The position numbers were made by a program, and so were the translations under genes. A DNA stretch of 64,000 bases from a virus. The notes beneath the pieces are model-generated. The model had not been told where the DNA came from, ran no database searches, and saw only the letters and a program-made list of their open reading frames with translations. Below, piece after piece: positions 1 to 64,000 of the stretch. Where the stretch lies: the IMG/VR virus record IMGVR_UViG_3300028048_000053, positions 98,692-162,691 of that record, one strand, 5' to 3'. Each line of letters opens with the position of its first letter. Positions within the stretch are counted from its first letter, which is position 1.

Positions 1-74
1 AGAGCTTCTCGTGCGGCCACCCCTGCGCCGACCGCAGCCCCAGTCCAGGCAAGCTCTCAGGGATTTAACTTTTA
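1..74 (+). CDS. 3' end of an upstream gene (partial). The Ala/Pro-rich C-terminus ends ...RASRAATPAPTAAPVQASSQGFNF then a stop. It is unusually GC-rich (about 65%).
   Basis: Open frame from the window edge to TAA at 72-74. The composition contrasts with the rest of the window. Confidence 0.3.
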
Positions 75-100
75 ATGGAAGTATGTGTTGATTTAGAAGA

Positions 101-135
101 GGTAAAGGGCTTTGTTACAAGCAAAGCCTTTACCC
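101..135. other. Imperfect hairpin (ggtaaagggctttg / caaagcctttacc). A 16-bp perfect palindrome cacagatatatctgtg follows at 155-170. Possible regulatory region upstream of the ATPase gene.
   Basis: Inverted repeats read directly. A TTGACA hexamer at 145-150 overlaps the palindrome. Confidence 0.3.
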
Positions 136-231
136 GCTTCCTACTTGACAACAACACAGATATATCTGTGTCAGCTTATATTTTACAAACATTATTAAAT
201 CAAATTGGTATAGATATGGAGAAGTAGAATA

Positions 232-1209
232 ATGGCAATTAATCTTTTAACAATTCAGCCCAATAAAGTGTCTCGTGACCTGAGCGGATATATCACCTAT
301 ATTTACGGACCTCCTAAGGTCGGCAAAACTACTTTGTGTTCTAAATTTCCCGGAGCACTTCTATTAGCTTTTGAAAAAGGATATAATACAATTCCTGGTA
401 TTTTGGTTCAGCCCATTGAAAAGTGGTCAGAGGTTAAGGAAGTTATTAGGGAACTAAAGAAGAAGGAAGTTAAGGACGTATATAAGACGATTATTATTGA
501 TACCATTGACATAGCTGGTAGCCTGTGCGAAAAGTATGTGTGCAGTCAGCTGGGTATTGACAGTATCGGCGATGGCGGATGGACGAATAATGGCTGGTCT
601 CGCTATAAGAAAGAATTTGAAGAGACTTTTAGAACGATAACTTTGCAGGGATATGCGCTTGTTTTTATCTCTCACAATCAAGAGAAAACTTTTAAGCGTA
701 AGGATGGTACCGAGTATAACATGACCGTACCAACTGCACAGAAGTCTATCAACAATATTGCGAAAGATATGGCAGACCTGTATTGTTATGCAGAACTTGA
801 TGAAGTTTCTAAAGAGCGCAAGTTGGTTATGCGTTCTTTGGATAATACAATTGAGTGCGGCAGTCGTTTTAAATATATGGCTAATGAAATTCCGCTTGAT
901 TATGATGCTCTTGTGAGAGCGGTCAACGAAGCAATTGACAAAGAAGCAAAAGAAAATAATAATCAATTTGTTACCAATGAACGAGTGGTGGCGCCAGTGG
1001 AAGAGCAGTATAATTATGACGAACTATTAACCGAGTTTAATGATTATGTTACACCTCTAATGCAGAAAGACCCTCAGTATTATGGACCGCGTATTGTATC
1101 TATTGTTGAGAAATATCTTGGCAAGGGAAAGAAAATCGCAGACTCTACTATTGACCAGGTTGATTTAATTTATCTTGTTGTTTCTGAGCTTAAGGCAGAT
1201 TTGAAATAA
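232..1209 (+). CDS. AAA_24/RecA-like phage ATPase (Sak4-like recombination/replication ATPase)
   Basis: Walker A GPPKVGKTT. Hydrophobic Walker B stretch IIIDTID. RBS GGAGAAG before the ATG. No in-frame TAG. Confidence 0.6.
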   Translation: MAINLLTIQPNKVSRDLSGYITYIYGPPKVGKTTLCSKFPGALLLAFEKGYNTIPGILVQPIEKWSEVKEVIRELKKKEVKDVYKTIIIDTIDIAGSLCEKYVCSQLGIDSIGDGGWTNNGWSRYKKEFEETFRTITLQGYALVFISHNQEKTFKRKDGTEYNMTVPTAQKSINNIAKDMADLYCYAELDEVSKERKLVMRSLDNTIECGSRFKYMANEIPLDYDALVRAVNEAIDKEAKENNNQFVTNERVVAPVEEQYNYDELLTEFNDYVTPLMQKDPQYYGPRIVSIVEKYLGKGKKIADSTIDQVDLIYLVVSELKADLK

Positions 1210-1252
1210 GCCAGAGTTTATACTCTGGTTTATTTTTTATCGGAGTGATTTT

Positions 1253-1468
1253 ATGGCAAAACATATAGTTATATGTAAATATTGCGGAGAAAAATTTGAT
1301 GCTAATAAAGAGCCTTATGTAATGGCTAGTTCAAGGCGCTACGCCCACGCTAGCTGCGCGGCCGCCGCAGACGCATCAAAAACCCAAGAAGAACGAGATA
1401 AAGAAGCTTTAGAAGCCTATATTAAACAATTATTTAATATACCCAAACTAACGCCAAAAATTAATTAG
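1253..1468 (+). CDS. Small Cys-rich (zinc-ribbon-like) hypothetical protein
   Basis: CxxC...C...C pattern. An RBS-like GGAG lies upstream. Contains one GCGGCCGC motif. Confidence 0.4.
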   Translation: MAKHIVICKYCGEKFDANKEPYVMASSRRYAHASCAAAADASKTQEERDKEALEAYIKQLFNIPKLTPKIN

Positions 1469-1803
1469 CAAATTAAAACCTTTTACGAAAAAAATGGATA
1501 TTCTTATTCGGGTATGTTAAAATGTTTAATTTATTTCTTTGAAACGCAGAAACATTCTATCGACTAGGCTAATGGAGGTATAGGGATTGTTCCATATATA
1601 TGGGAGTAGGTGTAGCAATACTATTTCTCACTTTGGCTTATACAACAAAAGAATGAAAATAAAAATATTCAAGAGTTTAAACCTCAAGAGATTATAATTT
1701 CCATCCCACCACCGCAAAGAAAAATCAAAAAACGAAAATTATTTAGCTTTTTAGATAAGGAGAATGAAGAGTGAGTTCAAAATATGTTGATACTACAAGT
1801 ATA

Positions 1804-3315
1804 ATGTAGGTCATCGGCAACGTCTACAAGAATCCTTCTCTCCTGGATTAGACAGATAAATATGTAATTACAGATGAAGATTTTCCAGACCAATTCCATA
1901 AGATAGCTTTTGGTACTATTTTTAAATTACATGAGCTTGGGGCGCAAAAGATTACCTTAAATGATATTGTAAATTTCTTATCAACTCGTCCAAAAAGTGA
2001 AGCTATCTTTAAGCAGCAAAAAGGCGAAGCGTGGTTTACCAAAATTATTGACTCTGTAATTCCCGAATCGTTTGACTATTACTATGATAGATTAAAGAAA
2101 TTTTCACTATTAAGGGCTTATGATAATTTTGGAATTGATGTTAGTGATATTTATGATATTGATAATATTCTAGATTCCAAAAAGAAGCAACAACAAGAAG
2201 ATATTTTGGATAACTCTTCTTTAACGCAAATCGCAGATATGATAGACAGTAAAATAGATGCTATTCGTTTAAAATTTGTTGATGATTGTTATGAAGAAGC
2301 AGAACAAGCCGGTGAAGGAATTTTTGACCTAATAGAAAGTTTTAAATTTCGTCCAGAAGTAGGAGTACCTTTGTATGGGCCTTTTATTAATACTGTGACG
2401 CGCGGAGCCAGGCTTAAAAAGTTCTACTTACGGAGCGCAGCGACCGGGGTTGGCAAGACGCGCAGTATGATTGCTGACACCTGTTACATAGGTTGCGACC
2501 GAATATATGATGAATATGTTGGATGGATTAAAACCGGAGCCGCGCAGCCAACTCTATTTATAACAACAGAGCAAGAAAAAGAAGAAATCCAAACAATGAT
2601 GTTAGCCTTTTTGTCAAATGTTAATGAAGAACATATCATTAATGGGCGATATGAGGGTGATGAAGATAGTAGGGTATTAGAAGCAGCCAAGATATTATCC
2701 GAAAGTAAAATCTATATTGATGAACTACCGGACTTTTCATTATAGGATATTGAAAACCATATAAAGAAAAATATCCGTGAACACGATGTACAATACGTTT
2801 TTCAAGATTACATACATACCTCCATGAAGATTCTTGAAGAGATTACACGACGTAGTGGCGGAGTTCGTTTAAGAGAAGATAATATCTTATTTATGTTATC
2901 TAACAAACTTAAAGACCTATGTAATCAGTATGGAATTTTTATCATGTCCGCAACTTAGCTCAACGGAGATTATGTCGATGCCGAAACGCCGGACCAAAAC
3001 TTGCTTCGCGGGGCTAAGGCGATTGCTGACAAAATTGACTACGGGAGCTTGCTTCTGCTCTCTCGTGAGCGAGACTACGAGGCTCTTGAACCCATATTAT
3101 CAAAATCAACTTTTGAAAAACCAATTATTAAAATGTCTATTTATAAAAATAGACGAGGAAGATATAAGGGTATTTACCTTTGGTGTAAGGCCGATTTGGG
3201 TACTTGCCGCATACAACCCATGTTTGCAACCGGATGGGATTATGAATTAATTCAAATGGATGATGTAAAAATCGAATTAAAAGATGAAGCTCCTTGGGAG
3301 ACAAAGAAAGGATAA
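1804..3315 (+). CDS. dnaB: DnaB-like replicative helicase. The N-terminal domain and RecA-like C-terminal domain are contiguous only if 4 in-frame TAG codons (1807, 1849, 2743, 2956) are read as sense.
   Basis: Walker A GARLKKFYLRSAATGVGKT. C-terminal DnaB-type block ...SATQLNGDYVDAETPDQNLLRGAKAIADKIDYGSLLLLSRERD. All fragments lie in frame 1. The start is uncertain: ATG 1804 or GTG 1771. Confidence 0.8.
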
Positions 3316-3321
3316 AATCTA

Positions 3322-3519
3322 ATGACAGTAAATAAGACAGGTTCTCTACATGAAAGAGTTGGAAGCGTAGAATATATCATGAATAGCGCAATGGCGGACG
3401 AAATTTTAAAAACTCGCAAGGGCGACGACAAAAAGCTGCGGCCGCAGGACTATTTAATCAAATATGTAAATGAGGATTGCGGACTGCTAAGAAATTGCAC
3501 CAAAGTGACAGTGATTTAA
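3322..3519 (+). CDS. Hypothetical protein (65 aa)
   Basis: ORF between the helicase and the primase with an RBS-like AAGGA upstream. No TAG. Confidence 0.3.
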   Translation: MTVNKTGSLHERVGSVEYIMNSAMADEILKTRKGDDKKLRPQDYLIKYVNEDCGLLRNCTKVTVI

Positions 3520-4623
3520 TTGTTAATTTTTGACAAGAAAGAAATTCGAGATAGTTTAACTCTTGAACAAGTTTATGAGCTTTTAGACCACTGGGGAGCT
3601 GAACCAGAATACTGCCCAACTGGTCTAATTGCTCGGACCATTTGTCACAATCCACCTAATGAGCCGGCTTCTCGCAAATTATATTATTATCAAAATACTA
3701 CTTTATTCCAATGTTATAGTAATTGCGGATTATTTGATATTTTTGAACTAACAATCAAAGTAATGCAAATTCAGCACAACATCACATATGATTTAAATGA
3801 AGCGGTAAGATGGGTTGCTTAGTATTTTGGTTTTTCGGGCAAAGAAGAAAATATTGAAGAAATAAATTCATTAGAGGATTGGAATATTTTTGCCGGATAT
3901 GATAGGATTTAGGATATATAGATTAAAATGCCCGATATTGTTCTTAAAGAATATGATGACGATATTTTAACTCGATTCAATTATGATGTAAAACTAGAGC
4001 CATGGTTGAAAGAGGGAATTTCCCAAACGGTATTAGACCATGCTGAAATTGGTTTTTATCCAGGAGGGGATTAGATTACAATTCCTCATTTTGACAAGGA
4101 TGGTCGATTTATAGGCTTGCGCGGCCGCAGTCTCAGTGAAGAAGATGCCCAACTCTATGGTAAATATAGACCAATTCGAGTGAATAACACCATCTACAAC
4201 CATCCACTCGGAATGAATCTTTATAATCTTAATAATAGTCGATTTAATATATCAAAAATTAAAAAAGCTATAATATTTGAGTCCGAAAAGAGCACCCTCT
4301 TATACCAAACATACTTTGGCTTTGATAACGATATTTCTACAGCTTGTTGCGGCAGTAATATTTCAGCCTATCAAATGTAGCTACTTCTGGACGCGGGGGC
4401 GCAGGAAGTTATTATAGCTTTTGACCGACAGTTTCAAAACGTTGGAGATAAAGAATTTATCGCATTAAAAAAGAAAATTACGAAGATATATGATAAATAT
4501 AAAAATTATATAACAATTAGCTTTATATGGGATAAGAAAATGATAACCGGATATAAAGCCAGTCCAGTAGACGAAGGAAAAAATAAATTTTTGTAGTTAT
4601 TTAAAGAAAGGATATTTTTATGA
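3520..4623 (+). CDS. dnaG: DnaG-like DNA primase (CHC2 zinc ribbon plus TOPRIM), with about 6 in-frame TAG codons
   Basis: N-terminal zinc-binding pattern CPTG...HNP...CYSNCG. TOPRIM-like IIFESEKS and VIIAFDRQ acidic motifs. All fragments lie in frame 1 and the gene ends with TGA at 4621-4623. Confidence 0.7.
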
Positions 4624-4714
4624 ACTAAAAAGGGTGATAGTGATTAATCTAATAGAAAGAATTTTCAAGAATATTAATAGATGGTGATTAATATGAAAGG
4701 GGGTTGAATATTCT

Positions 4715-6490
4715 ATGGAATATCAACTATTAGGCCCGGAACTCTTGGATAGAACAGATTTAACGCCAATCGAACGGGTCTTCTTAAACAGGGGCATTGA
4801 GCCTCAAAATATTAATCACTATCTTCAAACGACCGAAGAAGATATTTTAAATCCATTGTTGTTAGAAAATATGGATAGAGGGGCAAGGATGTTAGTAAAG
4901 CATTTTGCGGCCGGAGATAAAATTTTTATCTAGGTAGATAGCGATGCAGATGGTTATACAAGTTCAGCAGCCTTAATTAACTATCTTAACTTCATTGCGC
5001 CAGGGCATACACAACAAAATATCTCTTATCGGTTGCACGAAGGAAAGTAGCATGGTATTATTTTAGATACCATTCCTTCAAACATTAAATTACTTATTGT
5101 TCCAGACGCGGGAAGCAATGATATAGAACAATAGCGCATACTATCAGAATAGGGAATCGATGTTTTGGTATTAGACCATCACGAGGTTGAAGAAAAATCT
5201 CCATATGCTTGCATTATTAATAATCAATCCTGTGATTATCCGACTAAGTCTCTATCTGGTGTGGGTATAGTATATAAGTTTTGTTAGTATTTAGATACTT
5301 TGTTAAATGTAAATTATTCATCAAAAATATTAGATTTGGTCGCTATTGGAATTATAAGTGATGTAATGGATTTACGAGATTATGAAACAAGAGAATTAAT
5401 CACTCTTGGTTTTAATGATATTGAAAATCCTTTTATTGCGGCTTTTGTAGAAAAGCAATCTTACAGCTTAAAGGGGGAATTAACCCCAGAGGGCGTATCA
5501 TTTTATATTGCACCATATATTAATGCTACTGTAAGAATGGGTAGTTAGAATGAAAAATAGCTCTTATTTGAGTCAATGCTAAACTTTAAAGCCTATGATA
5601 AAATTCTATCAACAAAACGAGGAAGTAAAGGATAGCTTGAAACAAGAGTAGAGCAAGCTTGTAGAAATTGCACTAATATTAAGAGTAGACAGACCAAAGC
5701 AAGAGATACAAGCCTAGAGATAATCAGGTCTATCATCGAGGAAAATGATTTAGCAGATAATCCAATATTAATTATTTAGTTAGAGAATCCAGTAGAGGAA
5801 AATCTAACGGGATTGATTGCTAATCAATTAGTAGGAGAATATCAAAAGCCCGTTCTTTTATTAAATAGATACATAGAAGTTGATGAAAGCACTGGTGAGG
5901 TATTAACAAACTCTTGGAGAGGTAGCGGACGTAACGACTCTTATTCTAAGCTAGGGAACTTGCGCGAATTGGTAGCAAATAGTAATTTAGTAGAATTCGC
6001 GTAGGGACATGCCTCTGCCTTTGGACTTAGTGTTTTGGATGAAAACATAGAATCATTAAAAACATATTTATATGAAGTATTAAAGTAGTTTGATACATCT
6101 GCGTGCTATTATGTTGATTTTATTTGGAGTGGCAACAATGCAGAATAGTCAAAGAATACGATACTTGATATAGGAAGTTTAAAATCTATTTGGGGCCAGG
6201 GATTAACCAAGCCCCAGGTCGCCATAGAAAATGTAAAAGTAACCGCAAATAATTTAACTTTAATGTCGCAAGACAAAAATCCGACACTAAAAATAAAACT
6301 TCCTGGTGATTTAAGCCTGATTAAATTCAGGTCGAGTAAAGAGGAATATGATTCATTATATTCTGAAACTGGTTGTGTTATAATTAATATCGTTGGCACT
6401 TGCGAACAAAATGTGTGGAACGGTAATATTAGTCCTCAAATCATTATTGAAGATTATGAAATTGTAAGTAAAACTGCCTATTACTTCTAA
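4715..6490 (+). CDS. recJ: DHH-family phosphoesterase, RecJ-like ssDNA exonuclease, with about 12 in-frame TAG codons
   Basis: DHH motifs VDSDADGYTSSAA, VPDAGSND and VLDHH. The ORF fragments 4715, 5300, 5813 and 6263 are all in frame 2. Confidence 0.7.
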
Positions 6491-6538
6491 TTCAAACACA
6501 ATCTTTCGGCCTAATGAATAATTAGGAGGAAAGTTATT

Positions 6539-7294
6539 ATGAAAAAAAGTTTTAGACTAGTAATTTGTATAATTGCATTATTTGCTATTATGTTAAATTA
6601 TGCTACTGCAAATTCACCATTTATTCCAACTGACAATTTAAGTTTAGATAATTTAGCTTTTATTAGAGAACTTAAAGAAGCATATCAAGAATTGATTGAT
6701 AGTCAAGAGTATGCGCACACGATGGCGGAATGTGCCCGCGCACTCGGTTATTCAGAAGATTGCGATATTATTACAACAGCTAAGGAAGAATGGCATTCAG
6801 CTCAAGATGAAAGATTATTAAATGCCGAGACCCAACATTATTGGGAAGAAAAATATAAAGAATATCCTTATGCCACATATATTTGGTTATTCTTAACATC
6901 TGAATTAAAGTATAGTAATTATGTTGCTGCTGGCCTTTTAGGTAATATGATGGTAGAAGTTGGGGGATGCACTTTAGATATTCAGTATTGGCTCTATTCT
7001 TATGATGATGCTTATTATTATGGAATTTGCCAATGGAATAAAGATGACTATCCCGACGTAAGAGGAAAAAATTTAATAGAGCAGTTAAATTATTTAGTAG
7101 AAACAATTGAATATGAATTAAATACTTTTGGATTTGCCTATGCCCGCAATTATAAGTATGCTAATTTTTTAGAGCTGGAATCAACAGATGAGACAGCTTT
7201 GATGTTTGCCAAATGTTATGAGCGTTGTGCTGCAAGCACTTATTCTTATAGACAAAAATGTGCTACGATTGCTTATAATTATTTTGTTAATTAA
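6539..7294 (+). CDS. Secreted protein with N-terminal signal peptide. Possible peptidoglycan hydrolase or tail-lysozyme-like protein.
   Basis: MKKSFRLVICIIALFAIMLNYATA signal-like segment. LGNMMVEVGG and CQWN motifs. Complete in the standard code (no TAG). Confidence 0.5.
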   Translation: MKKSFRLVICIIALFAIMLNYATANSPFIPTDNLSLDNLAFIRELKEAYQELIDSQEYAHTMAECARALGYSEDCDIITTAKEEWHSAQDERLLNAETQHYWEEKYKEYPYATYIWLFLTSELKYSNYVAAGLLGNMMVEVGGCTLDIQYWLYSYDDAYYYGICQWNKDDYPDVRGKNLIEQLNYLVETIEYELNTFGFAYARNYKYANFLELESTDETALMFAKCYERCAASTYSYRQKCATIAYNYFVN

Positions 7295-7299
7295 ACTCT

Positions 7300-7340
7300 A
7301 AAGGGGGTTATGGTTTAACCATAACCCCCTTTTATTTTTT
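7300..7340 (+). terminator. Rho-independent terminator
   Basis: GGGGGTTATGG-ttta-ACCATAACCCCC stem-loop followed by a T-run. Confidence 0.7.
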
Positions 7341-7352
7341 AGGAGATATAAA

Positions 7353-7766
7353 GTGCTTATGATTAAAAAGATAGAATCTTGTGAAATAAAAGATGCAAAG
7401 GGTAATGTGATTATGCAATTTAATAATAACCCATCGGTAACCTTTACTTTAGACGAAATTAGCTCAGTTTTAGATGCGGTAGAACCAGCACAGCCACGAG
7501 CTTCAGCACATGAAGCCAGGGAGGCGTTGCGTAAATTTTGTATTAGTTTAACAGAAGTTAATAGAGGGCTCAAAAAAGCCTCAGACGTATTATCCGAACT
7601 AGCAGATAAATGGAATGAAATTGGAAATATTTATGCCATTACCCCGGATGAAGTTGCGCAAGGGCTGCTCCGGGCGCAGACGCCAGATACAACCGTCACA
7701 CCAAATGAAAATGAGGTTTACAATTTTTTGGAACAAAATGCCTATGATGAGGATTTCCATATTTAA
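7353..7766 (+). CDS. Hypothetical protein (137 aa)
   Basis: ORF with a GGAG upstream. No TAG. Confidence 0.45.
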   Translation: MLMIKKIESCEIKDAKGNVIMQFNNNPSVTFTLDEISSVLDAVEPAQPRASAHEAREALRKFCISLTEVNRGLKKASDVLSELADKWNEIGNIYAITPDEVAQGLLRAQTPDTTVTPNENEVYNFLEQNAYDEDFHI

Positions 7767-8126
7767 TTGACTAAGTTAAAAAAATATGATATAATATATA
7801 TAGAAATGAAAGTAGGAGTTTTGGATATGCCAGCAAAATGTGATTATGATAAAGCTTTTAATTTTAACGTTACCTGTTTAGACCAATATGACTTCAGCGA
7901 ATTTTTGACAGATGGACGAAGTCTTTGGAATATTAGAGACGCAATTGAAGAAAAATATGATAAAGAATTTAAAGAAAAATATGATATTTATGTATTTGAT
8001 AATCTTGACGGAGAAGATACTTGTCAATATTTCGCAAGTAGATATAATGTCTGGTTTCAGGAATATACGGATTGGGTGGTGAGACACGAGAATGGAACTG
8101 ACGAAAAAACAGCAAGAAGGACTTAA
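7767..8126 (+). CDS. Hypothetical protein (119 aa)
   Basis: ORF. Its end overlaps the start of the helicase gene. Confidence 0.45.
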   Translation: MTKLKKYDIIYIEMKVGVLDMPAKCDYDKAFNFNVTCLDQYDFSEFLTDGRSLWNIRDAIEEKYDKEFKEKYDIYVFDNLDGEDTCQYFASRYNVWFQEYTDWVVRHENGTDEKTARRT

Positions 8127-9303
8127 AATTGCGATAGAGCGATATAAAAATCACGAAAAGTTTACCGTAATTTCGGGTTATGCTGGAACAGGTAAATCAA
8201 CGCTGGTTAAGTTCATCGTAGAAGCACTACCAGATATTGAGCCTGAATTGGACGTAAAATATGTAGCATATACAGGAAAAGCCGCTAATGTTTTAAAAAA
8301 TAAAGGTTGTCCAGGAGCAACAACAGCTCATAAATTGATTTACGAGGCTCGTATGATGCCAGATGGTAAATATAGTTTCTTCCCTCGCCAAGAGCTAGAA
8401 GGCCATCCATTGGTAATTATTGTAGACGAGGTCTCAATGTTACCTAAAAAAATGTGGGACAGACTATGTTCTTATAATGTCTATATTATCGCTTGCGGCG
8501 ACCCCGCATAGCTTCCTCCAGTGGCGGACAAAGGAGAGGACCCAGACAACCACGTACTTGACCATCCGCATATTTTTCTTGATGAGATTATGCGGCAGGC
8601 CGCAGAAAGTGAAATTATCAGATTGTCAATGCATGTCAGAGAAGGAAAATCCTTATCTTTATATTGGGCAGAAAATAAAGAAGTAATGATGATTCCAAAA
8701 GGTGAGCTAACTAATGATATGCTCCTGTGGGCCGATGAAGTTTTGTGTTCAACCAATGGGACTTGCGGCCGCCTGAATAATCGTATGCGCCAGGCCAAGG
8801 GATTGTTCGGGGACCCCCAGGTTGGGGATAAAATTATTAATCGTCATAATGAGTGGGAGTTTTTATCAAATAAACAAAACCCTTTAACAAACGGAATTAT
8901 CGGTACGGTAGTAGGTAATAATTATAAACAAGACATTTATTACCCAGGATGGATTCGTAAAGAAGACCACAACTTTTCCATCCCGGTGTATTGGTGTGAT
9001 ATGGCGGGTGATGAAGAGGGAGAGATTTTCTCTGGAGTCATGATGGACTATGAAATGATAAACGGCAGAGAAGAGAGTTTGAACGGTAGGGAAAAATACC
9101 TAATTAATCGCTCTAAAATTAAATCCTTTATTCCCTTTACTTGCACCTATGGATATGCCATCACCACCTGGAAGGCCCAGGGCAGCCAATGGGATAAGGT
9201 CTTGCTAATGGACGAAGGATGGCCATATGAGCCAGAATTACGTCAGAAATTTTTATATACAAGTATCACACGAGCTGCGAATAAATTGGTGATTATTGTT
9301 TAA
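8092..9303 (+). CDS. SF1 DNA helicase of the Dda/RecD/Pif1 type
   Basis: Walker A GYAGTGKST. Motif III reads GDPA-TAG-LPPV, so TAG 8509-8511 sits exactly at the invariant Gln. Both halves are in frame 1. C-terminal ...YAITTWKAQGSQWDKV is RecD motif V/VI-like. Confidence 0.85.
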
Positions 9304-9342
9304 AATTTTGACTTTAATTAAAAATAAAGGTATAATATAAGT

Positions 9343-9537
9343 ATGTTTGGTATAAATAATGATTATTACGACGAAATGTTAAATTATCCATGTTTAAGCA
9401 AAATGCCTGGTAACTGGTTGGTTAAACATGGTTTTGATAAAGCTTGGGATATGCTGATAAACGATGGCCTATGTGTTTTAATGGAAAGGTTAGAATATTT
9501 AGCAAGTCAAGAGCTTTTAAAAGAGGGTGATTAGTAA
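9343..9537 (+). CDS. Hypothetical protein (64 aa)
   Basis: ORF ending ...GD-TAG-TAA. Its stop overlaps the RBS and GTG start of dnaE. Confidence 0.35.
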
Positions 9538-12050
9538 GTGAAGATTAACGATAGATATTATCCAGGTAGTCTTCATAATTAAACCATACGGATTATAGCA
9601 ATTTAAGACTACGCGATTCTATTAACACTATTTCAGGACTGATAGATTATGCTATAGAACTTAATCACGAAGTTATTGCTATAACAGACCACGAAAGTGT
9701 TAGTAATGCAATAAAGGTAGAGAAATATTATAATTCAATTAAAAAAGAACATCCAAACTTTAAAGTAATTTTAGGAAATGAAATATATCTAACCCGTGAT
9801 GGCCTTAATGCAGAGAACTTTGACAAAACCCAAGATAAATATTATCACTTCTTGCTCTTGGCGAAGGACGCTATTGGACATCAACAAATTAGAGAACTTT
9901 CTACAAGAGCATGGCTACGTTCATACACCGCTCAGAGAATGCGAAGAGTGCCAACCTATTATCAAGATTTGATTGATATTATCGGGGCAAATCCTGGTCA
10001 TGTCATTGCGTCAAGTGCGTGTTTAGGTGGCTTTATTCCAACTGAATTGCTTCAATGGAACGAAAATAAAGATGATAATTTTTATCAAAAAATTGTTCAA
10101 TGGGTTATTCAAATGAAACAATTATTTGATAATAATTTTTACCTGGAATTACAGCCGTCTGCTTCAAAAGAACAAACATTCGTAAATAGAGAATTGATAA
10201 ATCTATCAAGATTAACCAATACTCCATATATAATAACGACCGATAGCCATTATTTAACCAAAGAAGACGCAAGTATTCATAAAGCATATCTTAATTCGCA
10301 AGATGGTGATAGAGAGGTTGATAGCTTTTATGCAACAACCTATATGATGAGCACAGAAGAACTTGAATCACATCTAGACCTGACTGAAGAAGAATTAGTA
10401 TATGCGTATGAGAATATTTTGAACATCAAAGAGTCGTGTCAAGACTTTAGTTTATTAAAACCGCTTCGTATTCCAGAGCTGCTTTGGAAAACATATCCAG
10501 AAGATAGAGAAGCCATTGAGCACTATTCTCAATTAATTCCTTATCTTCAAACTTTTTATACCTCTGAATATATTGGCGATAAAATATTGGTTAATGCTAT
10601 TGTTGATAAATTAAAGAAAGAGACAAAATTAAACGAACAAAATACTTATGATGCTATAAATACTTGTTTGGAAATGACTTGGATTTCTTCGGAAGTAAAC
10701 AAGGCGCATTGGTCGGCATATTATTTAAATTTACAAAAAATTATTGATACTTGTTGGGAAGCTGGTAGTATTGTTGGTCCAGGGCGTGGTTCTGGCGTTG
10801 GATTTATCTTACTTTATATTTTAGATATTACCCAAATTAATCCTCTATGGGAAGATGTGCGGACGTTCGCTTGGAGATTTTTGAATCCAGCTCGTGTGTC
10901 CGTATTAGATGTAGATTTTGACATCGAGGGTGGCCGGCGGCCGCAAGTATTAACGAAGTTTAGAGAAGTTTATGGCGAAGACAGAGTAGCAAACGTAGTA
11001 ACTTTTGGAACCGAAAAATCTAAATCGGCGATTTTAACTGCGGCCCGTGGACTGGGTATTGATGTAGATGAAGCACAGTATATTTCATCTTTAGTTCCAT
11101 CTGATAGAGGAATGATACGCACCTTAAAACAATGCTACTACGGCGACGAAGAAAATGGTTTTGCCCCAATATCTTCTTTTATTAGAGAAATGGATGCCCG
11201 GCCAGAGCTCTGGCAGGTAGCGCAAAAAATAGAGGGTCTTGTATGCAGAATGGGTATTCACGCTGGCGGAGTTATTTTTGTTGATGAACCGTTTACTAAT
11301 ACAACGGGTCTTATGCGGGCACCCGATGGAACAATTATAACAGCCTTTGACCTTCATGACGCAGAAGCAGTAAGCCTTATTAAATATGATGCTCTTAGCG
11401 TTGAAGCCGAGGATAAAATACATGCTTGTATGGATTTGCTATTGGCCGATGGTGTTGTTGAGCCAGGAGCAACTTTAAAAGAAACCTATGAAAAGATAGT
11501 GGGTATATATGGACTTGAACGCGACGACCCCAAGATGTGGGAAATGGTTTGGAATCATAAAATCCTGTCGCTATTTCAAATGGAACAGCAAAGCGGTATT
11601 CAAGGTATTGCTTTAACAAAACCGAAAAGTGTAGAAGATTTAGCCCACTTGAATTCAGTCATTCGCTTAATGGCTCAAGAAAAAGGTGGAGAGCAGCCTT
11701 TATCCAAGTATGCTCGATTTAAAGAGAATCCAAAACTGTGGCGTCAGGAAATGACAAAATATGGATTGACAGAAGAAGAGCAACAGTTATTGGTACCATA
11801 TGTTGGAGGTTCTTATGGTATTTGCGAAAGCCAGGAGGGTTTCATGCAGTTGGTACAGATTCCAGAGTGTGGCGGCTTTGACCTAAACTTCGCAGACCGA
11901 CTTCGCAAAAGTATTGCAAAAAAGAATCCAAAAGAGTATGAAGCATTAACTAAGGAATATTTTGAAGTTACTGCGGAAAAAGGATTAAGCAAAAATCTGT
12001 GCAACTATGTATGGAACGTACTGGTAGCGACAAGTCGTGGTTACGGTTTT
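9538..12050 (+). CDS. dnaE: DNA polymerase III alpha subunit (DnaE-type), exon 1: PHP domain, palm and most of the fingers. There is an apparent frame break after codon 14.
   Basis: PHP motifs LHNHTDYS and AITDHESV. Palm motif GPGRGSGVGFILLYILDITQINPL. The ORF finder start at 9852 (TTG) would delete the PHP domain. GTG 9538 has an AGAGGGTGA RBS. The exon ends at U 12050 inside GYGF|N. Confidence 0.75.
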
Positions 12051-12366
12051 AAAATAAATTGAAACCCTATATAGAGATATATAGAAAAAAATCATTTAAA
12101 TTGCGGGAAACCCCTTAGAGCTTTAACAACCAAGTTTAAATAGTAATATTTAAATGGCGAGGGTAATGACTAAGGTATGGTAAAATCGTTAAAGATTGGG
12201 CAATCCGCAGCAAAATTTCGGACAAAAACTACTAATCCATAATATAAAAAATCCGAAAGATGTTCAGAGACTATAATAATGACTTCCTAAATGATGAAGA
12301 GAAGGAAGATGGTATAGTCCAGACTACAACAGAAAAAACTGGCTTAGGAAACTAAGAGTAGTAAAG
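12051..12366 (+). mobile_element. Group I self-splicing intron (316 nt, no internal ORF) interrupting dnaE
   Basis: 5' splice site after U. The internal guide GAAACC at 12061-12066 pairs with the exon end GGUUUU. Conserved elements are P AAUUGCGGGAAA (12098-12110), Q AAUCCGCAGC (12202-12211), R GUUCAGAGACUA (12262-12273) and S AAGAUGGUAUAGUCC (12306-12320). Omega-G lies at 12366. The spliced product gives the conserved GYGFNLSHTLAY junction. Confidence 0.8.
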
Positions 12367-13725
12367 AATTTATCACACACACTTGCGTATTCATTAGTAG
12401 CTCTTCAAGAAATGAATTTAGCTTTTCGATATCCAATCATCTATTGGAATTGCGCTTGTTTGATTGTAAACAGCGGTGGCAATAATGATGAAGAGAATTT
12501 TGATGATGAATCTACAAGTACTGACTATACAAAAATTGCAAAAGCATTAGGCGATACTATCATGGCTGGAATTAAAGTAAGTCTGGTAGATATTAATCGT
12601 TCAGACTTTGGTTTTAAGCCAGATGTTGATAATAACCAAATTCTTTTTGGAATGAAAGCTTTATTAAATGTTAATGATGATGTTGTTAAAGATATAATAG
12701 CTAAACGCCCATATGTTTCAATTAAAGATTTTTATTATAAAGTAAAACCAAAGAAACAAGCTATGATCTCTCTTATTAAGAGCGGCGCTTTTGATAATAT
12801 GATGGAGCGCAAGTTAGCAATGGCTTGGTACATTTGGGAAACTTGTGATAAGAAGAGTCGTTTAACTCTACAGAATTTACCTGGATTAATTCGATATGGT
12901 TTATTACCAGAAGATACTGAAGAAAGAGTAACGGCTAGACGAATTTATGAATTCAATCGGTATCTTAAAGCTGTATGTAAACATAAAGAAAATTCTACTT
13001 GGTATTTCTTAGACGATAGGGCAATAACCTTTTTACAAGAATTGGGATATGATAATTTAATTCAAGAAAATGAATTTCTTGAAATTAAGCCCTGGGATAA
13101 GATTTATCAAGGTTGGATGGATGTTTTTAGAACCTGGATTGCCGCAGATAAAGAAACTATTCTTGATAATTTAAATACTTTAATATTTAAGCAAGAGTGG
13201 GATAAATATGCATCTGGCAATTATTCATCGTGGGAAATGGAAGCCATGTGTTTTTATTATCATGACCATGAGCTAAAGAATATAGACTATCAAAAATATG
13301 GCTTGAGTAATTTCTTTAAACTGCCCACTATTCCAGTAGTAGAAAGAAGTTTTACCAAAGCTGGAAAGGTTATTAATATTTTTGAACTAACTCGTATATG
13401 TGGCACCTGTATTGCAAAGAATAAAAATAAAGGAACGGTATCTTTACTTACTCCGGAAGGAGTTGTAAATGTACGATTTGCTAAGGAATTATTTGCTATG
13501 TTTGATAAACAGCTTTCTGAGGTCCAGGAGGATGGTACCAAGAAGGTTACCGAGCGTAGTTGGTTTAATAGAGGTCAAATGATTATGGTTACGGGTATGC
13601 GGCAAGGCGATGATTTTGTTGTTAAAAAATATGCTTCTACCCCAGGTCATAGATTATATCATATAGACGAAATTATTAATGGAACTGAATTAAGAATGTC
13701 AGTGGAGAGGAATAGCACAGAATGA
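12367..13725 (+). CDS. dnaE: DNA polymerase III alpha (DnaE), exon 2: rest of the fingers, beta-binding region and C-terminal domain
   Basis: In frame 1 from 12367. Begins NLSHTLAYSL... and then IKVSLVDINRSDFGFKPDVDNNQILFGMKAL, which is DnaE-like. Ends with TGA at 13725. Confidence 0.75.
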   Translation, partial: NLSHTLAYSLVALQEMNLAFRYPIIYWNCACLIVNSGGNNDEENFDDESTSTDYTKIAKALGDTIMAGIKVSLVDINRSDFGFKPDVDNNQILFGMKALLNVNDDVVKDIIAKRPYVSIKDFYYKVKPKKQAMISLIKSGAFDNMMERKLAMAWYIWETCDKKSRLTLQNLPGLIRYGLLPEDTEERVTARRIYEFNRYLKAVCKHKENSTWYFLDDRAITFLQELGYDNLIQENEFLEIKPWDKIYQGWMDVFRTWIAADKETILDNLNTLIFKQEWDKYASGNYSSWEMEAMCFYYHDHELKNIDYQKYGLSNFFKLPTIPVVERSFTKAGKVINIFELTRICGTCIAKNKNKGTVSLLTPEGVVNVRFAKELFAMFDKQLSEVQEDGTKKVTERSWFNRGQMIMVTGMRQGDDFVVKKYASTPGHRLYHIDEIINGTELRMSVERNSTE

Positions 13726-14276
13726 GAAAGAATGTTAATGACATAGATGAATGGGTAATATTGGAAGAATTTCCTTCTTATAGTATAAACAGAAAAGGTT
13801 TTGTTAAAAATAACGAAACTGGACATATCAAAATTCCTTCTATGGGAACTAGAGGATATCCTGTGGTGTCCCTTCAAAAAAATAAAAAAACTTATTTAAG
13901 AACAATACATATTTTACTGGGAAGAACCTTTATTTTTAATAACGATCCTATTCATAAAACCTAGATAAATCATATAGATGGAGATAAGGCAAATTATAAT
14001 CTTTCAAATTTAGAATGGGTAACTCCACAAGAAAATAACAATCACGCTAGATGTACTGGTTTATATTTATCAGACGGTGATAAAGCTGTTATACAATTAG
14101 ATCAAAATAATAATATTATTGCCGAATATCGTTCTGCTTCAGAGGCAAGTAGAATTACAGGAATTGGGCGAGCTAATATTTGTAACGTATGTCGTCATTA
14201 TGTTTCTAAAGACAATAGGCATTATTATACAGCAGGAGGTTATAAATGGGAATGGAAAAAAAATATGATGCAATAA
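13722..14276 (+). CDS. HNH homing endonuclease (HNH_3 type with a C-terminal AP2/NUMOD-like DNA-binding region), free-standing
   Basis: EWVILEEFPSYSINRKGFVKN...NHIDGDKANYNLSNLEWVTPQEN. C-terminal GIGRANICNVCR...AGGYKWEW. ATGA overlap with the dnaE stop. One in-frame TAG. Confidence 0.8.
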
Positions 14277-14485
14277 ATCCTTAGCATTATAAAATTGGCG
14301 GCATTGAGTGCATCGACGCACTTGCGGCCGCCACTACCGGGCTGGAAGGAATTGAAGCAGTTTGTACTGCAAATGCCATTAAATATTTGTGGCGTTGGAA
14401 ATATAAAAATGGCCAAGAAGATTTAAAAAAGGCCAAATGGTATATTGACCATCTGATTAAAGAATTGGACAAAAATAGCCAATAA
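14246..14485 (+). CDS. DUF3310-family phage protein
   Basis: NPQHYK..GIECIDA...NAIKYLWRW...DL.KA.WYIDHL pattern. One TAG. Contains a GCGGCCGC motif. Confidence 0.5.
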
Positions 14486-14556
14486 ATCAATAAGAAAAAC
14501 TAAATATAGTGGAATGGCCTTTTTGAAAAAAACTATATTTAGTTAGGAGGATATGT

Positions 14557-16761
14557 ATGTTTGTTAAAAAACGTGATGGACAAAAAGTTATTTTTAATAA
14601 ACAAAAAATTGAAGATGCTATAAATAAAGCTTTTCTTGAAGTAGATGGATAGCTTTATGAAACTGATACCGCAAAAGAAATAGCCGATGAAATAGAAAGC
14701 TTCTATCAGTGCCATAAAATGGAGTAGCCAGATGTTGAAAGTATCCAAGATATGGTTGAAAAATATTTAATGTTGTCTGAACGCAAAGATGTTGCAAAAG
14801 CATATATTCGTTATAGATATAAAAAAGAGATTTTGCGTCAAACAAACCAGACCTATAATAGCATCTTAGATTTAGTCGAATTAAATAACCAAGAAATTAA
14901 AGATGAAAACTCAAATAAAAATCCTATTCAAGCCTCTACTTAGCGAGATTATATCGCTGGCGAGGTGAGTAAGGATGTCACACGCAGGATACTTCTTCCT
15001 TCGGTTGTGCAAGAGGCTCATGACAAAGGACAAATCCATTTTCATGATGCAGATTACTTTATTGAGCACATTTTTAATTGTTGTTTAGTAAATCTTGAAG
15101 ATATGCTGCAAAATGGAACCTGTATTAATAAAACTTTAATCGAAAAACCTCATAGCTTTAGAACAGCTTGTACTATTGCTACTCAAATAATCGCCGTCGT
15201 TGCATCTGGACAATATGGCGGACAATCTATTACCTTGTCACATTTAGCTCCTTTTGTTGATGTTTCTCGAAAAAATATCAGGGCTGAAGTGATAAGAGAA
15301 TTATCGAATTTATTAAAAAGAACTCCAGAAGATGACGAGGTAGAGCCCATTGTAAGAGAACGCCTCTTGCAAGAAATAAAAGATGGTGTTCAAACTATGT
15401 AGTATCAGATTAATACTCTTAATACTTCCAATGGCTAGACTCCGTTCGTAACTGTTTATATGTATTTAGGAGAAGTCCAAGACTCTCAAACCAAAAAGGA
15501 TTTGGCACTTATTATTGAAGAAGTGCTTAAGCAACGAATCCAAGGAGTTAAAAATGAAGTTGGAGTTTGGATTACTCCAGCTTTCCCAAAATTAATTTAT
15601 ACTTTAGAAGAAGATAATATTTATGAAGATTCTCCATATTATTATTTGACTGAACTTGCTGCAAAATGTACAGCGAAGAGAATGGTTCCAGATTATATCA
15701 GTGAAAAAATCATGCTCTAGCTAAAAGGGGATGTTTATCCCTGTATGGGATGTAGATCTTTTTTAACGCCAGATCGTTTTACCGATAAACATATAGGAAA
15801 TATAAGCAACGCAAAGAATTATATCGAAGGTTAGCATAAATATTATGGAAGATTTAACTAGGGCGTAGTTACAATAAATCTAGTAGATGTAGCGTGCTCG
15901 GCTAATGATGAAACAGAATTTTGGAAAATTTTAGATTAGAGACTAGAAATCTGCCATCTAGGACTTCAAGTACGTCATAAGAGATTATTAGGAACTGTCT
16001 CAGATATATCTCCTATTCATTGGTAGTACGGCGCTTTAGCCAGACTAAAAAAAGGAGAAACAATTGATAAATTACTGTATAATGGTTATTCTACTATTTC
16101 ATTAGGATATGCTGGATTATGGGAATGTGTTTATAAAATGACCGGTAAAAAATTAACTGAACCAGAAGGTAAAGAATTTGGTTTATAGGTAATGAAAAAA
16201 TTAAATGATGCTTGCGCCAAATGGAAAGCTGAAGAAAATATAGATTATTCAATTTATGGCACTCCAATTGAATCAACAACCTATAAATTTGCAAAATGCT
16301 TATAGAAACAGTTTGGTATTATACCAGGAGTAACCGATAAACAGTATATCACAAATAGTTATCACATCCATGTGACAGAACCAATTGATGCTTTCTCTAA
16401 AATTGCATTAGAGGCTGAATTTCAAGCTTTAAGTCCAGGAGGCGCAATTACCTATATAGAAGTTCCAAACATGTAGAATAATATTCCTGCTGTTTTAGAG
16501 GTTATGAAATTTATTTATAACCATATAATTTATGCTGAACTAAACACTAAATCAGATTACTGCCAAGTTTGTGGATATGATGGAGAAATAAAAATTGTAA
16601 CAGACGAGGAAACTCAGCGCCTAGTTTGGGAATGTCCTAATTGCGGCAACCGCGATCAAAGTAAGATGAACGTAGCAAGACGAACCTGTGGATATATAGG
16701 ATCCAACTTCTGGAACTAGGGTCGTACCGAAGAGATTGCGGAACGGGTATTGCATTTATGA
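14557..16761 (+). CDS. nrdD: Anaerobic ribonucleoside-triphosphate reductase NrdD (class III RNR) with an N-terminal ATP-cone, and about 14 in-frame TAG codons
   Basis: ATP-cone MFVKKRDGQKVIFNKQKI. C-terminal zinc ribbon CQVCGYDGE...CPNCGN and glycyl-radical motif RRTCGYIGS. All fragments in frame 1. RBS AGGAGG. Confidence 0.85.
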
Positions 16762-17453
16762 AAACATTTTATATTTATCGCCATACAAATCTAATAAATG
16801 GTAAAGTATATATAGGACAAACTTGTCAAAAGCCTGAATATCGCTGGGGTAAAGATGGCAATGGATATAAAAATTCTCCCCATTTTTACGCGGCAATTCA
16901 AGAATATGGATGGGAAAATTTTAAACATGAAATTCTTTATAGTGGTTTAACCCAAAAAGAAGCTAACGATAAAGAACAAGAACTGATACAATTATTTGAT
17001 GCTACAAATCCCGCCCAAGGTTATAACTCTGAATCAGGTGGTAAAAATAAAATTCCTAATCAATATACTAGAGAAAAATAGTCCTAGGCTGCCCTTAATA
17101 GACCTATCGTTTCCGAAGAGACAAAAAGAAAATTATCTAAAGTATCTTTAGGAATTTAGAGAAGTAAAGAAACAAAAGAGAAAATGCGAATTGCAGCCGT
17201 GAGGAGAGAACAAAAACGTTCTACCAAGTCTAGCCCAGTTATATGTATAAATACTGGTCAATATTTCTCTTCATGTCGTAAGGCTGCTGATTGGTGTGGA
17301 TTAGCCGGGGTAAGTGGTATCTGTTTGGTTTGTAAAGGAAAAAAACAGAAAACCGCAGGTGCTCACCCCATAACAAAAGAGAAGTTGTTTTGGAGATATG
17401 CCACACAAGAGGAGATACGATAGCATGAGATATGCAACAATCAAAAAAAATGA
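16758..17453 (+). CDS. GIY-YIG homing endonuclease with NUMOD-like C-terminal repeats
   Basis: YIYRHTNLINGKVYIGQT and following GIY-YIG core residues. C-terminal repeated ETKRKLSKVSLG / ETKEKMRIAAV. Fragments in frame 0. The 3' end depends on TAG read-through and overlaps the nrdG start. Confidence 0.7.
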
Positions 17454-17916
17454 TATTGCAAATGGTGAAGGTATTGGAGTGTCTTTTTTTGTATAGGGAT
17501 GCCCAATAAGATGTTTTAATTGCTTTAATAAAGAAACATGGGATTTTAATGGCGGAAAAGAATTTACTATTGACACATTAACTGAAATTATTGAAGCGAT
17601 AAAAGCAAATGGAATAAATCGCCATTTTAGCGTATTAGGTGGAGAACCCTTATGCCAAGAAAATTTATTTTTAACAGCTTTAGTAATCAAAACCGTTCGA
17701 GAAACATATCCAAATATAAAAATTTATGTGTGGACTGGTTATACCGAAGAACAGCTTCAAAAGCGTACTGATAGTAAATTATCTTATATATTTGAAAATA
17801 TAGATTATTTAATAGCTGGGCCTTATATTGACAGCGAACGCGATATAACGCTCCCCATGTGCGGCAGCCGCAATCAAAAAATCATAAAAATGCATGAGGA
17901 AGATAAAAATGGGTGA
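17425..17916 (+). CDS. nrdG: Anaerobic RNR activating enzyme NrdG (radical SAM)
   Basis: GCPIRCFNCFN cluster (CxxxCxxC). One in-frame TAG. Frame 1. Ends with TGA at 17916. Confidence 0.8.
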
Positions 17917-18430
17917 AACTTTAAAATATATTAAAACATATGATGATTTAAAAAAGTCTAAACTTTTAAAAGAAACTTTATCAGAAGATGACAAGATTTA
18001 TGTCATTGATGAAAACAGAGTATATAGCTATCGGAATGGACGTTTTGTGGTTTAGGAAATAGACAAAACATCCAACGTAGATGTTTCACTCTACGATATA
18101 AATAAGCAAATTATCTCGCAGATGCCAGAAATTACAAAGGAAGAAGCTATAAAAATACTGGATGATTACCAATGGATGCATGCTTCAACTAGTTATTTCG
18201 GTTTTATGAGCTTTGAAAAACATTATTTTACAATTTTTCATAGAACCGAGAATAAACAAGATACTATGTTTGCAGCTATCGCTTTGGATTGTATTCAAAA
18301 TATAGGGCATTTGAAAACATTAAATATAGAAAATGAAACTTTGGAAGTATGGCTTGACATTGGAAATGAAATTTATCAATATCTTATATTCCCATATGAC
18401 GAAGGGATTGTGAATTTTCATGGCTAACTA
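17909..18430 (+). CDS. Hypothetical protein (about 173 aa)
   Basis: ATG 17909 overlaps the nrdG stop. One TAG. Confidence 0.45.
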
Positions 18431-18680
18431 TTTAGTTTGTGATTGCCACTTGTTCTTACCAAGTAAAATCTATAGCGTAATTGATGAAAAAACTCAATTT
18501 TTAGAAAGCAGTTCCCCGGATGAACTAGGCAAAACTTTAGCTATACTTTGCCACGATAATAATTTCCACCAAGTAAAATTTACTGGTAGTAAAACCTTTT
18601 TAAAAAAAGTAATTGCAGATATGCAAGAAGTTGCAATGTGTAAATTTGATTATTATGATATAGAAAGTGAGTATTTATAA
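18420..18680 (+). CDS. Hypothetical protein (86 aa)
   Basis: ORF with start and stop overlapping the flanking genes. Confidence 0.4.
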   Translation: MANYLVCDCHLFLPSKIYSVIDEKTQFLESSSPDELGKTLAILCHDNNFHQVKFTGSKTFLKKVIADMQEVAMCKFDYYDIESEYL

Positions 18681-18943
18681 TGAGTAAGTATGTTGTTAGC
18701 GATACGACCGTTTATAGAGTGGGCACCGTGGCAGAAGTAGAGCAGCTGCACGATGAGCTTTTAGCTGACCCTTCATTTACCCTTGGGGCTTTTAGCTATA
18801 AAACCAAGTATGTAAAGGCCAAGGGCGAAATAATTGATGAATATCAGCTTGTTTCTGCGAAGAAGATTTTCAATGAGGAAAAAGAACCAACAAATCCAGT
18901 AGAGATAACATATACTGTGAAAGAATTCGAGGCGAGTTTTTAA
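18680..18943 (+). CDS. Hypothetical protein (87 aa)
   Basis: ORF with ATGA-type overlaps on both sides. Confidence 0.4.
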   Translation: MSKYVVSDTTVYRVGTVAEVEQLHDELLADPSFTLGAFSYKTKYVKAKGEIIDEYQLVSAKKIFNEEKEPTNPVEITYTVKEFEASF

Positions 18944-19176
18944 TGAAATTTGAAAGAATAACAAAATATCCCGACGCAGTTTTGCCGCAGCGTGGCACAG
19001 CGGGGAGCGCAGGCTATGATTTTTGCGTAGCTGAAGATACTATGTGCTATGTTAATGAAGTAACATATGTTCCAACAGGAATTAAGGCTCAAATCGATGA
19101 CGGTTATTATCTACAACTGTCGTTGAGAAGTTCTGCTCCTAAGAAATATGGAGTTATGCTAGCAAATGGAATCGGT
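18943..19176 (+). CDS. dut: dUTPase exon 1 (motifs 1-2 and the start of motif 3)
   Basis: RGTAGSAGYDF (motif 1) through ...LANGIG. Ends at U 19176. Confidence 0.8.
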
Positions 19177-19418
19177 AGACTATAAACATAACTATGCCGA
19201 TTTAAAACTCCGGAATTAAGCGGGAAGGCTACGTCGAAAGATATGCTAATCCGAACCGAAGGCTAATCAAAGATTAGTCAGGGGCAACGCATAGATGGTG
19301 AAAAGATATAATCCATCCAAGAGGCCGGAGCTATTGCAAAAGCAATAGAAAAGATATGCTGAACTTATAGGAAACTATAAGAACTATTGGATAAAAAGCC
19401 GATAGGATAACAAATTTG
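19177..19418 (+). mobile_element. Probable small group I intron (242 nt) interrupting dut
   Basis: Exon 1 ends in U. The internal guide GCCGAUU (19196-19202) pairs with the exon end AAUCGGU including the U-G wobble. P-, Q- and S-like elements AAUUAAGCGGGAAGG, AAUCCGAACC and AAGAUAUAAUCC are present. Terminal G at 19418. Splicing joins GIG|VVDSDY and restores dUTPase motif 3. Confidence 0.65.
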
Positions 19419-19613
19419 GTAGTTGATTCTGATTACTACAATAACCCAGATAATGAAGGACATATTATGTTTGCTATCTATCCTTTTAAGAATACTATTA
19501 CACTAAAAAAGGGAGACCGTATCGGACAAGGAGTATTTCTTCCATATGCTATCACTGACTCAGATACTGCGGCCGGCGCGCGCACTGGTGGTTTCGGCTC
19601 TACATCATGAGAC
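19419..19613 (+). CDS. dut: dUTPase exon 2 (motifs 3-5)
   Basis: VVDSDYY, GDRIGQ and RTGGFGSTS motifs. Confidence 0.8.
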
Positions 19614-20092
19614 TTTTAGCACTAGACCAAAGTAGCCGCATTACCGGCTACGCGGTGTTTATAGATGATAAGCTTGAAACATATGGAAAAATAGATTTAA
19701 AAGATGACGATATAGGTATTCGCTTAAACTCTCTCCGCGACCAAATCGCCCTGCTAATTATGAATTATGGAATTGATGAAGTCGCTTTTGAAGATATTTA
19801 CATGGACGGATAGAAAATAAACAATGTTTCTACTTTTAAAATATTAGCCGAAGTGTTCGGTGTATGCTATGAATTGTTTACTGATTTAAACATTTCAAAT
19901 ACAGCAGTATTAGCTGGAACGTGGAAATCTACTCTTGGAATAAAAGGAAAAACTCGTCCAGAGCAGAAGAAGGCCGCACAAGAATGGGTTAAGGCAAACT
20001 ACAATGTTGCTCCAACACAAGATGAAGTAGATGCTATTTGTATAGGCGCCCATATTCTTAAAACTAAACAAAAAACCTTTAATTGGCAATAA
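19607..20092 (+). CDS. RuvC-family Holliday junction resolvase
   Basis: MRLLALDQSSRITGYAV N-terminal catalytic motif. One in-frame TAG. Frame 2. Confidence 0.7.
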
Positions 20093-20097
20093 AAAAA

Positions 20098-20135
20098 CGG
20101 GGAAGTGTGATTAATCACACTTCCCCTTAATTTTA
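20098..20135. terminator. Bidirectional rho-independent terminator between the convergent plus and minus gene blocks
   Basis: GGGGAAGTGTGATTAATCACACTTCCCC hairpin with T-runs on both sides. The minus-strand HExxH gene stop lies inside the stem. Confidence 0.6.
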
Positions 20136-20431
20136 TAAAAAATCCTATTGGTAACATCAATAATTTCCCCACCATAAGTCGCAATCAAATCTGCCAATAA
20201 TTCTTCCTAATCAACTGTCATATAGACCTTATAACTAAACATTGCAGCGTGCGTAATCTCATGACAGAGAACTTTTTTGATTTTCCAACATGGAATTTTT
20301 TCACTCATATAGATTGTTTTAGTTTCATTATCACATGAAGCTAGCGCATATTCGCCATTATCTCGTCTAATTTTAGGATGATTGGGAGATACTTTCTTTA
20401 TCTCCCAATCAATTCCATTTATATTAAACAT
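20110..20431 (-). CDS. Putative zinc metallopeptidase (HExxH motif). One TAG.
   Basis: CHEITHAAM motif. ORF 20207-20431 continues through TAG to TAA at about 20110. Confidence 0.45.
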
Positions 20432-21041
20432 TTTGTAGCTTTGTTGCTAAGGTGTTTACTTTTTTCTGCACAACAGCTTTTTCTTCTGGAGACGCATCAG
20501 CTAACATTTCCATCATATCGCTAGTTAATTCTTTCATATAATTTTCCAACTCTTGAATTTTCTTAGCGGAATCTTGATGTGTGGCTTTACTTTCCATATA
20601 CATACGGCGCTTTTGACCACTCCGGCCTTCACGCTCATCCTTCCACATCATAGGATATGGCTCTTCGTAATAGTTACGACTACCAGAGTTTGAGGTTCCG
20701 TTACTACCACCCTGGGAGCTGCCTCCCCCAGAGTTAGAAGTTCCGCTTCCCCCAGAACCGCCATCATTATAGTACATTCTACCCTTCTGGTATTCATCCT
20801 ATCTATCATAGGGATAATAAGGAAGATATTTTTCCATATAGTAGTAGGTACTGCGCTTTTCTTCATTCTCTTTTGCGTCTTCCATAGCGTCGGTTACCGC
20901 GCAGTAATAGCAAGCTTCTGCCAAGTCTTTAATCATATCAATTACTTCGCCAAGTTCTTTAGTATCTACGCAGCGAAGGTCACCCATCTAACCTTCAACT
21001 TGGGTAACTAGCTATTTTTTAATTTGTTTTAAATGTTCCAT
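20424..21041 (-). CDS. Hypothetical protein with a Gly/Ser/Asn low-complexity centre
   Basis: Fragments 20799-20987 and 20424-20777 are joined by TAG in one frame. AGAGGG RBS before ATG 21041. Confidence 0.4.
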
Positions 21042-21468
21042 TACGCCACCCTCTCTATAATTAGATTAGCATTTTGAACATTTACAGGAATTGTACTGGT
21101 GTTTTCAACGCTAATCTGGCTGCAACATCCAATAGGTACATTAATATAAAGACTTGTGCCTACATTGTTATACTAATCAACTGCCGCAGGAGTTGAAATC
21201 ATACTTGAGGTGGCTACTGGCTCTCCGTTGATTGCGATAGCAAGACTAATGGGGCCTACTGTTTCATCAGTAGGCACCGCAATATTAGCACCGAATTCAA
21301 CGAGGAATCTCGCGCGACACTACCCATTGGGCAATCCGCGTAAGCCAACTAATCCACTGCCCTCTCTATGAATCATAGAGCAATTTCCAGAAACTGCTGT
21401 TTCTGTAAATATGACAGCCTAATTTACGGCTACAGTTTGAACCGCATTAGCAGTTATTTCCATCCTCT
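21041..21468 (-). CDS. Hypothetical protein (about 140 aa)
   Basis: Reconstructed through 3 TAG codons. Stop overlaps the next start as TAATG. Confidence 0.3.
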
Positions 21469-21481
21469 ATTAACCTCCTTC

Positions 21482-22288
21482 TTACAGACCGGTATATCCG
21501 TTGCAAACGGGTCCACCGTACATGGCGTTATATCCATAGGTACCAATAGTACCGGTATATGGATTGGCTACCAAATAAGCAGGCTCTGCAGCCGGACGAA
21601 GAGCATTGATGAGATAAGCATTCTGCTCGCTTTGAGAAATCTGTCCTTTAAGAGCTGCATTCTCGGTCTGCAGAGTAGTGATGCGGTCTTGAACTAGGAA
21701 GTCAAGAATCTGGCGAGTATTAGCATTTTGATTGTCAATGACATCGCGTACACCAGTTGTAATAGCCGCGCGGTCAGCGCAAGCCTCGGTAGCAAGATTG
21801 TAGTTGAGAGTTGCGAAGTTAGAATCGATACGGTTCTAGGTCTGGCAACAACAGAGCTGTTCGTCTGCGCTGTGTGCGGCCAGCTGAGCCTGTAGCGCAT
21901 TGGTGTTCTGTAATCCTGCGACTGTACCAGCATTAATGGCTTGGATGGTTTCAAAGCCACTATTGGCAATTTGAGCTTGAGTGCCAGAAAATCCATTTAA
22001 TAAGCTGGTATTGAGATTGTAGAAGCCGTTAGAGGTGCTAGAAGCTAAATCGCGGATACCAGAAGAGACATCATGCATATCAAAGTTATAACCAATATCT
22101 GCGGTTACAGCTCCTCCATTGATGCCATTACCCCAGCCACCGTTGCCCCATCCGCCAAAAGCGAATAGGAATAAAAGAATAATCCACCAGCCACCAAAGC
22201 CGGCGCCATCACCAAACATACCGCCACGATTGCCGCCACTGACAGCAGCAATATCAGATAAACTATAGCCTTCACTTGTGTTAAACAT
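21482..22288 (-). CDS. Gly/Trp-rich membrane protein. TM GGWWIILLFLFAFGGWGNGGWGNG, then a coiled-coil-like tail. Possible lysis or membrane function.
   Basis: ORF 21836-22288 with an AAGGAGG RBS. Continues through TAG to TAA at about 21482. Confidence 0.45.
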
Positions 22289-22563
22289 AAAAAAGTTCCT
22301 CCTTACAAACCTAGCTGCTATTTAAAAGCAGCGAATTCTTTGTCGAAGTCGAGGCCCCTCTATGCACACAAGTTGCGCGCAAAGTTTTCTATCCCCTTTC
22401 CATCATTATTTTGAGCCATGGTGATAAGATTTTGCCCAATTGGAGTATTCCCCATTTGGTTTTGTAGCATATTCATCATCATAGTTTGCGGATTCTAACC
22501 ATTCCGCATTGCTTGAATAAATTGTAGGATACTAGGGTTCATAAGTCCTGAAGCCTCCCTCGA

Positions 22564-22962
22564 TTAAAACTTGAATTCCTTGTTAGAAGTTTGTGATTGA
22601 GTTTGATCAGGACTCTTTTCTACAATATTAGTCTTCGCTAATGCCTAATTCAGTGCGGCCATGGCATTATTAAATTCATCTCTTGTAACATACTATGCTG
22701 ATAGATTTGTTGGATCTGGTGTAACAGGTATCTCTTTTATTTCATACATATTCAACGATGCGGTACCGTCAATGTTGCATTGTTTAGTATAAATTTTCCC
22801 GTTGGCCAAATCGGGAAAGAAAGAGACAGAGCCATCAAAATCTACCGCAGCCGCTCGGACTTCCTCAAGACTTGACACCGGACGACCTTTTAAACCTAAT
22901 ACTTGCTTCGTCATTGTGTTAGCTGTTTGAGGATAATAATAGGGTTGTGATTGATATGGCAT
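22564..22962 (-). CDS. Hypothetical protein (about 132 aa)
   Basis: ORF 22693-22962 extended through 2 TAG codons. Confidence 0.35.
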
Positions 22963-23166
22963 TATTGACTAAACCTCCTTTTACCAAAAATTCCCGGAAA
23001 GATTTACCAAAATTTTTCTTTCCGTGGATATATAATTTTTGTTTTAAATTAATTATCCTACCGTGTCCAAAAATTTCCGGAAAAAATTGGTAGCGGGCGC
23101 TTTTATATAAAACGGTTACCGCAAAAGTCAATTATAAAGGAAAGTAAAAAAGAAAGGGATGATTAA

Positions 23167-23625
23167 ATGGATTTTTTAGACATATTTGTCAAATATTGGC
23201 TATAGTGGCTATTTGGTTTAATAGCAGCTGGCATAGCTTTTGGAGCAAAACATTATGTAACACTTCAAAAGAAAAGCTGGCAAGCAAAATGGGACGAAAA
23301 AATTAAAACAGATGTAATTGATAAACTCGAAGCTGAAATGGCTGAGCAGAAGCAAGAATTTACACAAGCTGACTAGAACATTTACGCAGAGATAGAAGCA
23401 TTATCAGCGGCTTTGGAAAATGCGACTATTGGCATTTTGTCAATCCAAAGCAAAATGTTTTATGATGAATGCCGCAGACTACTGGACCCAAACCATGTAA
23501 TAACATTGGACGAATATGAACAATTTAATAAGGATTATGAAGCTTATAAGGCTCTCGGAGGCAACCATAGGGGAGATATTCTGTATAAGAGTGTGGTTGT
23601 TAAATTCGAGGAAAGCCTAAAATAA
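23167..23625 (+). CDS. Small membrane protein with an N-terminal TM helix and a coiled coil. Holin- or spanin-like candidate, on the plus strand inside the minus block.
   Basis: TM YWLQWLFGLIAAGIAFGA. Two in-frame TAG codons. Followed by a terminator. Confidence 0.45.
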
Positions 23626-23630
23626 AAAAT

Positions 23631-23671
23631 AAGGGCGAGAATTTTAATTGATTCTCGCCCTTATTTTTTTT
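23631..23671. terminator. Bidirectional terminator shared by convergent genes
   Basis: AAGGGCGAGAAT-tttaattg-ATTCTCGCCCTT hairpin plus a T9 run. Confidence 0.6.
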
Positions 23672-23673
23672 TA

Positions 23674-24063
23674 TCAATGAATATAATAAACTCTTGTTTC
23701 AATCATGCTTTTAATATATTCGTTTAAGTCAAGTGATATACTCTATAAGTAATTCCGTGCTTCACTTGGTAAAAGCTCTAGCACAGCTTTATAAGTATCT
23801 TCAAAAGCTTTCTTTTGAGCTTCTAAATCAAACTTACCTTGCTTTTTTAATGAATCGACATAGGTTTGCTAAGTCGTCATAACGCAGTTGGTAACTGTTT
23901 GATTTAGCATATCAATATATTTATTATAAAGCTCATTATTTGTTTTTGTTTTTAATTCCTCTGCCTTAGTAGAAATCCAGGAGACTAAGTATTTGGTTAG
24001 AATAATTAGCACTGGGATGATTACTAGCTGAAAAACAGAAGATATAATATCTTGAATGTTCAT
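23674..24063 (-). CDS. Small membrane protein (TM plus coiled coil), with the same architecture as the 23167-23625 plus-strand gene
   Basis: TM LVIIPVLIILTKYLVSWI. Two TAG codons. RBS TAGGAGGAG before the ATG. Confidence 0.45.
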
Positions 24064-24069
24064 TTTATA

Positions 24070-25134
24070 TTACTCCTCCTAAAGAAATTTATTGTACATA
24101 TTTATCCAGTCTGGGATACATTTTCGCCAAGAAAAATCATAAGTCATAACTTCTGCAATCTTTTTTTGCAATAGTTTTTTGTTATTATAAAGTGAACAAG
24201 CTTCTGAAATAGCTTGGTTAGAATTAAAATATGGAATACAATTATGCTTGTTGAAGGAATCGCTTATTCCCTAAGACAACTAAATTATTGGAATAGCTCC
24301 ATATCGACAAGCATGACGCGGCATTAAAGGAGAAATATCATTAATTGTATTAACAGTCAAGAAGAAATCTGACCCAGACAAAAATTTCACTGTATGCTAT
24401 GGAGACATCCATTCATCCATTGAAATTATATGACCATATTTAATCTTTTCTGGACATACGCAAAGAAAGATTCCATTGTTTTCATCAATACAATCTGCTA
24501 TTTCATAAAACAAATTTATGCCTTTTTTCTCAACAAAACGCCCCATATACAGAAATATCGGCTAATTTGAATTGATTGATAAGACTTTACATAAGTTGTT
24601 TTTGCATATAGTTTTACCAAGTTGATGTTTGGCATTATATTTACAAGGTAAAAACATTCCATTATCTGGATCAATAATATCATCCAATATACCTGTGGAA
24701 AGAGCATAGTCAGCACAGAATTTATGCTAAAGATTGGCAGATAAAACAACTGTTTTTTTATATAACCCACAGGGTATTCTTTCATCAATTGTATACAAAA
24801 TCTTATTCCTATATTTCTTATTTATAAATGGCTCTATATCAACCAACTAGATAATATCTGGGTCTATTGTATCAAGCACGGTATCTAGATAATTCCAATT
24901 CGTTAGTTCATAAAAAAACACTTTTAAAAATTGACAAACAACATAATTTTCTTGTTTTTGTATGAAATCAGTGGAAAAATCTATAAAAAAAGTCTATTCT
25001 TTGTTTTCAGTAATAACATAAACTTCTTGACCACTATCAGCGAGAGATATTGCCAATCCATCAATAAATTCTGAAACTCCCGTCTATATTTTATTGCATA
25101 TAATACTTTGGCTACCAATTAAACATATTCTCAT
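24070..25134 (-). CDS. GT-B glycosyltransferase (GT4/GT5 glycogen/starch-synthase-like), about 354 aa, about 9 TAG codons
   Basis: N-terminus MRICLIGSQ...ADSGQEVYVIT is the GT4/GT5 signature. Its start overlaps the upstream stop as ATGA (translational coupling). The C-terminus is read through TAG codons. Confidence 0.55.
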
Positions 25135-26360
25135 TTTAAAATTTGTTGCACCTTTCTTTCATGGAGCAAAGATTTTACCATTCTCAATCCGGAAGCAGTA
25201 TCCATAGTTTTTAGCAATTCTTCATTTGCGGCTGTTTCAGAAGTAAGTAATCCTTCCGCCCAATAGGTTTTATCAGTTGTCCATAATCCATAACATGTAT
25301 CTTGTTCAAGTTTTATTTCTCTTTTTATTAGTGCAGGGGTTGAACCATCGATTTTTACAGCTCGTTCACCAATATTCCACAAATGCAAATATTGATAAAA
25401 ACCTTGTTCGATATTGAAAAATCTATGTGGATTGGTTGTATGGACAATAGTGCCATCATCAAAATAATAATAATTAGAAACTGGACTTATTCCTTGATTG
25501 GCTATTTTTACAATTCCAACAGGGTTTTTGTTTTTTCCTAAAACTCTATCCTTAACTGTTAAATCCTTAATCATTTTCTAAGTTCCGTCAGCCATAGTTA
25601 TTAAACTATCACCACTTAAACACTCAAACCTTATATAATAGATTGCTTCATCAACGTTTATATTTAAATTTTCATTTCCAGTTGCAAGACAACAAACATA
25701 AAAGTGATTTTCTGCGCCACTGGTAGCTGTAAATGCATCACTCAGCGTATTAGTAATACTCTATTCTTCTTCATTGGTTTCCCACTAAAAATAAAAATTA
25801 AAGTTAAGGTCTTCTCCTCCAGGGTTACTCAAACTTGTACCAGCAAAAAAATTCGCTATTGCATCGTCTTTTGTTTTCTCTTTGTTACTAATTAGATATA
25901 CCATATCATTATATATACTCATTGAGTTTGGGTTAATACTACCCTAAATACTCCAAAATTTTTGAATAGGACTTGTCTCTGTGTTGCCATCTGAATGAAC
26001 TGACCACTAAATTTGATCGCTATAATAAATATTATAATTTTCTATTGCTTCTACATCTATTTCCTCGTAATCATCAATAGGTTCAGTATATTCTTCAACG
26101 GCCAAAGTGAAAGTTAAAGTATGGTCCGATACTAAATATTGATTGGGATAATCACGCCAAGCTATAAGTGCCCATGAATATAAATCATTTTCATCGCATT
26201 GTAGCTATTCGTTATTAGTAATAAACGTAATATTATTTAACTACTCTTCTAAAAGGTAAAAAGGAGGGTCGTTTAAATAATATTTGAAATCATATATACT
26301 ATTATCGCCAAAAGTAGCTTCAAACTTGGATTCAAAAGAATTTTGTGAAATAAGTCCCAT
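25131..26360 (-). CDS. Virion-module protein containing a Hint / bacterial intein-like (BIL) domain in its C-terminal half. Start uncertain.
   Basis: Block A-like RFE|CLSGDSLITMADGTQKMIKDLTVKDRVLGKN. C-terminal block ...TYWAEGLLTSE. Single frame (low positions congruent to 25572 mod 3) through about 8 TAG codons. Ends with TGA at 25131. Candidate starts are ATG 26360 or 26489. Confidence 0.55.
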
Positions 26361-26615
26361 AGACTCCGAATATATTTTTAACTACTATAATACAAAAAAA
26401 ACATTTTCATTGTTAATTAAAAAAGAAAACTAAGACAATAATTCTAGAGGAACTAAAGAAAAATTTATAGATGAAATATTGCTCGAACATTTAAAATCTA
26501 TTTGTTTAATCCTAGCTAATGTCCAATATACTGGAACATACATAAAAGAGGTTAGAATACAAGACTGTAGTAAGCCCGGAAAATCAGGGTGCGTCACCAC
26601 AACACACTAAGCTCG

Positions 26616-27293
26616 TTTATTGTCGGCCCCCGTATTTATATAAGAAGTAAAAGATTTTTTTTTCTTGTTTATTTTGCATATTAAACTATCATTGCTGGAT
26701 AATTGTAAATTTGATGCAGTCTAAGACAAATCCCGCACAAAAATAAAACGAGGTAATTGTTTCTCGTTTAGTAAATTCGGTGATACAAAAAATAGCAATC
26801 CGCTATATGCACTATCGGCGTCATAGTTTTCTAGCTGTGACAAATCAAAATACTTTAAATATGTCATTGGATTAGCACTTTGAATATCTTCATCTGATGC
26901 AAGAAAAGACTGCACATTGGTCATCATTTCTGATATAATTTGGGATAAATTACCAAAATACATTACTCCCAAATCAGACTAGCCATTTATTGATAGAAAG
27001 TAACAAGACAAATCTACATAGCTGCCATCCTCTAGAGGAAGTTGTAATATAAAGGTATCTGTATTTTCTGGCAAATAATTTAAGTTTAAATTCAAAGAAG
27101 AAATTTCTGTTCCAGAGTATATTCTTTTTTGTTCATCTGTAATATCATCTGTAATAACAAATTCTATTTGCGATGCTTCCTAGGAAGGCTCATTTGCTGG
27201 AACCGGTAAATAGTTTGCAGTTTTTGCTCCAATATGATGGATTTGTTCAAAAAAGGAATGTGTAGTTCCAGAAGTAAAAGTCCATTGAGACAT
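26616..27293 (-). CDS. Hypothetical protein (about 225 aa)
   Basis: GAGGGGG RBS and ATG 27293. Fragments 26721-26972 in frame. TAA at about 26616 after a T9 homopolymer. Confidence 0.4.
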
Positions 27294-27296
27294 TAA

Positions 27297-27563
27297 TTAT
27301 TCCCCCTCGTCCTATTCAGGAATATCTTCACTTTCAATAAAAGAAGAAACAACCAAAAATACATCGCCTTCTTCTACCTAAGATAAATCATCATCTTCCG
27401 AATATATGGTGTAAAGTTGCTCAATCTTTTCCGAAACCTAATTCGCCGTTAGTCCATTCTCCTAGATATTATCATCTAGAGTTTTTTCATATATACTATC
27501 AACTATACTTTGCCAATCCTCCTAATACATTTTTACAAAACTATTATTATCAGTCTAACCCAT
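27297..27563 (-). CDS. Small acidic protein (about 88 aa) transcribed divergently from UppS
   Basis: ATG at about 27563 preceded by AAAGGAGG. Ends GEE-TAA. Confidence 0.35.
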
Positions 27564-27587
27564 GTTTGCCTAAAATCCTCCTTTAAA

Positions 27588-27678
27588 ATCCCTTTTTATT
27601 TTTATAATAACATAAAAAATATGTAATGTCAAACTTGACAAAATATATTTTTTATGTTATTATAAAAATAAAAAGGGA
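27588..27678. promoter_or_regulatory. About 90-bp near-perfect palindrome forming back-to-back sigma70-like promoters (TTGACA-17-TATTAT on each strand) with symmetric RBSs
   Basis: Arms 27588-27622 and 27644-27678 are reverse complements. Inner palindrome TGTCAAACTTGACA. Plus-strand -35 at 27635-27640 and -10 at 27658-27663. Confidence 0.55.
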
Positions 27679-27687
27679 TGAATAATA

Positions 27688-28323
27688 ATGATTACACATT
27701 TAGCAATAATTCCAGATGGCAACCGAAGATGGGCCAGGGAACGTGGTCTACCCGATGGGGCTGGACACGCGCAGGCCCCAACCGTATTATTGCGGATACT
27801 TGATTGGTGTATAGATAAACAAATCAAATATTTAACAGTTTATTGTTTTTCTTCCGATAATTGGAAACGCTCTTCGGAAGAAAGAGCAAATTTAAATGCT
27901 ATTGCCATTCAGTTTTTTACTGATTTTACAGATTGGTTTTTGAAAAACGATATTCGTTTTGTCGCTTAGGGAGATAGAACTGGTTTTAATAAATTCAGCG
28001 AAGAGTTATAGAGCTGTATCTATCAGGCAGAAGAAAAGACAAAAAATTGTTCAACTTTAACAGTTTTTTGTTTACTTAACTATAGTGGTCAACAAGAATT
28101 AATAAATACCATTTCTCAAGGCAAAACACCCGCAGACCTGCGGCCTCCGGTAGATGTAATTGTTAGGACTGGCAAAGAAAAGCGTTTAAGTAATTTTTTA
28201 CCCTGGGAAGCTTGTTATGCTGAGTTAGTATTTAGAGACGAGTATTTTCCAGATATTGACTATTTTATTTTAGAAGATATTTATCAGGAATATGAATCTC
28301 GAGATAAAAGATATGGCAAATAA
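27688..28323 (+). CDS. uppS: Undecaprenyl-pyrophosphate synthase homologue (cis-prenyltransferase, UppS)
   Basis: HLAIIPDGNRRWA, LTVYCFSSDNWKRS, DVIVRTGKEKRLSNFLPWEACYAELVF and C-terminal RDKRYGK align with E. coli UppS blocks. One in-frame TAG at about 27970. Confidence 0.8.
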
Positions 28324-28324
28324 C

Positions 28325-28352
28325 GGAGAGAAATTTTTAATTTCTCTCCATT
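28325..28352. terminator. Bidirectional terminator (GGAGAGAAATTTTTAATTTCTCTCC plus T-run)
   Basis: Perfect hairpin right after the uppS stop and before the stop of the convergent minus gene. Confidence 0.6.
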
Positions 28353-28355
28353 ATT

Positions 28356-31226
28356 TTATTCTTCTGGCTCTTGCGTTGGTAATGTAGGCGTGATAGATAC
28401 ATTTGTTATTTTATCTTCGGTAACAACCGCACCATCTACGCCCAAAATTGTTTTACCTTGGATAATATTACTTTCGTCTAAATTTGTATACGAATCGGTA
28501 TTCATTAATAAAGTATATTCTAAATCATTCTAATGAATAGTAGCATAATTTGTTGTCGAGCCATTTTCCAATTCGTTATTCTTATTTGGTATTGTAATAT
28601 TAGTATTTATTTCAACGTCTGCGACAGGTCTAAATGTATTTCCTTGCTTTACATAAAGCTCATTGCCAAGAAGCTATCCAATAGAGTGCTCAGAGTAATC
28701 TTCTCCAATAGTATATAGAGTATCATTGTTTATCTGAATCTAAGATTGTGATTTTGGTGATTTAGAAGCACTAATGTTCATTGTGCCGTTATGATTTAAA
28801 GAATAACTAATTTTACTCACAATATATTCCCCATTTATATTTGATTTTTCATCAAAAACCTAAATTAATGAATTTGGCTCTAGATTGTATATTGGAATTG
28901 CGGTTAATGAAATATTTTCTATACAATAAGCATATTGATAAATTAAATCGTCAATCTTATTTTTTGCACTAATATTTCGATAACTGATAGACAAATATTT
29001 ATTAAAACCTTTAGGAATATAAATCCAGGTATATCCAGTCTGTGAATCTAACATTTCTTTTGATGGAGTTTGCGATATATCTTCTGAAGGTCTAGTATCA
29101 TATAAAATTAAATCCGGAATTTCTTTAAAAATAATTGCCGAAACCTTATCATCGTTAATAACTTTTTGTCTATCTCCAACTTGTGGAATTGAGAATTGGC
29201 TTAATTCGTCTCCCTAATCTAAAAAGTCTATCCAAAAATTTAGAACCTCTGGATTATAACGGACATTTTTATTCCACCATTTAAAACCACCCTCGTCTTC
29301 ATCAAAATACTCGCTTACATCCTCTTGCGTTTGGTCAACCCATACTCTTTGTTTAGTATAAAAGCCAGTTGTTTCATTACGCTTTATTTCTTCTGTATAT
29401 TCTCCTGGAGTATACTTATATTCATGCGGAAAATTTGGATAATATAACTATCTCCAAAAACCTTGCATGTCGGTATAATACTATTCATATCCAGTATATC
29501 CAGTAGGATAGAGAGAGGGATTGCGGGCCGCCACTTCTGCGAGAAAATCATCTGGATAAATCATAGGAATGAAATTTCCTGGATTATTTTCATCTGATAT
29601 ATATAATGGCTATTCTTCTGAACAACCATGTCCAGCAAAATAATCCAAAGCCATCTGATAAATAATTTCACGCCAATCAACAACATTATCACTCGCGTGC
29701 TGATAAGTTGTTGTGTATACTTGTCCATTTAATGCTTTATAATATGTAGGTTTTTTATCAATCGCATATCTAGCATGAATTGGTATATCTTCGCCATTAA
29801 TACCCTTTCTTTTACCCCAAACTATAAAATCATTTTTTAAATTAGTTAATACCGGAGTATTCTAAATAGCTGTAATTAAATTATTTCCTTCAAAACTATA
29901 AGAATACTTACTTAAATTATTGGCGTAAGTAACATATCGCTCATCATCAGTTGTTATAAAATGACTCCAGCTCGTATTCACGTATATAGGTTTGCGTCTA
30001 AATATAAATCTACCATCTGTATCATAAAAATATTCAAAATCGCCAAGCATATTTTTTATCTTATCTAATACAGAGGTAAGTGATTCTCCGATCGAGGTAA
30101 TCAAATCACCGTTATAAACTAAATCGGTGATACGATATCCAATATCTTGTCCATATTCAATTTTTGCGGCGGTATAAAATTGTTTTTTCTCAGAGTCAGA
30201 AGCACTCTAATAGTCTTCTTCTGAAGATATAATAAAAGTTCCACTATCATTCCGGATAATACTTCCCGTAGTAGCAATACTTTCTTCTACCAATGAATCC
30301 CACTAAAATCCTTCTTCATTAGCAACCGAAAAATCTTTTAAAAATCTAACATTTGTAAAATGCCCAGTAGATTTTTGTCGTAAAACAACAAGTGGCTCAT
30401 CACCACGCCATAATACTTGCTCTAAAGCGTATTTATCTACATCTTGAATAATAATATTATGGAAAGGTTCTTTAGCATATGCATGAACTGACTCTCTAAT
30501 AATTTTTTCAAGAGGTATCTTTTTGATTGAATAATTACGTTCAACCTCATATAAATCTTTTAACTAAAAATTATTATCTTCGGATTTCCAGCTTGCGGTT
30601 GTGTTTAATAAATAATAATCGGGTTGGTCTTGTTTTTTATAGAAATAAGTATTTGCTATACATGTTTGAGTAGTATCGGCTGAAACAAATAACTAATGTG
30701 GAGTAATTATTTTTTTATATTTTGTATAATGATTTCCAGTATAAGTTTTGGGATTGGTATTATCATAAATATATGAACCATTTAATAGAAACCAGTTTCC
30801 ACCGTTATTATCTAATTCAAATACGCACTATTCTATTGAAGTATCATTCGAATCAACTTTCTCATAATAATCATAAGACATAAGAGTATTTGAGTTATCA
30901 GCTGTTGGTTCAACCTTTCTTACTTGGTAAGACAAGGTTTCTTCGGTGCCAAAGTCAATAGAAGCGAATAACTAGCCGCCAAGTTCACCATTTAACATAC
31001 ACATCTTATCTTTGCCGGATAAAGAAATGGTTAAACCATTTACCGATAAAGATGTGTTAAATGATGTAAGAATATATGTTCCCATGGGAAACCAAACTAT
31101 CTCAGGGTATTTTCCAAAAGTAGGAGAGTACTCATTGGATAGCAAATTGCTTATTCCTATTTCGAGCTTAAATTTTGTTTTGAGGCTCCAATAGTAGTCG
31201 TTGATGTTTACATCTGCGGCTACCAT
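28356..31226 (-). CDS. Large tail-associated protein (about 950 aa, more than 15 TAG codons). Function unknown; distal tail or baseplate by position.
   Basis: Fragments 28860-29054, 29862-30104 and 30972-31226 share one frame. TAA at about 28356. Start is ATG 31226 or a non-canonical start near the AAGGAGG RBS at about 31424. Confidence 0.45.
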
Positions 31227-31437
31227 GGTTAGGCTGCAAGTGCGGCGGACCGCAGATGCTCCATCAATATTTATGCTTCCTCCGGTTATTTTTCCCTAGG
31301 CTTCATCTACATAATCTTCATTTATATTTAAAGCAATAATTTTTGCATAAAATGCTTTATATTGCTATTCATTTATTTGTTGTAAAAAATCCGTGTCTAA
31401 GAGATAATTCAAAATCTATTACCTCCTTAAAGATAAG

Positions 31438-33165
31438 TTATACGATTTGATTGCTTGTGTAATAAGTTGTGTTGATATCTGGAGTGCCTGTAAATGTGCC
31501 GCCTGTATTTAAAAACATGTTAGAAAGTGCGTTGCTCGCCGTCGTTCCCGTTCCTTCTGCCGGTATGCGGTATGAGGATTGGTATTCTTCTGACGTAGAT
31601 AATTGTATTTTTGTACAACCTTTAAACATACTGTCATAGCATCCGGTTGTAAGTTTTGTTGCTGGCAGAGATGGTAAACCTATGAGCTCGACACACTCTT
31701 GATACATATATCTGTAGCAGTAGTTTGCAAGACTCGTTGCTGGAAGTCTCGTTGGTGTCTGGAGACTGCTGCATCCCCGGAACATAGCCTGATAGCAATA
31801 GGCCGCAAGAGTGGTAGCGGGGAGATTCGGCGCCTGACGCAGAGAGCTGCACCCTTCAAACATGGATGCGTAGCAAGATTGACCAAGCGATGTGGCGGGT
31901 AGCTCCGGGGGAATCTGCAAAGATGAGCAGCCTTCGTACATGCGCCCATAACAGTAAGCTGCTGCGGTGGTGGCTCTCAAAACGCCGGGATTCTCGAGTG
32001 CGCTGCAGTATCGAAACATAGAATGGAAGCAGCTACTATTTAGGCTTGTAGCAGATATATCAGGAGCAGAGAGCAGTCTTGTACACCCTTCAAACATACT
32101 TTGATAACACTTATCCTTCATCGATGTGGCAGGGAGCGCCGGAGCCGATTCGAGGGAAGTGCAACCCTTGAACATTTCACAGTAGCACATCGTTCCAAGC
32201 GTTGTTGCAGGCAGGGCCGGAGGCACCTTGAGGCTCGTGCAGCCTTTGAACATATTGGTGTAGCAGTACCCACTTGAAAGCGATCTCGCCGGAAGCTCTG
32301 GTGCATCTTCAAGGGCAGTGCAATTCTCGAACATGTATCCGTAGCAGGTCATAGGCAGCGACGTTGCCCTCAGCGCAGGAGCTTTGCGGAGCGCAGTACA
32401 GCCTGAAAACATAGAGTGATAGCATTTTTGGCCTAATGAAATAGCTGGAAGTTCAGGGGGCTCGACCAATGATTTACATCCAGAAAAGCAGAGAGTAAGG
32501 CAGTTTGCTCCAAGCGACGTGGCGGCGATAACGGGCGCTTCGCTTATCTTGCAGGCAGCAAACATCCCGTTATAGCACGATTCTGGGGCAGTTTTAGCTG
32601 GCAAGATTGACGGGCCTTTCGTCAGGTTCGTGCAGCCGTGGAACATATAAAAGAAACATTGCTCGGAAATTGTTGGCAACGGGATTTCAGGGGCAGAAAC
32701 AAGCGCAGTACAACCATAGAACATGCAAGAAAAAGCACCTGTTGTCACCGACGGGTGAAGCCCATCAGCCACTTGTTGATAGTCAAGTAAGTTCTCGATG
32801 TTCCCTGAGCAATGGACATTTTCTCCAGTAATTGTCCATTTATAACTTGGCGGATAATTGAAATTATATCCGGTAATCTTGGTATTATTTCTCCCACGTA
32901 GATATAATTTGTTTTTCTATCCACTTGTAAGTGTATCTTCGCCATCCCATACCTCCCACGTCCTCCCATTAGTAGACCATTCCAGCGTTCCATTCCAATG
33001 CTTAAAAGCGGTCAATGTAAACGGTCCTATGCTGCTAAAAGTAAGACACGAATCATTCACAGGCTCTTCGGTTTTTTCCCAAAGCTATATATCTCCTTGA
33101 TATACCTTTTTTATATTTTTTTCGCCTTTATAAATAGCCGAAATATTTTCCCAGTTAGAAATCAC
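31438..33165 (-). CDS. Surface/receptor-binding protein with about 16 BspA-type leucine-rich repeats (LRR_5 family)
   Basis: Repeats of C(Y/F)xxMFxGC(T/S)SLxxxPxLPAT(S/T)L, about 23 aa, throughout 31438-32772. That part is GC-rich and TAG-free. The frame continues upstream through 2 TAG codons to GTG at about 33165 with a GAGGAAGAGGAG RBS. Confidence 0.7.
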
Positions 33166-33179
33166 TCTTATTGCTCCTC

Positions 33180-33386
33180 TTCCTCAATAAAATAAAAAGT
33201 TAAAGTATCATGACTACTTAATTCATCATAGTCTTCTTGAGTGCCGGTCCAAATAGAATCTAGTGAGCCAATTGCAGTAGTGAGTTCTGCTAGTGTAAGA
33301 GTTTGGTTTTCCCCAGTCTTCAATCGAACCGCATCGACTATGTCATCTAAATGCTACTTTGATATAATAAATTCGGTATCCACTAT
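33180..33386 (-). CDS. Small hypothetical protein (about 70 aa) with an acidic C-terminus
   Basis: Weak. ORF between fibre A and the LRR gene, read through 2 TAG codons. Confidence 0.25.
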
Positions 33387-33388
33387 TT

Positions 33389-36300
33389 TCAAACCTCGCT
33401 TCCAAAGCTAATTTCATCCCCTTGCTGCAAAGACCCTGCAATCAAACGTCCCTTAACATATGCCGTTTTTCCCTGTCTAATGTCTCTACTTGTTGCATTT
33501 GCACTACTAGTATCGACAATGTAATCTACTTCTTCTGGAATATTTTCTGAAGACTAGTTAATAACTGGAACCAATGCACCATTTTCCTCATTTATATTTA
33601 TTTCTCCGACTTCTATTATCATTCTATCCTTATCTACATATAAAGAACCAATAGCATCCAAGAAATCAGTAGTGTTACCAATTCCAATAGCAGTAAGATT
33701 ATTATAGTTAAAATCAGCAACTTCATATGCTTGGCACTAAAAACTGTGTATCATGCGGCCGAGCTAGTCCTGTGGCGTTAGAGAGACATTCATCAATCGC
33801 ACTATAAAGTTTCCCTCATAAGGAGATTTAAACATTTTTATAGTGCCACTATTCAACCATTCTAGCAAAGCCATTTTGTATTCTCGTTCAACGCGAACGG
33901 TATACCCAGTTAAACTAGTAGCAAATATGTTACTTCTTATTTCTTGATAAGAAGGTGTCTCATCTCTTGGTGAGTTTTCATTGGAGATATTTATTAGTGT
34001 ATAAATATGATAATCAGTTATTTTTATTTTTCTATAAAAATAACCTGGCTGATTTCCATTTACAAAATTTGCCATAAATTCACCATATGAATCCTGGTAT
34101 AAAGATAAATCTGCCATAGATTTAGGATCTGTTTCAGACCAGTATAACTTTCCACCTCTAGAAAGATAAATTCCGGTTCTACTATTTCTCTCCATGTGGT
34201 CGTAATAGGATGATGTTGATGAATCTAAAAATGCAAGATCTATTTTATTCAACGCTAAATTAGACCAAGGCTATTGTGCTGAAAAATATAAATGTTCATT
34301 ATCTATATGCTGCTCTGACGAAAAATTATCAGATATATCAATAAATTTTAAATTTTTATTATATAAAGAAATTACTTGATAATATTTATAAGAACTGTTA
34401 TTCCAAAAGCCAGCAATTAGAGAACCTATATTATTATCAGTTATTTGTATTAAATCCAACTTTGAGGTTGGCGCAGAAACAGTTGTATAATAAAGATTAT
34501 CCTTGTCAGTTTTAGTGTTTAACTTTCTTAGTGTTAAAGTGTTAATGCCGAGTTCCTAAAAATACTAATCATCTGGAAAAGCTGTAAATATTCTCTTATT
34601 CATTAATACGTCATTGTGATTGGAAACATAAATCTTTTTATCTAAAGGCAAAAATTGATTAGTTTCATCATCATCCATATTGAATGAAATTAATCCGTTA
34701 AGAGGAAATTCTCTGTATTTAACATTACCATTTCTAAAGAAAAAAGGATATTTACTTCCTATTGTATCCATCTTCTGCTCTAAAATAGTTTGTTTAAAAG
34801 AGCTTACTTTAGGATTAAAACGAATCTTAACTTGTTTATCTCCGTCATACAAAAACATATCTTCAAAATCAGAATATACAATATTAGAGGAAGAATAAGA
34901 AGATACATAGCCATATTTGTCGCACAGAGAATATCTGTACTAATGAAAAATTCCTTGCTCAATTGTATAATCGCGGTAAGAAAAATTTCTTAATTCAAAG
35001 GAAGAAGACAAATTAATAATATCAATTTTCTGCCAGGACGTAAAATCATCCCTATCGTCAGCTCGCTGTATTAAAATCGACAAAGGGAGATATTTAAAAT
35101 TATGATGTATTCCAAAATCGTTAGGTAAAAAATCAAAAATATTACGAATATCTAAAACGGTAATAAAATACCATCCGTCGACAGTTCCAAAATATAAAGA
35201 CAAATCTTTCTAATATATTACTTTTTTTAAATAACCTTGTTCTATTAAGTATTCATAATCCACGATATCTCCATCATCAAAGTATTGAGAACCCTAGCCT
35301 GGTAAAAAATAAGTCTCAGAACTATCATAAACTTCTCCATTGCCCACTATCATTCCACGTAAAGGAACTGTATTTGGTATTAATTTGCGAAGCTATGGTA
35401 ATCTCTAGCTCGATCCACGATACTCAAATACTTCTTTGTAACCGTTTAATAAATATGGCGTAATGCTTCCATGGGCAAAAAGTGTCTTACTGTAATTGGT
35501 GTGCGGCAATTCAACAACAAATAGATAATCTGAATCCTCAACTTTAGTAATTTCACTATTCTCATATACTTGTTCAATGTAAGATAACGCCTTTTGTTTA
35601 TTAGTCTGAAATTTTAAAGTAATATAACCGTTATCAAAATCATTGTCCGCGACTAAATCCATGATTTGCCGCACATCCTCAACATATACCAAAGCAATAT
35701 TATATTCTTCTGATTGAATTTCATAATTGTTTATTGTTTTAACGCAATATTTTACTTTATATTTTTCTTGTGGCTCAATATCTGTTTCAAAGGTATATGT
35801 ATCTCTATATACATAGTTTACGCTATTAACAGTATCATCTATTGAGAAATTATGCATCTACCAACCAGAATCTTCAATTACATTATTATCTTTCGATAAT
35901 ATAAACTTAAATTGATACGGTTTCTCTGTTACATCTGGGTTCACATATACTCCTGTGCAAACAGAAGAAAAATAATTTATTTTATGAATATCGTATTGTT
36001 GAATCTCAACAGTTGGGTGCTATGTATACTTTCCAGTAGCAACAGTAGAATAAAACCCAACAACGCTTGTGGTTATGTTAGTAGATGAATCTCTGGTTGT
36101 TTTAACATATGCCATCTGGAACTTATAATACTGACCAACTTTAAATCTTTGAAATACTGTTCTATTTTCACTGGCGTCTCTAATATAAAAAACAGCTTGA
36201 TTGTTTAAAACATCCGGGTCAGTTGCCGTCACTATATAATTATTACTTTGTGCGGTTTTAATTTTTAAATTAAAACTATAAGATATATCGCTGTCGCTTT

Positions 36301-36547
36301 CCGCAGGAACATATGTTTTACTATGTATAAATGGAACAGTTATTTTTATCTAACAAGCATAATATACCTTGTCATTAATAATTTCTGTATCGGTAGATAA
36401 TACATATGAACCATTTACATATTCATAGTATCCGGCAACACTAGGATTTGCGGAAGGGTTTACCTAGATAAATTCTTTACAGAATGCCGGTATCGTGCTA
36501 TCTATAATTGGAGGCTACAATTTTTCTGCAATCGCTTCTATTGGCAT
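33389..36547 (-). CDS. Tail fibre / tailspike protein A (about 1052 aa, about 12 TAG codons)
   Basis: AGGAGGA RBS plus ATG at about 36547. Fragments 36020-36232, 35405-35857, 34940-35203, 34565-34858, 34271-34459 and 33764-34252 share one frame. TGA at about 33389. The C-terminal module is paralogous to part of fibre B. Confidence 0.6.
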
Positions 36548-36552
36548 TAATT

Positions 36553-36706
36553 ATTCCTCCTATCTGTTTTGAATTTGTAAAATTATTTGTTTTAAATTAC
36601 GCAAACAATCTGACATTATTAGGGTGTTTTCACCATTAGTAAAAACACCCAATAGATTGTTATAAACATAAATCAAACTATCTAATTCTTCTTTTTCGAT
36701 CTTCAT
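36553..36706 (-). CDS. Small protein (about 52 aa) between the fibre genes. Possible fibre assembly factor.
   Basis: AAGGAG RBS plus ATG at about 36706. Weak. Confidence 0.25.
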
Positions 36707-36774
36707 TTTTAAACTCCTCTTTCTCTATTATCTATCTTTATAATAGCAAAAATTTTTTATTTAAGCAAAAATAA

Positions 36775-39700
36775 TTAGGAATCAGAATTACCGCCGCCGT
36801 CTACTAAAGCATCGACTCGCGCCTTTAACCTGTTAAAAACTGAAATTTCGACATAACTACTTAAATCTGAAGTTTTGACATAATTACTTAAATCTGAAGT
36901 TTTGACATAATTACTTAAAGATGAGCCGATATAATCAATTAAAGACTAGCCACTCTCGCCTATCCTAATAGCACCGATTAAAAAAATTTGCGTACCTGTA
37001 ATATGAATACCATCGTTTTGACAAGAAACGTAATTTTTTACTTCACCGCTTCCATATTGATATGAAATCGCTGCATTAGACCCTGTGATTTTTACAACAC
37101 TGTTTCCATCACCCTGGGTGCTTACGTGAATTCCCACTCCATCATCACCTTCAGTTGATCCAGGAACTCCGCTACTAACCTATCCAATAGTCCCAAGATT
37201 ATTAATCGTTATATAATTAGTTGAAATACCAGATGCACTACTTAAAACGGTAGAACCCCCGGATAAACTATCGCCATTAATTGTCCATCCACCAATTTGA
37301 CCGGCATCCGCCGAAAGATAACTGGCATAAACTCTACTACTACTGATAACGCCTTCAAATTGTCCACTCTAAATATAAGCAGTACCATCCCATCCAACTC
37401 TAAATTTACGCTAATTAATATTTTCACTCATTCCAATGGATAGGGGGTAGTGTTCTTGATTAACTCCTAATGTTATATATTTATTTGAAGGATTCTCTTC
37501 TCTTTTATAGTACTAAAAATCTACATTATACCGTTCGCCACTCTCCACTTGGCGATATCCCGAAGAATCGCGGTAAAAAAGATTGGAGGAATTAAAAGTC
37601 TCATTGTTGCCAGTAAAATACTAATTCTTGGCGATGTTATTAGAAATATAAGTATACTGTTCTGTATTTTTCACCATTTTAATATATCCGTCATCTATAT
37701 CAAGCAACATTCCCTATGGACTATTCTAATTGGCCCAATTAGACGAAAAAATCTATGATTTTTCTCCATCAAGATAAATGCGGCCACGTCCGTCTTTGCC
37801 GATAAACCCAGTTCCATCATCTTTAAAAGCATATGACATAGCACCATGATTAAAGCCATAAATCCCTGTATTTTTTGTTACAGCAGTTTCTGTACTAGTC
37901 CTAGACCAATCTCCTAGCACCACTCCAGTGAATGTATTGTCCCGTTCCTTGCGGCCGGCTGCAAATCCCGAGGCTACGATCGTTCCAGTATCATTATCTG
38001 TCACTATATCCTTACCATTCCATTTATTTAAAGTTGCAGAAGGATATTTATTTTCGTAGACTAGAATTGGCTAAGTCCATATGGGTACATATTCTAATTC
38101 AGAACCAAGTATATCCTCCATATGTGATACCCCTTCTTCATCCTGCACCTCTTCTTGTCCAATGACAACGTCAATAGTTTTTTCTTCAAAAAACTGTATC
38201 CCATAGGGTAATGCATCGGGAATAAAAATGCTAATAGGATTTAAAACAGGTTTATCAAATGTATCTTCTCCTAGCTTAGTTCCAGTTTCTTGTAAGGCTG
38301 GCTTGAAATTGTTTTCATTATTATCATCTCTCGGAGGAAATAGTAATTTCCAATGTCCATTTAAAGAATTTGTATTGTCGCCATGTCTTTTTGGAACAAA
38401 TTGACCATTTATTAATTCATATGCAGTAATTTGATAAGGATTTTTATAAAAATCTGCCTCTCCAGAAGAACCGTATCTTACTCTATCCGGACCTTCAATA
38501 TACTAAATTGAATATGTTTCAGTTTCACCATTTTTTAAAGCTATTGGATAATAAGATACAAGGTCGTAATCTCCGAAATTTTTTATTGTTAATTGAAGAA
38601 TGAATAAAGAATCCATATCAACATTTGAATCTGCAATGATAGTGACAGTATGATTATCATTATCAACTTCTGCTTTTAATCCACCATCACCCAAAAGATT
38701 TGGATAAATTTTTTCTTTTGCCTCTATTGGTTCATAGTATGTTTCGGCCTCTGAATAACCTTCCCATGGGTCTAGAACAAACTAATCGTTTATTTTAATA
38801 AAGTATCTTTTATTTTTTGAATAATAATACTGCTTATAATACTGGTTCTAGTTATCTTGAAGAAGTCGGATAGGTTCGGCACCATCACCATGATTAGGAT
38901 TATATTCGCCCGTTTCCTAATTTAAGGGATCGCTTGCAAAAGTAACAATCTACCTAAACTCTAATTTATTCTTTTCTTCTTTTTTATAATATACATTTTC
39001 CTCCCAATTAGCTTTCTCTTTAATTTGTCCTTCTGCATCATATACCGTTTCCAATGTATTATATTCTTCTTCATTTGTAATTAAAATATACCCACATTTC
39101 CTATATGGCTAATCTGTTTTGAGATTTATCTCACTTGTAAATTTTTCCGTTTCTGGATCAAATTTTACATAATTATGCGTCGTCTATGATGGATTTTCAA
39201 TAAAATAATAATAACCTGTTGGCTAATATAGAGCATCCGGATTATGTTCTAACCCAAAATTTAATGCATTATCACCGCTTGTAAAAACCGGATAATAAAT
39301 GTCCTATTCTTCTTTTTCCTTTATTCTATGTTCACTTGCTTCATAGCCAAATTCGGCTACATGCCAACTCGCATCAATAGTCGCTCCTCGCGGCCAAGCC
39401 ACTGTATCGCCAGCCTAATCAAAAATCTCTATATCTCCAATAAGAGCAGTTTCTGTTTTTTCCTCGTTATAAGGTTCTAAAAATTCTTCATTGTCATTCT
39501 TACTCAGATTTAAAGCATTCTTACCATCCCTCCAAGTAAGAATAACTTTATAATTAGAGCCATTATCCCCGGCCGTTCCAAATTCTGGCTATACAAAAGC
39601 ATGATAGTTCACGCCGTCTTTAAGGACATCCAACTAAATGGTATTGTTGGTTGCTCCATTATTTAAATGTTTCTTAATGGTAAAACCTACCTCTGTTACA

Positions 39701-41559
39701 CCAGAAAAAACAGTGTCACTTGAAGGAACGGCGTCCTTTGTCGTCCCAGTCATAGGGATAATCATTGTTGAAGAGGTGGGAAATGTCCATGTGATACTGG
39801 TGCACTCTTCAGGGATTAATTCTGCCTTATCATATACATTATTCGTAGAAGGATCAAAAACTGCGACAAGCTTTCTAATCTCACTATCTTCATTCTTGCC
39901 AATATCCCCCGCCTCATTATATAAAAAATAATGCCCTCTTTCATTATCGCCATATTTAATAGCTAAAGCATTCATATCTAAAATTGTGGCCGGATTACTA
40001 ACCTATGTATCATTGGTAAAGGTTAAAATATTAGAGATGGCGATTCGCTAATAGATATTATCAAACTCTTTTTTTAATATAATGGCTTTAATTTGCTCAG
40101 TTTGATAATTAACATTAGGAATAAATTTAATCTATAGCTAGTTGGTTGCTTTGTCATTTTCTTGGGTTTTCCCCCAATCCTAATTCTCATCTGGTTCATC
40201 GGTAACTCCATAGAATCTTTCCCAATGTGCCCCCGCGAATTCATCTGGACTCTATGCCCCTAATTTATATCTATACCAACGTATTTCATAGTCTGTTGAA
40301 AAAATATCATCATACGAAAGAGCTTTTATTATACCGCTACTTTCATCTTTATGAATCCAACGAAGTTGAATATTTTTTGTATTATGGATAGTTCTATCGA
40401 CAATAAAAGTAGCTTGTTCACCACTTCCCAGTTGAGCAACTTTTTTGTAAAAATACCCCTCTTGATTATTTGCAATAAAATCTTGCATAAAATTAAAAGA
40501 TGTTCCAAGATATAAAGATAAGTCAGCTGCAGAAGTTGGTTCAGAATTAGACCAATATAAAGTACCACCCCTAAATAAAAACATCTGAGTTCTACTATTT
40601 TTTTGCATAAAAACATAATATGCAGGAACTTGATTTTTTGTATAAGTCAAATCATTATCGCAATAAATTTCTGCCGCATCATCCTAAAAAGTATCAATAG
40701 GAATACCGACACAAACAAAAGGGTCTTTAACATAAATGTTTGGAGAAACACTATCAAAATCTTCGTCATCTAGTGTAGGTACATCATTTCCCTCATTGTC
40801 TTTAAAATTATTTCTCTAATAAAGATATAATTTCAATCCTACTATTGGGTAATTAACATATTCACTTATATTAAATACCTCTTCTTGAGTATAATATGTT
40901 TCAAAATTATATGGGTCACCAAAAAAACTATCACTATCTAAAAATACATATTTATTCCAGGTCTAATTTAAAGAAGGCTCTTTAAAAGTAATCTATAAAG
41001 CTAAACCATAATTTCCTTGCGCGGTATAATAATCCGCAAGATATGAAGCAAACTATGCCTATACACCGAGCATTAAATACCCCTACAAAGGAGACTTGGT
41101 ATAATCGCCTGTCCAAATAGGAGTTAAACTTACTTCATTAAACTCTTTATCAATGGGCCAAGAGTATTTTGTATCATTATAATTAGCCCAAATCCCCAGT
41201 CCATTTTTATAAGTCGAAGTACTCTTTATTAAATTATTTGATATATTGATAAATTTCTCAAAAGGAGTTTGATAAACCATTGGGTCATTTTGATTTACTA
41301 CTTTCTTACTCACAATTATTTTTTGGTTGTCATAATTCCCTTGTGGAATTGTGACTAAAACGACATCTTTTTCTCGATATTGTGTATCATAGCTATAAGC
41401 TGTAAATTTAGCTGCCCCAGTAGAGACGATATATTCACCAGAGGATGCTTTTTTGGCGTCTGTAACTGTAGCTTCAATAGTTTCGTCAAATTTAATAGAT
41501 TGAATTTTTTTGTCTATTAAAATTCCAACAGCATCAAACAAAGCCTCAGAAATTTCCAT
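36775..41559 (-). CDS. Tail fibre / tailspike protein B (about 1594 aa, about 25 TAG codons)
   Basis: AAGGAG RBS plus ATG 41559. Fragments 41083-41559, 40252-40650, 39634-39975, 38503-38694, 37753-38004 and 36946-37137 share one frame. 41559-36775+1 is divisible by 3. TAA at 36775-36777. C-terminal 9-aa tandem repeats. Confidence 0.6.
36851..36925. repeat. 27-nt tandem repeat, about 2.7 copies (CTACTTAAATCTGAAGTTTTGACATAA), encoding SNYVKTSDL repeats at the C-terminus of fibre B
   Basis: Direct repeats read in the sequence. Confidence 0.7.
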
Positions 41560-41638
41560 ATATACTCACTCCTTTATCTCAGTTATTTCTATAATAATGT
41601 AAAAATTACAAAAGAATAATTGGTCAATTTAGCCCAAT

Positions 41639-41671
41639 AAAAAAATAGGGAAGAGAGTGACTCTCTTCCCT
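41639..41671 (-). terminator. Rho-independent terminator after the tape-measure gene
   Basis: AGGGAAGAGAG-tgac-CTCTCTTCCCT hairpin followed, on the minus strand, by a U-run. Confidence 0.6.
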
Positions 41672-41679
41672 ATTGATTA

Positions 41680-44600
41680 TTAAAAACGATTTGCATACTG
41701 AGAAGCTCTATTAACTAGATTGTTAAATGCTTCTTCAATTTCTAAGTGATTAGATACGTTCGGAAATTCTGCGGTGATGGTGACCGTTTGTTCTAGAGCT
41801 TGCGCTTGATTGCCTAGGCTTGGTAACGCAACACCCGCGGCCGCAGACATTGATAGCGCCTAAAGGTCTATTGCATCGGTAATATCTCGCAAAATCGCAA
41901 CACTGGCCAAGAAGTTTTTAGTATCATCAGCATTAAGAACCAGCTCTTTTTCATGCAGCATTGCTATCTTTCCTTCTGGACCCCAAAAACCGGTATAGCC
42001 TCCAGTATCAAAAGCTACACCCGTGTTACTTTTTGAACTACCATTAGCCGACGATAAACCAGAAAAAGCCTTTTTTAGGTATTCTTCTAAGCTCTCGTAA
42101 AATTCATACTTTCCATTTTGAAATTTAAATAATGTACCTCTTTCTCCCAAGCTTAAATCTTGTTGTTCCATAAATGTATGCGCGCGATTTAGATTATCAA
42201 AATATTTTGTTGTTGGATAACCAGAAGAAGAATACATTATTAATTTATAAGGAGATTGATTATTTTTATTATTGACATTATCTCCCTTAAAATTATTTAA
42301 TGTTCCGTTAGTGCTACCATCATCATTACCAGTTTTGACAGAAGCTGGTGGTGTGGCATAACTTGTACCAGTTGGACTGCCAACTGGGACATCATATACC
42401 GTTTTTTCATGCTTCGTAATTGTATATTCCTTATCTTCTATTTGGGCCAGCTCTTCAAGCATGGTCTAAATTTCTGTATTAATTGCTTGTGCTGCTTCAA
42501 CAGCCCCTCCCTCTTGAAGAAGAGCCGTATACCACTTCTGCCACTCTGCGGTAGCGTCACTAGCTGCAGTAGCTTGCTCTTTAAGAGATGTAATAAGACC
42601 CTTTTCGTCGCCTTCTCCATCAAGTAGAGTAGCTAATACTAGCTTATCAGCCGCTTCAATTTTTCCCAAGGCTGTTTCTAGGCTGCCATAGCGATTAACT
42701 AAACTGCCCTCAAGACTTGCATCTCCAATGGTGTCAGCCAGTAACTGGAGTACTGGTAGATTCTTGGTTTTCATAAGTTCCATTTCGCTGGTAACTTTTT
42801 CCTAGGTTGTTTGGGCATTGGACATAATACCACTATAAAAAGCATCCCACAAAGGATTATTAGTATTAAAGAAATCCTAAGTTTTACCAGTCACATTGGC
42901 AAAATTGGTAGTCCAGAAGCTATCCGAAGCGGTTATATATTCATAGTGTTTTTTTGTTAAATCTTCCCATTCTTTAGACCACGAATCATTTTCTTGAGTA
43001 ATCGAAGTATCCTAAAGAACCTAAGAAGCTATTAAATGGTCTTTGGTATTTGCTAAAATTAAATCATCAAAATACTTTTCTAAAGCGACTCTTTGCTCTA
43101 AATAAACTGGATTGGTCTAATCCGTCACATATTTAAGGTCTAGTTCTCTTAATGCATTGTATTTCTCTTGAGTAATCTAAATTAATTCTTTTGCATTATC
43201 ATTAGCCTATTGCAAAGATAAATTATATAAATCGCTCTATTTTTGCGCCAAATTAGCTTCGGCATCAGAAATATTATCTCTATCAGCAGTATAAACATAA
43301 CCAAAATTACCTTCGTTATCTCTCTATAGACGGACTGTAGACTTTGCATCCCGCGCTTCTTCAAGAGCTAGCTCAGCCTTAAGGACTTCATATTTGGCCT
43401 ACTCGATAGCCAAAGAATTTTTACTTAATTGATTTGTATTTTTAAGATTTTCTAACTCTATAGTAAAATTTCTTAATCTGATTTTAGAGTTTGAATTATT
43501 TGTTTTATCAATGTCTTTATTAACTTGCGAAATTAATTTGCTCATTTCGTAAGCCTAATTCGTTTTAGTTAAATATTTATCACCAAGTTTTTCGGCCAAA
43601 GACATTTGCTGGTTTATAGCATCCCAACCCAAACCGTTGGTATAGGTTTTTTCAATATCCTGATATCCCTATTGAATAGTATTTTTAACTTTTTCAATCA
43701 TTAGAGATATAACTTGATTAAATTTTTCTAATTCATTTTCTTCCGCTTCTTCAAAAGCTTTTGTAATAGCCTTTAATTCGTTTTCTGCTATCGTCAGACC
43801 ATTTCTAGCCGCTTCTATAGCATTCTCGTCTCCAGAAGCAAGAACTTCTTCGTAGAGACGCTTTGCCTCGTCAAAGTCTAACCGACGAGCTTCCTTTTGT
43901 TCCTTATAAGCATCTGTGGTAGCTTTTGCTACTTCTAGCTCTTTTTCTGCGTGATTTAGAGAAGCATCAATAAATTTACCAATCGAAGCAAAATCATCTT
44001 CTTGGGTCAAGGACATATAAATATTTTTCATATGTTCTAACACGGTATTGTTGTGAGCAAGTCTATCGGTAAACCAAGAAATTTTTTCGCCCATTTTCTA
44101 AAGGGTATCGCTGTAATATGTTTTAGCTGTTTCATTTAAATCCTAGATATTACCAAGCTCTTCATAAAGACCATCACTAATTTTTTGAATTTCCTCATAA
44201 TATTCGTCTTGATTAACCTAGCCAGCTGCTAGCAATGTGTTTAGCTCATTATAAGCAGACTAATACCGTTCTATGTTTTCTACAGCAAGGGAGGCTTTTG
44301 AATCGCTGCTCTAAGACCATAATAAAGCTGCTACCTCTCCTGTTTTATATACGTCATCACCCAGTTTAGATAGCTAATACTCAACCTCTTTTAAATCCCT
44401 GGCATTTAATTCAATATGAAATTCTAAATGACTGGTAATTTTTTCCATGCGTAAAGTATTCTGTTGACGTATCTTTTCTTGGTATTCAGTTATCTCTTCA
44501 TAATTTTTATCTATAGTTTTTTCAGTTTGAGAAACTAAATCTTGCAATCCTTGCCACTGTTCTTTTTCATATTTCAAGAAGTTATCATCTTGATAATGAG

Positions 44601-47600
44601 CAGAACCTGCGGTATTATATTCATCGACAGCCGCATTGTATTTTTCCAAACCAGCTGCCATAATCTCATTATAATTAGCTATTGCTCCGAACTAGTCTAT
44701 CTATGCGGTTAAACCATAGAAATCAAGGCCGCGTTGGTCGTATGCTACGCCATCTAGGTAAAAAGCATTTTTCTTGCCGTAATTAAGCTATGAAACGTCC
44801 TGTTCTAGATATTTTTCTGTTTCAGTCGCTAAAGCTTCTTGTGCGGCTATTTCATCATCTAGTAGGTCAATTTCTTGTTGGATATATTTTAACTTATCAG
44901 GTCCATAAGCATGACTTTTAGCTTTTTCAAGACGGTCATAGGCTTTGCTGAGATTATCCAATCGATCTTCTTCAACGTGATAGCGATCTTCCTTGGTTTC
45001 TTTATTTTCTTTTTTGGGTGTACCAGAACCCTTTCCTCCACCGCCACCCTTGCTAGAGGATGTTGTAGATGATAGCGATGGTGTAGAGCGACCTGCGTAA
45101 GTAATCTCGTTAATAGTCGGTTCTCCGGCCGCTTCCCCCACTCCAATTTGAGCAACATCGACATATCCATCAACCGTGTCATAGCCATCGACAGTTGTTG
45201 TAGTCCAAGACGTCTGTTCTGAAACTCCTTGACCTCCAGGTAGTATAACCCCGGGGACGGCAGAAGCTCCGGTTGTACGAGTAATAGTTTTATACCTGGG
45301 AACTTGATGTTTAGTTTTTACATGTTCTAGAGTAACATTTGCCTCGAGACCCAAAGAATTTAGGGTTGATTGCATCTGGTCCACTGACATGCCAGTTGCT
45401 ACAGCCATTCTATTGAGCGCATCCACCCAATTCTAGGCATCAGTCCCCAAAATATCAGTTAAAGATTGTCCCACTAAATCTTGTCCAGATATTATCGCAT
45501 CCTCCATGGTAGAAATACCATTAAGAATTGTATCCTTCCAGGTTTCAAAAGCTGAAGTATTAAACATGGAGCCATCATCCAGAGCAACATCATTAAGAAT
45601 ATCATTAGATGAAATACCTTCAAAAGTAGCTTTAGCTAGCTCAATACCCAATCTATTAACTGCTTCAGCGCTGCCGCTGGCAGCCTCCCCCATTAGGGAA
45701 ATTCTTTCAGCGCCCTTTTCTGCGTCTGTAAAGAAATTATTAGGAATTTCGACACCCTCAAGAACGCCGACCAAGTCTTTTAGCGCGGATTCCATTGCCT
45801 GTATGGTGTCAATGTAATCCATAGAGTCTTGGCTTGTTGTATCCAAAGTCTCTTTCCATTTAGTCCAATTGTCTGTTAGGGTTTTTATCCCTTTGTTCAT
45901 GGACTAATTTAAAACCGCCATTCTTGTTGCAGTATTTTGCTAATCTTCTAAAGCAGAATAAGTATTCTAAAAAGCTTCCGCCTAATCTTCAATGTCATCT
46001 ACAGATAGCTTCATCGTTTCTGCTAATTCGGCAGTACGGATAGAATATTCTAAAATGCCACGAGCGCTTTGAATACTTTCTTCACTTCCATTGCTTAAAG
46101 CAATTTGAAATTTTTCTAATTCAGTAGAACAGGTATCATATTTGGTTGCTAAATCCTATAAGGCTTGATTTAAACCAAATTCTATTCGTTCTTCTTCAAC
46201 TCCAAGGTCAATGAGACTCTAACGAGCGGTCCGCAGCTAAATTAAAGAGTCGGCTGCCAAAAGAACGCTATCAATATTTTGCTAATATGTTGCCCACTGC
46301 TCTTCCGTTATATTTCCTTCGACTCCGGCAGTTCGATATTTATCAACGTCAGCTTGAAAATTTTTTATATTGGTTAAATTGGAAGAAATACTCTCTCTAA
46401 ATAAGCTATCATGGAACTACTAGGCATCTGTAGTGAGCTTGTATGTACCATCTTCCATTAGAGTAAAATAAGACTGTAAGTTTTCTGGAATGGTCTTAAA
46501 TTTTTCTGGATCAATTGCGTCCCCAAGCTTTAAAGAACTAAACTCTTTCTTTAACGTTGCGAAATCGGACTAAATACGGTCTATTGGTACTATATCAGAG
46601 AAATCATTTTTTTCTAAGCTCTCTTTTGCCTATGTTAATATATTGGCTGCCGTTTCTGGATCTAATCCGTATGTTTTAATTAGCTAATTTAGAAAATATC
46701 CATTTTCAAACCTCTTGGTTAAACTTTCTTTTGATAAGCCTTGCTCTATCATATAATCAATACTACCTGAAAGAGCAGCGTCCAAGAGAGAGCCCTATTT
46801 TAACTATGGTAATGACTAACCCGATAAATTATTTTGAAAATCGAGGCTATTTAAAGCATATCGAAGCTAATCGTCAGAAATATCGGCTACTTCACTCTCG
46901 GTATAGCCTAGCCTGTCCATAGCCAATCGACGCAATAATTCTGTATTAGCAGAATAAGTTCCATTGACCTGCTTTAATTGTCCATTATCAATCACGTAAT
47001 TGGTTTGATAATCTCTACTCCAATTACCTGTATCTGCAGCAAGAACCTAATCACTCACAAAAGCAAGCTATAAGTTTTTTTGTCCCTAACTGCCTGCGTT
47101 ATATTGTTTGTTATTGGCTAAAAGATTAGATGCGTATCCCTAAGATAAAGCTCGTTGCTAAGCTTCTAAAGCCACTAATTCCGGATTAATATTACTTCCT
47201 ATATTATGGATGTAATCAACTAATCCTTGCTTAAAATCTTTTGTAAGTTCGTTACTATCCTCCGCATAAACCTCTTCAAGAAAAGCATTTACAAATTCTT
47301 CGGGTGATTGAGATGAACCATTTGTTAAATATTGATTTACTCGTGATGCAAAGCTATCTTCATTATCTAATGAATATATATCTTCCTTAGATACTTTTAA
47401 TGATGATGCGTAATTCTGCTTACTTGTTAAATTTACTAAATCCTAACTCTACTACGCACTAATTTGTTCGGTTTTTAGAAAAGCATTATTCTTCTAAGCC
47501 ATTAAAGAAGTGTTCTACGCCATTAAAATTTGCTATTGCTACTACTCTAAAAATTTATCATAGCCTTCTTGAGAAATGGTAAAGATACCATTATTATTTG

Positions 47601-50600
47601 AGAAATACTGAGCGAGTCCAGGATAATTTTTAATTAGCTCTAAAACCTACTCATTTACTTCTACTACCGCTTTTTTCCATTCAGTAGTATTTTTTTCTAA
47701 ATTTTCAAGAGTTTTATTTGCATCATTTAGTTTGGTCCAAGAATCTTGTAGACTTTGAACAGAATTATTTAATTCATTATAATGACTTGTTAATCCATTT
47801 AATATCTTCTCATTTTTTTCCAACTCAGAAGTGTTATCGGCGATAGCGGAAGTAATAGCAACAACAGCCCCGACAACAGCTGCAAGAATACCAATAATAA
47901 AGCCGATGGGGTGAGCCCGAACAGCTGCGGCATTTACATTCGTAGCAATTGTATTAGAATTAATACTCATAGTATCTGCATTTTTAACACCAATACCGGC
48001 CAAAGTTGAACGAATTTCCTATTCAGTTAATTTAGACCCTTTTTGTTTCTGAGCCGCTACTAAAGCTTCGGCTGCAGCTTGTCGTTTACTTGCTTCAATT
48101 TCTGGAATTTTAGCTAGAGTATTTAATAAAGTTTTATTTCTCTATAATTCAATCTGAGTGTTTAAAGTTTTTACTAAATTTAATACTGTCGGGATGGCCA
48201 TGCCCCAGCTCCCCAAAACAGAAACAAGTCCTTGAATAGAAAAAGTTCCATCCTTTATCATGTTTGTTAAGTTGCTAAATGAACCATAAAACATATTAAA
48301 TACAGAAGAAATAGAAGTTACAGCCTAAGCACTATTTACTAAAGTGGATTGCCAGTTTGCATAATTCAAATGCACTTGCTCCAATGTCTATGCAGTTTTT
48401 TCAGCCTATAATTTAATTAGTTCCTAAGACAGATTAAAATCGGCACCGGTTCGAGCGGCATTTTGCATAGCTAAAGCCAATTTTTGTATCTATTCTGCTG
48501 AATAATCAGCCCCATTTAATCCTAATTCCTATAACTACTGTGTAATTTTAGGAATGTATGTCGTTTTTACTTCATCATCTAAATCCTTTTTAAACTATCT
48601 TATAGTGCTACGAACTTTTTCAGCATTATCACCTACAGCTTCTAACTATAATTTTAACTTTTGTAAAAGCGTATTGTTGGGCTACTTATCAATTTCATCT
48701 TTTAATTGATGAATAATTTTTTTTGTAATTTCAGAATTATCACCGGCCTCTGCCAGATCCTTGATAAACTTACCCAAAAATCCAGATGTTTCTTGGTTAG
48801 CTCGCATTTCAGATAACAAATTTAAAGCATTTTTTCTTGTAGCTTCAAACAATGATTCTAAAGAAGCATTTGTTTTATTAATTTCCTCATTAATAGCGTC
48901 AATTTCAGCCTAAGCCTCTCTCATCATTTCACTTCGTCTTACCTGTGTTGCTCTACGCCATTGATCCTTGCCAAACATATCTTTTGTAAAGTCTTTTAAA
49001 TTTGGATTAAAAGCTTCGGTCTATTGATATGGATTCTGTGAAATTCCAGCAATATCATCTCTTAATGGCTAATAGTTACTATTTAGCTCTTTCTAAGCTT
49101 CATCCGCTAATCTACCTTTTTCTTCTAAAAGTTTCTAAGTATTATCTAACTATTCAATTAGTAATTGGTTAGTCTATAATTCGATTTGATTATACTCGTG
49201 GGCGTGTTCATTGAAAAGAGCTTGTAAACGTACTTTTTCGCCAAGTATTCTATTGCCAGCTTCCTCTTGCTTGGTGGCTGGCATGCCTAAAGCTTTGTTG
49301 GGCATATCAAGAAGTTCATCAATTTCAGCTCTGCGTTCTTCCCTTAGCTTCTGACGGCCTTTTTCTGTCAAAGATTTCATATTATACGTTAAATTCTACA
49401 AACCCTAAACCATTTCTTTTTGGAAAATTCTCGTTACGAGAGTGGCCACAACGGATAAAACTCCAGGTAAACCACCCAATGATTTAATCAATTCATTGAC
49501 AGTACCCAATATCCACTCTAAAGTGTTAGACATAGTAATAAAAAATTTATCATCAATTAATGATTTATAAATAGCTTCCGCAGCTGCTTGAACCCGCTTC
49601 TGGGCAGCCTCCCAACTATCTGCGTAAATATCTTGCTACTTTTGAAGCTCTCCAGAAGCATTCCGAGCGGTCTCTAAATTCTCTTGCATAAAGTCCCAGT
49701 TATTCATCAGAGAAATCAAAGTATTATACTGTCTAACACCCGCAACGGTCTGCGCGAGAGCCATTTGCTGGTCTCTAGATAGAGTCTACCATCTGCCAGA
49801 GAGTTCATCCAGGATAGTATCCATATCCTTCAAAGACCCATCAGTATTTTTAATCTCGACGCCTACGTTATGCAATGCGGCAGAATACTTATTTAAATCA
49901 GTATCATCTTCTAAGGTTTCACCCAACTTTAAGCCCTCTAAACGAGCAAAGATGGTCTTAAAAGCATTACCTACTACATCAGCGCTTTGACGAGTGGTGG
50001 CTGTAACGGTAGCTAGAGCAGCAGTCGCATACTCATAAGATAGTCCTACTGTTTCTGCCACAGCAGAGAATTTCTCTAGACCTGCAGAAATTTCATCGGT
50101 ACTAGATGCAGTGGCCGCACCAAGAGCGGTCATAACATCTGCAAAATATTCTAGATTATCTGCGCCCTTGGCGAAGTTATTCCAGACGGCGGTCAGCTAT
50201 TGAGATACTTTTTCCGCAGTTTCACCAGTAACATTAGCCATCTTAACGGTAACATCTGTTCTGGCTTTTACTTCTTCATCTGACAAACCTTGCTGATAGT
50301 AAATCAACGCAGCATCGGTATAGTCCAGCGTACTCGCACTTAGAGCTTTAGCAGCCTTATTTGCGGTGGCCGCAAATCTCTCCATCTATTCAATATTCTA
50401 TCCAGTAACAATTCTAATATTGTTTAAACTCTAATTTAAATCCTAAGCGTATCCATATGCGCTCTATACGGCTCCCATAAAACTATGAATTGCGGAACTT
50501 GAAATCTGCCATTTAATAGTATTCTTTAAAACAGTTCCCATTTCACGCAAAGTGTTACTAATTCTTCTTACCGGAATTTCAGAATTAGATACAGCAGTAG

Positions 50601-50937
50601 CTAACTTCTAAAAAGCCTGCTACCCAGAAGGTCCTAGTTTTAAAAGCTATTCACCATAGTTTGCTAATGACTATCCACTTTTCTTAATTGAATCATTTAA
50701 TCTTGTGAAGTCTAAAGTTCCAGTTTTCATATTAGTCGCTTGAGATAGGTGTGCAGAAAGCTCAGCTGCTGCCTTCGACGCTTTGGCTATCTCGTCACTA
50801 AAATTTAACTTATTAGTACCAGAACCAGTAGCTAAAGACTGTAATTGTTGCTATAAATCTTTTAATTGCTTCTTTGCTTTTTCAGTATTAGCATCGAAAG
50901 TTAATCGTACCTAATACTCATTTAATTCTTTAGCCAT
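41680..50937 (-). CDS. Tail tape-measure protein, about 3085 codons with more than 100 in-frame TAG codons
   Basis: All at least 10 ORF fragments from 50385 down to 41860 share one frame. AAAGGAG RBS plus ATG at about 50937. N-terminal TMP core ...VVGNAFKTIFARLEGLK. Central TM helices (47647-48003). Long coiled-coil content. TAA at 41680. Confidence 0.65.
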
Positions 50938-51063
50938 ACATAAACTCCTTTCTCTCCAACTTTTTTTATTTTTTGCAAAAAATAAAAATAAAGGGATAAT
51001 GAGAAATAATCTCATTATCCCCTTAGATTATTCCTATTTATTTTAAAAAAATAGGAAATTAAA

Positions 51064-51597
51064 TTAACCTAATTTGGTTACAACATCTTTTACAATATCA
51101 AGATTCTCTGCGCTAGCAAGCTTATCTCTGAGTCCATCAATATCCAGATTTAAGTTGCTATAATCGGTTGAAATAGAATCCAAAATACCAAAAGCAGAGT
51201 TAGTTTGTTCGTAGATGCGGTCGGCCATGTTTATGGTGTCATTCCAGAGTCCTTCGTAGAGGCCTTCAGGCATGGCGGCCACAACTTCCTCAATAACGCT
51301 ATTATAATCTAACAAGTCATACAATTTAGGAAGATTCTCTTTTTGCTTATCTGTAAATACGATATTAGAGAAGTAAAAAACAATCTCCAAATCAAAAAAC
51401 ATTTTGAGTTTAACAATATTCAAAAACTTGTTACTATCAGATGCCTCTTCTTGATTAATTACATCGCCAATTAATTCCAATTCATCCTCTATTGGAATAT
51501 ATTGTTTAATCTCAATCTCTTGATCGTATAGAGTAATCACTTTAGGCTCTGAATTCAGCTTTAAGTTCATCTTAGCGAAGGTAGGCTTTGCCATATA
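51064..51597 (-). CDS. Tail assembly chaperone-like protein (by position upstream of the tape-measure gene)
   Basis: AAGGAG RBS, ATG at about 51597 (MAKPTF...), TAA at 51064. No TAG. Confidence 0.4.
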   Translation of the reverse strand, partial: YMAKPTFAKMNLKLNSEPKVITLYDQEIEIKQYIPIEDELELIGDVINQEEASDSNKFLNIVKLKMFFDLEIVFYFSNIVFTDKQKENLPKLYDLLDYNSVIEEVVAAMPEGLYEGLWNDTINMADRIYEQTNSAFGILDSISTDYSNLNLDIDGLRDKLASAENLDIVKDVVTKLG

Positions 51598-51641
51598 AAA
51601 CACTCCTTTTTCTCTTTATAAGTTTATAATAACAAAAAATT

Positions 51642-53078
51642 TTACATTTGTAAAATTTTTGAATCTAATTTTATTTTAATTCCAGATAAAACACTCTAAA
51701 TATGAGATATATAAGTCTGTTGTAAAAATTCTTTAGTAAATGACAAATTTGCAGAAACTTTAGTATCGTCATATCCAGATAAAGAAAAATAATCCAACTG
51801 CTCGCATATTTTTTCTAATAAACTATTAATAGAGAATACTTTTATTGGCTTTTGAGTACTAGATCTATCATATATAACAATAGTATTAGCAAAGTTATTT
51901 TTCTAAGAAAATCCCATTAAAATATCTAGGACCGATGCTAATTTTGCAAACTAATGTAATTTAATCTCTTCCCATAATTTACCCTCAGAATCAAAATAAC
52001 CAGCAACTAATCCATATTGTAATGTTTTGTCAAAATTAACGGTTCTTAGCAAAGCGCTCCACAATGAAGTTTCTCCAAAATCATGTCCAGCTAATCCAGA
52101 CCAGCTTTTTGCAGATATTCTGAATAATTTATCTTTTAATTCTGGTAATTTAAATTCAACATCAACTTTTCCGCTTCGTTTATCAAAAGGTGAACTTTTC
52201 ACCATTGTATGGATACTACCATAAGATGTTTTTTCTGTGGCCGAAACCGAACTCTATGATCGTAAACTCGCTTTTCTATTTTTTGTAATTTCAAATAATT
52301 CAGAAGTCAACATTCCTCGATCTGCAGATTCTTTTCCTTTATTTTCTCTATGTAAGGCAAAATCTTTCATAAAATCATCTATATTTTCTGTTACACTTCG
52401 ATTTATATAAGCATTCAATATATCTAAAGAAGCCTCAAAAGCCTCTCCATATTCTTTTTCTAAATCACTATTTATTGTTGTAGCAATTGAATAGATATTA
52501 TCCATTTGGGAAATTAATTCATTGAAAGAAGAAGTATGCTGTGTTAAATAAAGACGCTAATCTAACATACCTAATAAAGTCTATTGTTTCTCGCCAATAT
52601 TAACAATCTATTCTAAGGAGCTAACAATATTTCTCATTTCCTATTCTGTTTGATTAAAAATTTCATATATTTTTGCGCTATCCACTTGCACAAGAGCATC
52701 TAGTAATTTTAATATGTAATCACATCTATTTTTAATAGTTCTTAAAGCAATCCAACTGGTATGCTCCTTCTACTAAGAACCACTTCTTTTTAAGCCAGGT
52801 TCAAAGTCCTTTATTTTGTTCTTAACTAATTTGTTAAAGTAATCATTAAAACCAGCCTAGAATTTCTCTGCTTCTATAGTCTTATTCTATAAACTAAAGA
52901 ACATATTTAGCTTATCTTCTAACACTTTACAATCCTACTCAGTAATCTAATTTTTTAAACGATTCCGTGCTTCAACCAATAACTATTCTGGATTTTCTGG
53001 ATTTGTTAAAGTTTTATAAGAGGCTCTAAAAAGTTTTCCTAGGACCGAGTTTGTCTAAGAAGTTTGTATATGTTCCAT
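51642..53078 (-). CDS. Hypothetical tail-region protein (about 478 aa, about 17 TAG codons)
   Basis: AAGGGG RBS plus ATG at about 53078. Fragments 52254-52505 and 51951-52205 in frame. TAA at about 51642. Confidence 0.4.
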
Positions 53079-53171
53079 AACCATTTCCCCTTATATTAAA
53101 AAATCACGAAGTGATTTTTAAATAAAAAAAAATAGGGAGAGGATACTATATCCTCTCCCTAAAAATCTAAA

Positions 53172-54317
53172 TCAAACCTCAATGAAAGGTTTATGATAGT
53201 TGGTATAATTTGTATTAATAGTACTATCTAGTGTGGTTTTCGTACCATCCTCGTTATAGACCACAGAGTCGTGAGGAGTTCCTAAACGATCTAGATCGGC
53301 TCCAACAGCGCCAATATCGAAAACCTGAATTGCAGCAAATACTTTCTTTGTTTTATCCCAGCGGGTATAATCTGGAAAAGCATCCATTGTAAACGTAAAG
53401 GTGCTAGGATCTCCCGAAGACGCCATCGAGAATGTAAAGTTTGATTGAATTTTGCAATTGGGAATTACAAACTCGGCAGGTAGATCGGTACCATTGGTAT
53501 CACGGAATAGAGTAGAAGCTTCTAAGTAATAGTTACCACCAAACTTATCGGGAGTAATATTAATTTGATATGCTCCAGTCTTTCTTGCTGTGTAATAATC
53601 AACAAATACGACGCATCCATTGTAGAAACCTGATAAATCATTTTTACGCAAAGATGTTGTGATGTTGTCTCCACTATAAGGATCATCAGATTCATGAACA
53701 GTGGAACTATGAGACTCAGCGGCATAAAGAACAACTTTCCATGTGTCTGTTGAAGTATGAATTAAATCAACTTCAGAAGGAATATATGGTTCTGAAATAA
53801 TCTATCCATCTTCCATTCTCATTATATATATATAATCTTCTTTTCCATCCACCGTCAAACCCGTAATGGCAGTATCAACAGCAGAGGAATTATCGACTAT
53901 TCTTTGAGCAGCAGCTCCAAAATAAGGGCAATAGCTTAGTTCAATTGTTGCATAAGAAATATCGTCTCCAGATTTAGTTATTTCAACCTTATCGGTCTGC
54001 TCAGTCGTATGCATAATAACAGGTGTCTCTTCACCTTGCACCAAACCAGCACCAGTTAAGATACTAAAACCTTCGGGTGAAATTAGCGCATCTTCCATGG
54101 TGAACGTAACAGTGCGCTCACCTTCCCAAGCGATTAATCTAGCATTACCACGTCCACCTTGGGCATAGACAGTGGTAGAAGCGCCCTCTAAACTAGAGGT
54201 CTTCAAGCTATCAAAGTATAAGACAGGCTCGTTCTTGTAAAAGACCTTATTACCAACCTTCTGGGCGGTTTTGGCCTTGAGTACTACATCGCAAATCTCG
54301 CGGATTCCGAACTTCAT
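53172..54317 (-). CDS. Putative major tail (tube) protein (about 381 aa)
   Basis: AAGGAGG RBS plus ATG 54317. Fragments 53802-54317 and 53172-53651 are joined by TAG. Assigned mainly by position and size. Confidence 0.35.
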
Positions 54318-54359
54318 ACCTAAACTCCTCCTTGTTATTTTAATGAATATTTTTCATCC

Positions 54360-55062
54360 AATTATCCGGCTTATCATCCGGTTTACCACCAGCTAGCCGA
54401 GATTTTATATCCAAATCCCAATTCAACCAAAGTGAATATCTTTCTATTAAATCAAACGTCTAAAACATTGTTAAATTTAAACAATCTTGTAAAGACATTG
54501 ACTATAGACCAACAGTAAGAGCTGAAGCATATTGAACAAAAACGCTACCTTTATCTTCACCCTTCTGCGCGGCTACTCGCTAACGCGCCCGCATAAGCTT
54601 ATCCGCAATTTCTTTCGCTTTAGCATTACCAGGATTGAAATTCTAGTTATTATCTGACCTGATGCAGAAAACTTCTTTTAACACACTCTGCAATGCTTCA
54701 AAATTATTTTCATCAATAGTAATTGTGTTCTATTCTCCTATCATTATCATACTTCTAGGAGTGAATGAAATTTTATAAGCTGGAACTATTAAAGTTAAAA
54801 CCTACAAAACTGAATCTTTTTTATCTCTAGATTCTTTCTCTGTCATCAATGTCATAAATATTTGAAAATTATTTGTATTTCCTAAAAGAGTTTCGCCCTA
54901 AGCTATCATATTTTTATTAATGGTTAAGCACTAAATACCAATAAAAAAATCGGTATCTCCTATTAAAGCAATCTCTTTTATAGTTGGTTGATGAATTGTT
55001 AGCTATAACTCCGGTATTGGAATATCAATACCGGCCATTAAAGCCAGACGAATATCCATTAT
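54360..55062 (-). CDS. Hypothetical neck/tail protein (about 235 aa). Approximate.
   Basis: ATG overlapping the upstream stop (TAATG). Several TAG codons. Confidence 0.3.
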
Positions 55063-55643
55063 CTATTATTAAATATCCTATCAAAATTCTCAACTAAATC
55101 AGCTTGCTCAACAGGATTTTGAGCTCTTTTGGTATCCTCTCCCCCATGAACAGCCCTATACATTAAACACAAACCAGCATATTCATCAGTAAGAATCATC
55201 TAATTAGCTCCTATAAATTCTAGTTCTCCAATACCGGTTAAGGATTTCCCATTTAGCATGGTGTCTATTTCTGCGGCAATTTTATAAGGCCGCAGTTGAA
55301 AATCTTTCAAATTCCACTAATCAAAATGACAAATAATATCAAACTCAACGATATTATCACGAAACTCTGGGTTACCACTTGGTACAAAGTTATCAAAACT
55401 AATAATAATATAGTTCAAAACAGAACCATCGACATACAGTTTTGGTACTATTTTAATCTATTGACCAAACATAGAAAATGTTTCATCTTCGGTTATATTT
55501 GGCCTAGATAAACAATCATTTGTAGTATACCACAACAATTTCTTTAATCGTTCATTTTTTAAAAATAAGTCTACAATAATAGACATATCTTTTTCTGTGG
55601 ATAGAAAACTAGATTTTGGAAATTTATAGCTTTCTATTTTCAT
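55060..55643 (-). CDS. Hypothetical neck/tail protein (about 190 aa)
   Basis: AAGGAG RBS plus ATG 55643. Read through 3 TAG codons. Confidence 0.35.
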
Positions 55644-55654
55644 AACAAAACTCC

Positions 55655-56727
55655 TTTATCTCAGAACAGCGATTCAACAACTATTGTTTTCGTTAAATCT
55701 TTAAATTTTAAATCGAACTAACCACTATACGAAGCCGTCCACTTTAAATCAATAGAATTATCATCGTTAATCTTGTAAACAATAGGCAATTTATTGTCAA
55801 GATTCCAAGTACCATCGGCATAAATACCATCGTAATAATAATGATATTTTCTTTTTGGGGTGATAAAAGTTTCCCCAACAATGGCGGCTTCAATCTCTGC
55901 AGGATTAATATTAACATCTTTAACTACCAAAGAGCCTACTAATCCTTTTTCTACGTCATCTTCTGTTTCATTGGCGTAGTATTCAACAGCGGTAATTTCT
56001 AGAATTCCAGGCGTGCTTATCCAGTCTGTTGCTTCAACTCTCCAACACACAGAATCATTCTGTAAATAGAATTTACTATATCTTGTAAAATATTTTTTTG
56101 TAGCATCTGTTAAAGGCATTAAAATGTGTAGAGAGTAATTTGGATTATCTACACTAATACCATGTTTCTAGATATAATCTATTTTTGTTTCAACAGGACC
56201 TCTAACCGCGGCATACGTATGGCACTTCTCGTTGTTTTCATCCAACCATTCAATTTCATAACGACATCTTCGAATGTCTGCACGAAAGTACGCTAATTCA
56301 GTTAAATCCTATAAGCAAACAAGCCAATAAGAATTTGTGTTGCACCACTCAAAAACATCACCCGCGGCAAAGTTGTGTTCAAATCCTATCGAAATAATTT
56401 TATCATCATGGTCATATTTCAGTTTGTCGGGATTGATTAGCGCTCTAACTGGAGGCTAATCACTTTCATATCCTTCCGAAACTTTTTTAACGAATGCTCC
56501 TTGGTAAGAATATAGAACTGCCTTATCTAGGCTACGCTTTTTATCCCGTATCATTCTATTCTACTACGGAAAACCACCATGATATTCTAACCTGGTGGCC
56601 ATTTCATTAACCCCAGTCTATACATTTTGAGTAAACTCCGGAGATAGAATATATCCTCCACGATTAGCCATTAACCTCAAACTTGAATTTAAAAATATAT
56701 TATTAGCAAGTCTTTCCATTGAAACAA
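55655..56727 (-). CDS. Hypothetical head-tail region protein (about 345 aa). Approximate.
   Basis: Includes fragment 55718-56119. RBS GAGG plus ATG at about 56727. Confidence 0.3.
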
Positions 56728-56748
56728 CCTCGCAATAAAGAAATACAC

Positions 56749-56937
56749 TCAAAAATAGTTTTGCGATAAACTCCAAAAGGAGTCTCTACTATAAGTAATC
56801 CTTGTAGTTTTGCAAGCAACTATAAAAATTGCGGCACTTCGGAAAATATATTCCCTAAGCCCGCAATCTCTATTATTAATGTATTTAACTATTTTTTCCA
56901 ATCTTCTTCGTTTTCTCGCATTGGAATTAATTTCCAT
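56749..56937 (-). CDS. Small basic protein (62 aa)
   Basis: ORF with ATG and TGA. Weak. Confidence 0.25.
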   Translation of the reverse strand: MEINSNARKRRRLEKIVKYINNRDCGLREYIFRSAAIFIVACKTTRITYSRDSFWSLSQNYF

Positions 56938-56984
56938 AACTAATTTACCAGTCTAATAGAATTCTTTTCTAAAGCCTATTCAGA

Positions 56985-57598
56985 AAAACATTTGTCCATT
57001 AATAATAAACTCCAGTTTTAAAAATATCCCAATTAGACCGATATAATTCTGTATTATCTGCACCTTTCTCAGGACGACGCCTTTTATAAAGTCTTTGCAG
57101 ATGTCTAGATTGTCTCTAGCACTCTCCCAACAGTGAGAGTAATTTTTGAAGATGATTGGCTTGACTGGTCATCTTAAAGTCAGCTCCGCTAAATTTCATA
57201 CGAGTATTTTCAATGGAAGTCACTTGACGCTACACCCAAGCGATCATCATTAAAATAGCTAATATATTTATCTCTTCTGGAGTTAATTCATTATTAAAGC
57301 AAGAATTATCTACAACAACGTTTTCCGAATTATCAAGTAATGCCGATAAAGCAAAATCCTCTCCGGTAACTTCTTCTTTGGGTATGACTTTAACATCTTC
57401 TACATAATCATACAAATCAATTCTTGGAAATTCAAATTCAGGTAATGCTTGCATAATTAATTCATGCAGGTCTCGCAAAGTATCTTCGGGGGTTAATTCT
57501 ACATACATATCGTCTGTTATTTTACCTAAAAAACGATTATATACCTTGGCGAATTTAGTCTATATAACAGGAGTCTCATTATCGGTATTTGTATTCAT
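56985..57598 (-). CDS. Hypothetical head-tail connector region protein (about 200 aa)
   Basis: Includes fragment 57230-57508. Read through 3 TAG codons. Approximate. Confidence 0.3.
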
Positions 57599-57619
57599 TA
57601 AATACGCCCCTTTGCTTTT

Positions 57620-58200
57620 AATTAACCCTTTTTTACAACTTTATACTTCGATCCAGAAGTTCTACGAACAGGCTCATCGACAACCGTCTAGACCTTCTCC
57701 TGTTGCGTTCGTCTCTAGACGGGCTCTTCGGATTTCTTAGATTGCTCTTCAGCAATTTCCTCTTGTCGCAGCTAAATGATTTTAGCTAAATCTGCTCCAG
57801 TTTTTTCTTTGAAGGCGTTCATCTTTCTAGTGTCTGTTAACGGCAACTCAATACTTAGTTCTTTAACTAAATCAATAACTCCTTCCGGAGCAAAGTCTAA
57901 ACAATCAAGCCATTCATCTAAAGAACCATGCAAAATCAGCTCTTTAACATCGGCTGCAGTCATATTGTATTCAGGTTCTGTGTGACCAATAAACTCTTTG
58001 GTAGCTGCTGGGTCTTCAATCAACAAGTATTCCTTTATAAGAGCATGGCCACCTGGCTAATAATTTAAGCCCTATAACTCCTCAAAGCTAATCTTTTTCT
58101 TCTCGCCAGGCTAAAAATCTCTTGCTAAAACACCAATCTCTGGGACAGAATAAAAAATTCTACTAGCGCTTCGATTGGTTACAATAAACATTTTACTCAT
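57620..58200 (-). CDS. Hypothetical head protein (about 190 aa)
   Basis: ATG at about 58200 with an AAAGGAG RBS. Includes fragment 57772-58026. Approximate. Confidence 0.3.
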
Positions 58201-58274
58201 ATAATAAACTCCTTTTTCTCCATAAAGGGGAAAAGAAAAAAAAATCAATTCCCCTTTATATATTTAAATCTAAA

Positions 58275-59522
58275 TTAAGACTTTACAATGTAATAAGTCT
58301 TACTACTATCGACTTCGGTATCCTCACTTGGGACATATTTACCATTTACAAACTCATAATATCCAGAGGTAGAAGGATTACCAGTTGGTGAAGTAACCTC
58401 TTCATACTCAACCGCAGAAGATGTTACAACCTCACCATCGATAGTAACAACATTCTTAACAGTATCCTTCAGATTAAAAGCACCGCTCTTGGACAAGCTG
58501 GTATCCTTATAAACGTGAATAGCATTATCCATCATGCAAGCAACACCAACCTTCTCGTAAACATGGATGTCACGAGACCAGTCATAATTTTCGAACTCAT
58601 TGGTATAAAGGTCGCCCTCAAAAGCAATCTTTACAGGCTTCTAATCGGCAGAGGATGGAACAATCCAACAAAGAGAAGGATCAAGAACTTTCTCAGTACC
58701 AAAAGCATCTTTATACTGGTTAGGCAGAATAACAATATTCTCACCCTTATAACCAGCTAAACGACCAGTGCGATACAGCTCATCCTTCATAGCTTCGGTA
58801 TATCTCCAAGCCTCTTGAGGAATCATTTTAACCGCAAACTCGTTGGTGCAATAAACTGTTACATTACCATACATTTTTGCATGATTCAGAATTGCATCAA
58901 AAGCAGCCTCGTTAAAGCCATTAGAAACAATCTTGTTCTCAGCAGGAAGTTGATCAATACCTTCATCAAGAGCCTTGCCAACTTCTTCAAAAATAAGATC
59001 TTCAATCGCCTCGTAAATGATATTTACTAGCTCAGGCCAGTCAACACGACCATCTAGAAACTCTTCAAAACCAATCTAAGCAGCTCCACCAATCGCGTTA
59101 GTGGGGACCTCAAAGCTCTCCTGAGCGCTTCCCAGCTTGAAGACCTCATAGATGCCAGCCAGTCCAACACGAGTGACAAACTGCTTACCGCGAGTACGAT
59201 TACGATTCAAAGTCTTACGACGGAAAATGGGCTTGTCACCCTGTGCAAAGCGCTTAACCTCTGCCCATTGCTCATAATTAAGCTTAGTTCTTTCTGGAAC
59301 ACTCTCACTAAGAGTTTCCTCAATGACACGGAAAATAGTATTTTTATTTTCTCTATAAGCACGATAATCTGGGGCTAGCGCAGAGAATTCTAAACGTAAA
59401 GCTTCTTGTACATCATCATAACTAAAAGTTTCATTGTTGAAACTATATGCTACAGGAGCGGAACGCTTAGCACCAGCAGCAATCTTAGCTAATTTAATTA
59501 AATCTTGTGTATTTAATGCCAT
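58275..59522 (-). CDS. Major capsid protein candidate (about 415 aa, 2 TAG codons)
   Basis: AAGGAGAGAG RBS plus ATG 59522. Fragments 59076-59522, 58641-58874 and 58275-58535 in one frame. Position after the scaffold and decoration genes. Confidence 0.5.
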
Positions 59523-59540
59523 CGTTTCTCTCTCCTTTCA

Positions 59541-60263
59541 TTAAGCAATACGCATAATCTTAACGGCCTTCTGACGGTCGCCAAGGTCATACTTTTTAAC
59601 AACTTGCCACTTCATAGCAGTAGTATCTCCAGTAGTACGAAGAATACCATCTGCAGGAGTGGGGGCAAGGATGGTTCCAATTGTTAGAGTCTCCCATGAC
59701 TCATCAACCATATTAGTGGTATAAATATCGCCAACTGCAGTCTTTAGGACACGTGGGGTCATAACTGCACCAGTGGGCATATCCTTAGGTCCAGAATAAT
59801 CCCAGGTAGACAGGAAAGGATTATCAGTAGAATCCCACTCATAAGGATCTGCAGGGGTTACAACCTTAGGAATATCATTACCATCAGCATCTTTTCCACC
59901 ATAATAACGTGGAGAAGACTGTTGAGTCATTGTCGCTTCGCCATCAATAGGACTATAAACACGAGCTACATAATTATCCTTTAGCATAGCAAAGTCAGCA
60001 TCAGATTCCCATTCACGATATACTTTAACCTCATTAAAAACAAGCATCCACTCGCCCTCAATTGCCTTATTCTTTTCAAAAGTGGTAAGACCAAGAGCAT
60101 AGTTGTATTTTACGAACTGACCATTTTCAAGCTTTGTGATTGTTGGATCGGCTGGTAGCTGACCATAAACCTGGCCATTTCTTTGAGCTGACAGATGGTT
60201 GGGCTCAACTTGGCCATAGCCACGCTCAACAAGTTGAGCCGCACTTAATCTAGTTTTAGCCAT
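59541..60263 (-). CDS. Head protein (240 aa). Possible decoration or auxiliary capsid protein.
   Basis: Complete ORF without TAG. AGGAGG RBS. Lies between the scaffold-like and capsid genes. Confidence 0.4.
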   Translation of the reverse strand: MAKTRLSAAQLVERGYGQVEPNHLSAQRNGQVYGQLPADPTITKLENGQFVKYNYALGLTTFEKNKAIEGEWMLVFNEVKVYREWESDADFAMLKDNYVARVYSPIDGEATMTQQSSPRYYGGKDADGNDIPKVVTPADPYEWDSTDNPFLSTWDYSGPKDMPTGAVMTPRVLKTAVGDIYTTNMVDESWETLTIGTILAPTPADGILRTTGDTTAMKWQVVKKYDLGDRQKAVKIMRIA

Positions 60264-60280
60264 TTATCTTTCCTCCTATA

Positions 60281-61570
60281 TTACTTTTCATTTTTCTTTG
60301 TCTTTCTTAAAAGACTCAACCAAGCTGGAACGTTTTCCTCTTCTTCAGAGAAATTTGCGTCATCTAAACTAAAAGTAGTCTCCGAATGATTGTTTTCTTC
60401 TTCACTCTTCTCAGACAAGTCTAGCTTATTGTGAACACAAATGATAGAAAGCTTTCCTTCTATTTCGTCTAAAGAGTAAGTATCAATATTATCTTGAACA
60501 TCTTTCTTTTCGTCATCAGACAACATATAGAAACTATCAATCATAGCCTGCTTAGCTTCTCTATCTTTCTGCTCTTTAAACGCAACGAGAAGATTGTAAT
60601 TAGCTTCCATTACATTAAACTTCTCTTGTAGTTCATTAAAACTATTTTCAAGAGTAGAATAATTCTCTTGTAAAGTTTGAAAATCTTCAAGACTAAATTT
60701 AACGCTTTCGTCCTAAGAATTTTCAAGTTCTACGTCTTCGCTCTCTGCGGTTTCTGGCTCAGTGACCTCGGGCTCTACAGCTGGGGTCTCTGGTTCGGCT
60801 GCCGCAGGTTCCGCTTCGGGTTCAACCGCTGCGAACTCTGTTTCTGGCTCGGCCGCATTTGCTTGGACTTCTTCATTTTCTAAATTCTTCAGTGTTTCAT
60901 CCATAAATGACAATTCTCCTCCTTTCAACTTTTGAACTTCCTTCATTAGTGAGTAAACTTTCTGATGGAAGTCTCTATCAAGGGAGAATTTTTCAATTCT
61001 GGCACCTTCAAAGCAGGGTTCAAAATCTTCTCCCAAAATACAAAGTTTAGAAATTATTGCTTCATTAATAATAAAAAATTCAACATTAGAATTATTGTCA
61101 ATTGTCCAAGTTCCTTTCAAAGTTTCCTCATCCAATTCCATGGACTAATTATTTCCTCGTTCAATAATTCTTTTGCTTTCTGGAAACTATTCTGTCCAAA
61201 TATAACCCTCAGTTACAAGATATGTATGTGGTACTCCATCATCAAGATAATCCTAAAACCACGTTCTAGCATTTAGGTCAACAAAGCCATATGCTTTTGT
61301 ACTATCTTTAATTCTAAGAGTACCTCCGACGATTTCAATAATTTCATTATGCTCTTCAAAATCTCCGGTTGCTTCATTATAATACCCAACTATTGGACTA
61401 CCAGGAAGAGATTTCGCCAGCTCTATTGCAACTTCTTTTGAAATCACGCTGCGATTTCTATTCTATCCAATATAACAAACTTTGATACAACATCTTGAAA
61501 TAAAAGGATTATACGGTACAACATTAATAATTTCACATGGGCTATTCATTATAATACTTGTATGTGACAT
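60281..61570 (-). CDS. Putative prohead protease / scaffolding fusion protein (about 428 aa)
   Basis: Fragments 61253-61447, 60713-61141 and 60281-60610 in one frame. The acidic Ala/Glu/Pro repeat region AAEPETEFAAVEPEAEPAAAEPETPAVEPEV and a coiled-coil C-terminus are scaffold-like. Immediately follows the portal gene. Confidence 0.4.
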
Positions 61571-61581
61571 TTATATCTTCC

Positions 61582-63129
61582 TCATTTCGCAGATTCCTTA
61601 TTCTAAATAGTTTTTTCACTAAGTTCGCCTTCTTCTTTGGGAGGACGTCCTCCTTCTGATTTTGAAGTTTGTATTGTATTTGTTTGCTTATTACTGCCCA
61701 AATCTTTTAAATCAGCAGAAGAAAGTGTAGAGGACATGAGTGGGGGAAGCATAATTTCACTAAGATGAAGTAATTCATTCTCAAAGAAAGCCGTGTTAAG
61801 TATAAAGCTCTAAGACTGTCCAAGAGCAATCTATGGAAGCATTTTTGAAAATCCTACCTAATCCTGTTCTTTATACATTTTTGATAGGGTCTAATAATTG
61901 TACTGTGTAGTAAGAAGCATATAAAATCTAAAAGTCCATTTCTTTTTATTACTACTTCGTTTTGAAGCAATCTGAGAAAATAGATGTTCATACTATAAAA
62001 TCAAATCTCTTAGGGTTCCTTCATCAGCCAAAATAGATTTTTCCAATGCTAAATTACCATCAGTATTAAATATATTCTTCGATACTCCAAGAGCATTATA
62101 CACTGTTTTTTCAGCATTGTCAAGGGAATTGTCCTTAGCAAGAGAGGTTGCCGCAGACACATCAACGTCTTGAATATCAGCAAAAGTGGTAAGTACGTCA
62201 ACGCCAACGCAATTAGCTAGCATTTCTACCGCATTATTGTGTATGTCTCTAGCTTCATCAATATCAAAAATTAAATCGCCATTTTTATCAAGCGGCAATT
62301 TCTAAATAATAATCTTTAATAATTGCTATAATTGGCGCTTGCGGTCAATGCCTTGTGCCACTCCTAGGTCAATAATCTCTGGAATAGCGTTTACAAACAA
62401 AGGCAATTCATTAGTTCCAAAAAGATTGAATTTAAAAGCACACCCTGGGTCTAGAAGATACCAATGTCCCTTCGCGGTTCCTATGGGTACATAAGGGTCG
62501 TCCGCAGGTAGTTTTCCTTGCTTATAAAGTAAATATCCTTTCTTGAACTCGGGTGGGAATAAATCTAATATCTTCATTCTATAACCAATCTCAGGAAACT
62601 TAGTATCGAAGAACTTCATATCAAATTCGATTGCTGGCATACCTCTGATTTTATATCTAGACCTACACCATTTCCATGGTAATTCCTAAACAATAATACC
62701 CTCGGTACCCTCGTAAGCATAGCCATAATAGACTCCATCTCTCAAAACAGAAAGAGTAAAGTCAGCACATAGTCTTTTAATATTACTATTATCAAAGTAA
62801 GTTAATGCTTTATTAAAATCAGTTAATACTTTTTCTTCGTTCACAGTTTCGGTAAAGGGTTCTGCGACCATGTACCAATCGAATCTATACATTGTAGCGA
62901 AGTAATTAACCACTTTCTAATAAATACCATTTGTACGATAAAAATAATTAGATATAGCGCGTAACAAAGGAACATCATTTTCTATTAATGCTTTAATAAC
63001 AAATTCTTTATCTCGAAAATGTCTAAAATCTAATTTATCAAAGTGCTTTAAATCTACAACGGCGTCATCATAAGCTTTAGTGCCTATTTTTATACGGGCA
63101 TAGTTACCAGAATCTGGGGAACCACGCAT
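61582..63129 (-). CDS. Portal protein candidate (about 515-530 aa). Start may be TTG at about 63177.
   Basis: Fragments 62917-63129, 62686-62913, 62326-62640 and 61993-62298 in one frame. TGA at about 61582. Assigned by size and position between the terminase-like and protease/scaffold genes. Confidence 0.45.
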
Positions 63130-63194
63130 ATTGAAGCCCTTTTCATAAATCTAATCTAGTCTTTCCTATTTTTCCAAATTAAATGACACCTCCT

Positions 63195-63551
63195 TTAATA
63201 TCCAGCTTTAGACATAATATAATCATATGACAAAAGATTTTCTTCTGTATATGGTATTTCTATTAATTTAATTCCGTGAAGAGCGCAAAATCTTCTCTTC
63301 TAATTATCATTGTATTGCTGCTGGTAGAAACCTCTTTTTCCACCAAATTTAGGACTGGGTTCATAATGCTGGCGTCCTTGATATTCTATAATGAAATCAA
63401 TTCTTCCTTCATCATCAAAAATTACAAAATCAAACCTTAATGGTCTGCCATTGGGACTATTTAATCCTTCGAAGCTGTATTCCATTTTAAAATTTAACCC
63501 TGCATCTCTCAATATTTCTTCAATACAAATCTCTGCTCTTGAAGCCCGCAT
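63195..63551 (-). CDS. PD-(D/E)XK endonuclease-like protein (DUF559 / Vsr-like fold), about 118 aa
   Basis: RPLRFDFVIFDDEGRIDFIIEYQGRQHY motif. Strong AAGGAGG RBS. One TAG. Confidence 0.5.
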
Positions 63552-63566
63552 CTATTAACCTCCTTG

Positions 63567-64000
63567 TCACACTCGTGCTGGAGTAAAGAACTTCCACTCG
63601 GCCGCATTAAATTTCTTCTTTTTCTTTTTGTTATCTTCCATTTCTTTAATATAATACAAACCATATTCAAAAGCGGAAAACGTATCTTTAGGAACGTTTC
63701 TATTGGCTTGCTTTAAAATAATATTTACACCCTCGTTATCTTCGCGTAAATTCATCATTTCATCCCGAAGAATGGAGGTGGCCGTAAATGGATAAAGAAA
63801 GATTTTTCTTTCTTCCGGCTTCATGGCAGCTCCCTTTACCGTTCCTAACAGTTTTGTTTTTGCGATTTTTTCATCAATTAAAAATTTTATTTTTCCAGAA
63901 GCAAGCTAAACTCTGACGTTAGAGTGCATCTCGGTATTAATTGGGGCGTTTGCTTTTATAAGGTATAAAGCATCATCTTCGCAATCTGATGTTCTGAATT
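63567..64000 (-). CDS. 3' part of a gene continuing beyond the window. Terminase large subunit is suggested only by position.
   Basis: Open frame from the window edge to TGA at 63567. Confidence 0.25.

What the first reader, a model, noticed from the sequence alone, without database searches (positions are those of the whole stretch)
1..64000. Amber (TAG) codon reassigned to a sense codon, almost certainly Gln, across the whole element
Under the standard code essentially every large gene on both strands breaks into fragments that all end in TAG, while TAA and TGA fall exactly at plausible gene ends. If TAG is read as sense, the fragments of each gene turn out to share one frame and regenerate conserved motifs:
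- TAG 8509-8511 sits at the invariant Gln of SF1 helicase motif III (GDPA-Q-LPPV).
- The DnaB N- and C-terminal domains are joined through 4 TAG codons.
- NrdD joins through about 14 TAG codons into ATP-cone plus glycyl-radical domains.
- The roughly 3085-codon tape-measure gene is one frame carrying more than 100 TAG codons.

This matches the amber-to-Gln recoding (translation table 15-like) described for some gut phages. No suppressor tRNA and no release-factor gene is present in these 64 kb, so they must lie elsewhere in the genome. A minority of genes have no TAG at all: the ATPase 232-1209, the secreted protein 6539-7294, the 240 aa head protein, and the small genes. These could be translated before the suppressor is expressed.
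Basis: partly seen in the sequence, partly recalled or inferred. Interest (0 to 1): 0.8.

Follow-up and report, generated by a model that had tools for sequence, protein, structure and literature searches.

The report
Phage that reads TAG as glutamine
This 64 kb stretch is part of a roughly 172 kb gut phage related to Bacillus phage SPbeta that reads the stop codon TAG as glutamine in about four-fifths of its genes; this is real, but it is a known kind of phage recoding (genetic code 15).

Summary
With TAG as a stop, ORFs of at least 120 codons cover 38% of the window. With TAG as sense they cover 93%. About 41 of 51 genes carry 324 in-frame TAGs, and all genes end in TAA or TGA.

TAG means Gln:
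- In NrdD, 6 of 14 TAGs lie in the 14 Gln-conserved columns and none in 339 columns conserved for other residues (P = 4e-8).
- TAG fills the invariant Gln of SF1 helicase motif III and of the DnaB SQL motif.
- Between 95-97% identical strains, all 7 codon changes involving TAG are TAG to CAA or CAG.
- Portal homologues show CAA/CAG at most of the TAG sites.

The source is ENA contig ERZ27252073 k141_3465 (171,985 bp), distantly related to the published code-15 phage phAss-1.

Corrections: the tape-measure gene has 90 TAGs, not more than 100. DnaE has none and is split by a group I intron.

No tRNA or release factor lies in the 80 kb I could read; relatives carry tRNA(CUA). TAG is absent from core replisome genes and rare in abundant virion proteins. 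Syntenic relatives range from standard code to lightly recoded.

Verdict: a new member of a known kind, of modest interest.

The parts
1..64000 (.). Whole window, equal to about 98686-162685 of ENA contig ERZ27252073 k141_3465. TAG is used as a sense codon on both strands. About 41 of 51 genes carry at least one TAG, 324 in all (1.6% of codons, one third of Gln codons).
8092..9303 (+). SF1 (RecD/Pif1-like) helicase. Its single TAG at 8509-8511 is the invariant Gln of motif III (GDPA-Q-LPPV).
   Evidence: Pfam AAA_30/UvrD_C_2. The X-masked query aligns X to Q in 3e1s, 9kwf and 3upu. Relatives L032 and L034 have CAA there.
1804..3315 (+). DnaB-like replicative helicase with 4 TAGs (1807-1809, 1849-1851, 2743-2745, 2956-2958). 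The last is the Gln of the conserved 'SQL' motif.
   Evidence: Pfam DnaB_C and DnaB. PDB alignments 4nmn, 2q6t and 2vye.
4715..6490 (+). RecJ-like DHH exonuclease with 12 TAGs.
   Evidence: Pfam DHH and RecJ_OB. The standard-code orthologue in L032 has no in-frame TAG.
14557..16761 (+). Anaerobic ribonucleotide reductase NrdD with 14 TAGs. Six sit at Gln-conserved columns (residues 129, 282, 294, 435, 490, 721). A seventh (residue 583) is Q in 97 of 119 homologues.
   Evidence: Pfam NRDD E = 4e-186; (P = 4e-8; log-odds Q +35 bits, next best E -26).
17398..17916 (+). NrdG activase with 1 TAG. It aligns to CAA in both relatives.
41680..51015 (-). Tape-measure protein, 3085-3111 codons, with 90 in-frame TAGs in a single frame.
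   Evidence: PF10145 on the collection's 3085-aa gene call
36775..41559 (-). 1594-aa tail or baseplate protein with 35 TAGs.
61582..63129 (-). Portal protein with 10 TAGs. At those sites MT836163 has CAA/CAG at 7, phAss-1 at 5, and the cultured standard-code Enterococcus phage VRE9_3 at 4.
   Evidence: PHROG 2739
9548..13725 (+). DnaE (Pol III alpha) in two exons (about 9548/9582-12050 and 12367-13725). It has 0 TAG among 49 Gln codons. It is also TAG-free in the recoded relatives L034, L038, L039, L040 and L042.
232..1209 (+). AAA_24 ATPase with 0 TAG (2 CAA, 9 CAG).
53172..60263 (-). This span holds three abundant virion proteins that are TAG-poor: YomU-like tail tube 53172-54317 (1 TAG), YonB-like major capsid 58275-59522 (2 TAGs) and the 240-aa head protein 59541-60263 (0 TAG). 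TAG makes up 10% of their Gln codons, against 44% in low-copy virion proteins.
   Evidence: Fisher P = 2e-4

Best explanation
The window is about 37% of a roughly 172 kb SPbeta-like tailed phage from an animal or human gut metagenome. The phage uses genetic code 15: TAG is a glutamine codon, and TAA and TGA are the only terminators.

Shown:
- TAG is a sense codon, it means Gln, and this holds in both replication and virion genes.
- TAG supplies one third of all Gln codons.
- TAG appears largely to take the place of CAG, from which it differs by one C-to-T transition. This fits the 35% GC content.

Inferred:
- Decoding is by a phage-encoded tRNA with anticodon CUA, charged with Gln by the host machinery. 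It must outcompete release factor 1 almost completely, because 90 TAGs in the tape-measure gene need about 97.5-99% read-through per codon for a useful yield.
- That tRNA is not in the 80 kb I could read. It is expected in the unread 92 kb, because relatives of this lineage carry tRNA arrays that include tRNA(CUA).
- TAG usage is graded by gene. It is absent from a core replisome set (DnaE, GyrA, NAD ligase, YorF, AAA_24), rare in the most abundant virion proteins, and densest in low-copy tail proteins.
- I read this as two pressures. A few genes must be translatable in the unmodified host. TAG is also a costly codon that highly expressed genes avoid.
- It is not a clean early/late switch, because DnaB, RecJ, NrdD and NrdG all need TAG decoding.
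For: ORF restoration and coverage rising from 38% to 93%.

Gln identity:
- NrdD: 6 of 14 TAGs fall in the 14 Gln-conserved columns and 0 in 339 other conserved columns; hypergeometric P = 4e-8; Q +35 bits against E -26.
- SF1 motif III and the DnaB SQL motif.
- Against two syntenic relatives, 24 of 45 TAG comparisons show CAA or CAG.
- Against 95-97% identical strains from other samples, 25 TAGs are conserved and all 7 changes are TAG to CAA or CAG.
- Portal.

The collection stores this contig's NrdD with Q at every TAG.

Lineage: SPbeta-type Pfam families; portal 38.6% identical to phAss-1, which has three tRNA(CUA) genes (PMC10607447).

Relatives carrying tRNA(CUA):
- The same IMG/VR contig as the GyrA relative L030 carries one in L159.
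- A 166 kb contig (L142) carries one. It holds a homologue of window gene 21041-21463 about 2.5 kb from a tRNA array.
-.

Gene-class statistics.

Yield arithmetic: 0.975^90 = 0.10 and 0.99^90 = 0.40.

The phenomenon is established in the literature: Borges et al., 10.1101/2021.08.26.457843; proteomic proof in crAss-like phages, PMC9523058.
Against: - No tRNA of any kind lies in contig positions 88917-168948, so the decoding agent is not shown for this phage.
- In phAss-1 two suppressor tRNAs sit just upstream of nrdD. Here that gap holds an HNH endonuclease and a DUF3310 gene.
- No release factor 2 or GlnRS was found.
- There is no peptide-level evidence.
- The gene-class P values treat codons as independent and the classes were chosen after looking.
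- The host is unknown. MAG bin labels of relatives are inconsistent, though mostly Bacillota.
- From my own knowledge, many Bacillota make Gln-tRNA through GluRS plus GatCAB. How a CUA tRNA would be charged is therefore open.
Confidence: 0.9

Rival explanations
1. TAG is still a stop, and the element is a decaying, pseudogenised prophage or a defective genome whose genes are truly broken.
For: Under code 11 nearly every large gene is fragmented. No suppressor tRNA was found in 80 kb.
Against: - All 324 interruptions are TAG and none is TAA or TGA, and frames are preserved over as many as 3111 codons.
- TAGs sit at functionally invariant Gln positions.
- TAGs are conserved in independent assemblies from other samples.
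- Random decay would also produce frameshifts and the other two stops.
Confidence: 0.01
2. TAG is a sense codon but encodes another amino acid (Glu, Lys, Leu, Ser, Tyr, Trp or pyrrolysine), or is decoded ambiguously.
For: - At variable NrdD sites the homologues often have E or K.
- Relatives carry, besides about 75-nt tRNA(CUA) genes, an 87-95-nt tRNA(CUA) with a long extra arm.
- From my own knowledge, a long variable arm is the hallmark of Leu, Ser and Tyr tRNAs, whose synthetases largely ignore the anticodon.
Against: - Log-odds over the 14 NrdD sites are Q +35 bits, E -26, K -26, and L, S and W -60.
- No TAG lies in a column conserved for another residue.
- All 7 strain-level exchanges are with CAA or CAG, and 5 of them need two nucleotide changes.
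- The long-arm tRNA of phAss-1 is most similar to that phage's tRNA-Gln(CUG), at 80%.
Confidence: 0.04
3. There is no phage-encoded suppressor. Decoding instead relies on a host factor, or on a phage factor that is not a standard tRNA gene, such as a modified host tRNA, inactivation of release factor 1, or a tRNA too unusual for the detectors.
For: - There are zero tRNAs in 47% of the contig, including the position where phAss-1 keeps two suppressors.
- Borges et al. found TAG-suppressor tRNAs in only 40% of TAG-recoded genomes.
- Babkin et al. found them in only one of three divergent recoded relatives.
Against: - 92 kb of the contig is unread.
- phAss-1 keeps 32 of its 36 tRNAs in one 12 kb array far from the structural genes.
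- Several relatives of this lineage carry arrays that include tRNA(CUA).
- ARAGORN found these readily, so detection is not the obstacle.
Confidence: 0.2
4. Recoding here acts mainly as a timer. Standard-code genes are expressed early, and TAG-containing genes (virion and lysis) only after the suppressor accumulates. This is the Borges model and the first reader's suggestion.
For: - DnaE, GyrA, ligase, YorF and AAA_24 have 0 TAG in 111 Gln codons (P about 3e-20 at the genome-wide 33% share).
- DnaE is also TAG-free in recoded relatives.
- TAG density is highest in tail genes.
- The lightly recoded relative L034 has TAG only in accessory genes.
Against: - DnaB (4 TAGs), RecJ (12), NrdD (14), NrdG, ThyA and the ORF at 3520-4623 need TAG decoding. 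They are interleaved on the same strand with the TAG-free genes.
- Late, abundant head and tube proteins are TAG-free or TAG-poor, which a timer does not predict.
- The signal-peptide lysozyme 6539-7294 has no TAG.
Confidence: 0.35
5. The pattern is a sequencing or assembly artefact, for example systematic C-to-T errors turning CAG into TAG.
For: TAG seems largely to replace CAG. The window comes from a single metagenome assembly.
Against: - Logan assemblies of a different run (SRR8442993) are 100% identical over 14.5 kb and 2.9 kb.
- Strains at 95-97% identity from other samples keep 25 of 32 TAG codons.
- Whole genes are TAG-free while still using CAG.
Confidence: 0.005

Closest known systems
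Phage phAss-1 (OQ749652) and the proposed genus Phassvirus, with the wider group around them (Babkin et al. 2023, PMC10607447)
   Same: - A gut siphovirus-type genome over 130 kb that reads TAG as Gln.
- A tape-measure protein of about 3100-3200 aa.
- DnaE, NrdD/NrdG and dUTPase genes.
- The portal is its second-best match in the GenBank phage set, at 38.6% identity over 93% of the protein.
- NCBI files it under 'Caudoviricetes code 15 clade'.
   Different: - There is no nucleotide-level similarity, so this is not the same genus.
- phAss-1 has TAG in 28% of ORFs, and its nrdD is annotated as an intact code-11 ORF. Here about 80% of genes carry TAG and nrdD has 14.
- phAss-1 has 36 tRNAs, with two tRNA(CUA) genes next to nrdD. 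None are found here in 80 kb.
- This genome is larger (172 against 136 kb), lower in GC, and rich in group I introns and homing endonucleases.
Code-15 crAss-like phages (Yutin et al. as cited in Borges et al.; proteomic validation by Peters et al. 2022, PMC9523058)
   Same: TAG is reassigned to Gln in a phage of a standard-code host. The inferred mechanism is the same.
   Different: - They are an unrelated lineage: podovirus-like Crassvirales of Bacteroidota hosts.
- In the crAss-like representative shown by Borges et al. the replication genes stay in the standard code and TAG is concentrated in late genes. Here most replication genes are recoded too.
Firmicutes-infecting recoded clades of Borges et al. 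(for example Agate, Garnet, Topaz), including closely related genomes with different codes
   Same: - Low GC and TAA-dominated stops.
- Recoded and standard-code members occur within one lineage. Here L032 is standard code, L034 is lightly recoded and the window is heavily recoded, all syntenic, with NrdD about 75% identical.
- Homing endonucleases carry the recoded codon.
   Different: - I did not test membership of any named clade; no terminase phylogeny was built.
- About 80% of genes use TAG, above the clade means of 26-71% reported for phages of standard-code hosts.
Bacillus phage SPbeta and SPbeta-like phages (Enterococcus EF1/VRE9, Brevibacillus Sundance, Staphylococcus SPbeta-like)
   Same: - Shared protein families: YorF, YorH, YonB, YonD, YonG, YomU, YomV, YomW.
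- The portal is 22-28% identical.
- A DnaE-type polymerase and a large siphovirus genome.
   Different: The portal genes of VRE9_3 and Sundance that I examined have no in-frame TAG. The relationship is distant.

Membership tests
Genetic code 15 (TAG to Gln) recoded Caudoviricetes | Genes fragment under code 11 and are restored to full length in a single frame when TAG is read as sense. | tested here: met
   The longest ORF rises from 827 to 3115 codons. ORF coverage rises from 38% to 93%, while TGA-as-sense gives only 46%.
Genetic code 15 (TAG to Gln) recoded Caudoviricetes | In-frame TAG aligns with glutamine in homologues that use the standard code. | tested here: met
   NrdD (P = 4e-8; Q +35 bits), SF1 motif III, DnaB SQL motif, NrdG and portal. 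All strain-level exchanges are with CAA or CAG.
Genetic code 15 (TAG to Gln) recoded Caudoviricetes | TAA and TGA remain terminators, and TAG is not used to end genes. | tested here: inconclusive
   All gene models end in TAA or TGA, but this is circular for TAA/TGA-bounded ORFs. In support: the independent gene calls give the same ends. NrdD ends at TGA, the last TAG-derived Gln (residue 721) lies in a Gln-conserved column, and the gene is the same length (734 aa) as its L032 orthologue. The standard-code relative L032 ends 3 of 24 genes in TAG.
Genetic code 15 (TAG to Gln) recoded Caudoviricetes | A phage-encoded suppressor tRNA with anticodon CUA. This is frequent but not universal: it was detected in 40% of TAG-recoded genomes (Borges et al.). 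| tested here: inconclusive
   None in the window or flanks, that is 80 kb of 172 kb. The positive control finds three in phAss-1. Relatives carry them. The rest of the contig could not be fetched.
Genetic code 15 (TAG to Gln) recoded Caudoviricetes | Peptides with Gln at TAG positions. | not testable with these tools
   This needs metaproteomics, as in PMC9523058.
phAss-1-related / SPbeta-like large siphoviruses | SPbeta-type structural and replication protein families, and a tape-measure protein of about 3100 aa. | tested here: met
   YorF, YorH, YonB, YonD, YonG, YomU, YomV, YomW and PhageMin_Tail on a 3085-aa product. Portal PHROG 2739.
Genus Phassvirus (phAss-1, BK046881, BK025033) | Genome-wide nucleotide similarity. 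The three members share 80-86% nucleotide identity with one another. | tested here: not met
   Megablast of 40 kb of the window against 50,697 phage records gave no match apart from a 72-nt intron segment. The portal is only 38.6% identical.
Recoding as a late-gene or lysis timer (Borges model) | Replication genes are in the standard code, and recoded codons are confined to structural and lysis genes. | tested here: not met
   DnaB, RecJ, NrdD, NrdG and ThyA carry TAG. Only DnaE, GyrA, ligase, YorF and AAA_24 are TAG-free. The model may still hold for that core set.

The most novel reading that the evidence does not exclude
This phage may represent the far end of an observable code-change series within one syntenic lineage: standard-code L032, lightly recoded L034, then this genome with about 80% of its genes recoded.

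In that reading TAG decoding has become effectively constitutive rather than a late-gene switch. Only a small replisome core (DnaE, gyrase, ligase) is kept readable by an unmodified host. The residual avoidance of TAG is driven by expression level.

The decoder could also be unusual. One candidate is the conserved 87-95-nt tRNA(CUA) with an extra arm seen in relatives. Another is a decoder that is not phage-encoded at all, given that no tRNA lies in 80 kb.
Probability: 0.25. Interest if true: 0.55.

Novelty: new member of a known kind. Interest (0 to 1): 0.3.

Why it matters
The practical consequence is immediate. Annotated with table 11, this genome yields gene fragments and looks non-coding or degraded. 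With table 15 it is a normal SPbeta-like phage with 93% coding coverage.

Scientifically it adds a heavily recoded member to a little-studied Bacillota-phage lineage. Close syntenic relatives in that lineage still use the standard code or are only lightly recoded. That makes a natural series for asking which genes accept a reassigned stop first and which never do.

It does not change what is known about how or why phages recode.

Tried and rejected
1. Reaching the rest of the source contig to look for the suppressor tRNA did not succeed.
- The exact-protein look-up gives only 10 kb on each side of window-encoded proteins.
- I searched with a radical-SAM protein that lies upstream of gyrase in an 82% relative, but no hit came from the 171,985 bp contig.
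- A concatenated five-protein query failed outright, with one irrelevant hit.
- An exact 33-mer from the window is absent from IMG/VR.

2. tRNA scans of 10 kb flanks found no tRNA(CUA). They covered gyrA in 30 IMG/VR and JGI relatives, DnaE in 17 GTDB contigs and nrdD in two relatives.

3. A hidden or unusual tRNA in the window was not found. Rfam down to E = 5 gave no tRNA-like hit. The 72-nt megablast hit at 19343-19414, which first looked like a tRNA, is part of a group I intron.

4. Host identification failed. Cluster names are empty, and MAG labels of relatives conflict: Bacilli, Erysipelotrichaceae, Clostridia, but also Bacteroidales and Methanobrevibacter, which suggests mis-binned phage contigs.

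I used GenBank relatives at the codon level instead.

6. I looked for a special 3' context for TAG. The +4 base distribution resembles that of CAG.

7. TGA or TAA reassignment is rejected: neither gives long ORFs.

Full report
**The observation**

The window is 35% GC. Under the standard code the longest stop-to-stop ORF is 827 codons. With TAA and TGA as the only stops there are ORFs of 3115, 1596, 1053 and 1020 codons, while freeing TGA instead changes almost nothing. ORFs of at least 120 codons cover 38% of the window under code 11, 93% with TAG as sense and 46% with TGA as sense.

A non-overlapping gene set has 324 in-frame TAGs in 19,943 codons (1.6%). It has no in-frame TAA or TGA, and about 41 of 51 genes carry at least one TAG. 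The public collection holds this very contig, and its own gene calls give the same gene lengths. Its stored NrdD product is identical to mine, with Q at all 14 TAG positions. So the recoding had already been handled by a code-aware gene caller.

The statement that no gene ends in TAG is true of my models but circular, because I bounded ORFs by TAA and TGA.

**What TAG encodes**

To avoid circularity I masked TAG as X.

- NrdD (14 TAGs) against 119 homologues of 72-78% identity:
  - Six TAGs fall on columns that are Q in all 119, and a seventh on a column that is Q in 97.
  - After de-duplication to 18 sequences, 6 of 14 TAGs lie in the 14 columns that are at least 95% Q. None lies in the 339 columns conserved for any other residue (hypergeometric P = 4e-8).
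  - Summed log-odds are +35 bits for Q, against -26 for E and K and about -60 for L, S and W.
- The single TAG of the SF1 helicase (8509-8511) aligns to the Q of GDxxQLPPV in RecD2, 9kwf and Dda.
- DnaB residue 385 is the Q of the SQL motif.
- At the codon level, two syntenic relatives show CAA or CAG opposite the window's TAG in 24 of 45 comparisons.
- In strains 95-97% identical from other samples, 25 TAGs are conserved. All 7 differences are between TAG and CAA or CAG, and five of them need two nucleotide changes.
- For a late gene, the portal, the best GenBank relative has CAA or CAG at 7 of 10 TAG sites. phAss-1 has it at 5, and a cultured standard-code Enterococcus phage at 4.

TAG + CAA + CAG makes 4.9% of codons, a normal Gln content. 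The share of (TAG+CAG) among Gln codons is 0.41-0.57 in the four large gene classes (0.26 in the small homing-endonuclease sample), as if TAG mostly replaces CAG.

I consider TAG = Gln settled at the level sequence analysis can reach.

**What the element is**

The window is about positions 98686-162685 of ENA contig ERZ27252073 k141_3465, which is 171,985 bp long.

The plus-strand block 1-20092 is a replication and nucleotide-metabolism module:
- AAA_24 ATPase, a YorH-like protein, DnaB and a 367-codon ORF with Toprim-like motifs but no Pfam hit;
- RecJ-like DHH protein, a signal-peptide Phage_lysozyme2, SF1 helicase and DnaE;
- an HNH endonuclease, DUF3310, NrdD, a GIY-YIG endonuclease and NrdG;
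- dUTPase and RuvC.

Most of the rest of the window, chiefly on the minus strand, is the virion module:
- portal, a YonD-like protein, a 240-aa head protein and YonB-like capsid;
- YomW, YomV and YomU tube;
- a 3085-3111-aa tape measure and large tail proteins.

Upstream of the window lie gyrase, an NAD ligase, ThyA and YorF. Just beyond the window's right-hand end lies a 493-aa gene that I take, without a domain hit, to be the terminase large subunit.

Megablast finds no relative among 50,697 phage records. By protein, the portal is 48.9% identical to an unannotated human faecal fragment. It is 38.6% identical to phAss-1, 22-28% to Enterococcus, Brevibacillus and Lactococcus phages, and 24% over about 64% of its length to Staphylococcus SPbeta-like phages. 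phAss-1 is the published code-15 member of this group. It is 136 kb with a 3149-aa tape measure, 36 tRNAs and three tRNA-Sup(CTA) genes, and has TAG in 28% of its ORFs (PMC10607447).

**Relatives span the code change**

Two contigs found through NrdD share gene order with the window, in the sequence RecJ, SF1, DnaE, NrdD, NrdG, dUTPase.

| Genome | Size | In-frame TAG | Genes ending in TAG |
|---|---|---|---|
| L032 | 162.6 kb | 0 in 5956 codons | 3 of 24 |
| L034 | 167.5 kb | 19 in 5962 codons, all in accessory genes | none |
| Window | about 172 kb contig | 324 in 19,943 codons (1.6%) | none |

This matches the reports of Borges et al. and Babkin et al. that the code differs between close relatives. 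About 80% of genes using TAG is above the clade means of 26-71% that Borges et al. give for phages of standard-code hosts.

**How TAG is distributed**

| Gene class | TAG among Gln codons |
|---|---|
| DnaE, both exons, about 1276 codons | 0 of 49 |
| DnaE + GyrA + NAD ligase + YorF + AAA_24 | 0 of 111 |
| Abundant virion proteins (capsid, 240-aa head, tube) | 10% |
| Low-copy virion proteins | 44% |

- For the core set of five genes, P is about 3e-20 at the genome-wide 33% share, treating codons as independent.
- DnaE is also TAG-free in five recoded relatives.
- The difference between abundant and low-copy virion proteins has Fisher P = 2e-4.
- The TAG-free genes are interleaved, on the same strand, with DnaB (4 TAGs), RecJ (12), NrdD (14), NrdG and the homing endonucleases.

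That is plausible for the replisome core, but it does not account for TAG-poor late proteins. Nor is it a clean early/late split. Selection against a costly codon in highly expressed genes is the simpler explanation for the virion pattern. Both are inferences.

**Mechanism**

ARAGORN finds no tRNA in the window or in the fetched flanks, which together cover contig positions 88917-168948. Rfam finds nothing tRNA-like even at E = 5. As a positive control, ARAGORN finds 36 tRNAs including three with anticodon CUA in phAss-1. No release-factor or aminoacyl-tRNA synthetase domain was found in the window proteins that were scanned. A few were scanned only against PHROGs or not at all.

I could not fetch the other 92 kb. 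An IMG/VR pattern scan for the phAss-1-type anticodon arm shows that relatives do carry tRNA(CUA):
- It hit the same contig as the GyrA relative L030.
- It hit a 166 kb contig that has a homologue of window gene 21041-21463 next to a tRNA array.
- It hit several contigs with homologues of the genes that lie upstream of gyrase in the 82% relative L054. All of these hits carry tRNA(CUA).

I therefore infer a phage-encoded tRNA(CUA) elsewhere in the genome, with probability roughly 0.75-0.8.

Ninety TAGs in the tape measure mean per-codon read-through must be about 97.5% for a 10% yield and 99% for a 40% yield. The reassignment must therefore be nearly complete when tails are made. This is not leaky suppression.

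**Comparison and verdict**

The phenomenon is established: Ivanova et al. and Yutin et al. as cited in Borges et al.; Borges et al.; proteomic proof in PMC9523058; this very lineage in PMC10607447. NCBI even has a 'code 15 clade'.

This genome is not a Phassvirus, because it shows no nucleotide similarity to those genomes. It is a new, more heavily recoded member of the same broad SPbeta-like group.

Interest is modest. It rests on the graded series of relatives, the conserved TAG-free replisome core, and the still-unlocated decoder.

Noticed in passing
window 12051-12366 (+): An ORF-less group I intron splits DnaE. Rfam RF00028 scores 49 bits (E = 2e-9), just under the gathering score of 50. 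The exons join exactly at residues 836|837 of the uninterrupted DnaE of relative L034. L032 has DnaE split at the same place.
   Followed up: yes
window 19177-19418 (+): A second ORF-less group I intron splits the dUTPase gene (exons 18949-19176 and 19419-19607). Rfam RF00028 scores 26.5 bits (E = 7e-5) in a 401-nt search. A 72-nt piece (19343-19414) is 87-90% identical to sequences in unrelated Staphylococcus phages and in bajarodcaudo virus 2. In L032 the same gene holds a LAGLIDADG ORF.
   Followed up: partly
window 9548-9600 (+): The DnaE reading frame breaks 14 codons after a GTG start that has a good Shine-Dalgarno sequence. The text reads '...YPGSLHN' followed by TAA, and the homologous sequence 'HTDYSNLRLRD...' continues in the -1 frame. 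Relatives read straight through. This could be an assembly error, a real lesion or a programmed frameshift. Only one assembly covers it.
   Followed up: partly
window 13722-14276 and 16758-17453 (+); L002 6139-7044; L005 2888-3529 and 4446-5021: There are many free-standing homing endonucleases (HNH, GIY-YIG) between replication and packaging genes, and all carry TAG. The 97% identical strain L001 has extra GIY-YIG and LAGLIDADG insertions between the 3520-4623 ORF and RecJ. It also holds an 85% identical copy of the DnaE intron core (L001 15754-15875).
   Followed up: partly
window 27688-28323 (+) and 24070-25134 (-): An undecaprenyl-diphosphate-synthase-like gene (PF01255, E = 5e-51) and a weak glycosyltransferase-1-like gene sit among the tail-fibre genes. 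They may be auxiliary genes that act on the cell envelope.
   Followed up: no
L142 3304-3398; L009 12442-12532; also L141, L118, L161, L158, L167, L132, L182: Relatives carry, besides ordinary tRNA(CUA) genes of about 75 nt, a conserved 87-95-nt tRNA(CUA) with an extra stem-loop in the variable region (CCCTCTGA.GG.G). Its anticodon arm is nearly identical to that of the neighbouring tRNA-Trp(CCA) in L142. In phAss-1 it is most similar overall to tRNA-Gln(CUG). A full-text search turned up no description of it.
   Followed up: partly
L032 (ENA ERZ28614559 scaffold_57) and L034 (ENA ERZ27302875 k141_2645781): These syntenic relatives are about 163-168 kb, with NrdD about 75% identical to the window's. 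One uses the standard code (TAG ends 3 of 24 genes). The other is lightly recoded (0.3% of codons). The code therefore changed within this lineage.
   Followed up: yes
window 25131-27293 (-): A 720-aa protein with 14 TAGs has a C-terminal 'CLSGDSLITMADGT' stretch that resembles the start of a Hint/intein domain. It has no Pfam or PHROG hit.
   Followed up: no

What the first reader, a model, noticed from the sequence alone, without database searches (positions are those of the whole stretch)
1350..41845. Strongly over-represented GC-rich palindromic 8-mer GCGGCCGC embedded in coding sequences, conserved at the DNA level rather than the protein level
Exact GCGGCCGC occurs at about 1353, 3439, 4123, 8765, 10935, 14325 and 41838. 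For a roughly 33% GC sequence, 64 kb is expected to contain about 0.06 copies.

Extended versions recur:
- CTTGCGGCCGCC at 8762 and 14322, and as its reverse complement at 10934
- CTGCGGCCGC(A/G) at 3436, and in reverse orientation at 4121 and 41836

The motifs sit in different reading frames, encoding TCGRL, ALAAAT, GGRRPQ, KLRPQ and others. So the constraint is on the DNA, not on the protein. Six of the seven lie in the first 15 kb, the replication module. Several other roughly 30-nt GC-rich islets (for example 7655-7690, 8800-8830, 19565-19595, 27745-27780, 37940-37990) use GC-rich codons against the genome-wide codon bias.

Possible roles are a recognition site for a phage or host DNA-binding, nicking or modification enzyme, a replication or packaging signal, or a recombination hotspot.
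Basis: seen in the sequence. Interest (0 to 1): 0.6.

Follow-up and report, generated by a model that had tools for sequence, protein, structure and literature searches.

The report
Iterated GC-rich palindrome in phage genes
A 172-kb rumen phage distantly related to Bacillus phage SPbeta carries the 8-letter palindrome GCGGCCGC at about half of the places in its replication genes where the protein code allows it; this resembles the 'highly iterated palindromes' of cyanobacteria, whose cause is still unknown.

Summary
GCGGCCGC occurs 7 times (1358, 3438, 4121, 8765, 10937, 14324, 41837). Expected counts are 0.12 (dinucleotide shuffle) and 0.49 (synonymous-codon shuffle within genes).

The window reads in a TAG=Gln code. 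It is part of ENA contig k141_3465, a phage colinear with SPbeta.

Only 28 positions could encode the 8-mer synonymously, and 7 do. In the replication block it is 6 of 10; elsewhere 1 of 18. No other all-G/C 8-mer behaves this way.

The 8-mer is the peak of a genome-wide enrichment of TGCGGC, GCGGCC and CGGCCG that is strand-symmetric and independent of reading frame.

Relatives show the same behaviour with other GC-rich palindromes. L037 has NotI at 12/24 and GCGCGC at 24/48 positions. L022 has GCGCGC at 46/86. GGCGCC and TGCSGCA are enriched in others. L056 avoids GGCC and GCGC completely (0/300, 0/303).

Sites are re-made in different codon registers, sometimes with amino-acid changes. They are not positionally conserved elements.

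The closest known thing is cyanobacterial HIP1 and its alternates (GGCGCC, GCsGC).

The most likely cause is a symmetric, restriction-modification or methyltransferase-type DNA recognition system whose sites are actively accumulated. No methyltransferase was found, and the mechanism is unresolved.

The parts
1358..1365 (.). GCGGCCGC in the YorH-like gene 1253-1774(+), codon phase 0 (GCG GCC GCC = AAA)
   Evidence: Kept in strains L161, L163 and L164. The homologous residues in relatives are unrelated and carry no site.
3438..3445 (.). GCGGCCGC inside the 10-bp palindrome TGCGGCCGCA, in the small ORF 3322-3519(+), phase 2 (CTG CGG CCG CAG = LRPQ)
   Evidence: Kept in L161. Relatives have MHPQ or NKQ without a site.
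4121..4128 (.). GCGGCCGC in the YorJ-like (primase-position) gene 3763-4623(+), phase 1 (CGC GGC CGC = RGR), in the conserved G(I/L)RGR motif
   Evidence: Seven of 66 relatives also have NotI here. Most others encode the same motif as CGC GCG, which gives GCGCGC.
8765..8772 (.). GCGGCCGC in the AAA_30/RecD-like helicase gene 8092-9303(+), phase 1 (TGC GGC CGC = CGR)
10937..10944 (.). GCGGCCGC in the DnaE/YorL-like polymerase gene 9939-12062(+), phase 2 (CGG CGG CCG CAA = RRPQ), in the conserved IEGGRR(A/P)QVL motif
   Evidence: The window has Pro where most relatives have Ala. About 10 relatives carry NotI at the same motif in a different register (GGC GGC CGC).
14324..14331 (.). GCGGCCGC in the DUF3310 gene 14246-14485(+), phase 0 (GCG GCC GCC = AAA)
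41837..41844 (.). GCGGCCGC near the 3' end of the tape-measure gene 41680-51015(-), phase 0 (GCG GCC GCG = AAA). This is the only realised site among 18 codon-compatible positions outside the replication block.
12..20 (+). TGCGGCCAC, one transition away from the palindrome. Sister strains L161 and L164 have GCGGCCGC here.
4906..4912 (+). TGCGGCC (half-word) in the DHH/RecJ-like gene
8591..8604 (.). TGCGGC-AG-GCCGCA, paired half-words in inverted orientation
11039..11045 (+). TGCGGCC in DnaE
17860..17872 (.). TGCGGC-A-GCCGCA, paired half-words in inverted orientation
19568..19574 (+). TGCGGCC in the last dUTPase exon (a GC-rich islet encoding motif V)
19972..19978 (-). GGCCGCA (TGCGGCC on the minus strand) in the RuvC-like gene
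21875..21881 (+). TGCGGCC, antisense to gene 21482-22288
22654..22660 (+). TGCGGCC, antisense to gene 22564-22962
28139..28145 (+). TGCGGCC in the UppS gene. It is one mismatch from GCGGCCGC and is preceded by CCGCAG.
31801..31807 (-). GGCCGCA
33754..33760 (+). TGCGGCC
37779..37785 (+). TGCGGCC. The RGR codons here are one mismatch from the palindrome.
37950..37956 (+). TGCGGCC in a GC-rich islet
50113..50119 (-). GGCCGCA in the tape-measure gene (sense orientation of TGCGGCC)
50368..50374 (-). GGCCGCA in the tape-measure gene
55288..55294 (-). GGCCGCA. Kept in strain L081.
60851..60857 (-). GGCCGCA. Kept in L082, lost in L081 (TGCGGTC).
63600..63606 (-). GGCCGCA. Kept in L081 and L082.

Best explanation
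GCGGCCGC here is a 'highly iterated palindrome'-type signature. It is a short symmetric double-stranded DNA word that point substitutions have written into the phage genome wherever coding allows.

Shown:
- The enrichment survives codon-aware nulls.
- It is independent of frame and strand.
- It is specific to this word among all G/C 8-mers.
- It sits on a genome-wide enrichment of the sub-words TGCGGC, GCGGCC and CGGCCG.
- It reaches about 50-60% of codon-compatible positions in the replication block.
- Related phages show the same behaviour with other GC-rich palindromes, or avoid GGCC and GCGC completely.
- Sites arise repeatedly in different codon registers, sometimes with amino-acid changes.

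Inferred:
- The word is the recognition sequence of a symmetric, Type-II-like DNA enzyme system whose specificity changes between lineages. It can be read as overlapping GCSGC + GGCC + GCSGC, or as CGGCCG plus flanks.
- The system is most likely cytosine-methyltransferase or restriction-modification-linked, and may be host- or phage-encoded.
- Sites accumulate because site-directed repair or gene conversion in heteroduplexes favours them, or because selection for site density does. This is the kind of model proposed for cyanobacterial HIP1.
- The excess in the replication block reflects either stronger benefit there or a different recombination history of that module.
For: - Statistics: 7 observed against 0.12, 0.49 and 0.32 expected.
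- Specificity: 7 of 28 codon-compatible positions are realised. No other all-G/C 8-mer exceeds 9%, and those that come close overlap the same sites. Other GC palindromes (GCGCGC, GGCGCC, GCCGGC, CCGCGG, GGGCCC, CCCGGG) are at expectation in the window.
- Acts on double-stranded DNA, not RNA or protein. Sense-strand counts are TGCGGC 28 and GCCGCA 26, each against 7.9 expected. Codon pairs are skewed in three frames: GCG-GCC 12 vs 2.5, GGC-CGC 5 vs 1.0, TGC-GGC 6 vs 1.2.
- The unit is the symmetric 8-mer. G precedes CGGCCG in 223 of 298 half-sites in NotI-rich loci. One-base variants are commonest at the outer positions.
- Lineage-specific specificity. The top 7-mers differ by clade: GCGGCCG, GCGCGCG, TGCGGCA/G, TGGCGCC.
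- Saturation in relatives: L037 NotI 12/24 and GCGCGC 24/48; L022 GCGCGC 46/86 with NotI 0/8; L010 GGCGCC 10/50. L056 has GGCC 0/300 and GCGC 0/303.
- Forces of both signs act on restriction-type palindromes in one phage family. GATC is also strongly avoided in the window, 43 vs 167.
- Convergent creation: the DnaE GGRR motif carries the site in two registers, with an Ala-to-Pro change in the window. The primase RGR motif behaves similarly. NotI-rich lineages have more codon-compatible positions than their relatives.
- Precedent: HIP1 and the alternate HIPs GGCGCC, GCsGC and rCCGGy are each tied to a matching methyltransferase and show outer-position deviants (PMC4390886).
Against: - No DNA methyltransferase, Vsr-like or restriction gene was found in the 64-kb window, in 16 kb of flanks, or in 160 related loci. 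About 90 kb of the genome and the host could not be examined.
- SPbeta-group phages that do carry the MtbP methyltransferase show no such enrichment. AT-rich rumen contigs with MtbP-like genes have zero GGCC, GCGC and GCSGC.
- A genome-wide enzyme does not by itself explain 6/10 against 1/18 positions (Fisher p about 0.003, my arithmetic), or 13 against 2 sites in matched replication and structural loci.
- G-to-C transversions were needed at some sites, so a T:G-specific Vsr drive alone is insufficient.
- 5-methylcytosine deamination would erode sites, not make them.
- Site density, 0.1 per kb in the window and 0.4 per kb in the early block, is lower than HIP1's roughly 1 per kb.
Confidence: 0.4

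Rival explanations
1. The palindromes are positively selected binding or cleavage sites for a phage-encoded dimeric protein that acts specifically on the replication-gene block. Candidate roles are replication or recombination initiation by nicking or cutting, early-gene shut-off, or DNA organisation. The protein would co-evolve with its site in each lineage.
For: - Module-specific saturation: 6/10 against 1/18 in the window. Replication and structural loci of the same five contigs have 13 against 2 sites. Across all loci there are about 150 sites in 1.5 Mb of replication loci against 23 in 1.37 Mb of structural loci.
- Amino-acid-changing site creation suggests selection rather than drift.
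- The choice of word is stable within clades.
- Free-standing HNH and GIY-YIG nucleases are present in the block.
Against: - Sites lie inside ORFs, with no positional conservation and no regular spacing.
- Exact palindromes of 6-8 bp are typical of restriction-type enzymes, not of regulators or homing endonucleases.
- The sub-words TGCGGC and GCGGCC are enriched in structural genes too.
- No candidate protein was identified.
Confidence: 0.22
2. The words are Chi-like or otherwise nuclease-attenuating or recombination-hotspot sequences of the (unknown, probably Firmicute) host's AddAB/RecBCD. The phage accumulates them to protect replicating or packaged linear DNA. The palindrome gives both orientations in one site.
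For: - Known Chi sites of low-GC Firmicutes are GC-rich 5-7-mers containing GCG (AGCGG, GAAGCGG, GCGCGTG; from my own knowledge). They differ between hosts, as the words do between clades.
- TGCGGCC is oriented in structural loci: 153 against 46 on the capsid-gene strand, not corrected for phylogeny. In the window all six copies beyond 40 kb are on the minus strand.
- L059 has CTGCGGC at 2 against 14 on the two strands.
Against: - Four different lineage-specific words are true palindromes: GCGGCCGC, GCGCGC, GGCGCC, TGCSGCA. This is not expected for an asymmetric, single-strand-read signal.
- TGCGGC is strand-symmetric in replication loci: 26:21, 13:13, 18:17, 16:13.
- The phage encodes its own Sak4-like annealase, RecJ-like nuclease and RuvC-like resolvase.
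- The host is unknown, so Chi identity is untested.
Confidence: 0.08
3. No sequence-specific factor is involved. GC-biased gene conversion or recombination at conserved protein motifs rich in Gly, Ala, Arg and Pro, plus local GC-rich codon choice, generates GC islets. GCGGCCGC is simply the commonest outcome.
For: - GC-rich 30-nt islets coincide with conserved motifs.
- All-G/C 8-mers as a class are in excess: 57 realised against 20.5 expected.
- GCSGC and GCGC are above zero-order expectation in nearly all relatives.
Against: - One word takes 25% of its possible positions while other G/C 8-mers with 2-3 times more possible positions take 0-5%.
- Other GC palindromes are at expectation.
- Relatives pick different words or avoid them completely.
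- Three of the seven sites lie in poorly conserved stretches.
- GC3 is the same in early and late genes, 0.284 against 0.279.
Confidence: 0.06
4. Artefact: NotI linker or adapter remnants, or assembly chimeras.
For: GCGGCCGC is a common cloning or linker site.
Against: - All sites are in frame inside intact genes.
- The same sites occur in independent assemblies from other samples (ENA and Logan contigs).
- The phenomenon recurs in dozens of IMG/VR contigs from different metagenomes.
Confidence: 0.01

Closest known systems
HIP1 (GCGATCGC) and alternate highly iterated palindromes of cyanobacteria (GGCGCC, GCsGC, rCCGGy), Elhai 2015, PMC4390886
   Same: - A GC-rich 8-bp palindrome far above expectation.
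- It lies inside genes in all frames and is made by substitution, not by a mobile element.
- The next most enriched words are its overlaps.
- One-base deviants concentrate at the outer positions, so the inner 6-mer (here CGGCCG) looks like a core.
- Related genomes replace it with other GC-rich palindromes. Two of Elhai's alternates, GGCGCC and GCsGC, also turn up in this phage family.
   Different: - It is in a virus, an AT-rich TAG-recoded phage, not a cyanobacterial chromosome.
- The word is different (GCGGCCGC).
- Overall density is lower.
- It is strongly concentrated in one gene module.
- No cognate methyltransferase has been found.
- Some relatives show total avoidance of the related 4-mers.
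Restriction-site avoidance in phage genomes (e.g. PMC6286503)
   Same: - Short palindromes typical of Type II systems are the words under pressure.
- The pressure is lineage-specific.
- The window avoids GATC, and relatives L056 and L042 have no GGCC and/or GCGC.
   Different: For GCGGCCGC the sign is reversed: enrichment to near saturation instead of depletion.
Very-short-patch (Vsr/Dcm) repair bias in E. coli, which raises CCWGG-related words (from my own knowledge)
   Same: It is a known way in which a methyltransferase-linked, site-specific mismatch repair creates rather than removes copies of a recognition word, on both strands and regardless of reading frame.
   Different: - The effect in E. 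coli is modest.
- It is limited to T:G to C:G changes, whereas transversions were needed here.
- No Vsr gene was seen.
Multispecific cytosine-5 methyltransferases of SPbeta-group Bacillus phages (MtbP methylates GGCC, PMC8270828; Bacillus phage enzymes were classically assayed on GGCC, CCGG and GCNGC, PMC8936443)
   Same: - The window phage is colinear with SPbeta.
- GCGGCCGC is the tightest overlap of GCNGC + GGCC + GCNGC.
   Different: - No mtbP homologue was found in the window or in 164 loci.
- SPbeta itself, and contigs that carry MtbP-like genes, show no enrichment.
Chi sites and DNA uptake sequences (over-represented short host-specific words)
   Same: They are short GC-rich words, host- or lineage-specific, enriched inside genes, and sometimes found as inverted pairs.
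   Different: Those words are asymmetric and Chi is strand-skewed. Here the words are palindromes and mostly strand-symmetric.

Membership tests
Highly iterated palindrome (HIP) as described for cyanobacteria (PMC4390886) | A GC-rich palindromic octamer far more frequent than composition and codon usage predict | tested here: met
   7 observed against 0.12, 0.49 and 0.32 expected. Observed/expected is about 125 on zero-order composition.
Highly iterated palindrome (HIP) as described for cyanobacteria (PMC4390886) | Lies within coding regions in all frames and arises by base substitution, not by insertion of a repeat element | tested here: met
   Phases 0, 1 and 2 are all used and the genes are intact. 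Homologous codons in relatives differ by point changes.
Highly iterated palindrome (HIP) as described for cyanobacteria (PMC4390886) | The next most over-represented words are overlaps of the palindrome, and one-base deviants are biased to the first and last positions | tested here: met
   The top 7- and 8-mers are overlaps. NCGGCCGC variants number 21-36, against 0-20 for most inner variants in NotI-rich loci. CGGCCG is flanked by G in 75% of half-sites. No formal expectation was computed for the variants.
Highly iterated palindrome (HIP) as described for cyanobacteria (PMC4390886) | Genome-wide density of about one site per kb | tested here: not met
   Density is 0.11 per kb in the window and about 0.4 per kb in the first 15 kb. 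L037 has 0.56 per kb. Only GCGCGC in L022 reaches about 2 per kb.
Highly iterated palindrome (HIP) as described for cyanobacteria (PMC4390886) | A DNA methyltransferase recognising the palindrome or its core is encoded in the genome | tested here: inconclusive
   None was found in the window, in 16 kb of flanks or in the related loci. About 90 kb of the phage genome and the host genome were out of reach.
Highly iterated palindrome (HIP) as described for cyanobacteria (PMC4390886) | Related genomes may replace the word with a different GC-rich palindrome | tested here: met
   GCGCGC, GGCGCC, TGCSGCA and TGCGGCG are enriched in different clades.
Chi-type recombination hotspot | An asymmetric word with strong strand or orientation bias | tested here: not met
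   The words are palindromic. TGCGGC is near 1:1 on the two strands in replication loci. An orientation bias is seen only in structural loci, and it was not corrected for phylogeny.
Chi-type recombination hotspot | The same word is enriched and skewed in the host chromosome and recognised by host AddAB/RecBCD | not testable with these tools
   The host was not identified. The UppS-based scan of genomes gave only 31-34% matches.
Restriction-site avoidance | The recognition word is depleted relative to expectation | tested here: not met
   The word is enriched about 15-fold or more over codon-aware nulls. Depletion is seen for GATC in the window, and for GGCC and GCGC in L056 and L042.
SPbeta-like phage (context of the finding) | Gene order yorF-yorG-yorH-yorI-yorJ-yorK-yorL followed by ribonucleotide reductase, dUTPase and resolvase, plus Yon/Yom structural proteins | tested here: met
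   - Pfam families YorF, YorH, YonB, YonD_N, YonG_N, YomU, YomV and YomW are hit.
- Gene order matches NC_001884.
- The DnaE/YorL protein is only about 36% identical, so this is a distant relative. It differs in its TAG=Gln code and its 172-kb size.

The most novel reading that the evidence does not exclude
These TAG-recoded SPbeta-like rumen phages carry a virus-borne 'palindrome drive'. In this reading a lineage-specific, restriction-type recognition system, phage- or host-encoded, converts near-cognate sequences into its own site during replication or recombination between co-infecting relatives. The word therefore spreads through the replication genes to about half of all codon-compatible positions, even at the cost of amino-acid changes, while sister lineages facing the matching restriction enzymes purge the same words completely. 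This would be the first iterated-palindrome system in viruses. It would also be a tractable model for the unsolved HIP1 problem.
Probability: 0.2. Interest if true: 0.8.

Novelty: new variant of a known kind. Interest (0 to 1): 0.62.

Why it matters
Phage genomes are normally described as avoiding restriction-type palindromes. Here one phage family shows near-saturation, or total avoidance, of such words depending on lineage. The force is strong enough to override codon preference and sometimes protein sequence.

The only comparable phenomenon, cyanobacterial HIP1, has lacked a mechanism for 30 years. A phage system has three practical advantages:
- many closely related genomes;
- different words in different clades;
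- a sharp contrast between gene modules within one genome.

Together these could make the question directly testable through methylomes, gain/loss phylogenetics and crosses.

There are also practical consequences. The signature could serve as a host or lineage marker in viromes. It also matters for codon-usage and selection analyses of phage genes, because synonymous sites are clearly not neutral here.

Tried and rejected
1. Standard genetic code. ORFs are fragmented under it. Reading TAG as sense gives 94% coding density and ORFs up to 3111 aa, so all codon-aware tests used TAG=Gln.
2. Codon usage or alanine runs as the cause. Rejected by the synonymous shuffle, the potential-site analysis and the codon-pair tables in three frames.
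3. Generic GC islets or a generic preference for GC palindromes. Rejected.
4. An RNA-level signal. Rejected because enrichment is equal on sense and antisense strands.
5. Regular spacing. None seen.
6. Avoidance of GCWGC pushing sequences toward GCSGC. GCWGC is at expectation, 95 against 93.5.
7. A Chi-like polarity switch near 40 kb in the window. It is suggestive but based on small numbers, and strand symmetry in relatives does not support it.
8. A phage methyltransferase:
   - regex scans found nothing;
   - Pfam on about two thirds of the proteome found none;
   - tblastn with SPbeta MtbP against the window and 164 loci gave no hit;
   - an IMG/VR scan with MtbP found only unrelated contigs, which show no enrichment and often have zero GGCC and GCGC.
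9. Host inference from the phage UppS gene.
10. The window's own contig is not in IMG/VR. Megablast against INPHARED gave no close relative.
11. Rfam at gathering threshold gave no hit. ARAGORN found no tRNA.
12. Walking along the rest of the 172-kb contig was not possible, because only window-encoded proteins can be looked up.

Full report
**1. The observation**

GCGGCCGC occurs exactly seven times, at 1358, 3438, 4121, 8765, 10937, 14324 and 41837. Dinucleotide-preserving shuffles give 0.12, and never more than 1.

G+C is about 35% throughout the window, and the coding strand switches near 20 kb.

**2. Reading the window correctly**

With the standard code the ORFs are short and fragmented. 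Treating TAG as sense gives ORFs up to 3111 aa and 94% coding density. There are 323 in-frame TAG codons. All codon-aware tests therefore used TAG=Gln.

**3. What the window is**

The window is 100% identical to ENA contig ERZ27252073 k141_3465 (171,985 bp), at about positions 98,686-162,685.

Its genes are colinear with Bacillus phage SPbeta:
- YorF, then YorG (Sak4/AAA_24, 232-1209) and YorH (1253-1774).
- DnaB/YorI (1804-3315), a YorJ-position gene (3763-4623) and RecJ-like YorK (4715-6490).
- DnaE/YorL (9939-12062 and 12412-13725).
- Then NrdD/NrdG, dUTPase and a RuvC-like resolvase.
- On the other strand, Yon/Yom structural genes including a 3111-aa tape measure.

Identity to SPbeta YorL is only about 36%. 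The nearest cultured relatives all infect Firmicutes.

**4. Is the word more frequent than coding explains?**

- Shuffling synonymous codons within each gene gives 0.49 copies, with a maximum of 3 in 1000.
- Only 28 positions in the proteome could encode the 8-mer by synonymous choice. Seven do (25%), against 0.32 expected from codon usage.
- No other all-G/C 8-mer exceeds 9%, and those that come close overlap the same sites. Several have 80-90 possible positions and 0-4 realised.
- Other GC-rich palindromes (GCGCGC, GGCGCC, GCCGGC, CCGCGG, GGGCCC, CCCGGG) sit at expectation.

So a codon-aware null does not reproduce the count.

**5. The 8-mer is the peak of a wider word family**

A systematic scan against the codon null gave these as the most deviant words:
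- TGCGGCC: 13 against 1.4.
- GGCCGCA: 10 against 1.6.
- TGCGGC and GCCGCA: 28 and 26 against 7.9 each on the sense strand.
- GCGGCC and CGGCCG.

Enrichment is equal on sense and antisense strands. That points to double-stranded DNA rather than mRNA or protein.

Codon pairs in three different frames are all skewed toward the same DNA word:
- Ala-Ala GCG-GCC: 12 against 2.5.
- Ala-Ala GCC-GCA: 13 against 5.4.
- Gly-Arg GGC-CGC: 5 against 1.0.
- Cys-Gly TGC-GGC: 6 against 1.2.

GCWGC is at expectation, while GATC is strongly avoided at 43 against 167.

**6. Module contrast**

In genes of the first 20 kb, 6 of 10 codon-compatible positions carry the palindrome. Two of the ten overlap realised sites, so effectively it is 6 of 8. 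In the remaining genes it is 1 of 18. Fisher's exact test gives p of about 0.003 (my arithmetic).

The sub-words are enriched in both parts, but about twice as much in the early block: TGCGGCC 22% against 11% of possible positions, where about 1% is expected.

GC3 does not differ between early and late genes, 0.284 against 0.279.

The 10 kb upstream of the window (gyrase, ligase, ThyA, YorF) adds two more sites. That makes 7 of 14 positions in the 21-kb locus L162.

**7. Relatives**

Eighty loci around DnaE homologues (60-80% amino-acid identity, mostly rumen-type metagenomes) and eighty around capsid homologues were fetched from IMG/VR.

GC-rich palindromes are the most over-represented 7-mers in most replication loci, but the word depends on the clade:
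- GCGGCCG in L037, L024, L034, L039, L041 and L048.
- (GC)n, i.e. GCGCGC, in L021, L022, L029 and L032.
- TGCGGCA, TGCGGCG or CTGCGGC in L025, L026, L059 and L042.
- TGGCGCC in L010 and L011.

Measured against codon-compatible positions:
- L037 has NotI at 12/24 and GCGCGC at 24/48.
- L022 has GCGCGC at 46/86 and NotI at 0/8.
- L010 has GGCGCC at 10/50.
- L056 has no GGCC (0/300) and no GCGC (0/303), where 9-12 are expected.

Structural-module loci carry few NotI sites: 23 in 1.37 Mb, against about 150 in 1.5 Mb of replication loci. In five contigs with both loci the counts are 2 against 13. TGCGGC is equally enriched in both kinds of locus.

**8. Are the sites conserved?**

Among strains 89-100% identical, most sites are kept. 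The two differences are transitions:
- GCGGCTGC in L164.
- GCGGCCAC at window position 13, where L161 and L164 have the full site.

TGCGGC-type sites also turn over among strains that are about 90% and 94% identical to the window over its last 7.5-9 kb. One case flips orientation in place.

At family level the sites are not positional elements:
- The conserved DnaE motif IEGGRR(A/P)QVL carries the palindrome in the window as CGG CGG CCG C, which requires Pro where most relatives have Ala. About ten relatives carry it as GGC GGC CGC. The nearest relative, L001, has CCGGCCGC.
- The primase-position motif G(I/L)RGR carries NotI in the window and seven relatives. Most others encode it as CGC GCG, which gives GCGCGC.
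- Three of the window's sites lie in poorly conserved stretches.
- NotI-rich lineages have more codon-compatible positions than their relatives (24 against 8-10). This implies that amino-acid changes helped to create sites.

**9. Shape of the recognised unit**

In NotI-rich loci, CGGCCG is preceded by G in 223 of 298 half-sites. From those counts I derive that 78 of 149 CGGCCG sites are the full 8-mer, 67 match on one side only and 4 on neither.

One-base variants are commonest at the outer positions.

TGCGGC is nearly strand-symmetric in replication loci. An orientation bias of TGCGGCC appears only in structural loci, 153 against 46, and many of those loci are close relatives.

Spacing is irregular.

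**10. Mechanism**

The combination of features below points to a symmetric, Type-II-like double-stranded DNA recognition system whose specificity changes between lineages:
- exact short palindromes of the kind recognised by Type II enzymes;
- lineage-specific choice of word;
- forces of opposite sign on related words within one phage family;
- independence from frame and strand;
- outer-position deviants.

The closest precedent is cyanobacterial HIP1 and its alternates. These include GGCGCC and GCsGC, two of the words seen here. Each correlates with a matching methyltransferase, and a methylation-dependent mismatch-repair ratchet has been proposed for them (PMC4390886).

GCGGCCGC is also the tightest overlap of GCNGC + GGCC + GCNGC. 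Those are targets on which Bacillus phage methyltransferases were classically assayed (PMC8270828, PMC8936443).

I therefore favour a methyltransferase or restriction-modification-linked accumulation of sites, by biased repair or gene conversion or by selection for site density.

This is an inference, and several results count against a simple version of it:
- No methyltransferase, Vsr or restriction gene was found in the window, its flanks or 160 loci.
- SPbeta itself, and contigs bearing MtbP-like genes, show no enrichment.
- Transversions were needed at some sites.
- A genome-wide enzyme does not explain the excess in the replication block.

**11. Rivals**

- A phage-encoded dimeric binding or cleaving protein acting on the replication block explains the module contrast and the apparent positive selection. 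It does not explain the lack of positional conservation or the genome-wide sub-word enrichment.
- A Chi-like reading fits GC-rich host-specific words and the orientation bias in late genes. It does not fit four different palindromic words or strand symmetry.
- Composition-driven gene conversion is contradicted by the word specificity.
- Artefact is excluded by in-frame sites shared across independent assemblies.

**12. Verdict**

The 'DNA not protein' reading is right. 'Conserved sites' and a 'single signal' are not.

This is a phage counterpart of the iterated-palindrome phenomenon, with a new word, a new host context, module-specific saturation and sister lineages showing total avoidance. 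I found no report of it in the literature searches I ran. The mechanism remains unresolved.

Noticed in passing
window 1-64000: The whole window is read in a TAG=Gln code. There are 323 in-frame TAG codons: 51 in early genes and 272 in late genes. Several early genes have none. No suppressor tRNA, and indeed no tRNA at all, was found in the window.
   Followed up: partly
window 18943-19607: The dUTPase gene is split. Exon 1 ends near 19185. The C-terminal motif V (RTGGFGSTS) is encoded at about 19565-19607. The gap gives a sub-threshold group I intron match at 19130-19381 (26.5 bits, E=1e-4). It also contains a 70-nt stretch (19343-19418) that is 87-90% identical to sequences in unrelated phages.
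   Followed up: partly
window 9343-13725: The DnaE/YorL-like polymerase is in at least two ORFs (9939-12062 and 12412-13725), separated by about 350 nt, with another short ORF upstream. SPbeta has one 3.9-kb gene. The stretch 12372-12465 is conserved in many relatives. The gap may hold an intron. A free-standing HNH_3 gene follows at 13722-14276, and a GIY-YIG gene sits at 16758-17453 between nrdD and nrdG.
   Followed up: no
window, genome-wide: GATC is strongly avoided: 43 against 167 expected under the codon-shuffle null. In 24 of 74 relatives it is below a quarter of expectation. This suggests hosts with GATC-specific restriction.
   Followed up: partly
window, sense strand of genes: CGCAGA, CGCAGAC and CCGCAGA are over-represented on the sense strand only: CGCAGA 32 against 8.6, while its complement TCTGCG is 9 against 5.6. 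This is a separate, strand-specific signal that partly overlaps GCCGCA.
   Followed up: no
window 31438-32724 (-): A 428-aa repeat protein (Cys-rich repeats of about 23 aa, resembling leucine-rich-repeat surface proteins) has GC3 of 0.49 against about 0.28 elsewhere, and no TAG codons. It looks recently acquired from a GC-richer source.
   Followed up: no
window 27688-28323 (+): A phage-encoded undecaprenyl-diphosphate synthase (Pfam Prenyltransf, E=8e-50) lies on the opposite strand inside the structural block. Bacterial homologues are only 31-34% identical.
   Followed up: partly
L056 and L042 (IMG/VR relatives): In L056, GGCC and GCGC are completely absent from 22 kb (0 of about 300 codon-compatible positions each). 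In L042, GCGC is absent. Sister clades carry GCGC at up to 9.8 times expectation.
   Followed up: partly
L021, L022, L029, L032: Alternating (GC)n tracts (GCGCGC, CGCGCG, GCGCGCGC) occur about every 500 bp inside replication genes of 32% G+C phages. That is up to about 130-fold over composition. These sequences are potentially Z-DNA-forming.
   Followed up: partly
window 55277-55283 vs L081: Between strains about 94% identical, one site changes from GCCGCA (window, TTGCCGCAGAA) to TGCGGC (L081, TTGCGGCTGAA) by two substitutions. A copy of the word is kept, but its orientation is flipped.
   Followed up: no
L161 vs L162 (window strain), region of window 4281-4943 and 8111 onward: Strain L161 carries extra GIY-YIG and LAGLIDADG-like genes inserted in the primase/RecJ region, and a divergent helicase allele. 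This indicates active homing-endonuclease traffic and mosaicism in the replication block.
   Followed up: no
L264-L266, L284, L286, L288, L290, L292 (unrelated MtbP-like contigs): These 42% G+C contigs each contain about 22-33 copies of GGGGGG, against about 1 expected. Under the standard code they look fragmented; ORFs lengthen if TGA is read as sense.
   Followed up: no

What the first reader, a model, noticed from the sequence alone, without database searches (positions are those of the whole stretch)
12051..12366. Group I self-splicing intron inside the PolIII alpha (dnaE) gene, next to a free-standing HNH endonuclease
The DnaE reading frame stops right after GYGF (TGA at 12060-12062) and resumes 316 nt later with NLSHTLAY. 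Joining at U12050 | 12367 recreates the universally conserved GYGFN(K/L)SH(S/T)xAY fingers motif.

The intervening RNA has the full group I signature in the right order:
- internal guide GAAACC pairing with the exon end GGUUUU with U-G at the splice site
- P AAUUGCGGGAAA
- Q AAUCCGCAGC
- R GUUCAGAGACUA
- S AAGAUGGUAUAGUCC
- terminal G

It carries no ORF. The HNH homing endonuclease gene at 13722-14276 directly abuts the 3' end of dnaE. That arrangement resembles trans-acting (collaborative) intron homing described in T-even-like phages.
Basis: partly seen in the sequence, partly recalled or inferred. Interest (0 to 1): 0.75.

Follow-up and report, generated by a model that had tools for sequence, protein, structure and literature searches.

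The report
Decayed group I intron in phage dnaE
The 316-base interruption in this phage's DNA polymerase III alpha gene is a real self-splicing group I intron that has lost its own LAGLIDADG homing-endonuclease gene by deletion, and the neighbouring HNH gene looks like an unrelated mobile element; this is an ordinary kind of phage feature in a polymerase type where it had not been written up.

Summary
dnaE stops after GYGF (exon end U12050) and resumes at 12367 with NLSHTLAY. The 316 nt between them are a group I intron.

- **Model score:** Rfam RF00028 gives 49.0 bits, E 2e-9 over the whole window, 1 bit under the curated cut-off.
- **Structure:** in 8 homologous introns, 98% of cells in 77 proposed pairs are paired and 37 pairs show compensatory changes. 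The splice-site U·G is invariant, and the guide sequence covaries with the exon's wobble base.
- **Empty site:** 73 of 79 relatives are contiguous at GYGF|N.
- **Lost ORF:** relatives carry the same intron with a ~840-nt LAGLIDADG gene in the P6 loop. The window and L083 keep nested remnants of that gene, so this copy is a deletion derivative.

The collaborative-homing idea is not supported. A 94-99% identical relative (L224) has the same HNH and no intron at this site. L227 has the HNH and an uninterrupted dnaE. Seven distinct intron-bearing relatives lack the HNH. The HNH always sits between dnaE and DUF3310.

Verdict: a new member of a known kind, of modest interest. More interesting in passing are TAG-to-sense recoding and a recurrent 4-11-nt coding gap at dnaE codon 14 that looks like a translational hop.

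The parts
9538..9579 (+). dnaE start (GTG, preceded by the Shine-Dalgarno sequence GAGGGTGA) and its first 14 codons, MKINDRYYPGSLHN
   Evidence: The peptide YPGSLHN is conserved and joined directly to HTDYSN in about 90 relatives.
9580..9584 (+). 5-nt coding gap (UAAAC) inside the PHP motif LHN|HT. The 0-frame stop UAA follows the Asn codon AAU, and the gap ends in the Asn codon AAC. Candidate translational hop.
   Evidence: There are 15 variants of such gaps in relatives. Not tested experimentally.
9585..12050 (+). dnaE exon upstream of the intron (PHP, Pol3-alpha and most of the fingers domain), ending ...SRGYGF
   Evidence: PF02811, PF07733, PF17657.
12051..12366 (+). Group I intron, 316 nt, ORF-less, ending in G12366
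   Evidence: RF00028 at 49.0 bits, E 2e-9 to 2e-11; covariation; fold z = -3.0.
12045..12066 (+). P1: exon GGUUUU (12045-12050) pairs with the internal guide GAAACC (12061-12066), with U12050·G12061 at the 5' splice site
   Evidence: U·G is invariant in 8 of 8 sequences. The third pair takes four forms (AU, GC, UA, CG), tracking the exon's wobble base.
12056..12060 (+). P10 guide segment AAAUU, which pairs with the first five bases of the 3' exon (AAUUU, 12367-12371)
   Evidence: 77.5% of cells are paired across relatives.
12092..12282 (+). Catalytic core: P3 (12092-96 / 12278-82), P4 (12102-06 / 12205-09), P5 / P5a / P5b (12112-12200), P6 (12216-22 / 12252-58), and the P7 5' strand (12269-73)
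   Evidence: P3 has 4 of 5 pairs with compensatory changes, P5a 6 of 7, P5b 7 of 8, P6 3 of 7. P4 and P7 are invariant.
12248..12355 (+). Remnant of the lost LAGLIDADG homing-endonuclease gene: its last 35 codons, KIRKMFRDYNNDFLNDEEKEDGIVQTT..., overlapping P6', P7, P3', P8, P7' and P9
   Evidence: Homologous to the C-terminus of the 290-aa ORF in L039, L033, L075, L076 and L081.
12283..12362 (+). P8 (12283-88 / 12303-08), P7 3' strand (12315-19), P9 (12323-27 / 12358-62), P9.1 (12330-32 / 12339-41), and P9a with a GAAA loop (12343-47 / 12352-56)
12367..13725 (+). dnaE 3' exon (end of the fingers domain, HhH, C-terminal part), starting NLSHTLAY, with stop TGA at 13723-13725
13722..14276 (+). 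Free-standing HNH (I-HmuI-like: HNH_3 plus a weak NUMOD4 match) homing-endonuclease gene with an in-frame TAG at 13962-13964. It overlaps the dnaE stop (ATGA) and the start of DUF3310. Judged independent of the intron.
14252..14485 (+). DUF3310 gene, the constant right-hand neighbour of the HNH in all four contexts found

Best explanation
[quoted passage not shown] The host is a large (about 172 kb), TAG-recoded, SPbeta-like uncultured phage.

**Inferred mechanism (standard group I chemistry).**
1. The guide GAAACC pairs with the exon end GGUUUU to form P1, with U12050·G12061 at the splice site.
2. An external guanosine bound at P7 attacks after U12050.
3. The adjacent guide segment AAAUU pairs with the 3' exon AAUUU to form P10.
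4. The freed exon end attacks after G12366, joining ...GYGF to NLSHTLAY.

**History.** The intron descends from a mobile intron that carries a LAGLIDADG homing-endonuclease gene in its P6 loop. Here about 840 nt of that gene have been deleted. Only the part that doubles as ribozyme core remains, so this copy can no longer home by itself. That is the late stage of the invasion, decay and loss cycle of homing elements.

**The HNH gene.** The gene at 13722-14276 is a separate free-standing homing endonuclease with its own site at the dnaE/DUF3310 boundary.

**Shown versus inferred.** Shown: the sequence anatomy, the covariation, the empty-site alleles, the deletion series, and the lack of intron/HNH co-occurrence. 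Inferred: actual splicing, and the loss of mobility.
For: **Intron identity**
- RF00028 matches its full model: 49.0 bits, E 2e-11 and 2e-9. The ORF-less homologue at the same site in L077 scores 62.8, above the cut-off of 50.
- On 8 homologous introns, 98.0% of 608 cells pair. 37 of 77 pairs change on both sides, against 4-9 when the partner is slid by 1-3 columns, and 0 of 500 shuffles reach the observed values.
- P1 covaries with the synonymous third base of the Gly codon (GGU, GGA, GGC, GGG against GAAACC, GAAUCC, GAAGCC, GAACCC).
- The minimum-free-energy fold finds the same helices, z = -3.0.

**Empty site**
- 73 of 79 IMG/VR relatives have zero gap at GYGF|N.
- Uninterrupted proteins and Taq/E. 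coli DnaE structures read YGFNKSHAAAYSL without a break.

**Deletion series**
- L033, L039/40, L075, L076 and L080-82 have 1112-1161-nt versions, homologous on both sides (76-91% identity), with a two-motif LAGLIDADG ORF (PF14528 at 29.2 bits against a cut-off of 22.5).
- L083 (93% identical to the window) keeps about 45 nt more of the ORF's 3' end, with a frameshift. The window keeps only the 35-codon tail.

**HNH independence**.
Against: - The window copy is 1 bit below Rfam's gathering score, so the default scan reports nothing.
- P5 is only 3 bp, and the intron subgroup was not determined.
- I drew the structure while looking at these same sequences, which inflates the percentage paired. 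It does not inflate the count of double changes relative to the slid controls.
- Only 8 sequences were used, some closely related.
- No RNA or protein data exist, so splicing itself is inferred from structure and from the need for an intact DnaE.
- A residual role of the HNH in moving the intron is not excluded.
Confidence: 0.88

Rival explanations
1. Collaborative or trans homing. The free-standing HNH next to dnaE cleaves intron-less dnaE alleles at or near the GYGF|N site, or somewhere within co-conversion distance. In that way it spreads the ORF-less intron, as T4 MobE does for the defunct I-TevIII intron and F-CphI does for the psbA intron.
For: - An ORF-less intron lies 1.36 kb from an intact HNH gene.
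- There is precedent for exactly this rescue of a stagnant intron (PMC2790892; review PMC3984707).
- Between the window and L224, identity steps from about 94% (left of the intron site) to 98.6% (from 12376 rightwards through the HNH). This could be one edge of a conversion tract.
Against: - L224 carries the 99%-identical HNH with an uninterrupted GYGF|N site that encodes the same protein. L227 (HNH 71% identical) has a 1220-aa uninterrupted dnaE. An enzyme that cut that site would attack its own genome.
- Seven distinct intron-bearing relatives have no HNH within 5-6 kb.
- The intron family has its own LAGLIDADG enzyme.
- The HNH's constant position is the dnaE/DUF3310 boundary.
- The genome also holds a free-standing GIY-YIG gene at 16758-17453, so adjacency between a homing-endonuclease gene and a conserved gene is common here.
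Confidence: 0.08
2. No splicing. The interruption is a natural split of DnaE into two polypeptides (1-836 plus KIN, and a second chain from ATG 12412), or the gene is a decaying pseudogene.
For: There is an in-frame stop at 12060-12062 and an ATG-initiated ORF at 12412-13725. The gene also has a second defect, the 5-nt gap at 9580-9584.
Against: - Restarting at 12412 would drop the conserved NLSHTLAYSLVALQE.
- The guide sequence covaries with the exon sequence in 8 lineages, which only makes sense if P1 is used.
- Both exons are free of stops and conserved, with all four Pfam domains intact.
- The same intron is kept in at least 7 distinct relatives.
Confidence: 0.02
3. A split intein or 'fractured gene' arrangement. 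The two halves would be joined at the protein level, with an endonuclease gene nearby.
For: DnaE is the classic split-intein host, and fractured genes with free-standing endonucleases exist in metagenomes (PMC2677866, listed).
Against: - Exon 1 is followed by only 3 codons and a stop.
- The frame of exon 2 is not open upstream of the splice site as an intein half would require.
- No ORF lies in the 316 nt.
- The insert is a group I ribozyme by model score and covariation.
Confidence: 0.01

Closest known systems
Group I introns in phage DNA polymerase genes (SPO1/SP82 with I-HmuI and I-HmuII, Bastille with I-BasI; cited in PMC3984707)
   Same: [quoted passage not shown] It belongs to a patchily distributed, endonuclease-driven family.
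   Different: Those hosts are family A (PolA-type) polymerases with intron-encoded HNH nickases. Here the host gene is a DnaE-type (family C) polymerase, the family's enzyme is LAGLIDADG, and this copy has lost it. My literature searches found no described group I intron in a dnaE gene. That is absence of hits in one library, not proof.
T4 nrdB intron with defunct I-TevIII, plus the free-standing HNH MobE (PMC2790892)
   Same: A stagnant intron whose endonuclease is no longer functional, with an intact free-standing HNH gene in the neighbourhood.
   Different: In T4, intron inheritance was shown to depend on mobE. Here the comparative data show the HNH with intron-less alleles, and the intron without the HNH.
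Collaborative homing: cyanophage S-PM2 psbA intron with F-CphI (PMC6083498; review PMC3984707)
   Same: An ORF-less intron in a conserved gene with an adjacent free-standing endonuclease gene.
   Different: The defining convergence of endonuclease target and intron insertion site is contradicted here by genomes that are HNH-positive and intron-negative. This intron is ORF-less by deletion, not primitively.
Rfam RF00028 (Intron_gpI) members in Staphylococcus, Bacillus (PBS1/AR9), Clostridium (phiCD211), Vibrio and gut phages
   Same: The P3-P5 region (intron positions about 38-165) is 70-77% identical to introns in these phages, one of which is annotated Intron_gpI.
   Different: They sit in other host genes (tape measure, RNA polymerase beta, unannotated). 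Similarity covers only about 40% of the intron.
Homing-endonuclease life cycle: invasion, fixation, endonuclease decay, intron loss (the Goddard and Burt model; from my own knowledge)
   Same: All stages are seen at one site: empty (73 loci), intron with an intact LAGLIDADG gene, partial ORF deletion (L083), and near-complete ORF deletion (window, L077).
   Different: Nothing different in kind. This is a clean metagenomic illustration of the model.

Membership tests
Group I intron (Rfam RF00028) | Covariance-model score at or above the curated gathering score (50 bits) | tested here: inconclusive
   The window scores 49.0 bits, 1 bit short, but with E 2e-9 over 64 kb and a full-length model match 1-253. 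The homologue at the same site in L077 scores 62.8 and passes; L083 scores 44.8.
Group I intron | P1 formed by the 5' exon end and an internal guide, with a U·G wobble at the splice site | tested here: met
   GGUUUU (12045-50) pairs with GAAACC (12061-66). U·G is present in 8 of 8 homologues, and pair 3 shows four compensatory forms.
Group I intron | Conserved core P3-P9 in canonical order, including the P3/P7 pseudoknot and the P, Q, R and S elements | tested here: met
   77 pairs in 15 helices, 98% of cells paired, 37 pairs with double changes against 4-9 in the slid controls. P, Q, R and S are at 12099-12110, 12202-12211, 12262-12273 and 12306-12320.
Group I intron | 3'-terminal G, and P10 pairing of the guide with the 3' exon | tested here: met
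   G12366 is the last intron base. AAAUU (12056-60) pairs with AAUUU (12367-71). P10 is paired in 77.5% of cells across relatives.
Group I intron | Guanosine-dependent self-splicing that yields ligated exons | not testable with these tools
   Needs in vitro transcription and splicing, or RT-PCR.
Group I intron | Precise excision restores the host reading frame, and intron-less alleles exist | tested here: met
   Joining 12050 to 12367 gives GYGFNLSHTLAY. 73 of 79 relatives, and L224 and L227, are contiguous there. Taq DnaE reads NYGFNKSHAAAYSL.
Mobile intron with a LAGLIDADG homing endonuclease | An intact intron-encoded endonuclease ORF | tested here: not met
   No ORF is present. Only the 35-codon C-terminal tail remains (12248-12355). 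Relatives carry the full ~290-aa ORF (PF14528).
Collaborative or trans homing (free-standing endonuclease plus ORF-less intron) | An ORF-less intron with a free-standing endonuclease gene adjacent to the host gene | tested here: met
   The HNH at 13722-14276 abuts the dnaE stop.
Collaborative or trans homing | The endonuclease cleaves the intron-less allele at or near the intron insertion site, so genomes that carry the endonuclease have that site disrupted | tested here: not met
   L224 (HNH 99% identical) and L227 (71%) carry the HNH with an uninterrupted GYGF|N site. Cleavage itself is not testable here.
Collaborative or trans homing | Intron and endonuclease gene are co-inherited across relatives | tested here: not met
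   Intron present and HNH absent in L033, L039/40, L075, L076, L077 and L080-82. Intron absent and HNH present in L224 and L227. Both are present only in the window's own contig. L083 has the intron, but its contig ends at the dnaE stop, so its HNH status is unknown.
DnaE-type DNA polymerase III alpha | PHP, Pol3-alpha, fingers and HhH domains in order | tested here: met
   PF02811 at 89 bits, PF07733 at 173, PF17657 at 68 and PF14579 at 58 on the spliced product. The closest cultured relative is SPbeta YorL at 46% identity.
HNH homing endonuclease (I-HmuI-like) | An HNH_3 catalytic motif with NUMOD-type DNA-binding modules | tested here: met
   PF13392 at 31.3 bits against a cut-off of 24.8. 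NUMOD4 is weak, at 16.7 bits, below its cut-off. Homologues carry NUMOD4, NUMOD1 and the I-HmuI-like domain.

The most novel reading that the evidence does not exclude
The ORF-less intron is not simply stranded. It persists because HNH-initiated gene conversion at the dnaE/DUF3310 boundary drags it into HNH-less genomes as part of a co-conversion tract of at least 1.4 kb. This would be MobE/I-TevIII-style trans-mobilisation, so two unrelated selfish elements would form a functional partnership in a DnaE-type polymerase gene. The step in identity between the window and L224 exactly at the intron site (94% to the left, 98.6% to the right) would then be one edge of such a tract.
Probability: 0.08. 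Interest if true: 0.5.

Novelty: new member of a known kind. Interest (0 to 1): 0.33.

Why it matters
**Annotation.** Gene callers split this DnaE into fragments. The source assembly-aa and 437-aa products, and the default Rfam threshold misses the intron. Polymerase genes of this large group of TAG-recoded gut and rumen phages will therefore be mis-annotated unless introns are modelled.

**Biology.** The site is a tidy natural series of the homing cycle: empty, intact, half-decayed and fully ORF-less. It also shows that one DnaE motif has been invaded by at least two unrelated introns, one LAGLIDADG-bearing and one GIY-YIG-bearing. Across the clade, dnaE holds insertions at seven or more sites.

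This extends the classic picture of introns in phage polymerase genes from family A to family C polymerases. It does not change any concept.

The side observation, a recurrent stop-initiated 4-11-nt coding gap at codon 14 of the same gene linked to an upstream GIY-YIG gene, could matter more. It may be a second natural family of endonuclease-associated translational bypass.

Tried and rejected
- **Rfam at gathering threshold on the whole window:** nothing, because the hit is 1 bit short. Only the E-value mode showed it.
- **Megablast of 9300-14300 against GenBank phages:** no match. The phage has no cultured close relative.
- **Rfam on relatives with ORF-containing introns (L001, L034, L066, L081):** nothing at E ≤ 0.001. 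The 850-1250-nt inserts are the probable cause, though I did not test that. This is not evidence against those introns.
- **Second intron at the dnaE 5' break (9200-9800):** searched with Rfam and found only noise. The break is a 5-nt gap, not an intron.
- **IMG/VR scan with the HNH:** only relatives of 57% identity or less, in unrelated contexts, which was uninformative. The big protein database was needed.
- **Downstream start explaining the 5' gap:** rejected. There is no ATG, GTG or TTG in frame before 9852.
- **Sequencing or assembly error for the gap:** rejected. There are 15 different variants, in independent assemblies.
- **Split intein:** considered and rejected on anatomy.
- **tRNA scan for a TAG suppressor in the window:** none found.
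- **Literature searches for a group I intron in dnaE or Pol III alpha:** no report found.
- **Intron subgroup (IA2 or other):** not settled. No P7.1/P7.2 is evident.

Full report
**1. The observation**

The sequence is as described.
- The DnaE frame reads ...ATSRGYGF, with TTT at 12048-12050, then three codons and TGA at 12060-12062.
- From 12367 the frame reads NLSHTLAYSLVALQE... to TGA at 13723-13725.
- The 316 nt between them have stops in all three forward frames and end in G12366.
- The quoted P, Q, R and S strings lie at 12099-12110, 12202-12211, 12262-12273 and 12306-12320.
- The spliced product (1288 aa) has PHP, Pol3-alpha, fingers and HhH domains in order.
- Across the junction it aligns without a gap to Taq and E. 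coli DnaE structures (NYGFNKSHAAAYSL) and to uninterrupted metagenomic homologues.

**2. Is it a group I intron?**

*Model score.* Rfam's default scan of the window returns nothing. The reason is only that the match is 49.0 bits against a cut-off of 50. In E-value mode RF00028 matches 12041-12332 over the whole model, with E 2e-11 locally and 2e-9 for the full 64 kb. No other family reaches E ≤ 0.05. The ORF-less homologue at the same site in L077 scores 62.8.

*Covariation.* I collected homologous introns from the same insertion site in relatives. I trimmed the ORF-bearing P6 loops, aligned 8 sequences, and counted pairs for a hand-drawn P1-P10 structure.
- 98.0% of 608 cells are standard pairs.
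- 37 of 77 pairs show changes on both sides. Sliding the partner by 1-3 columns gives 4-9 such pairs and 36-46% pairing.
- None of 500 shuffles reaches the observed values.
- P3, P5a, P5b, P2, P6, P8, P9 and P9a all carry compensatory changes. P4 and P7 are invariant.

*P1.* The exon Gly codon varies at its wobble base (GGU, GGA, GGC, GGG), and the intron's guide changes to match (GAAACC, GAAUCC, GAAGCC, GAACCC). The splice-site U·G is kept in 8 of 8 sequences. The guide's 5' half, AAAUU, pairs with the first five exon-2 bases to form P10.

*Independent fold.* An unconstrained minimum-free-energy fold recovers the same helices, z = -3.0.

*Caveats.* I drew the structure from these same sequences, and the sample is small and partly related. 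The double-change counts relative to the slid controls are the robust part. Splicing itself is inferred, not shown.

**3. Empty sites and history**

*Occupancy.* Of 79 IMG/VR loci that encode relatives of this DnaE segment, 73 are contiguous at GYGF|N. Six carry an insert at exactly that point: L033, 1158 nt; L039/L040, 1160; L075, 1112; L076, 1122; L077, 278. The closer relatives L080-82 (1161 nt) and L083 (356 nt) also carry one.

*The long forms.* They match the window intron on both sides (76-91% identity). They differ by about 840 nt at window-intron position about 189, in the P6 loop. That segment encodes a ~290-aa protein with two LAGLIDADG motifs (...LTDGYI......IIDGDGC...) that passes Pfam LAGLIDADG_3. 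Its last ~35 codons overlap P6', P7, P3', P8 and P7'.

*The deletion series.*
- The window keeps exactly that tail in frame (KIRKMFRDYNNDFLNDEEKEDGIVQTT, 12248-12355).
- L083, 93% identical to the window, keeps about 45 further nt of the ORF's 3' end (VYNqPFG.., with a 1-nt deletion) and part of its 5' leader.
- The series therefore runs ~1160, then 356, then 316 nt.

The window intron is a deletion derivative that has lost its own means of homing.

*Other invasions.*
- The same site holds a completely unrelated 1193-nt insert with a GIY-YIG-like ORF (motif read by eye, no Pfam scan of it) in gut-metagenome contigs L222/L223.
- dnaE of this clade has inserts at seven or more positions: about 160, 421-428, 446, 571, 611, 792 and 836.
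- The intron's P3-P5 region is 70-77% identical to group I introns of Staphylococcus, Bacillus, Clostridium and Vibrio phages.

**4. The HNH**

*The gene.* 13722-14276 is one gene only if TAG at 13962-13964 is sense. The genome clearly recodes TAG: ORFs of 150 aa or more cover 25% of the window under the standard code, 90% with TAG as sense, and 32% with TGA as sense. The product matches HNH_3. Its homologues carry NUMOD and I-HmuI-like modules.

*Context of the closest homologues.*
- L224 carries an HNH 99% identical, with flanks 94-98.6% identical to the window. Its gene order is dnaE (with a GIY-YIG intron at site 611/612), then HNH, DUF3310, nrdD. Its fingers-HhH part is a single 659-aa ORF reading ...SRGYGFNLSHTLAYSL..., so there is no intron at our site.
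- L227 (HNH 71% identical) has an uninterrupted 1220-aa dnaE followed by HNH and DUF3310.
- L225/L226 (HNH 62% identical) again show HNH followed by DUF3310.

*The converse.* None of the intron-bearing loci L033, L039/40, L075-77 or L080-82 has an HNH homologue within 5-6 kb. L080-82 have guanylate kinase directly after dnaE.

*Conclusion.* The HNH belongs to the dnaE/DUF3310 boundary, not to the intron. An enzyme that cut the intron-less GYGF|N site would be suicidal in L224 and L227. The window also has a free-standing GIY-YIG gene between nrdD and nrdG (16758-17453), so such genes are simply frequent here. The collaborative-homing reading is therefore not supported.

*What remains possible.* The intron could ride passively on HNH-driven conversion, as I-TevIII does with MobE (PMC2790892). 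One hint is that window/L224 identity steps from about 94% to 98.6% at the intron site. I give this reading 0.08.

**5. Comparison and novelty**

Group I introns in phage DNA polymerase genes are textbook: SPO1, SP82 and Bastille (PMC3984707). So are free-standing HNH genes and endonuclease decay.

The difference here is the host gene, a DnaE-type polymerase whose closest cultured relative is SPbeta YorL at 46% identity. I found no published intron in such a gene. The metagenomic data show these introns are common in this clade. I rate this a new member of a known kind, with interest about 0.33.

**6. Seen in passing, and possibly more interesting**

*The break.* dnaE has a second interruption. 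A good Shine-Dalgarno sequence and GTG 9538 open MKINDRYYPGSLHN, followed by UAA. The PHP domain continues in another frame with no start codon of its own. Removing 5 nt (UAAAC, 9580-9584) gives ...GSLHN-HTDYSN. That is exactly the contiguous sequence of about 90 relatives.

*The same break in relatives.* Twenty-five of 116 non-redundant relatives carry a 4-11-nt insert, never a multiple of 3, at the same three codons. There are 15 variants. Each begins with a 0-frame stop (UAG, UAA or UGA) directly after an Asn or His codon. Each ends in the same or a near-identical triplet. Many contain GGAG- or GGG-rich stretches.

| Locus | Sequence (insert in brackets) |
|---|---|
| window | AAU[UA AAC]CAU |
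| L034 | AAU[UAGG AAC]CAU |
| L180 | AAU[UGAGG AAC]CAU |
| L050 | AAC[UAGGGUUG AAC]CAC |
| L010 | CAU[UAGUU CAA]AAC |

[quoted passage not shown] They also fit the 10-nt phiHau3 terminase inserts (PMC10732093).

*Link to an endonuclease.* A full-length GIY-YIG gene of one family sits immediately upstream of dnaE in 7 gapped loci and in 0 of 91 ungapped loci. Fisher's exact test gives p = 1e-5, not corrected for relatedness. This echoes the T4 mobA/gene 60 cassette. The window has the gap but not the GIY-YIG gene. None of this is tested experimentally.

Noticed in passing
window 9538-9600 (gap 9580-9584); relatives L001, L010, L011, L014, L019, L027, L034, L037, L038, L041, L050, L145, L146, L152, L158-160, L163, L166, L173, L180, L188, L192-195, L198, L201, L203, L205, L206, L209, L210: dnaE has a 5-nt coding gap at codon 14: CAU AAU [UA AAC] CAU. 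A stop follows an Asn codon, and the gap ends in an Asn codon. The gap breaks the PHP motif LHNHT.

25 of 116 non-redundant relatives carry 4-11-nt gaps at the same spot, in 15 variants. None is a multiple of 3. All start with a stop, all have matching or near-matching take-off and landing triplets, and many are GGAG- or GGG-rich. About 90 relatives are contiguous.

This looks like programmed translational hopping or bypassing. Frameshifting that adds 1-2 residues is the alternative.
   Followed up: partly
upstream of dnaE in L180 (663-1382), L210, L027, L050, L037, L038, L019: A full-length free-standing GIY-YIG endonuclease gene of one family lies immediately upstream of dnaE in 7 gap-bearing loci and in none of 91 gap-less loci (Fisher p = 1e-5, not corrected for phylogeny). 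This is reminiscent of the T4 mobA plus gene 60 bypass cassette. The gap may protect the endonuclease's target site. The window has the gap but no such gene.
   Followed up: partly
whole window, e.g. helicase 8092-9303 (TAG 8512-8514 inside GDPA-q-LPPV), ORF 41680-51015 on the minus strand (90 in-frame TAGs): TAG is read as a sense codon, probably Gln (code 15). ORFs of 150 aa or more cover 25% of the window under the standard code, 90% with TAG as sense, and 32% with TGA as sense. No tRNA gene, and so no suppressor, lies in the window.
   Followed up: yes
window 9585-13725 compared with 14557-16761 and 28356-51015: dnaE has 0 TAG codons in 1275 codons. nrdD has 14 in 735, and the large minus-strand (presumably late) genes have about 1 per 35-60 codons. 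This fits replication genes being translated before the code switch.
   Followed up: partly
window 16758-17453: A second free-standing homing-endonuclease gene (GIY-YIG, PF01541) lies between nrdD and nrdG. In relatives L080-82 and L225, nrdD itself is interrupted by a GIY-YIG-containing insert, whereas the window's nrdD is intact.
   Followed up: partly
L222/L223 6688-7880; L001, L002, L007, L049, L052, L066, L070, L077, L080-82: The GYGF|N site is also occupied by an unrelated 1193-nt insert with a GIY-YIG-like ORF in gut contigs. Across relatives, dnaE has inserts of about 280-1430 nt at seven or more different positions: about aa 160, 421-428, 446, 571, 611, 792 and 836.
   Followed up: partly
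window 9654-17901 compared with L224: Identity to the near-identical phage L224 is 94-95% to the left of the intron site and 98.6% from 12376 rightwards. The two genomes have swapped intron states: the window has an intron at aa 836, and L224 has one at aa 611. This gives a recombination boundary at a mobile-element site.
   Followed up: no
L083 (2489-nt contig): The contig of the closest intron-bearing relative ends exactly at the dnaE stop, where the HNH begins in the window. This may be an assembly break caused by HNH presence/absence polymorphism.
   Followed up: no
L222/L223 835-2667: The RecD-like helicase upstream of dnaE in these relatives carries a LAGLIDADG_3 domain inside a 610-aa product. 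This may be an intein or an in-frame endonuclease insertion.
   Followed up: no

What the first reader, a model, noticed from the sequence alone, without database searches (positions are those of the whole stretch)
19177..19418. Second, very small (242 nt) group I-like intron splitting the dUTPase gene
dUTPase motif 3 is split: exon 1 ends ...LANGIG at U19176 and exon 2 (19419) starts VVDSDYY. The intervening sequence has:
- internal guide GCCGAUU complementary to the exon end AAUCGGU with a terminal U-G wobble
- P-, Q- and S-like elements (AAUUAAGCGGGAAGG, AAUCCGAACC, AAGAUAUAAUCC)
- a 3' terminal G

Splicing yields a complete five-motif dUTPase. If confirmed, this phage carries at least two ORF-less group I introns in early genes. 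That fits the nearby free-standing HNH and GIY-YIG homing-endonuclease genes.
Basis: partly seen in the sequence, partly recalled or inferred. Interest (0 to 1): 0.65.

Follow-up and report, generated by a model that had tools for sequence, protein, structure and literature searches.

The report
Self-splicing intron splitting phage dUTPase gene
The 242-base insert in this rumen phage's dUTPase gene is very probably a compact, ORF-less group I self-splicing intron from a large, already known family of Firmicutes-phage introns, so it is an ordinary kind of element sitting in a host gene where I found no earlier report of one.

Summary
Window 19177-19418 (242 nt) interrupts a dUTPase gene between G78 and V79 of motif 3. 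Removing it gives a 141-aa dUTPase that aligns without a gap to uninterrupted homologues.

The insert has a complete group I layout:
- P1 of 8 bp, with U19176 paired to G19196 as a wobble.
- P10 of 7 bp, directly adjoining P1 on one guide sequence (0 of 20,000 shuffles match this).
- P3, P4, P5/P5a, P6/P6a, P7 (with a bulge and an invariant G-C pair), P7.1, P8, P9 and P9.1.
- A terminal G at 19418.

A covariance model built from 12 related sequences, without the window, hits 19202-19417 at 205 bits (E=3.5e-55). It also hits the JCL1032 terminase intron, which a later paper cites as proven to be a group I intron. Across 119 family members, 94% of cells pair and 48 of 51 pairs show compensatory changes, including P7.

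The intron is present in all six assemblies compared, out of 13 cattle-rumen contigs that carry the exon-1 ORF. It is absent from the syntenic dut gene in nine related phage contigs.

The real J8/7-P7' is 19349-19360.

Rfam RF00028 scores only 26.5 bits, but it also misses the checked relatives.

Splicing was not tested. This is a new member of a known kind, in a gene (dut) where I found no earlier report.

The phage also reads TAG as a sense codon.

The parts
18943..19176 (+). dUTPase exon 1 (78 codons, ends ...LANGIG). The last 8 nt (19169-19176, GAAUCGGU) form the 5' strand of P1, and U19176 is the 5' splice-site U.
19177..19418 (+). Group I intron, 242 nt, with no ORF. TAA or TGA stops occur in all three frames.
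19189..19203 (+). Internal guide sequence. UAACUAU (19189-19195) pairs with exon 2 to form P10. GCCGAUUU (19196-19203) pairs with exon 1 to form P1, with G19196 opposite U19176.
   Evidence: 15 contiguous bp; 0 of 20,000 shuffles. In relatives the guide sequence changes with the host exon.
19208..19213 (+). P3 5' strand CUCCGG, which pairs with 19325-19330. There is no P2; only AAAA (19204-19207) separates P1 from P3.
19221..19253 (+). P4 (19221-19224 with 19250-19253), J4/5 AA, P5 (19227-19229 with 19245-19247), P5a (19233-19235 with 19240-19242) closed by a GAAA loop, and J5/4 AA.
   Evidence: P4 and P5 pairs covary.
19256..19282 (+). P6 (CC 19256-19257 with GG 19281-19282) and P6a (19261-19268 with 19272-19279).
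   Evidence: P6a covaries. The 2-bp P6 is invariant in the subfamily and only 64% paired across the wider family.
19287..19293 (+). P7 5' strand A(C)GCAUA with C19288 bulged. It pairs with 19355-19360. The G19289-C19359 pair is invariant and is the presumed guanosine-binding pair.
19294..19317 (+). P7.1 hairpin (GAUGG 19294-19298 with CCAUC 19313-19317) and its loop UGAAAAGAUAUAAU.
   Evidence: helix 7: 98.9% paired, 5 of 5 pairs covary
19325..19330 (+). P3 3' strand CCGGAG.
   Evidence: Natural variants are C19211U (a U.G wobble) and G19327A (a C.A mismatch).
19331..19348 (+). P8 hairpin CUAUUGC-AAAA-GCAAUAG.
19349..19360 (+). J8/7 (AAAAGA) and the P7 3' strand UAUGCU (19355-19360).
19364..19405 (+). 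P9 (19364-19370 with 19375-19381, GAAA loop) and P9.1 (19384-19390 with 19399-19405, conserved loop AUAAAAAG).
19406..19418 (+). Conserved 3' tail GAUAACAAAUUUG, ending in the terminal G (omega G) at 19418.
19419..19610 (+). dUTPase exon 2 (VVDSDYY...GGFGSTS, stop TGA 19608-19610). Its first 7 nt GUAGUUG form P10.

Best explanation
Window 19177-19418 is a compact, ORF-less group I intron of subgroup IA type. It has a P7.1 extension and no P2. It is inserted in the phage dUTPase gene between the codons for G78 and V79 of motif 3.

Proposed mechanism, inferred from what is established for group I introns rather than shown here:
1. In the pre-mRNA, the internal guide sequence (19189-19203) pairs with the end of exon 1 (P1, with a U19176.G19196 wobble) and with the start of exon 2 (P10). 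This holds the two exons side by side.
2. The P4-P6 and P3-P9 domains fold around the P3/P7 pseudoknot.
3. An external guanosine, bound at the G19289-C19359 pair of P7, attacks the bond after U19176.
4. The terminal G19418 then takes that site, and the free 3'-OH of exon 1 attacks the bond after G19418.
5. The exons are joined into an mRNA for a normal 141-aa trimeric-type dUTPase.

The element belongs to a large family of introns found in phages and prophages of Bacillota (terminase, tape-measure and other genes). This copy has a guide sequence adapted to the dut site.

What is shown and what is inferred:
- Shown: the split gene, the paired elements and their covariation in relatives, family membership by covariance model, and intron-plus and intron-minus alleles.
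- Inferred: catalysis itself, guanosine binding at that pair, and how the intron reached dut.
For: Split gene and restored protein:
- Exon frames differ, and all frames of the insert are closed.
- The spliced protein matches Pfam dUTPase at 2e-17.
- It aligns as a single piece over 98-99% of its length with uninterrupted phage dUTPases.
- It aligns without a gap across LANGIG|VVDSDYYNNPD with seven close homologues.

Structure:
- Single-sequence MFE is -68.3 kcal/mol, z = -4.8, and shows P1, P3, P5, P5a, P6a, P7.1, P8, P9 and P9.1.
- RNAalifold on 13 relatives gives the same helices, with 31 of 44 pairs compensatory.
- With P7 added: 99.5% of cells pair, 33 of 50 pairs are compensatory, 0 of 500 shuffles reach this, and slid controls pair in 32-42% of cells.
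- On 119 members: 94% of cells pair and 48 of 51 pairs are compensatory. P7 covaries and keeps an invariant G-C pair.
- P1 plus P10 give 15 contiguous bp (0 of 20,000 shuffles). In relatives the guide sequence tracks each host exon.

Family membership:
- Model R1, built without the window, hits 19202-19417 at 205.2 bits, E=3.5e-55, full length, with no non-standard pair.
- R1 also hits the JCL1032 terL intron at 109.9 bits. That gene is annotated as a two-piece join. [quoted passage not shown]
- The same boundary rule applied to JCL1032 restores an open terL frame and the Walker A motif GRKNG|KT.
- Rfam RF00028 gives a weak, correctly ordered match at 26.5 bits, E=1.4e-4.

Population evidence:
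- The exon-1 ORF lies on 13 rumen contigs. Five variants at 96-97% identity all keep the intron, with 1-3 substitutions in 242 nt against 5-12 in the 426 nt of exons.
- Nine related contigs with the same orf87-dut-ruvC order have an uninterrupted dut.
Against: - No experimental or transcript evidence of splicing was available.
- Rfam RF00028 does not reach its gathering score (26.5 against 50) and finds nothing in the whole-window gathering scan. The same model also fails at E<=1e-3 on the JCL1032 intron and nine other family copies, so this looks like a weakness of the model.
- Two natural variants carry G19327A, which turns a P3 C-G pair into a C.A mismatch with no compensating change.
- P6 is only 2 bp and is poorly supported in the wider family (64% paired).
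- There is no P2.
- Alignment A3 was fitted to the model, which inflates its pairing counts. A1 was a plain MAFFT alignment.
- No other intron-bearing dut gene was found, so the insertion site has no independent replicate outside this phage species.
Confidence: 0.9

Rival explanations
1. The insert derives from a group I intron but can no longer splice. On this reading dut is a pseudogene, or is expressed as two fragments.
For: - Splicing was not tested.
- Two variants carry an uncompensated C.A mismatch in P3.
- The intron has no P2 and only a minimal P6.
- The Rfam score is low.
Against: - Every core helix is intact in the window copy. The family model finds no non-standard pair in it and scores it fifth of 119 matches.
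- P1, P10, the U.G wobble and the terminal G are all in place and fit this particular gene.
- The intron varies less than the surrounding exons among 96-97% identical variants. The exon changes keep the frame open.
- The two halves together keep all the dUTPase motifs. Neither half alone could form the active site; that point rests on the known trimeric dUTPase architecture, not on a test here.
Confidence: 0.07
2. The split is an artefact: a chimeric assembly or a mis-joined contig placed an unrelated intron-like fragment inside dut.
For: The window comes from a metagenome assembly.
Against: - The identical exon-1 ORF is on 13 contigs from several samples and assemblers.
- Six of these were compared. 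All have the same 242-nt insert at the same position, at 96-100% identity.
- The guide sequence is complementary to both flanking exons. A chance insertion would not produce that.
Confidence: 0.01
3. The gap is bridged by another recoding mechanism, such as translational bypassing of the T4 gene 60 kind, a group II intron, or an intein.
For: The phage already uses a non-standard code in which TAG is a sense codon.
Against: - 242 nt with a conserved group I fold is not the roughly 50-nt hop of gene 60.
- No group II intron match appeared in Rfam.
- The insert has stops in all frames, so it cannot encode an intein.
- Covariation shows selection on RNA pairing.
Confidence: 0.01

Closest known systems
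[quoted passage not shown] Related introns occur in Bacillota phages and prophages: Staphylococcus 6ec-like, Clostridioides phiCD211-like, Bacillus Eyuki-like and Listeria LIS04.
   Same: - Both are hit full length by the same covariance model, R1: window 205 bits, JCL1032 110 bits.
- Both have the same helix order: P3-P4-P5-P6-P7-P7.1-P3'-P8-P7'-P9-P9.1.
- Both share the conserved P9.1 loop AUAAAAAG and the GAUAAC tail.
- Both are compact and ORF-less (226 nt against 242 nt).
- Both use a P1/P10 guide sequence placed just upstream of P3.
- The 3' halves are 72% identical by blastn.
   Different: - The host gene differs: dut (nucleotide metabolism) rather than terL.
- The guide sequence differs.
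- The window copy belongs to a sub-branch marked by GAACCGAAGG...AGUCAGGGGCA in P6/P6a. It is 82% identical to its nearest relative found, L137.
- It sits in a TAG-recoded rumen phage of about 172 kb.
Phage T4 td, nrdB and nrdD (sunY) group I introns, and the Bacillus phage beta22 thymidylate synthase and SPbeta bnrdE/bnrdF introns. This comparison rests on my own knowledge and was not tested here.
   Same: - They are group I introns of subgroup IA.
- They interrupt phage genes of deoxynucleotide metabolism.
- They are inserted in sequence that encodes conserved catalytic motifs.
   Different: - The host genes differ.
- Most of those introns carry a homing-endonuclease ORF and are much longer.
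- They are not detectably the same sequence family. I did not test this with R1.
The window's own first intron, in the DnaE-like polymerase gene (12051-12366)
   Same: - It is ORF-less and small (316 nt).
- It has P1 with a U.G wobble, a 6-bp P10 and a terminal G.
- It restores a conserved motif, GYGF|NLSH.
   Different: - It belongs to a different lineage. It has the canonical R and S sequences GUUCAGAGACUA and GGUAUAGUCC.
- It scores 49 bits with RF00028 and is not hit by the family model R1.
Rfam RF00028 (Intron_gpI)
   Same: The match runs over the whole model in the right order, covering P3, P4, P5, P6, P8, J8/7 and P9.
   Different: - The score is 26.5 bits, below the gathering score of 50.
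- The model has no room for P7.1 and treats it as a 40-nt insertion.
- It also misses the other family members tested.

Membership tests
Group I intron | P1 helix between the end of the 5' exon and an internal guide sequence, with a U.G wobble at the 5' splice site | tested here: met
   GAAUCGGU (19169-19176) pairs with GCCGAUUU (19196-19203), with U19176 opposite G19196. In relatives the guide sequence changes with the host exon.
Group I intron | Terminal G (omega G) at the 3' end, and P10 pairing of the guide sequence with the 3' exon | tested here: met
   The terminal G is G19418. P10 is UAACUAU (19189-19195) with GUAGUUG (19419-25), directly adjoining P1. The 15 bp in total were reached by 0 of 20,000 shuffles.
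Group I intron | Conserved core in the order P3-P4-P5-P6-P7-P3'-P8-P7'-P9, with P3 and P7 forming a pseudoknot | tested here: met
   RNAalifold recovers the nested helices. P7 was added as a pseudoknot. On the 13-sequence alignment 99.5% of cells pair and 33 of 50 pairs are compensatory. On the 119-sequence alignment the figures are 94% and 48 of 51.
Group I intron | P7 with a bulged nucleotide next to a conserved G-C pair (the guanosine-binding site) | tested here: met
   A19287-U19360, then bulged C19288, then G19289-C19359. The G-C pair is present in 88 of 91 informative sequences. The flanking pairs switch A-U to G-C in concert. Guanosine binding itself was not testable.
Group I intron | Reaches the curated Rfam RF00028 gathering score | tested here: not met
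   The score is 26.5 bits against a threshold of 50. This criterion belongs to the model rather than to the class. The JCL1032 intron and nine other family copies also fail at E<=1e-3.
Group I intron | Self-splicing, dependent on guanosine and Mg2+, that ligates the exons | not testable with these tools
   This needs an in vitro splicing assay or RNA data. The predicted ligated product is a complete dUTPase.
Subgroup IA (IA2-like) phage introns | Extra P7.1 (and P7.2) helices between the P7 5' strand and the P3 3' strand | tested here: inconclusive
   P7.1 is present and covaries (19294-19317, helix 7). This copy has no P7.2, although many relatives carry an inner hairpin at that place. PMC2504315 assigns related Bacillus prophage introns to IA1 or IA2. 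I made no direct comparison with the Twort or T4 td introns.
Bacillota-phage intron family modelled by R1 (includes the JCL1032 terL intron) | Full-length, significant match to a covariance model built without the query | tested here: met
   205.2 bits, E=3.5e-55, model positions 1-210. The JCL1032 intron scores 109.9 bits.
Mobile group I intron (homing) | A homing-endonuclease gene encoded within the intron | tested here: not met
   There is no ORF, and TAA or TGA stops occur in all three frames. The HNH and GIY-YIG genes are free-standing, about 4.9 kb and 1.7 kb upstream.
Trimeric dUTPase (Pfam PF00692), the host gene | Continuous match to the family once the insert is removed | tested here: met
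   The spliced protein scores 63.6 bits (2e-17) over residues 13-123. It aligns without a gap to uninterrupted homologues, including the conserved motifs GVVDSDY and RTGGFGST.

The most novel reading that the evidence does not exclude
The ORF-less dut intron may be mobilised in trans, or kept in place, by one of the free-standing homing endonucleases encoded a few kb upstream: GIY-YIG at 16758-17453 or HNH at 13722-14276. The enzyme would cut intron-less dut alleles of co-infecting relatives at the motif-3 site, while the intron interrupts that site and protects its own genome. That would be 'collaborative homing' of the kind described for T3/T7-like phages, and it would be the first case in a dUTPase gene and in a TAG-recoded phage. 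My evidence neither supports nor excludes it. Intron-less syntenic alleles exist. The endonuclease gene at the nrdD/nrdG junction differs between otherwise 96% identical variants that all keep the intron.
Probability: 0.08. Interest if true: 0.55.

Novelty: new member of a known kind. Interest (0 to 1): 0.3.

Why it matters
- **Annotation.** Gene callers split this dUTPase into an 80-aa ORF and a 47-64-aa ORF in all six public assemblies examined. Recognising the intron restores a normal enzyme.
- **Host-gene range.** It adds dut to the list of phage nucleotide-metabolism genes colonised by group I introns. The insertion is again at an active-site motif, which fits the view that these introns settle in the most conserved coding sequence.
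- **Detection gap.** Rfam's single group I model misses a family with well over a hundred copies in viral contigs and many Bacillota genomes. Counts of phage introns based on RF00028 are therefore too low. The alignments made here could seed a better model.
- **Biology.** None of this changes what is understood about group I intron biology.

Tried and rejected
- **Rfam at gathering threshold over the whole window:** nothing found. Only the permissive scans found the two introns.
rejected as P7', because it covaries as the P7.1 hairpin.
- **Another intron-bearing dut gene:** none found.
  - The 160 best dUTPase relatives in viral and metagenome contigs are all uninterrupted or cut by contig ends.
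  - A pattern built from the guide sequence gave 0 hits in viral contigs.
  - tblastn with dUTPase against about 240 family loci found only distant, uninterrupted dut genes.
- **Literature:** searches for a dUTPase group I intron found no report. The library holds only open-access papers.
- **Close relatives among deposited phage genomes:** none beyond the 70-nt intron 3' end.
- **Suppressor tRNA for TAG:** none in the window.
- **Automatic P1/P10 search in more distant family members:** often failed, or gave implausible short helices where an ORF or a P2 lies between P1 and P3. Only the compact members are informative.
- **Not done:** I did not compare the intron with the Twort or T4 td ribozymes, so the IA2 label stays provisional.

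Full report
**1. The observation.**

Window 18943-19176 encodes the N-terminal 78 residues of a dUTPase and ends ...LANGIG at U19176. The frame then runs into TAA at 19183. Window 19419-19610 encodes VVDSDYYNNPDNEGH...RTGGFGSTS in another frame.

The 242 nt between them have TAA or TGA stops in all three frames. This matters because the phage reads TAG as a sense codon (see section 7). Joining the two parts gives a 141-aa protein that matches Pfam dUTPase at 2e-17, while the halves score 6e-9 and 2e-4.

By tblastn the joined protein aligns as one piece over 98-99% of its length with uninterrupted dUTPases of many phages. It aligns without a gap across the junction with the closest homologues found, for example LANGIGVIDSDYYNNPD in L005. 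The split is therefore real and lies inside motif 3.

**2. Anatomy of the insert.**

The end of exon 1 (GAAUCGGU, 19169-19176) pairs with GCCGAUUU (19196-19203). U19176 lies opposite G19196. The seven bases just upstream of that guide (UAACUAU, 19189-19195) pair with the first seven bases of exon 2 (GUAGUUG). So one continuous 15-nt guide sequence aligns both exons as P1 and P10. None of 20,000 shuffles of the first 34 intron bases reached 15 bp.

Downstream come the following elements (coordinates):
- P3: 19208-13 with 19325-30
- P4: 19221-24 with 19250-53
- P5: 19227-29 with 19245-47
- P5a, with a GAAA loop
- P6 and P6a: 19256-82
- P7: A19287 and G19289-A19293 with U19355-U19360, with C19288 bulged
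- P7.1: 19294-19317
- P8: 19331-48
- J8/7: AAAAGA
- P9, with a GAAA loop: 19364-81
- P9.1: 19384-19405
- the tail GAUAACAAAUUUG, ending in G19418

The single sequence folds to -68.3 kcal/mol (z = -4.8; 0 of 200 shuffles fold as well). That fold shows most of these helices.

**3. Relatives and covariation.**

blastn showed that the 3' 70 nt are 80-91% identical to sequences in many phages of Bacillus, Staphylococcus, Clostridium, Clostridioides, Listeria and Lactobacillus. One of them is the terminase gene of phage JCL1032, whose CDS is annotated as a two-piece join. A 23-nt pattern from P9.1 hit at least 120 viral contigs. A P6 pattern hit at least 120 Bacillota genomes.

Thirteen members of the closest sub-branch were aligned with MAFFT. 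RNAalifold, with no guidance, gave P3, P4, P5, P6, P6a, P7.1, P8, P9 and P9.1, and 31 of its 44 pairs were compensatory. With the P7 pseudoknot added, the results were:
- 99.5% of cells form standard pairs.
- 33 of 50 pairs have changes on both sides.
- No shuffle reaches these values.
- Sliding the partners by 1-3 columns drops pairing to 32-42%.

I then built a covariance model from the 12 other sequences only. It finds window 19202-19417 at 205.2 bits, E=3.5e-55, over the full model length and with no non-standard pair.

Across 100 sources the same model found 119 matches, including the JCL1032 terL intron at 109.9 bits. On that alignment 94% of cells pair and 48 of 51 pairs are compensatory. 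In P7 the outer pair is A-U in 49 sequences and G-C in 38. The fourth pair is A-U in 58 and G-C in 28. The pair next to the bulge is G-C in 88 of 91. That alignment was fitted to the model, so its counts lean towards the structure. The MAFFT-based result does not have that bias.

**4. What it is.**

The helix order, the P3/P7 pseudoknot, the bulge plus invariant G-C in P7, the U.G wobble at the 5' splice site, the terminal G and the adjoining P1/P10 guide are the defining features of a group I intron. The P7.1 insertion between P7 and P3' is the mark of subgroup IA. Many relatives carry a further hairpin inside it, as in IA2. PMC2504315 places related Bacillus prophage introns in IA1 or IA2. 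I did not compare the intron directly with Twort or T4 td, so I leave the subgroup as 'IA, IA2-like'.

[quoted passage not shown] Applying my boundary rule to JCL1032 removes 226 nt (record 2471-2696). That restores an open terL frame and the Walker A motif GRKNG|KT, which supports the rule used for the window.

**5. Why Rfam nearly missed it.**

RF00028 gives 26.5 bits (E=1.4e-4 in an 801-nt search) with the elements in the right order. This is below its threshold of 50, and the match is absent from the whole-window gathering scan. In a control search at E<=1e-3, the same model missed the JCL1032 intron and nine other family copies. The one group I match it found was a different intron in L180. 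The low score therefore reflects the model and does not count against the sequence.

**6. Population evidence.**

The exon-1 ORF is recorded on 13 contigs, all from ENA assemblies that include cattle rumen samples. One of them, ERZ27252073 k141_3465 (171,985 bp), is identical to the window over 4.2 kb and is probably its source.

Five variants at 96-97% identity all carry the intron at the same place. They have one to three substitutions in 242 nt, against five to twelve in the 426 nt of exons. The intron changes are:
- C19211U, which turns a P3 C-G pair into a U.G wobble (three contigs).
- G19327A, which turns the same pair into a C.A mismatch (two contigs). This one is unexplained.
- T19408G together with A19412C, both in the 3' tail (one contig).

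Nine related contigs with 57-76% identical dUTPase and the same orf87-dut-ruvC order have a continuous dut gene. So intron-plus and intron-minus alleles both exist, and the split is not an assembly artefact.

**7. Context.**

The window contains a second ORF-less group I intron at 12051-12366 in a DnaE-like polymerase gene. It has P1 GGUUUU/GAAACC and P10 UAAAUU/AAUUUA. Splicing gives a continuous 1185-aa protein joined GYGF|NLSH. RF00028 scores it at 49.0 bits. The family model does not hit it, so the two introns have separate origins.

HNH (13722-14276; Pfam HNH_3, 1.6e-7) and GIY-YIG (16758-17453; 8.7e-7) genes are free-standing. They are complete only if TAG is read as a sense codon.

Reading TAG as sense raises the total length of ORFs of at least 150 aa from 5,616 to 21,555 residues. 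nrdD has eleven in-frame TAG codons and ruvC has one. In relative L005 a TAG aligns with the conserved Gln of GDRIGQG. No tRNA gene lies in the window.

**8. Mechanism, novelty and verdict.**

The most likely mechanism is ordinary group I self-splicing of the dut pre-mRNA, as set out under Best explanation. The catalytic steps are inferred from established knowledge of the class.

How the intron reached dut is unknown. It carries no endonuclease gene. Help in trans from a neighbouring endonuclease is possible but untested.

I found no report of a group I intron in a dUTPase gene in the papers I could search. I also found no second example in about 160 dUTPase loci and about 240 family loci. 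This is therefore a new member of a well-known kind, in a host gene where I found no earlier report. Interest is modest.

Noticed in passing
whole window; e.g. nrdD 14527-16759, ruvC TAG at 19811-19813, HNH TAG at 13962, GIY-YIG 16758-17453: The phage reads TAG as a sense codon, probably Gln. ORFs of at least 150 aa total 5,616 residues under the standard code and 21,555 with TAG as sense. nrdD has 11 in-frame TAG codons. In relative L005 a TAG aligns with the conserved Gln of dUTPase motif GDRIGQG. No tRNA gene, suppressor or otherwise, lies in this window.
   Followed up: partly
window 12051-12366: This is the 'first' intron: 316 nt, ORF-less, group I, in a DnaE-like Pol III alpha gene. It has P1 GGUUUU/GAAACC and P10 UAAAUU/AAUUUA, and splicing gives an 1185-aa ORF joined GYGF|NLSH. 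RF00028 scores 49.0 bits, just under the threshold of 50. It is unrelated to the dut intron's family, since model R1 does not hit it.
   Followed up: partly
window 19300-19313 versus 19348-19361: The P7.1 loop (GAAAAGAUAUAAUC) nearly repeats J8/7 plus the start of P7' (GAAAAGAUAUGCUG). The repeat is conserved in the sub-branch. Whether it reflects an internal duplication or a tertiary contact is unknown.
   Followed up: no
window 19211 and 19327 (P3 pair), in L285, L287-L290: Natural variants of the same phage change one P3 pair from C-G to U.G (three contigs) or to a C.A mismatch (two contigs). None shows the fully compensated U-A pair.
   Followed up: partly
L285 1-229 versus L286 1-511 (corresponds to window ~16950-17450): In otherwise 96% identical rumen variants, the ORF upstream of the nrdG-like radical-SAM gene has a faint LAGLIDADG match, where the window has GIY-YIG. 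This points to turnover of free-standing homing-endonuclease genes at that spot.
   Followed up: no
L192, about 6830-7080 (IMGVR_UViG_3300045988 contig, in a tRNA array): A close family member appears to interrupt a class II tRNA gene. Its 3' exon reads GGGACTTAAAATCC...GGTTCGAATCC, and its P1 is AUACACAGU/GCUGUGUAU. It sits among about eleven phage tRNA genes.
   Followed up: no
L180 3087-3314 (- strand) and 2560-2790: Two different group I introns lie about 500 nt apart in one phage gene. One scores 95 bits with RF00028. RF00028 does not report the other, which belongs to the family studied here.
   Followed up: no
L001 (JCL1032, record 2471-2696): Under the same P1/terminal-G rule, the JCL1032 terL intron is 226 nt and splits the terminase Walker A motif (GRKNG|KT).
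   Followed up: yes
window 17425-17916 and 14527-16759: The window encodes an anaerobic ribonucleotide reductase (nrdD, with the C-terminal RTCGYIG glycyl-radical motif). The following gene (nrdG) corresponds to the ORF at 483-974 of L285/L286, which matches Pfam Radical_SAM and Fer4_12, consistent with an NrdD activase and an anaerobic (rumen) host.
   Followed up: no
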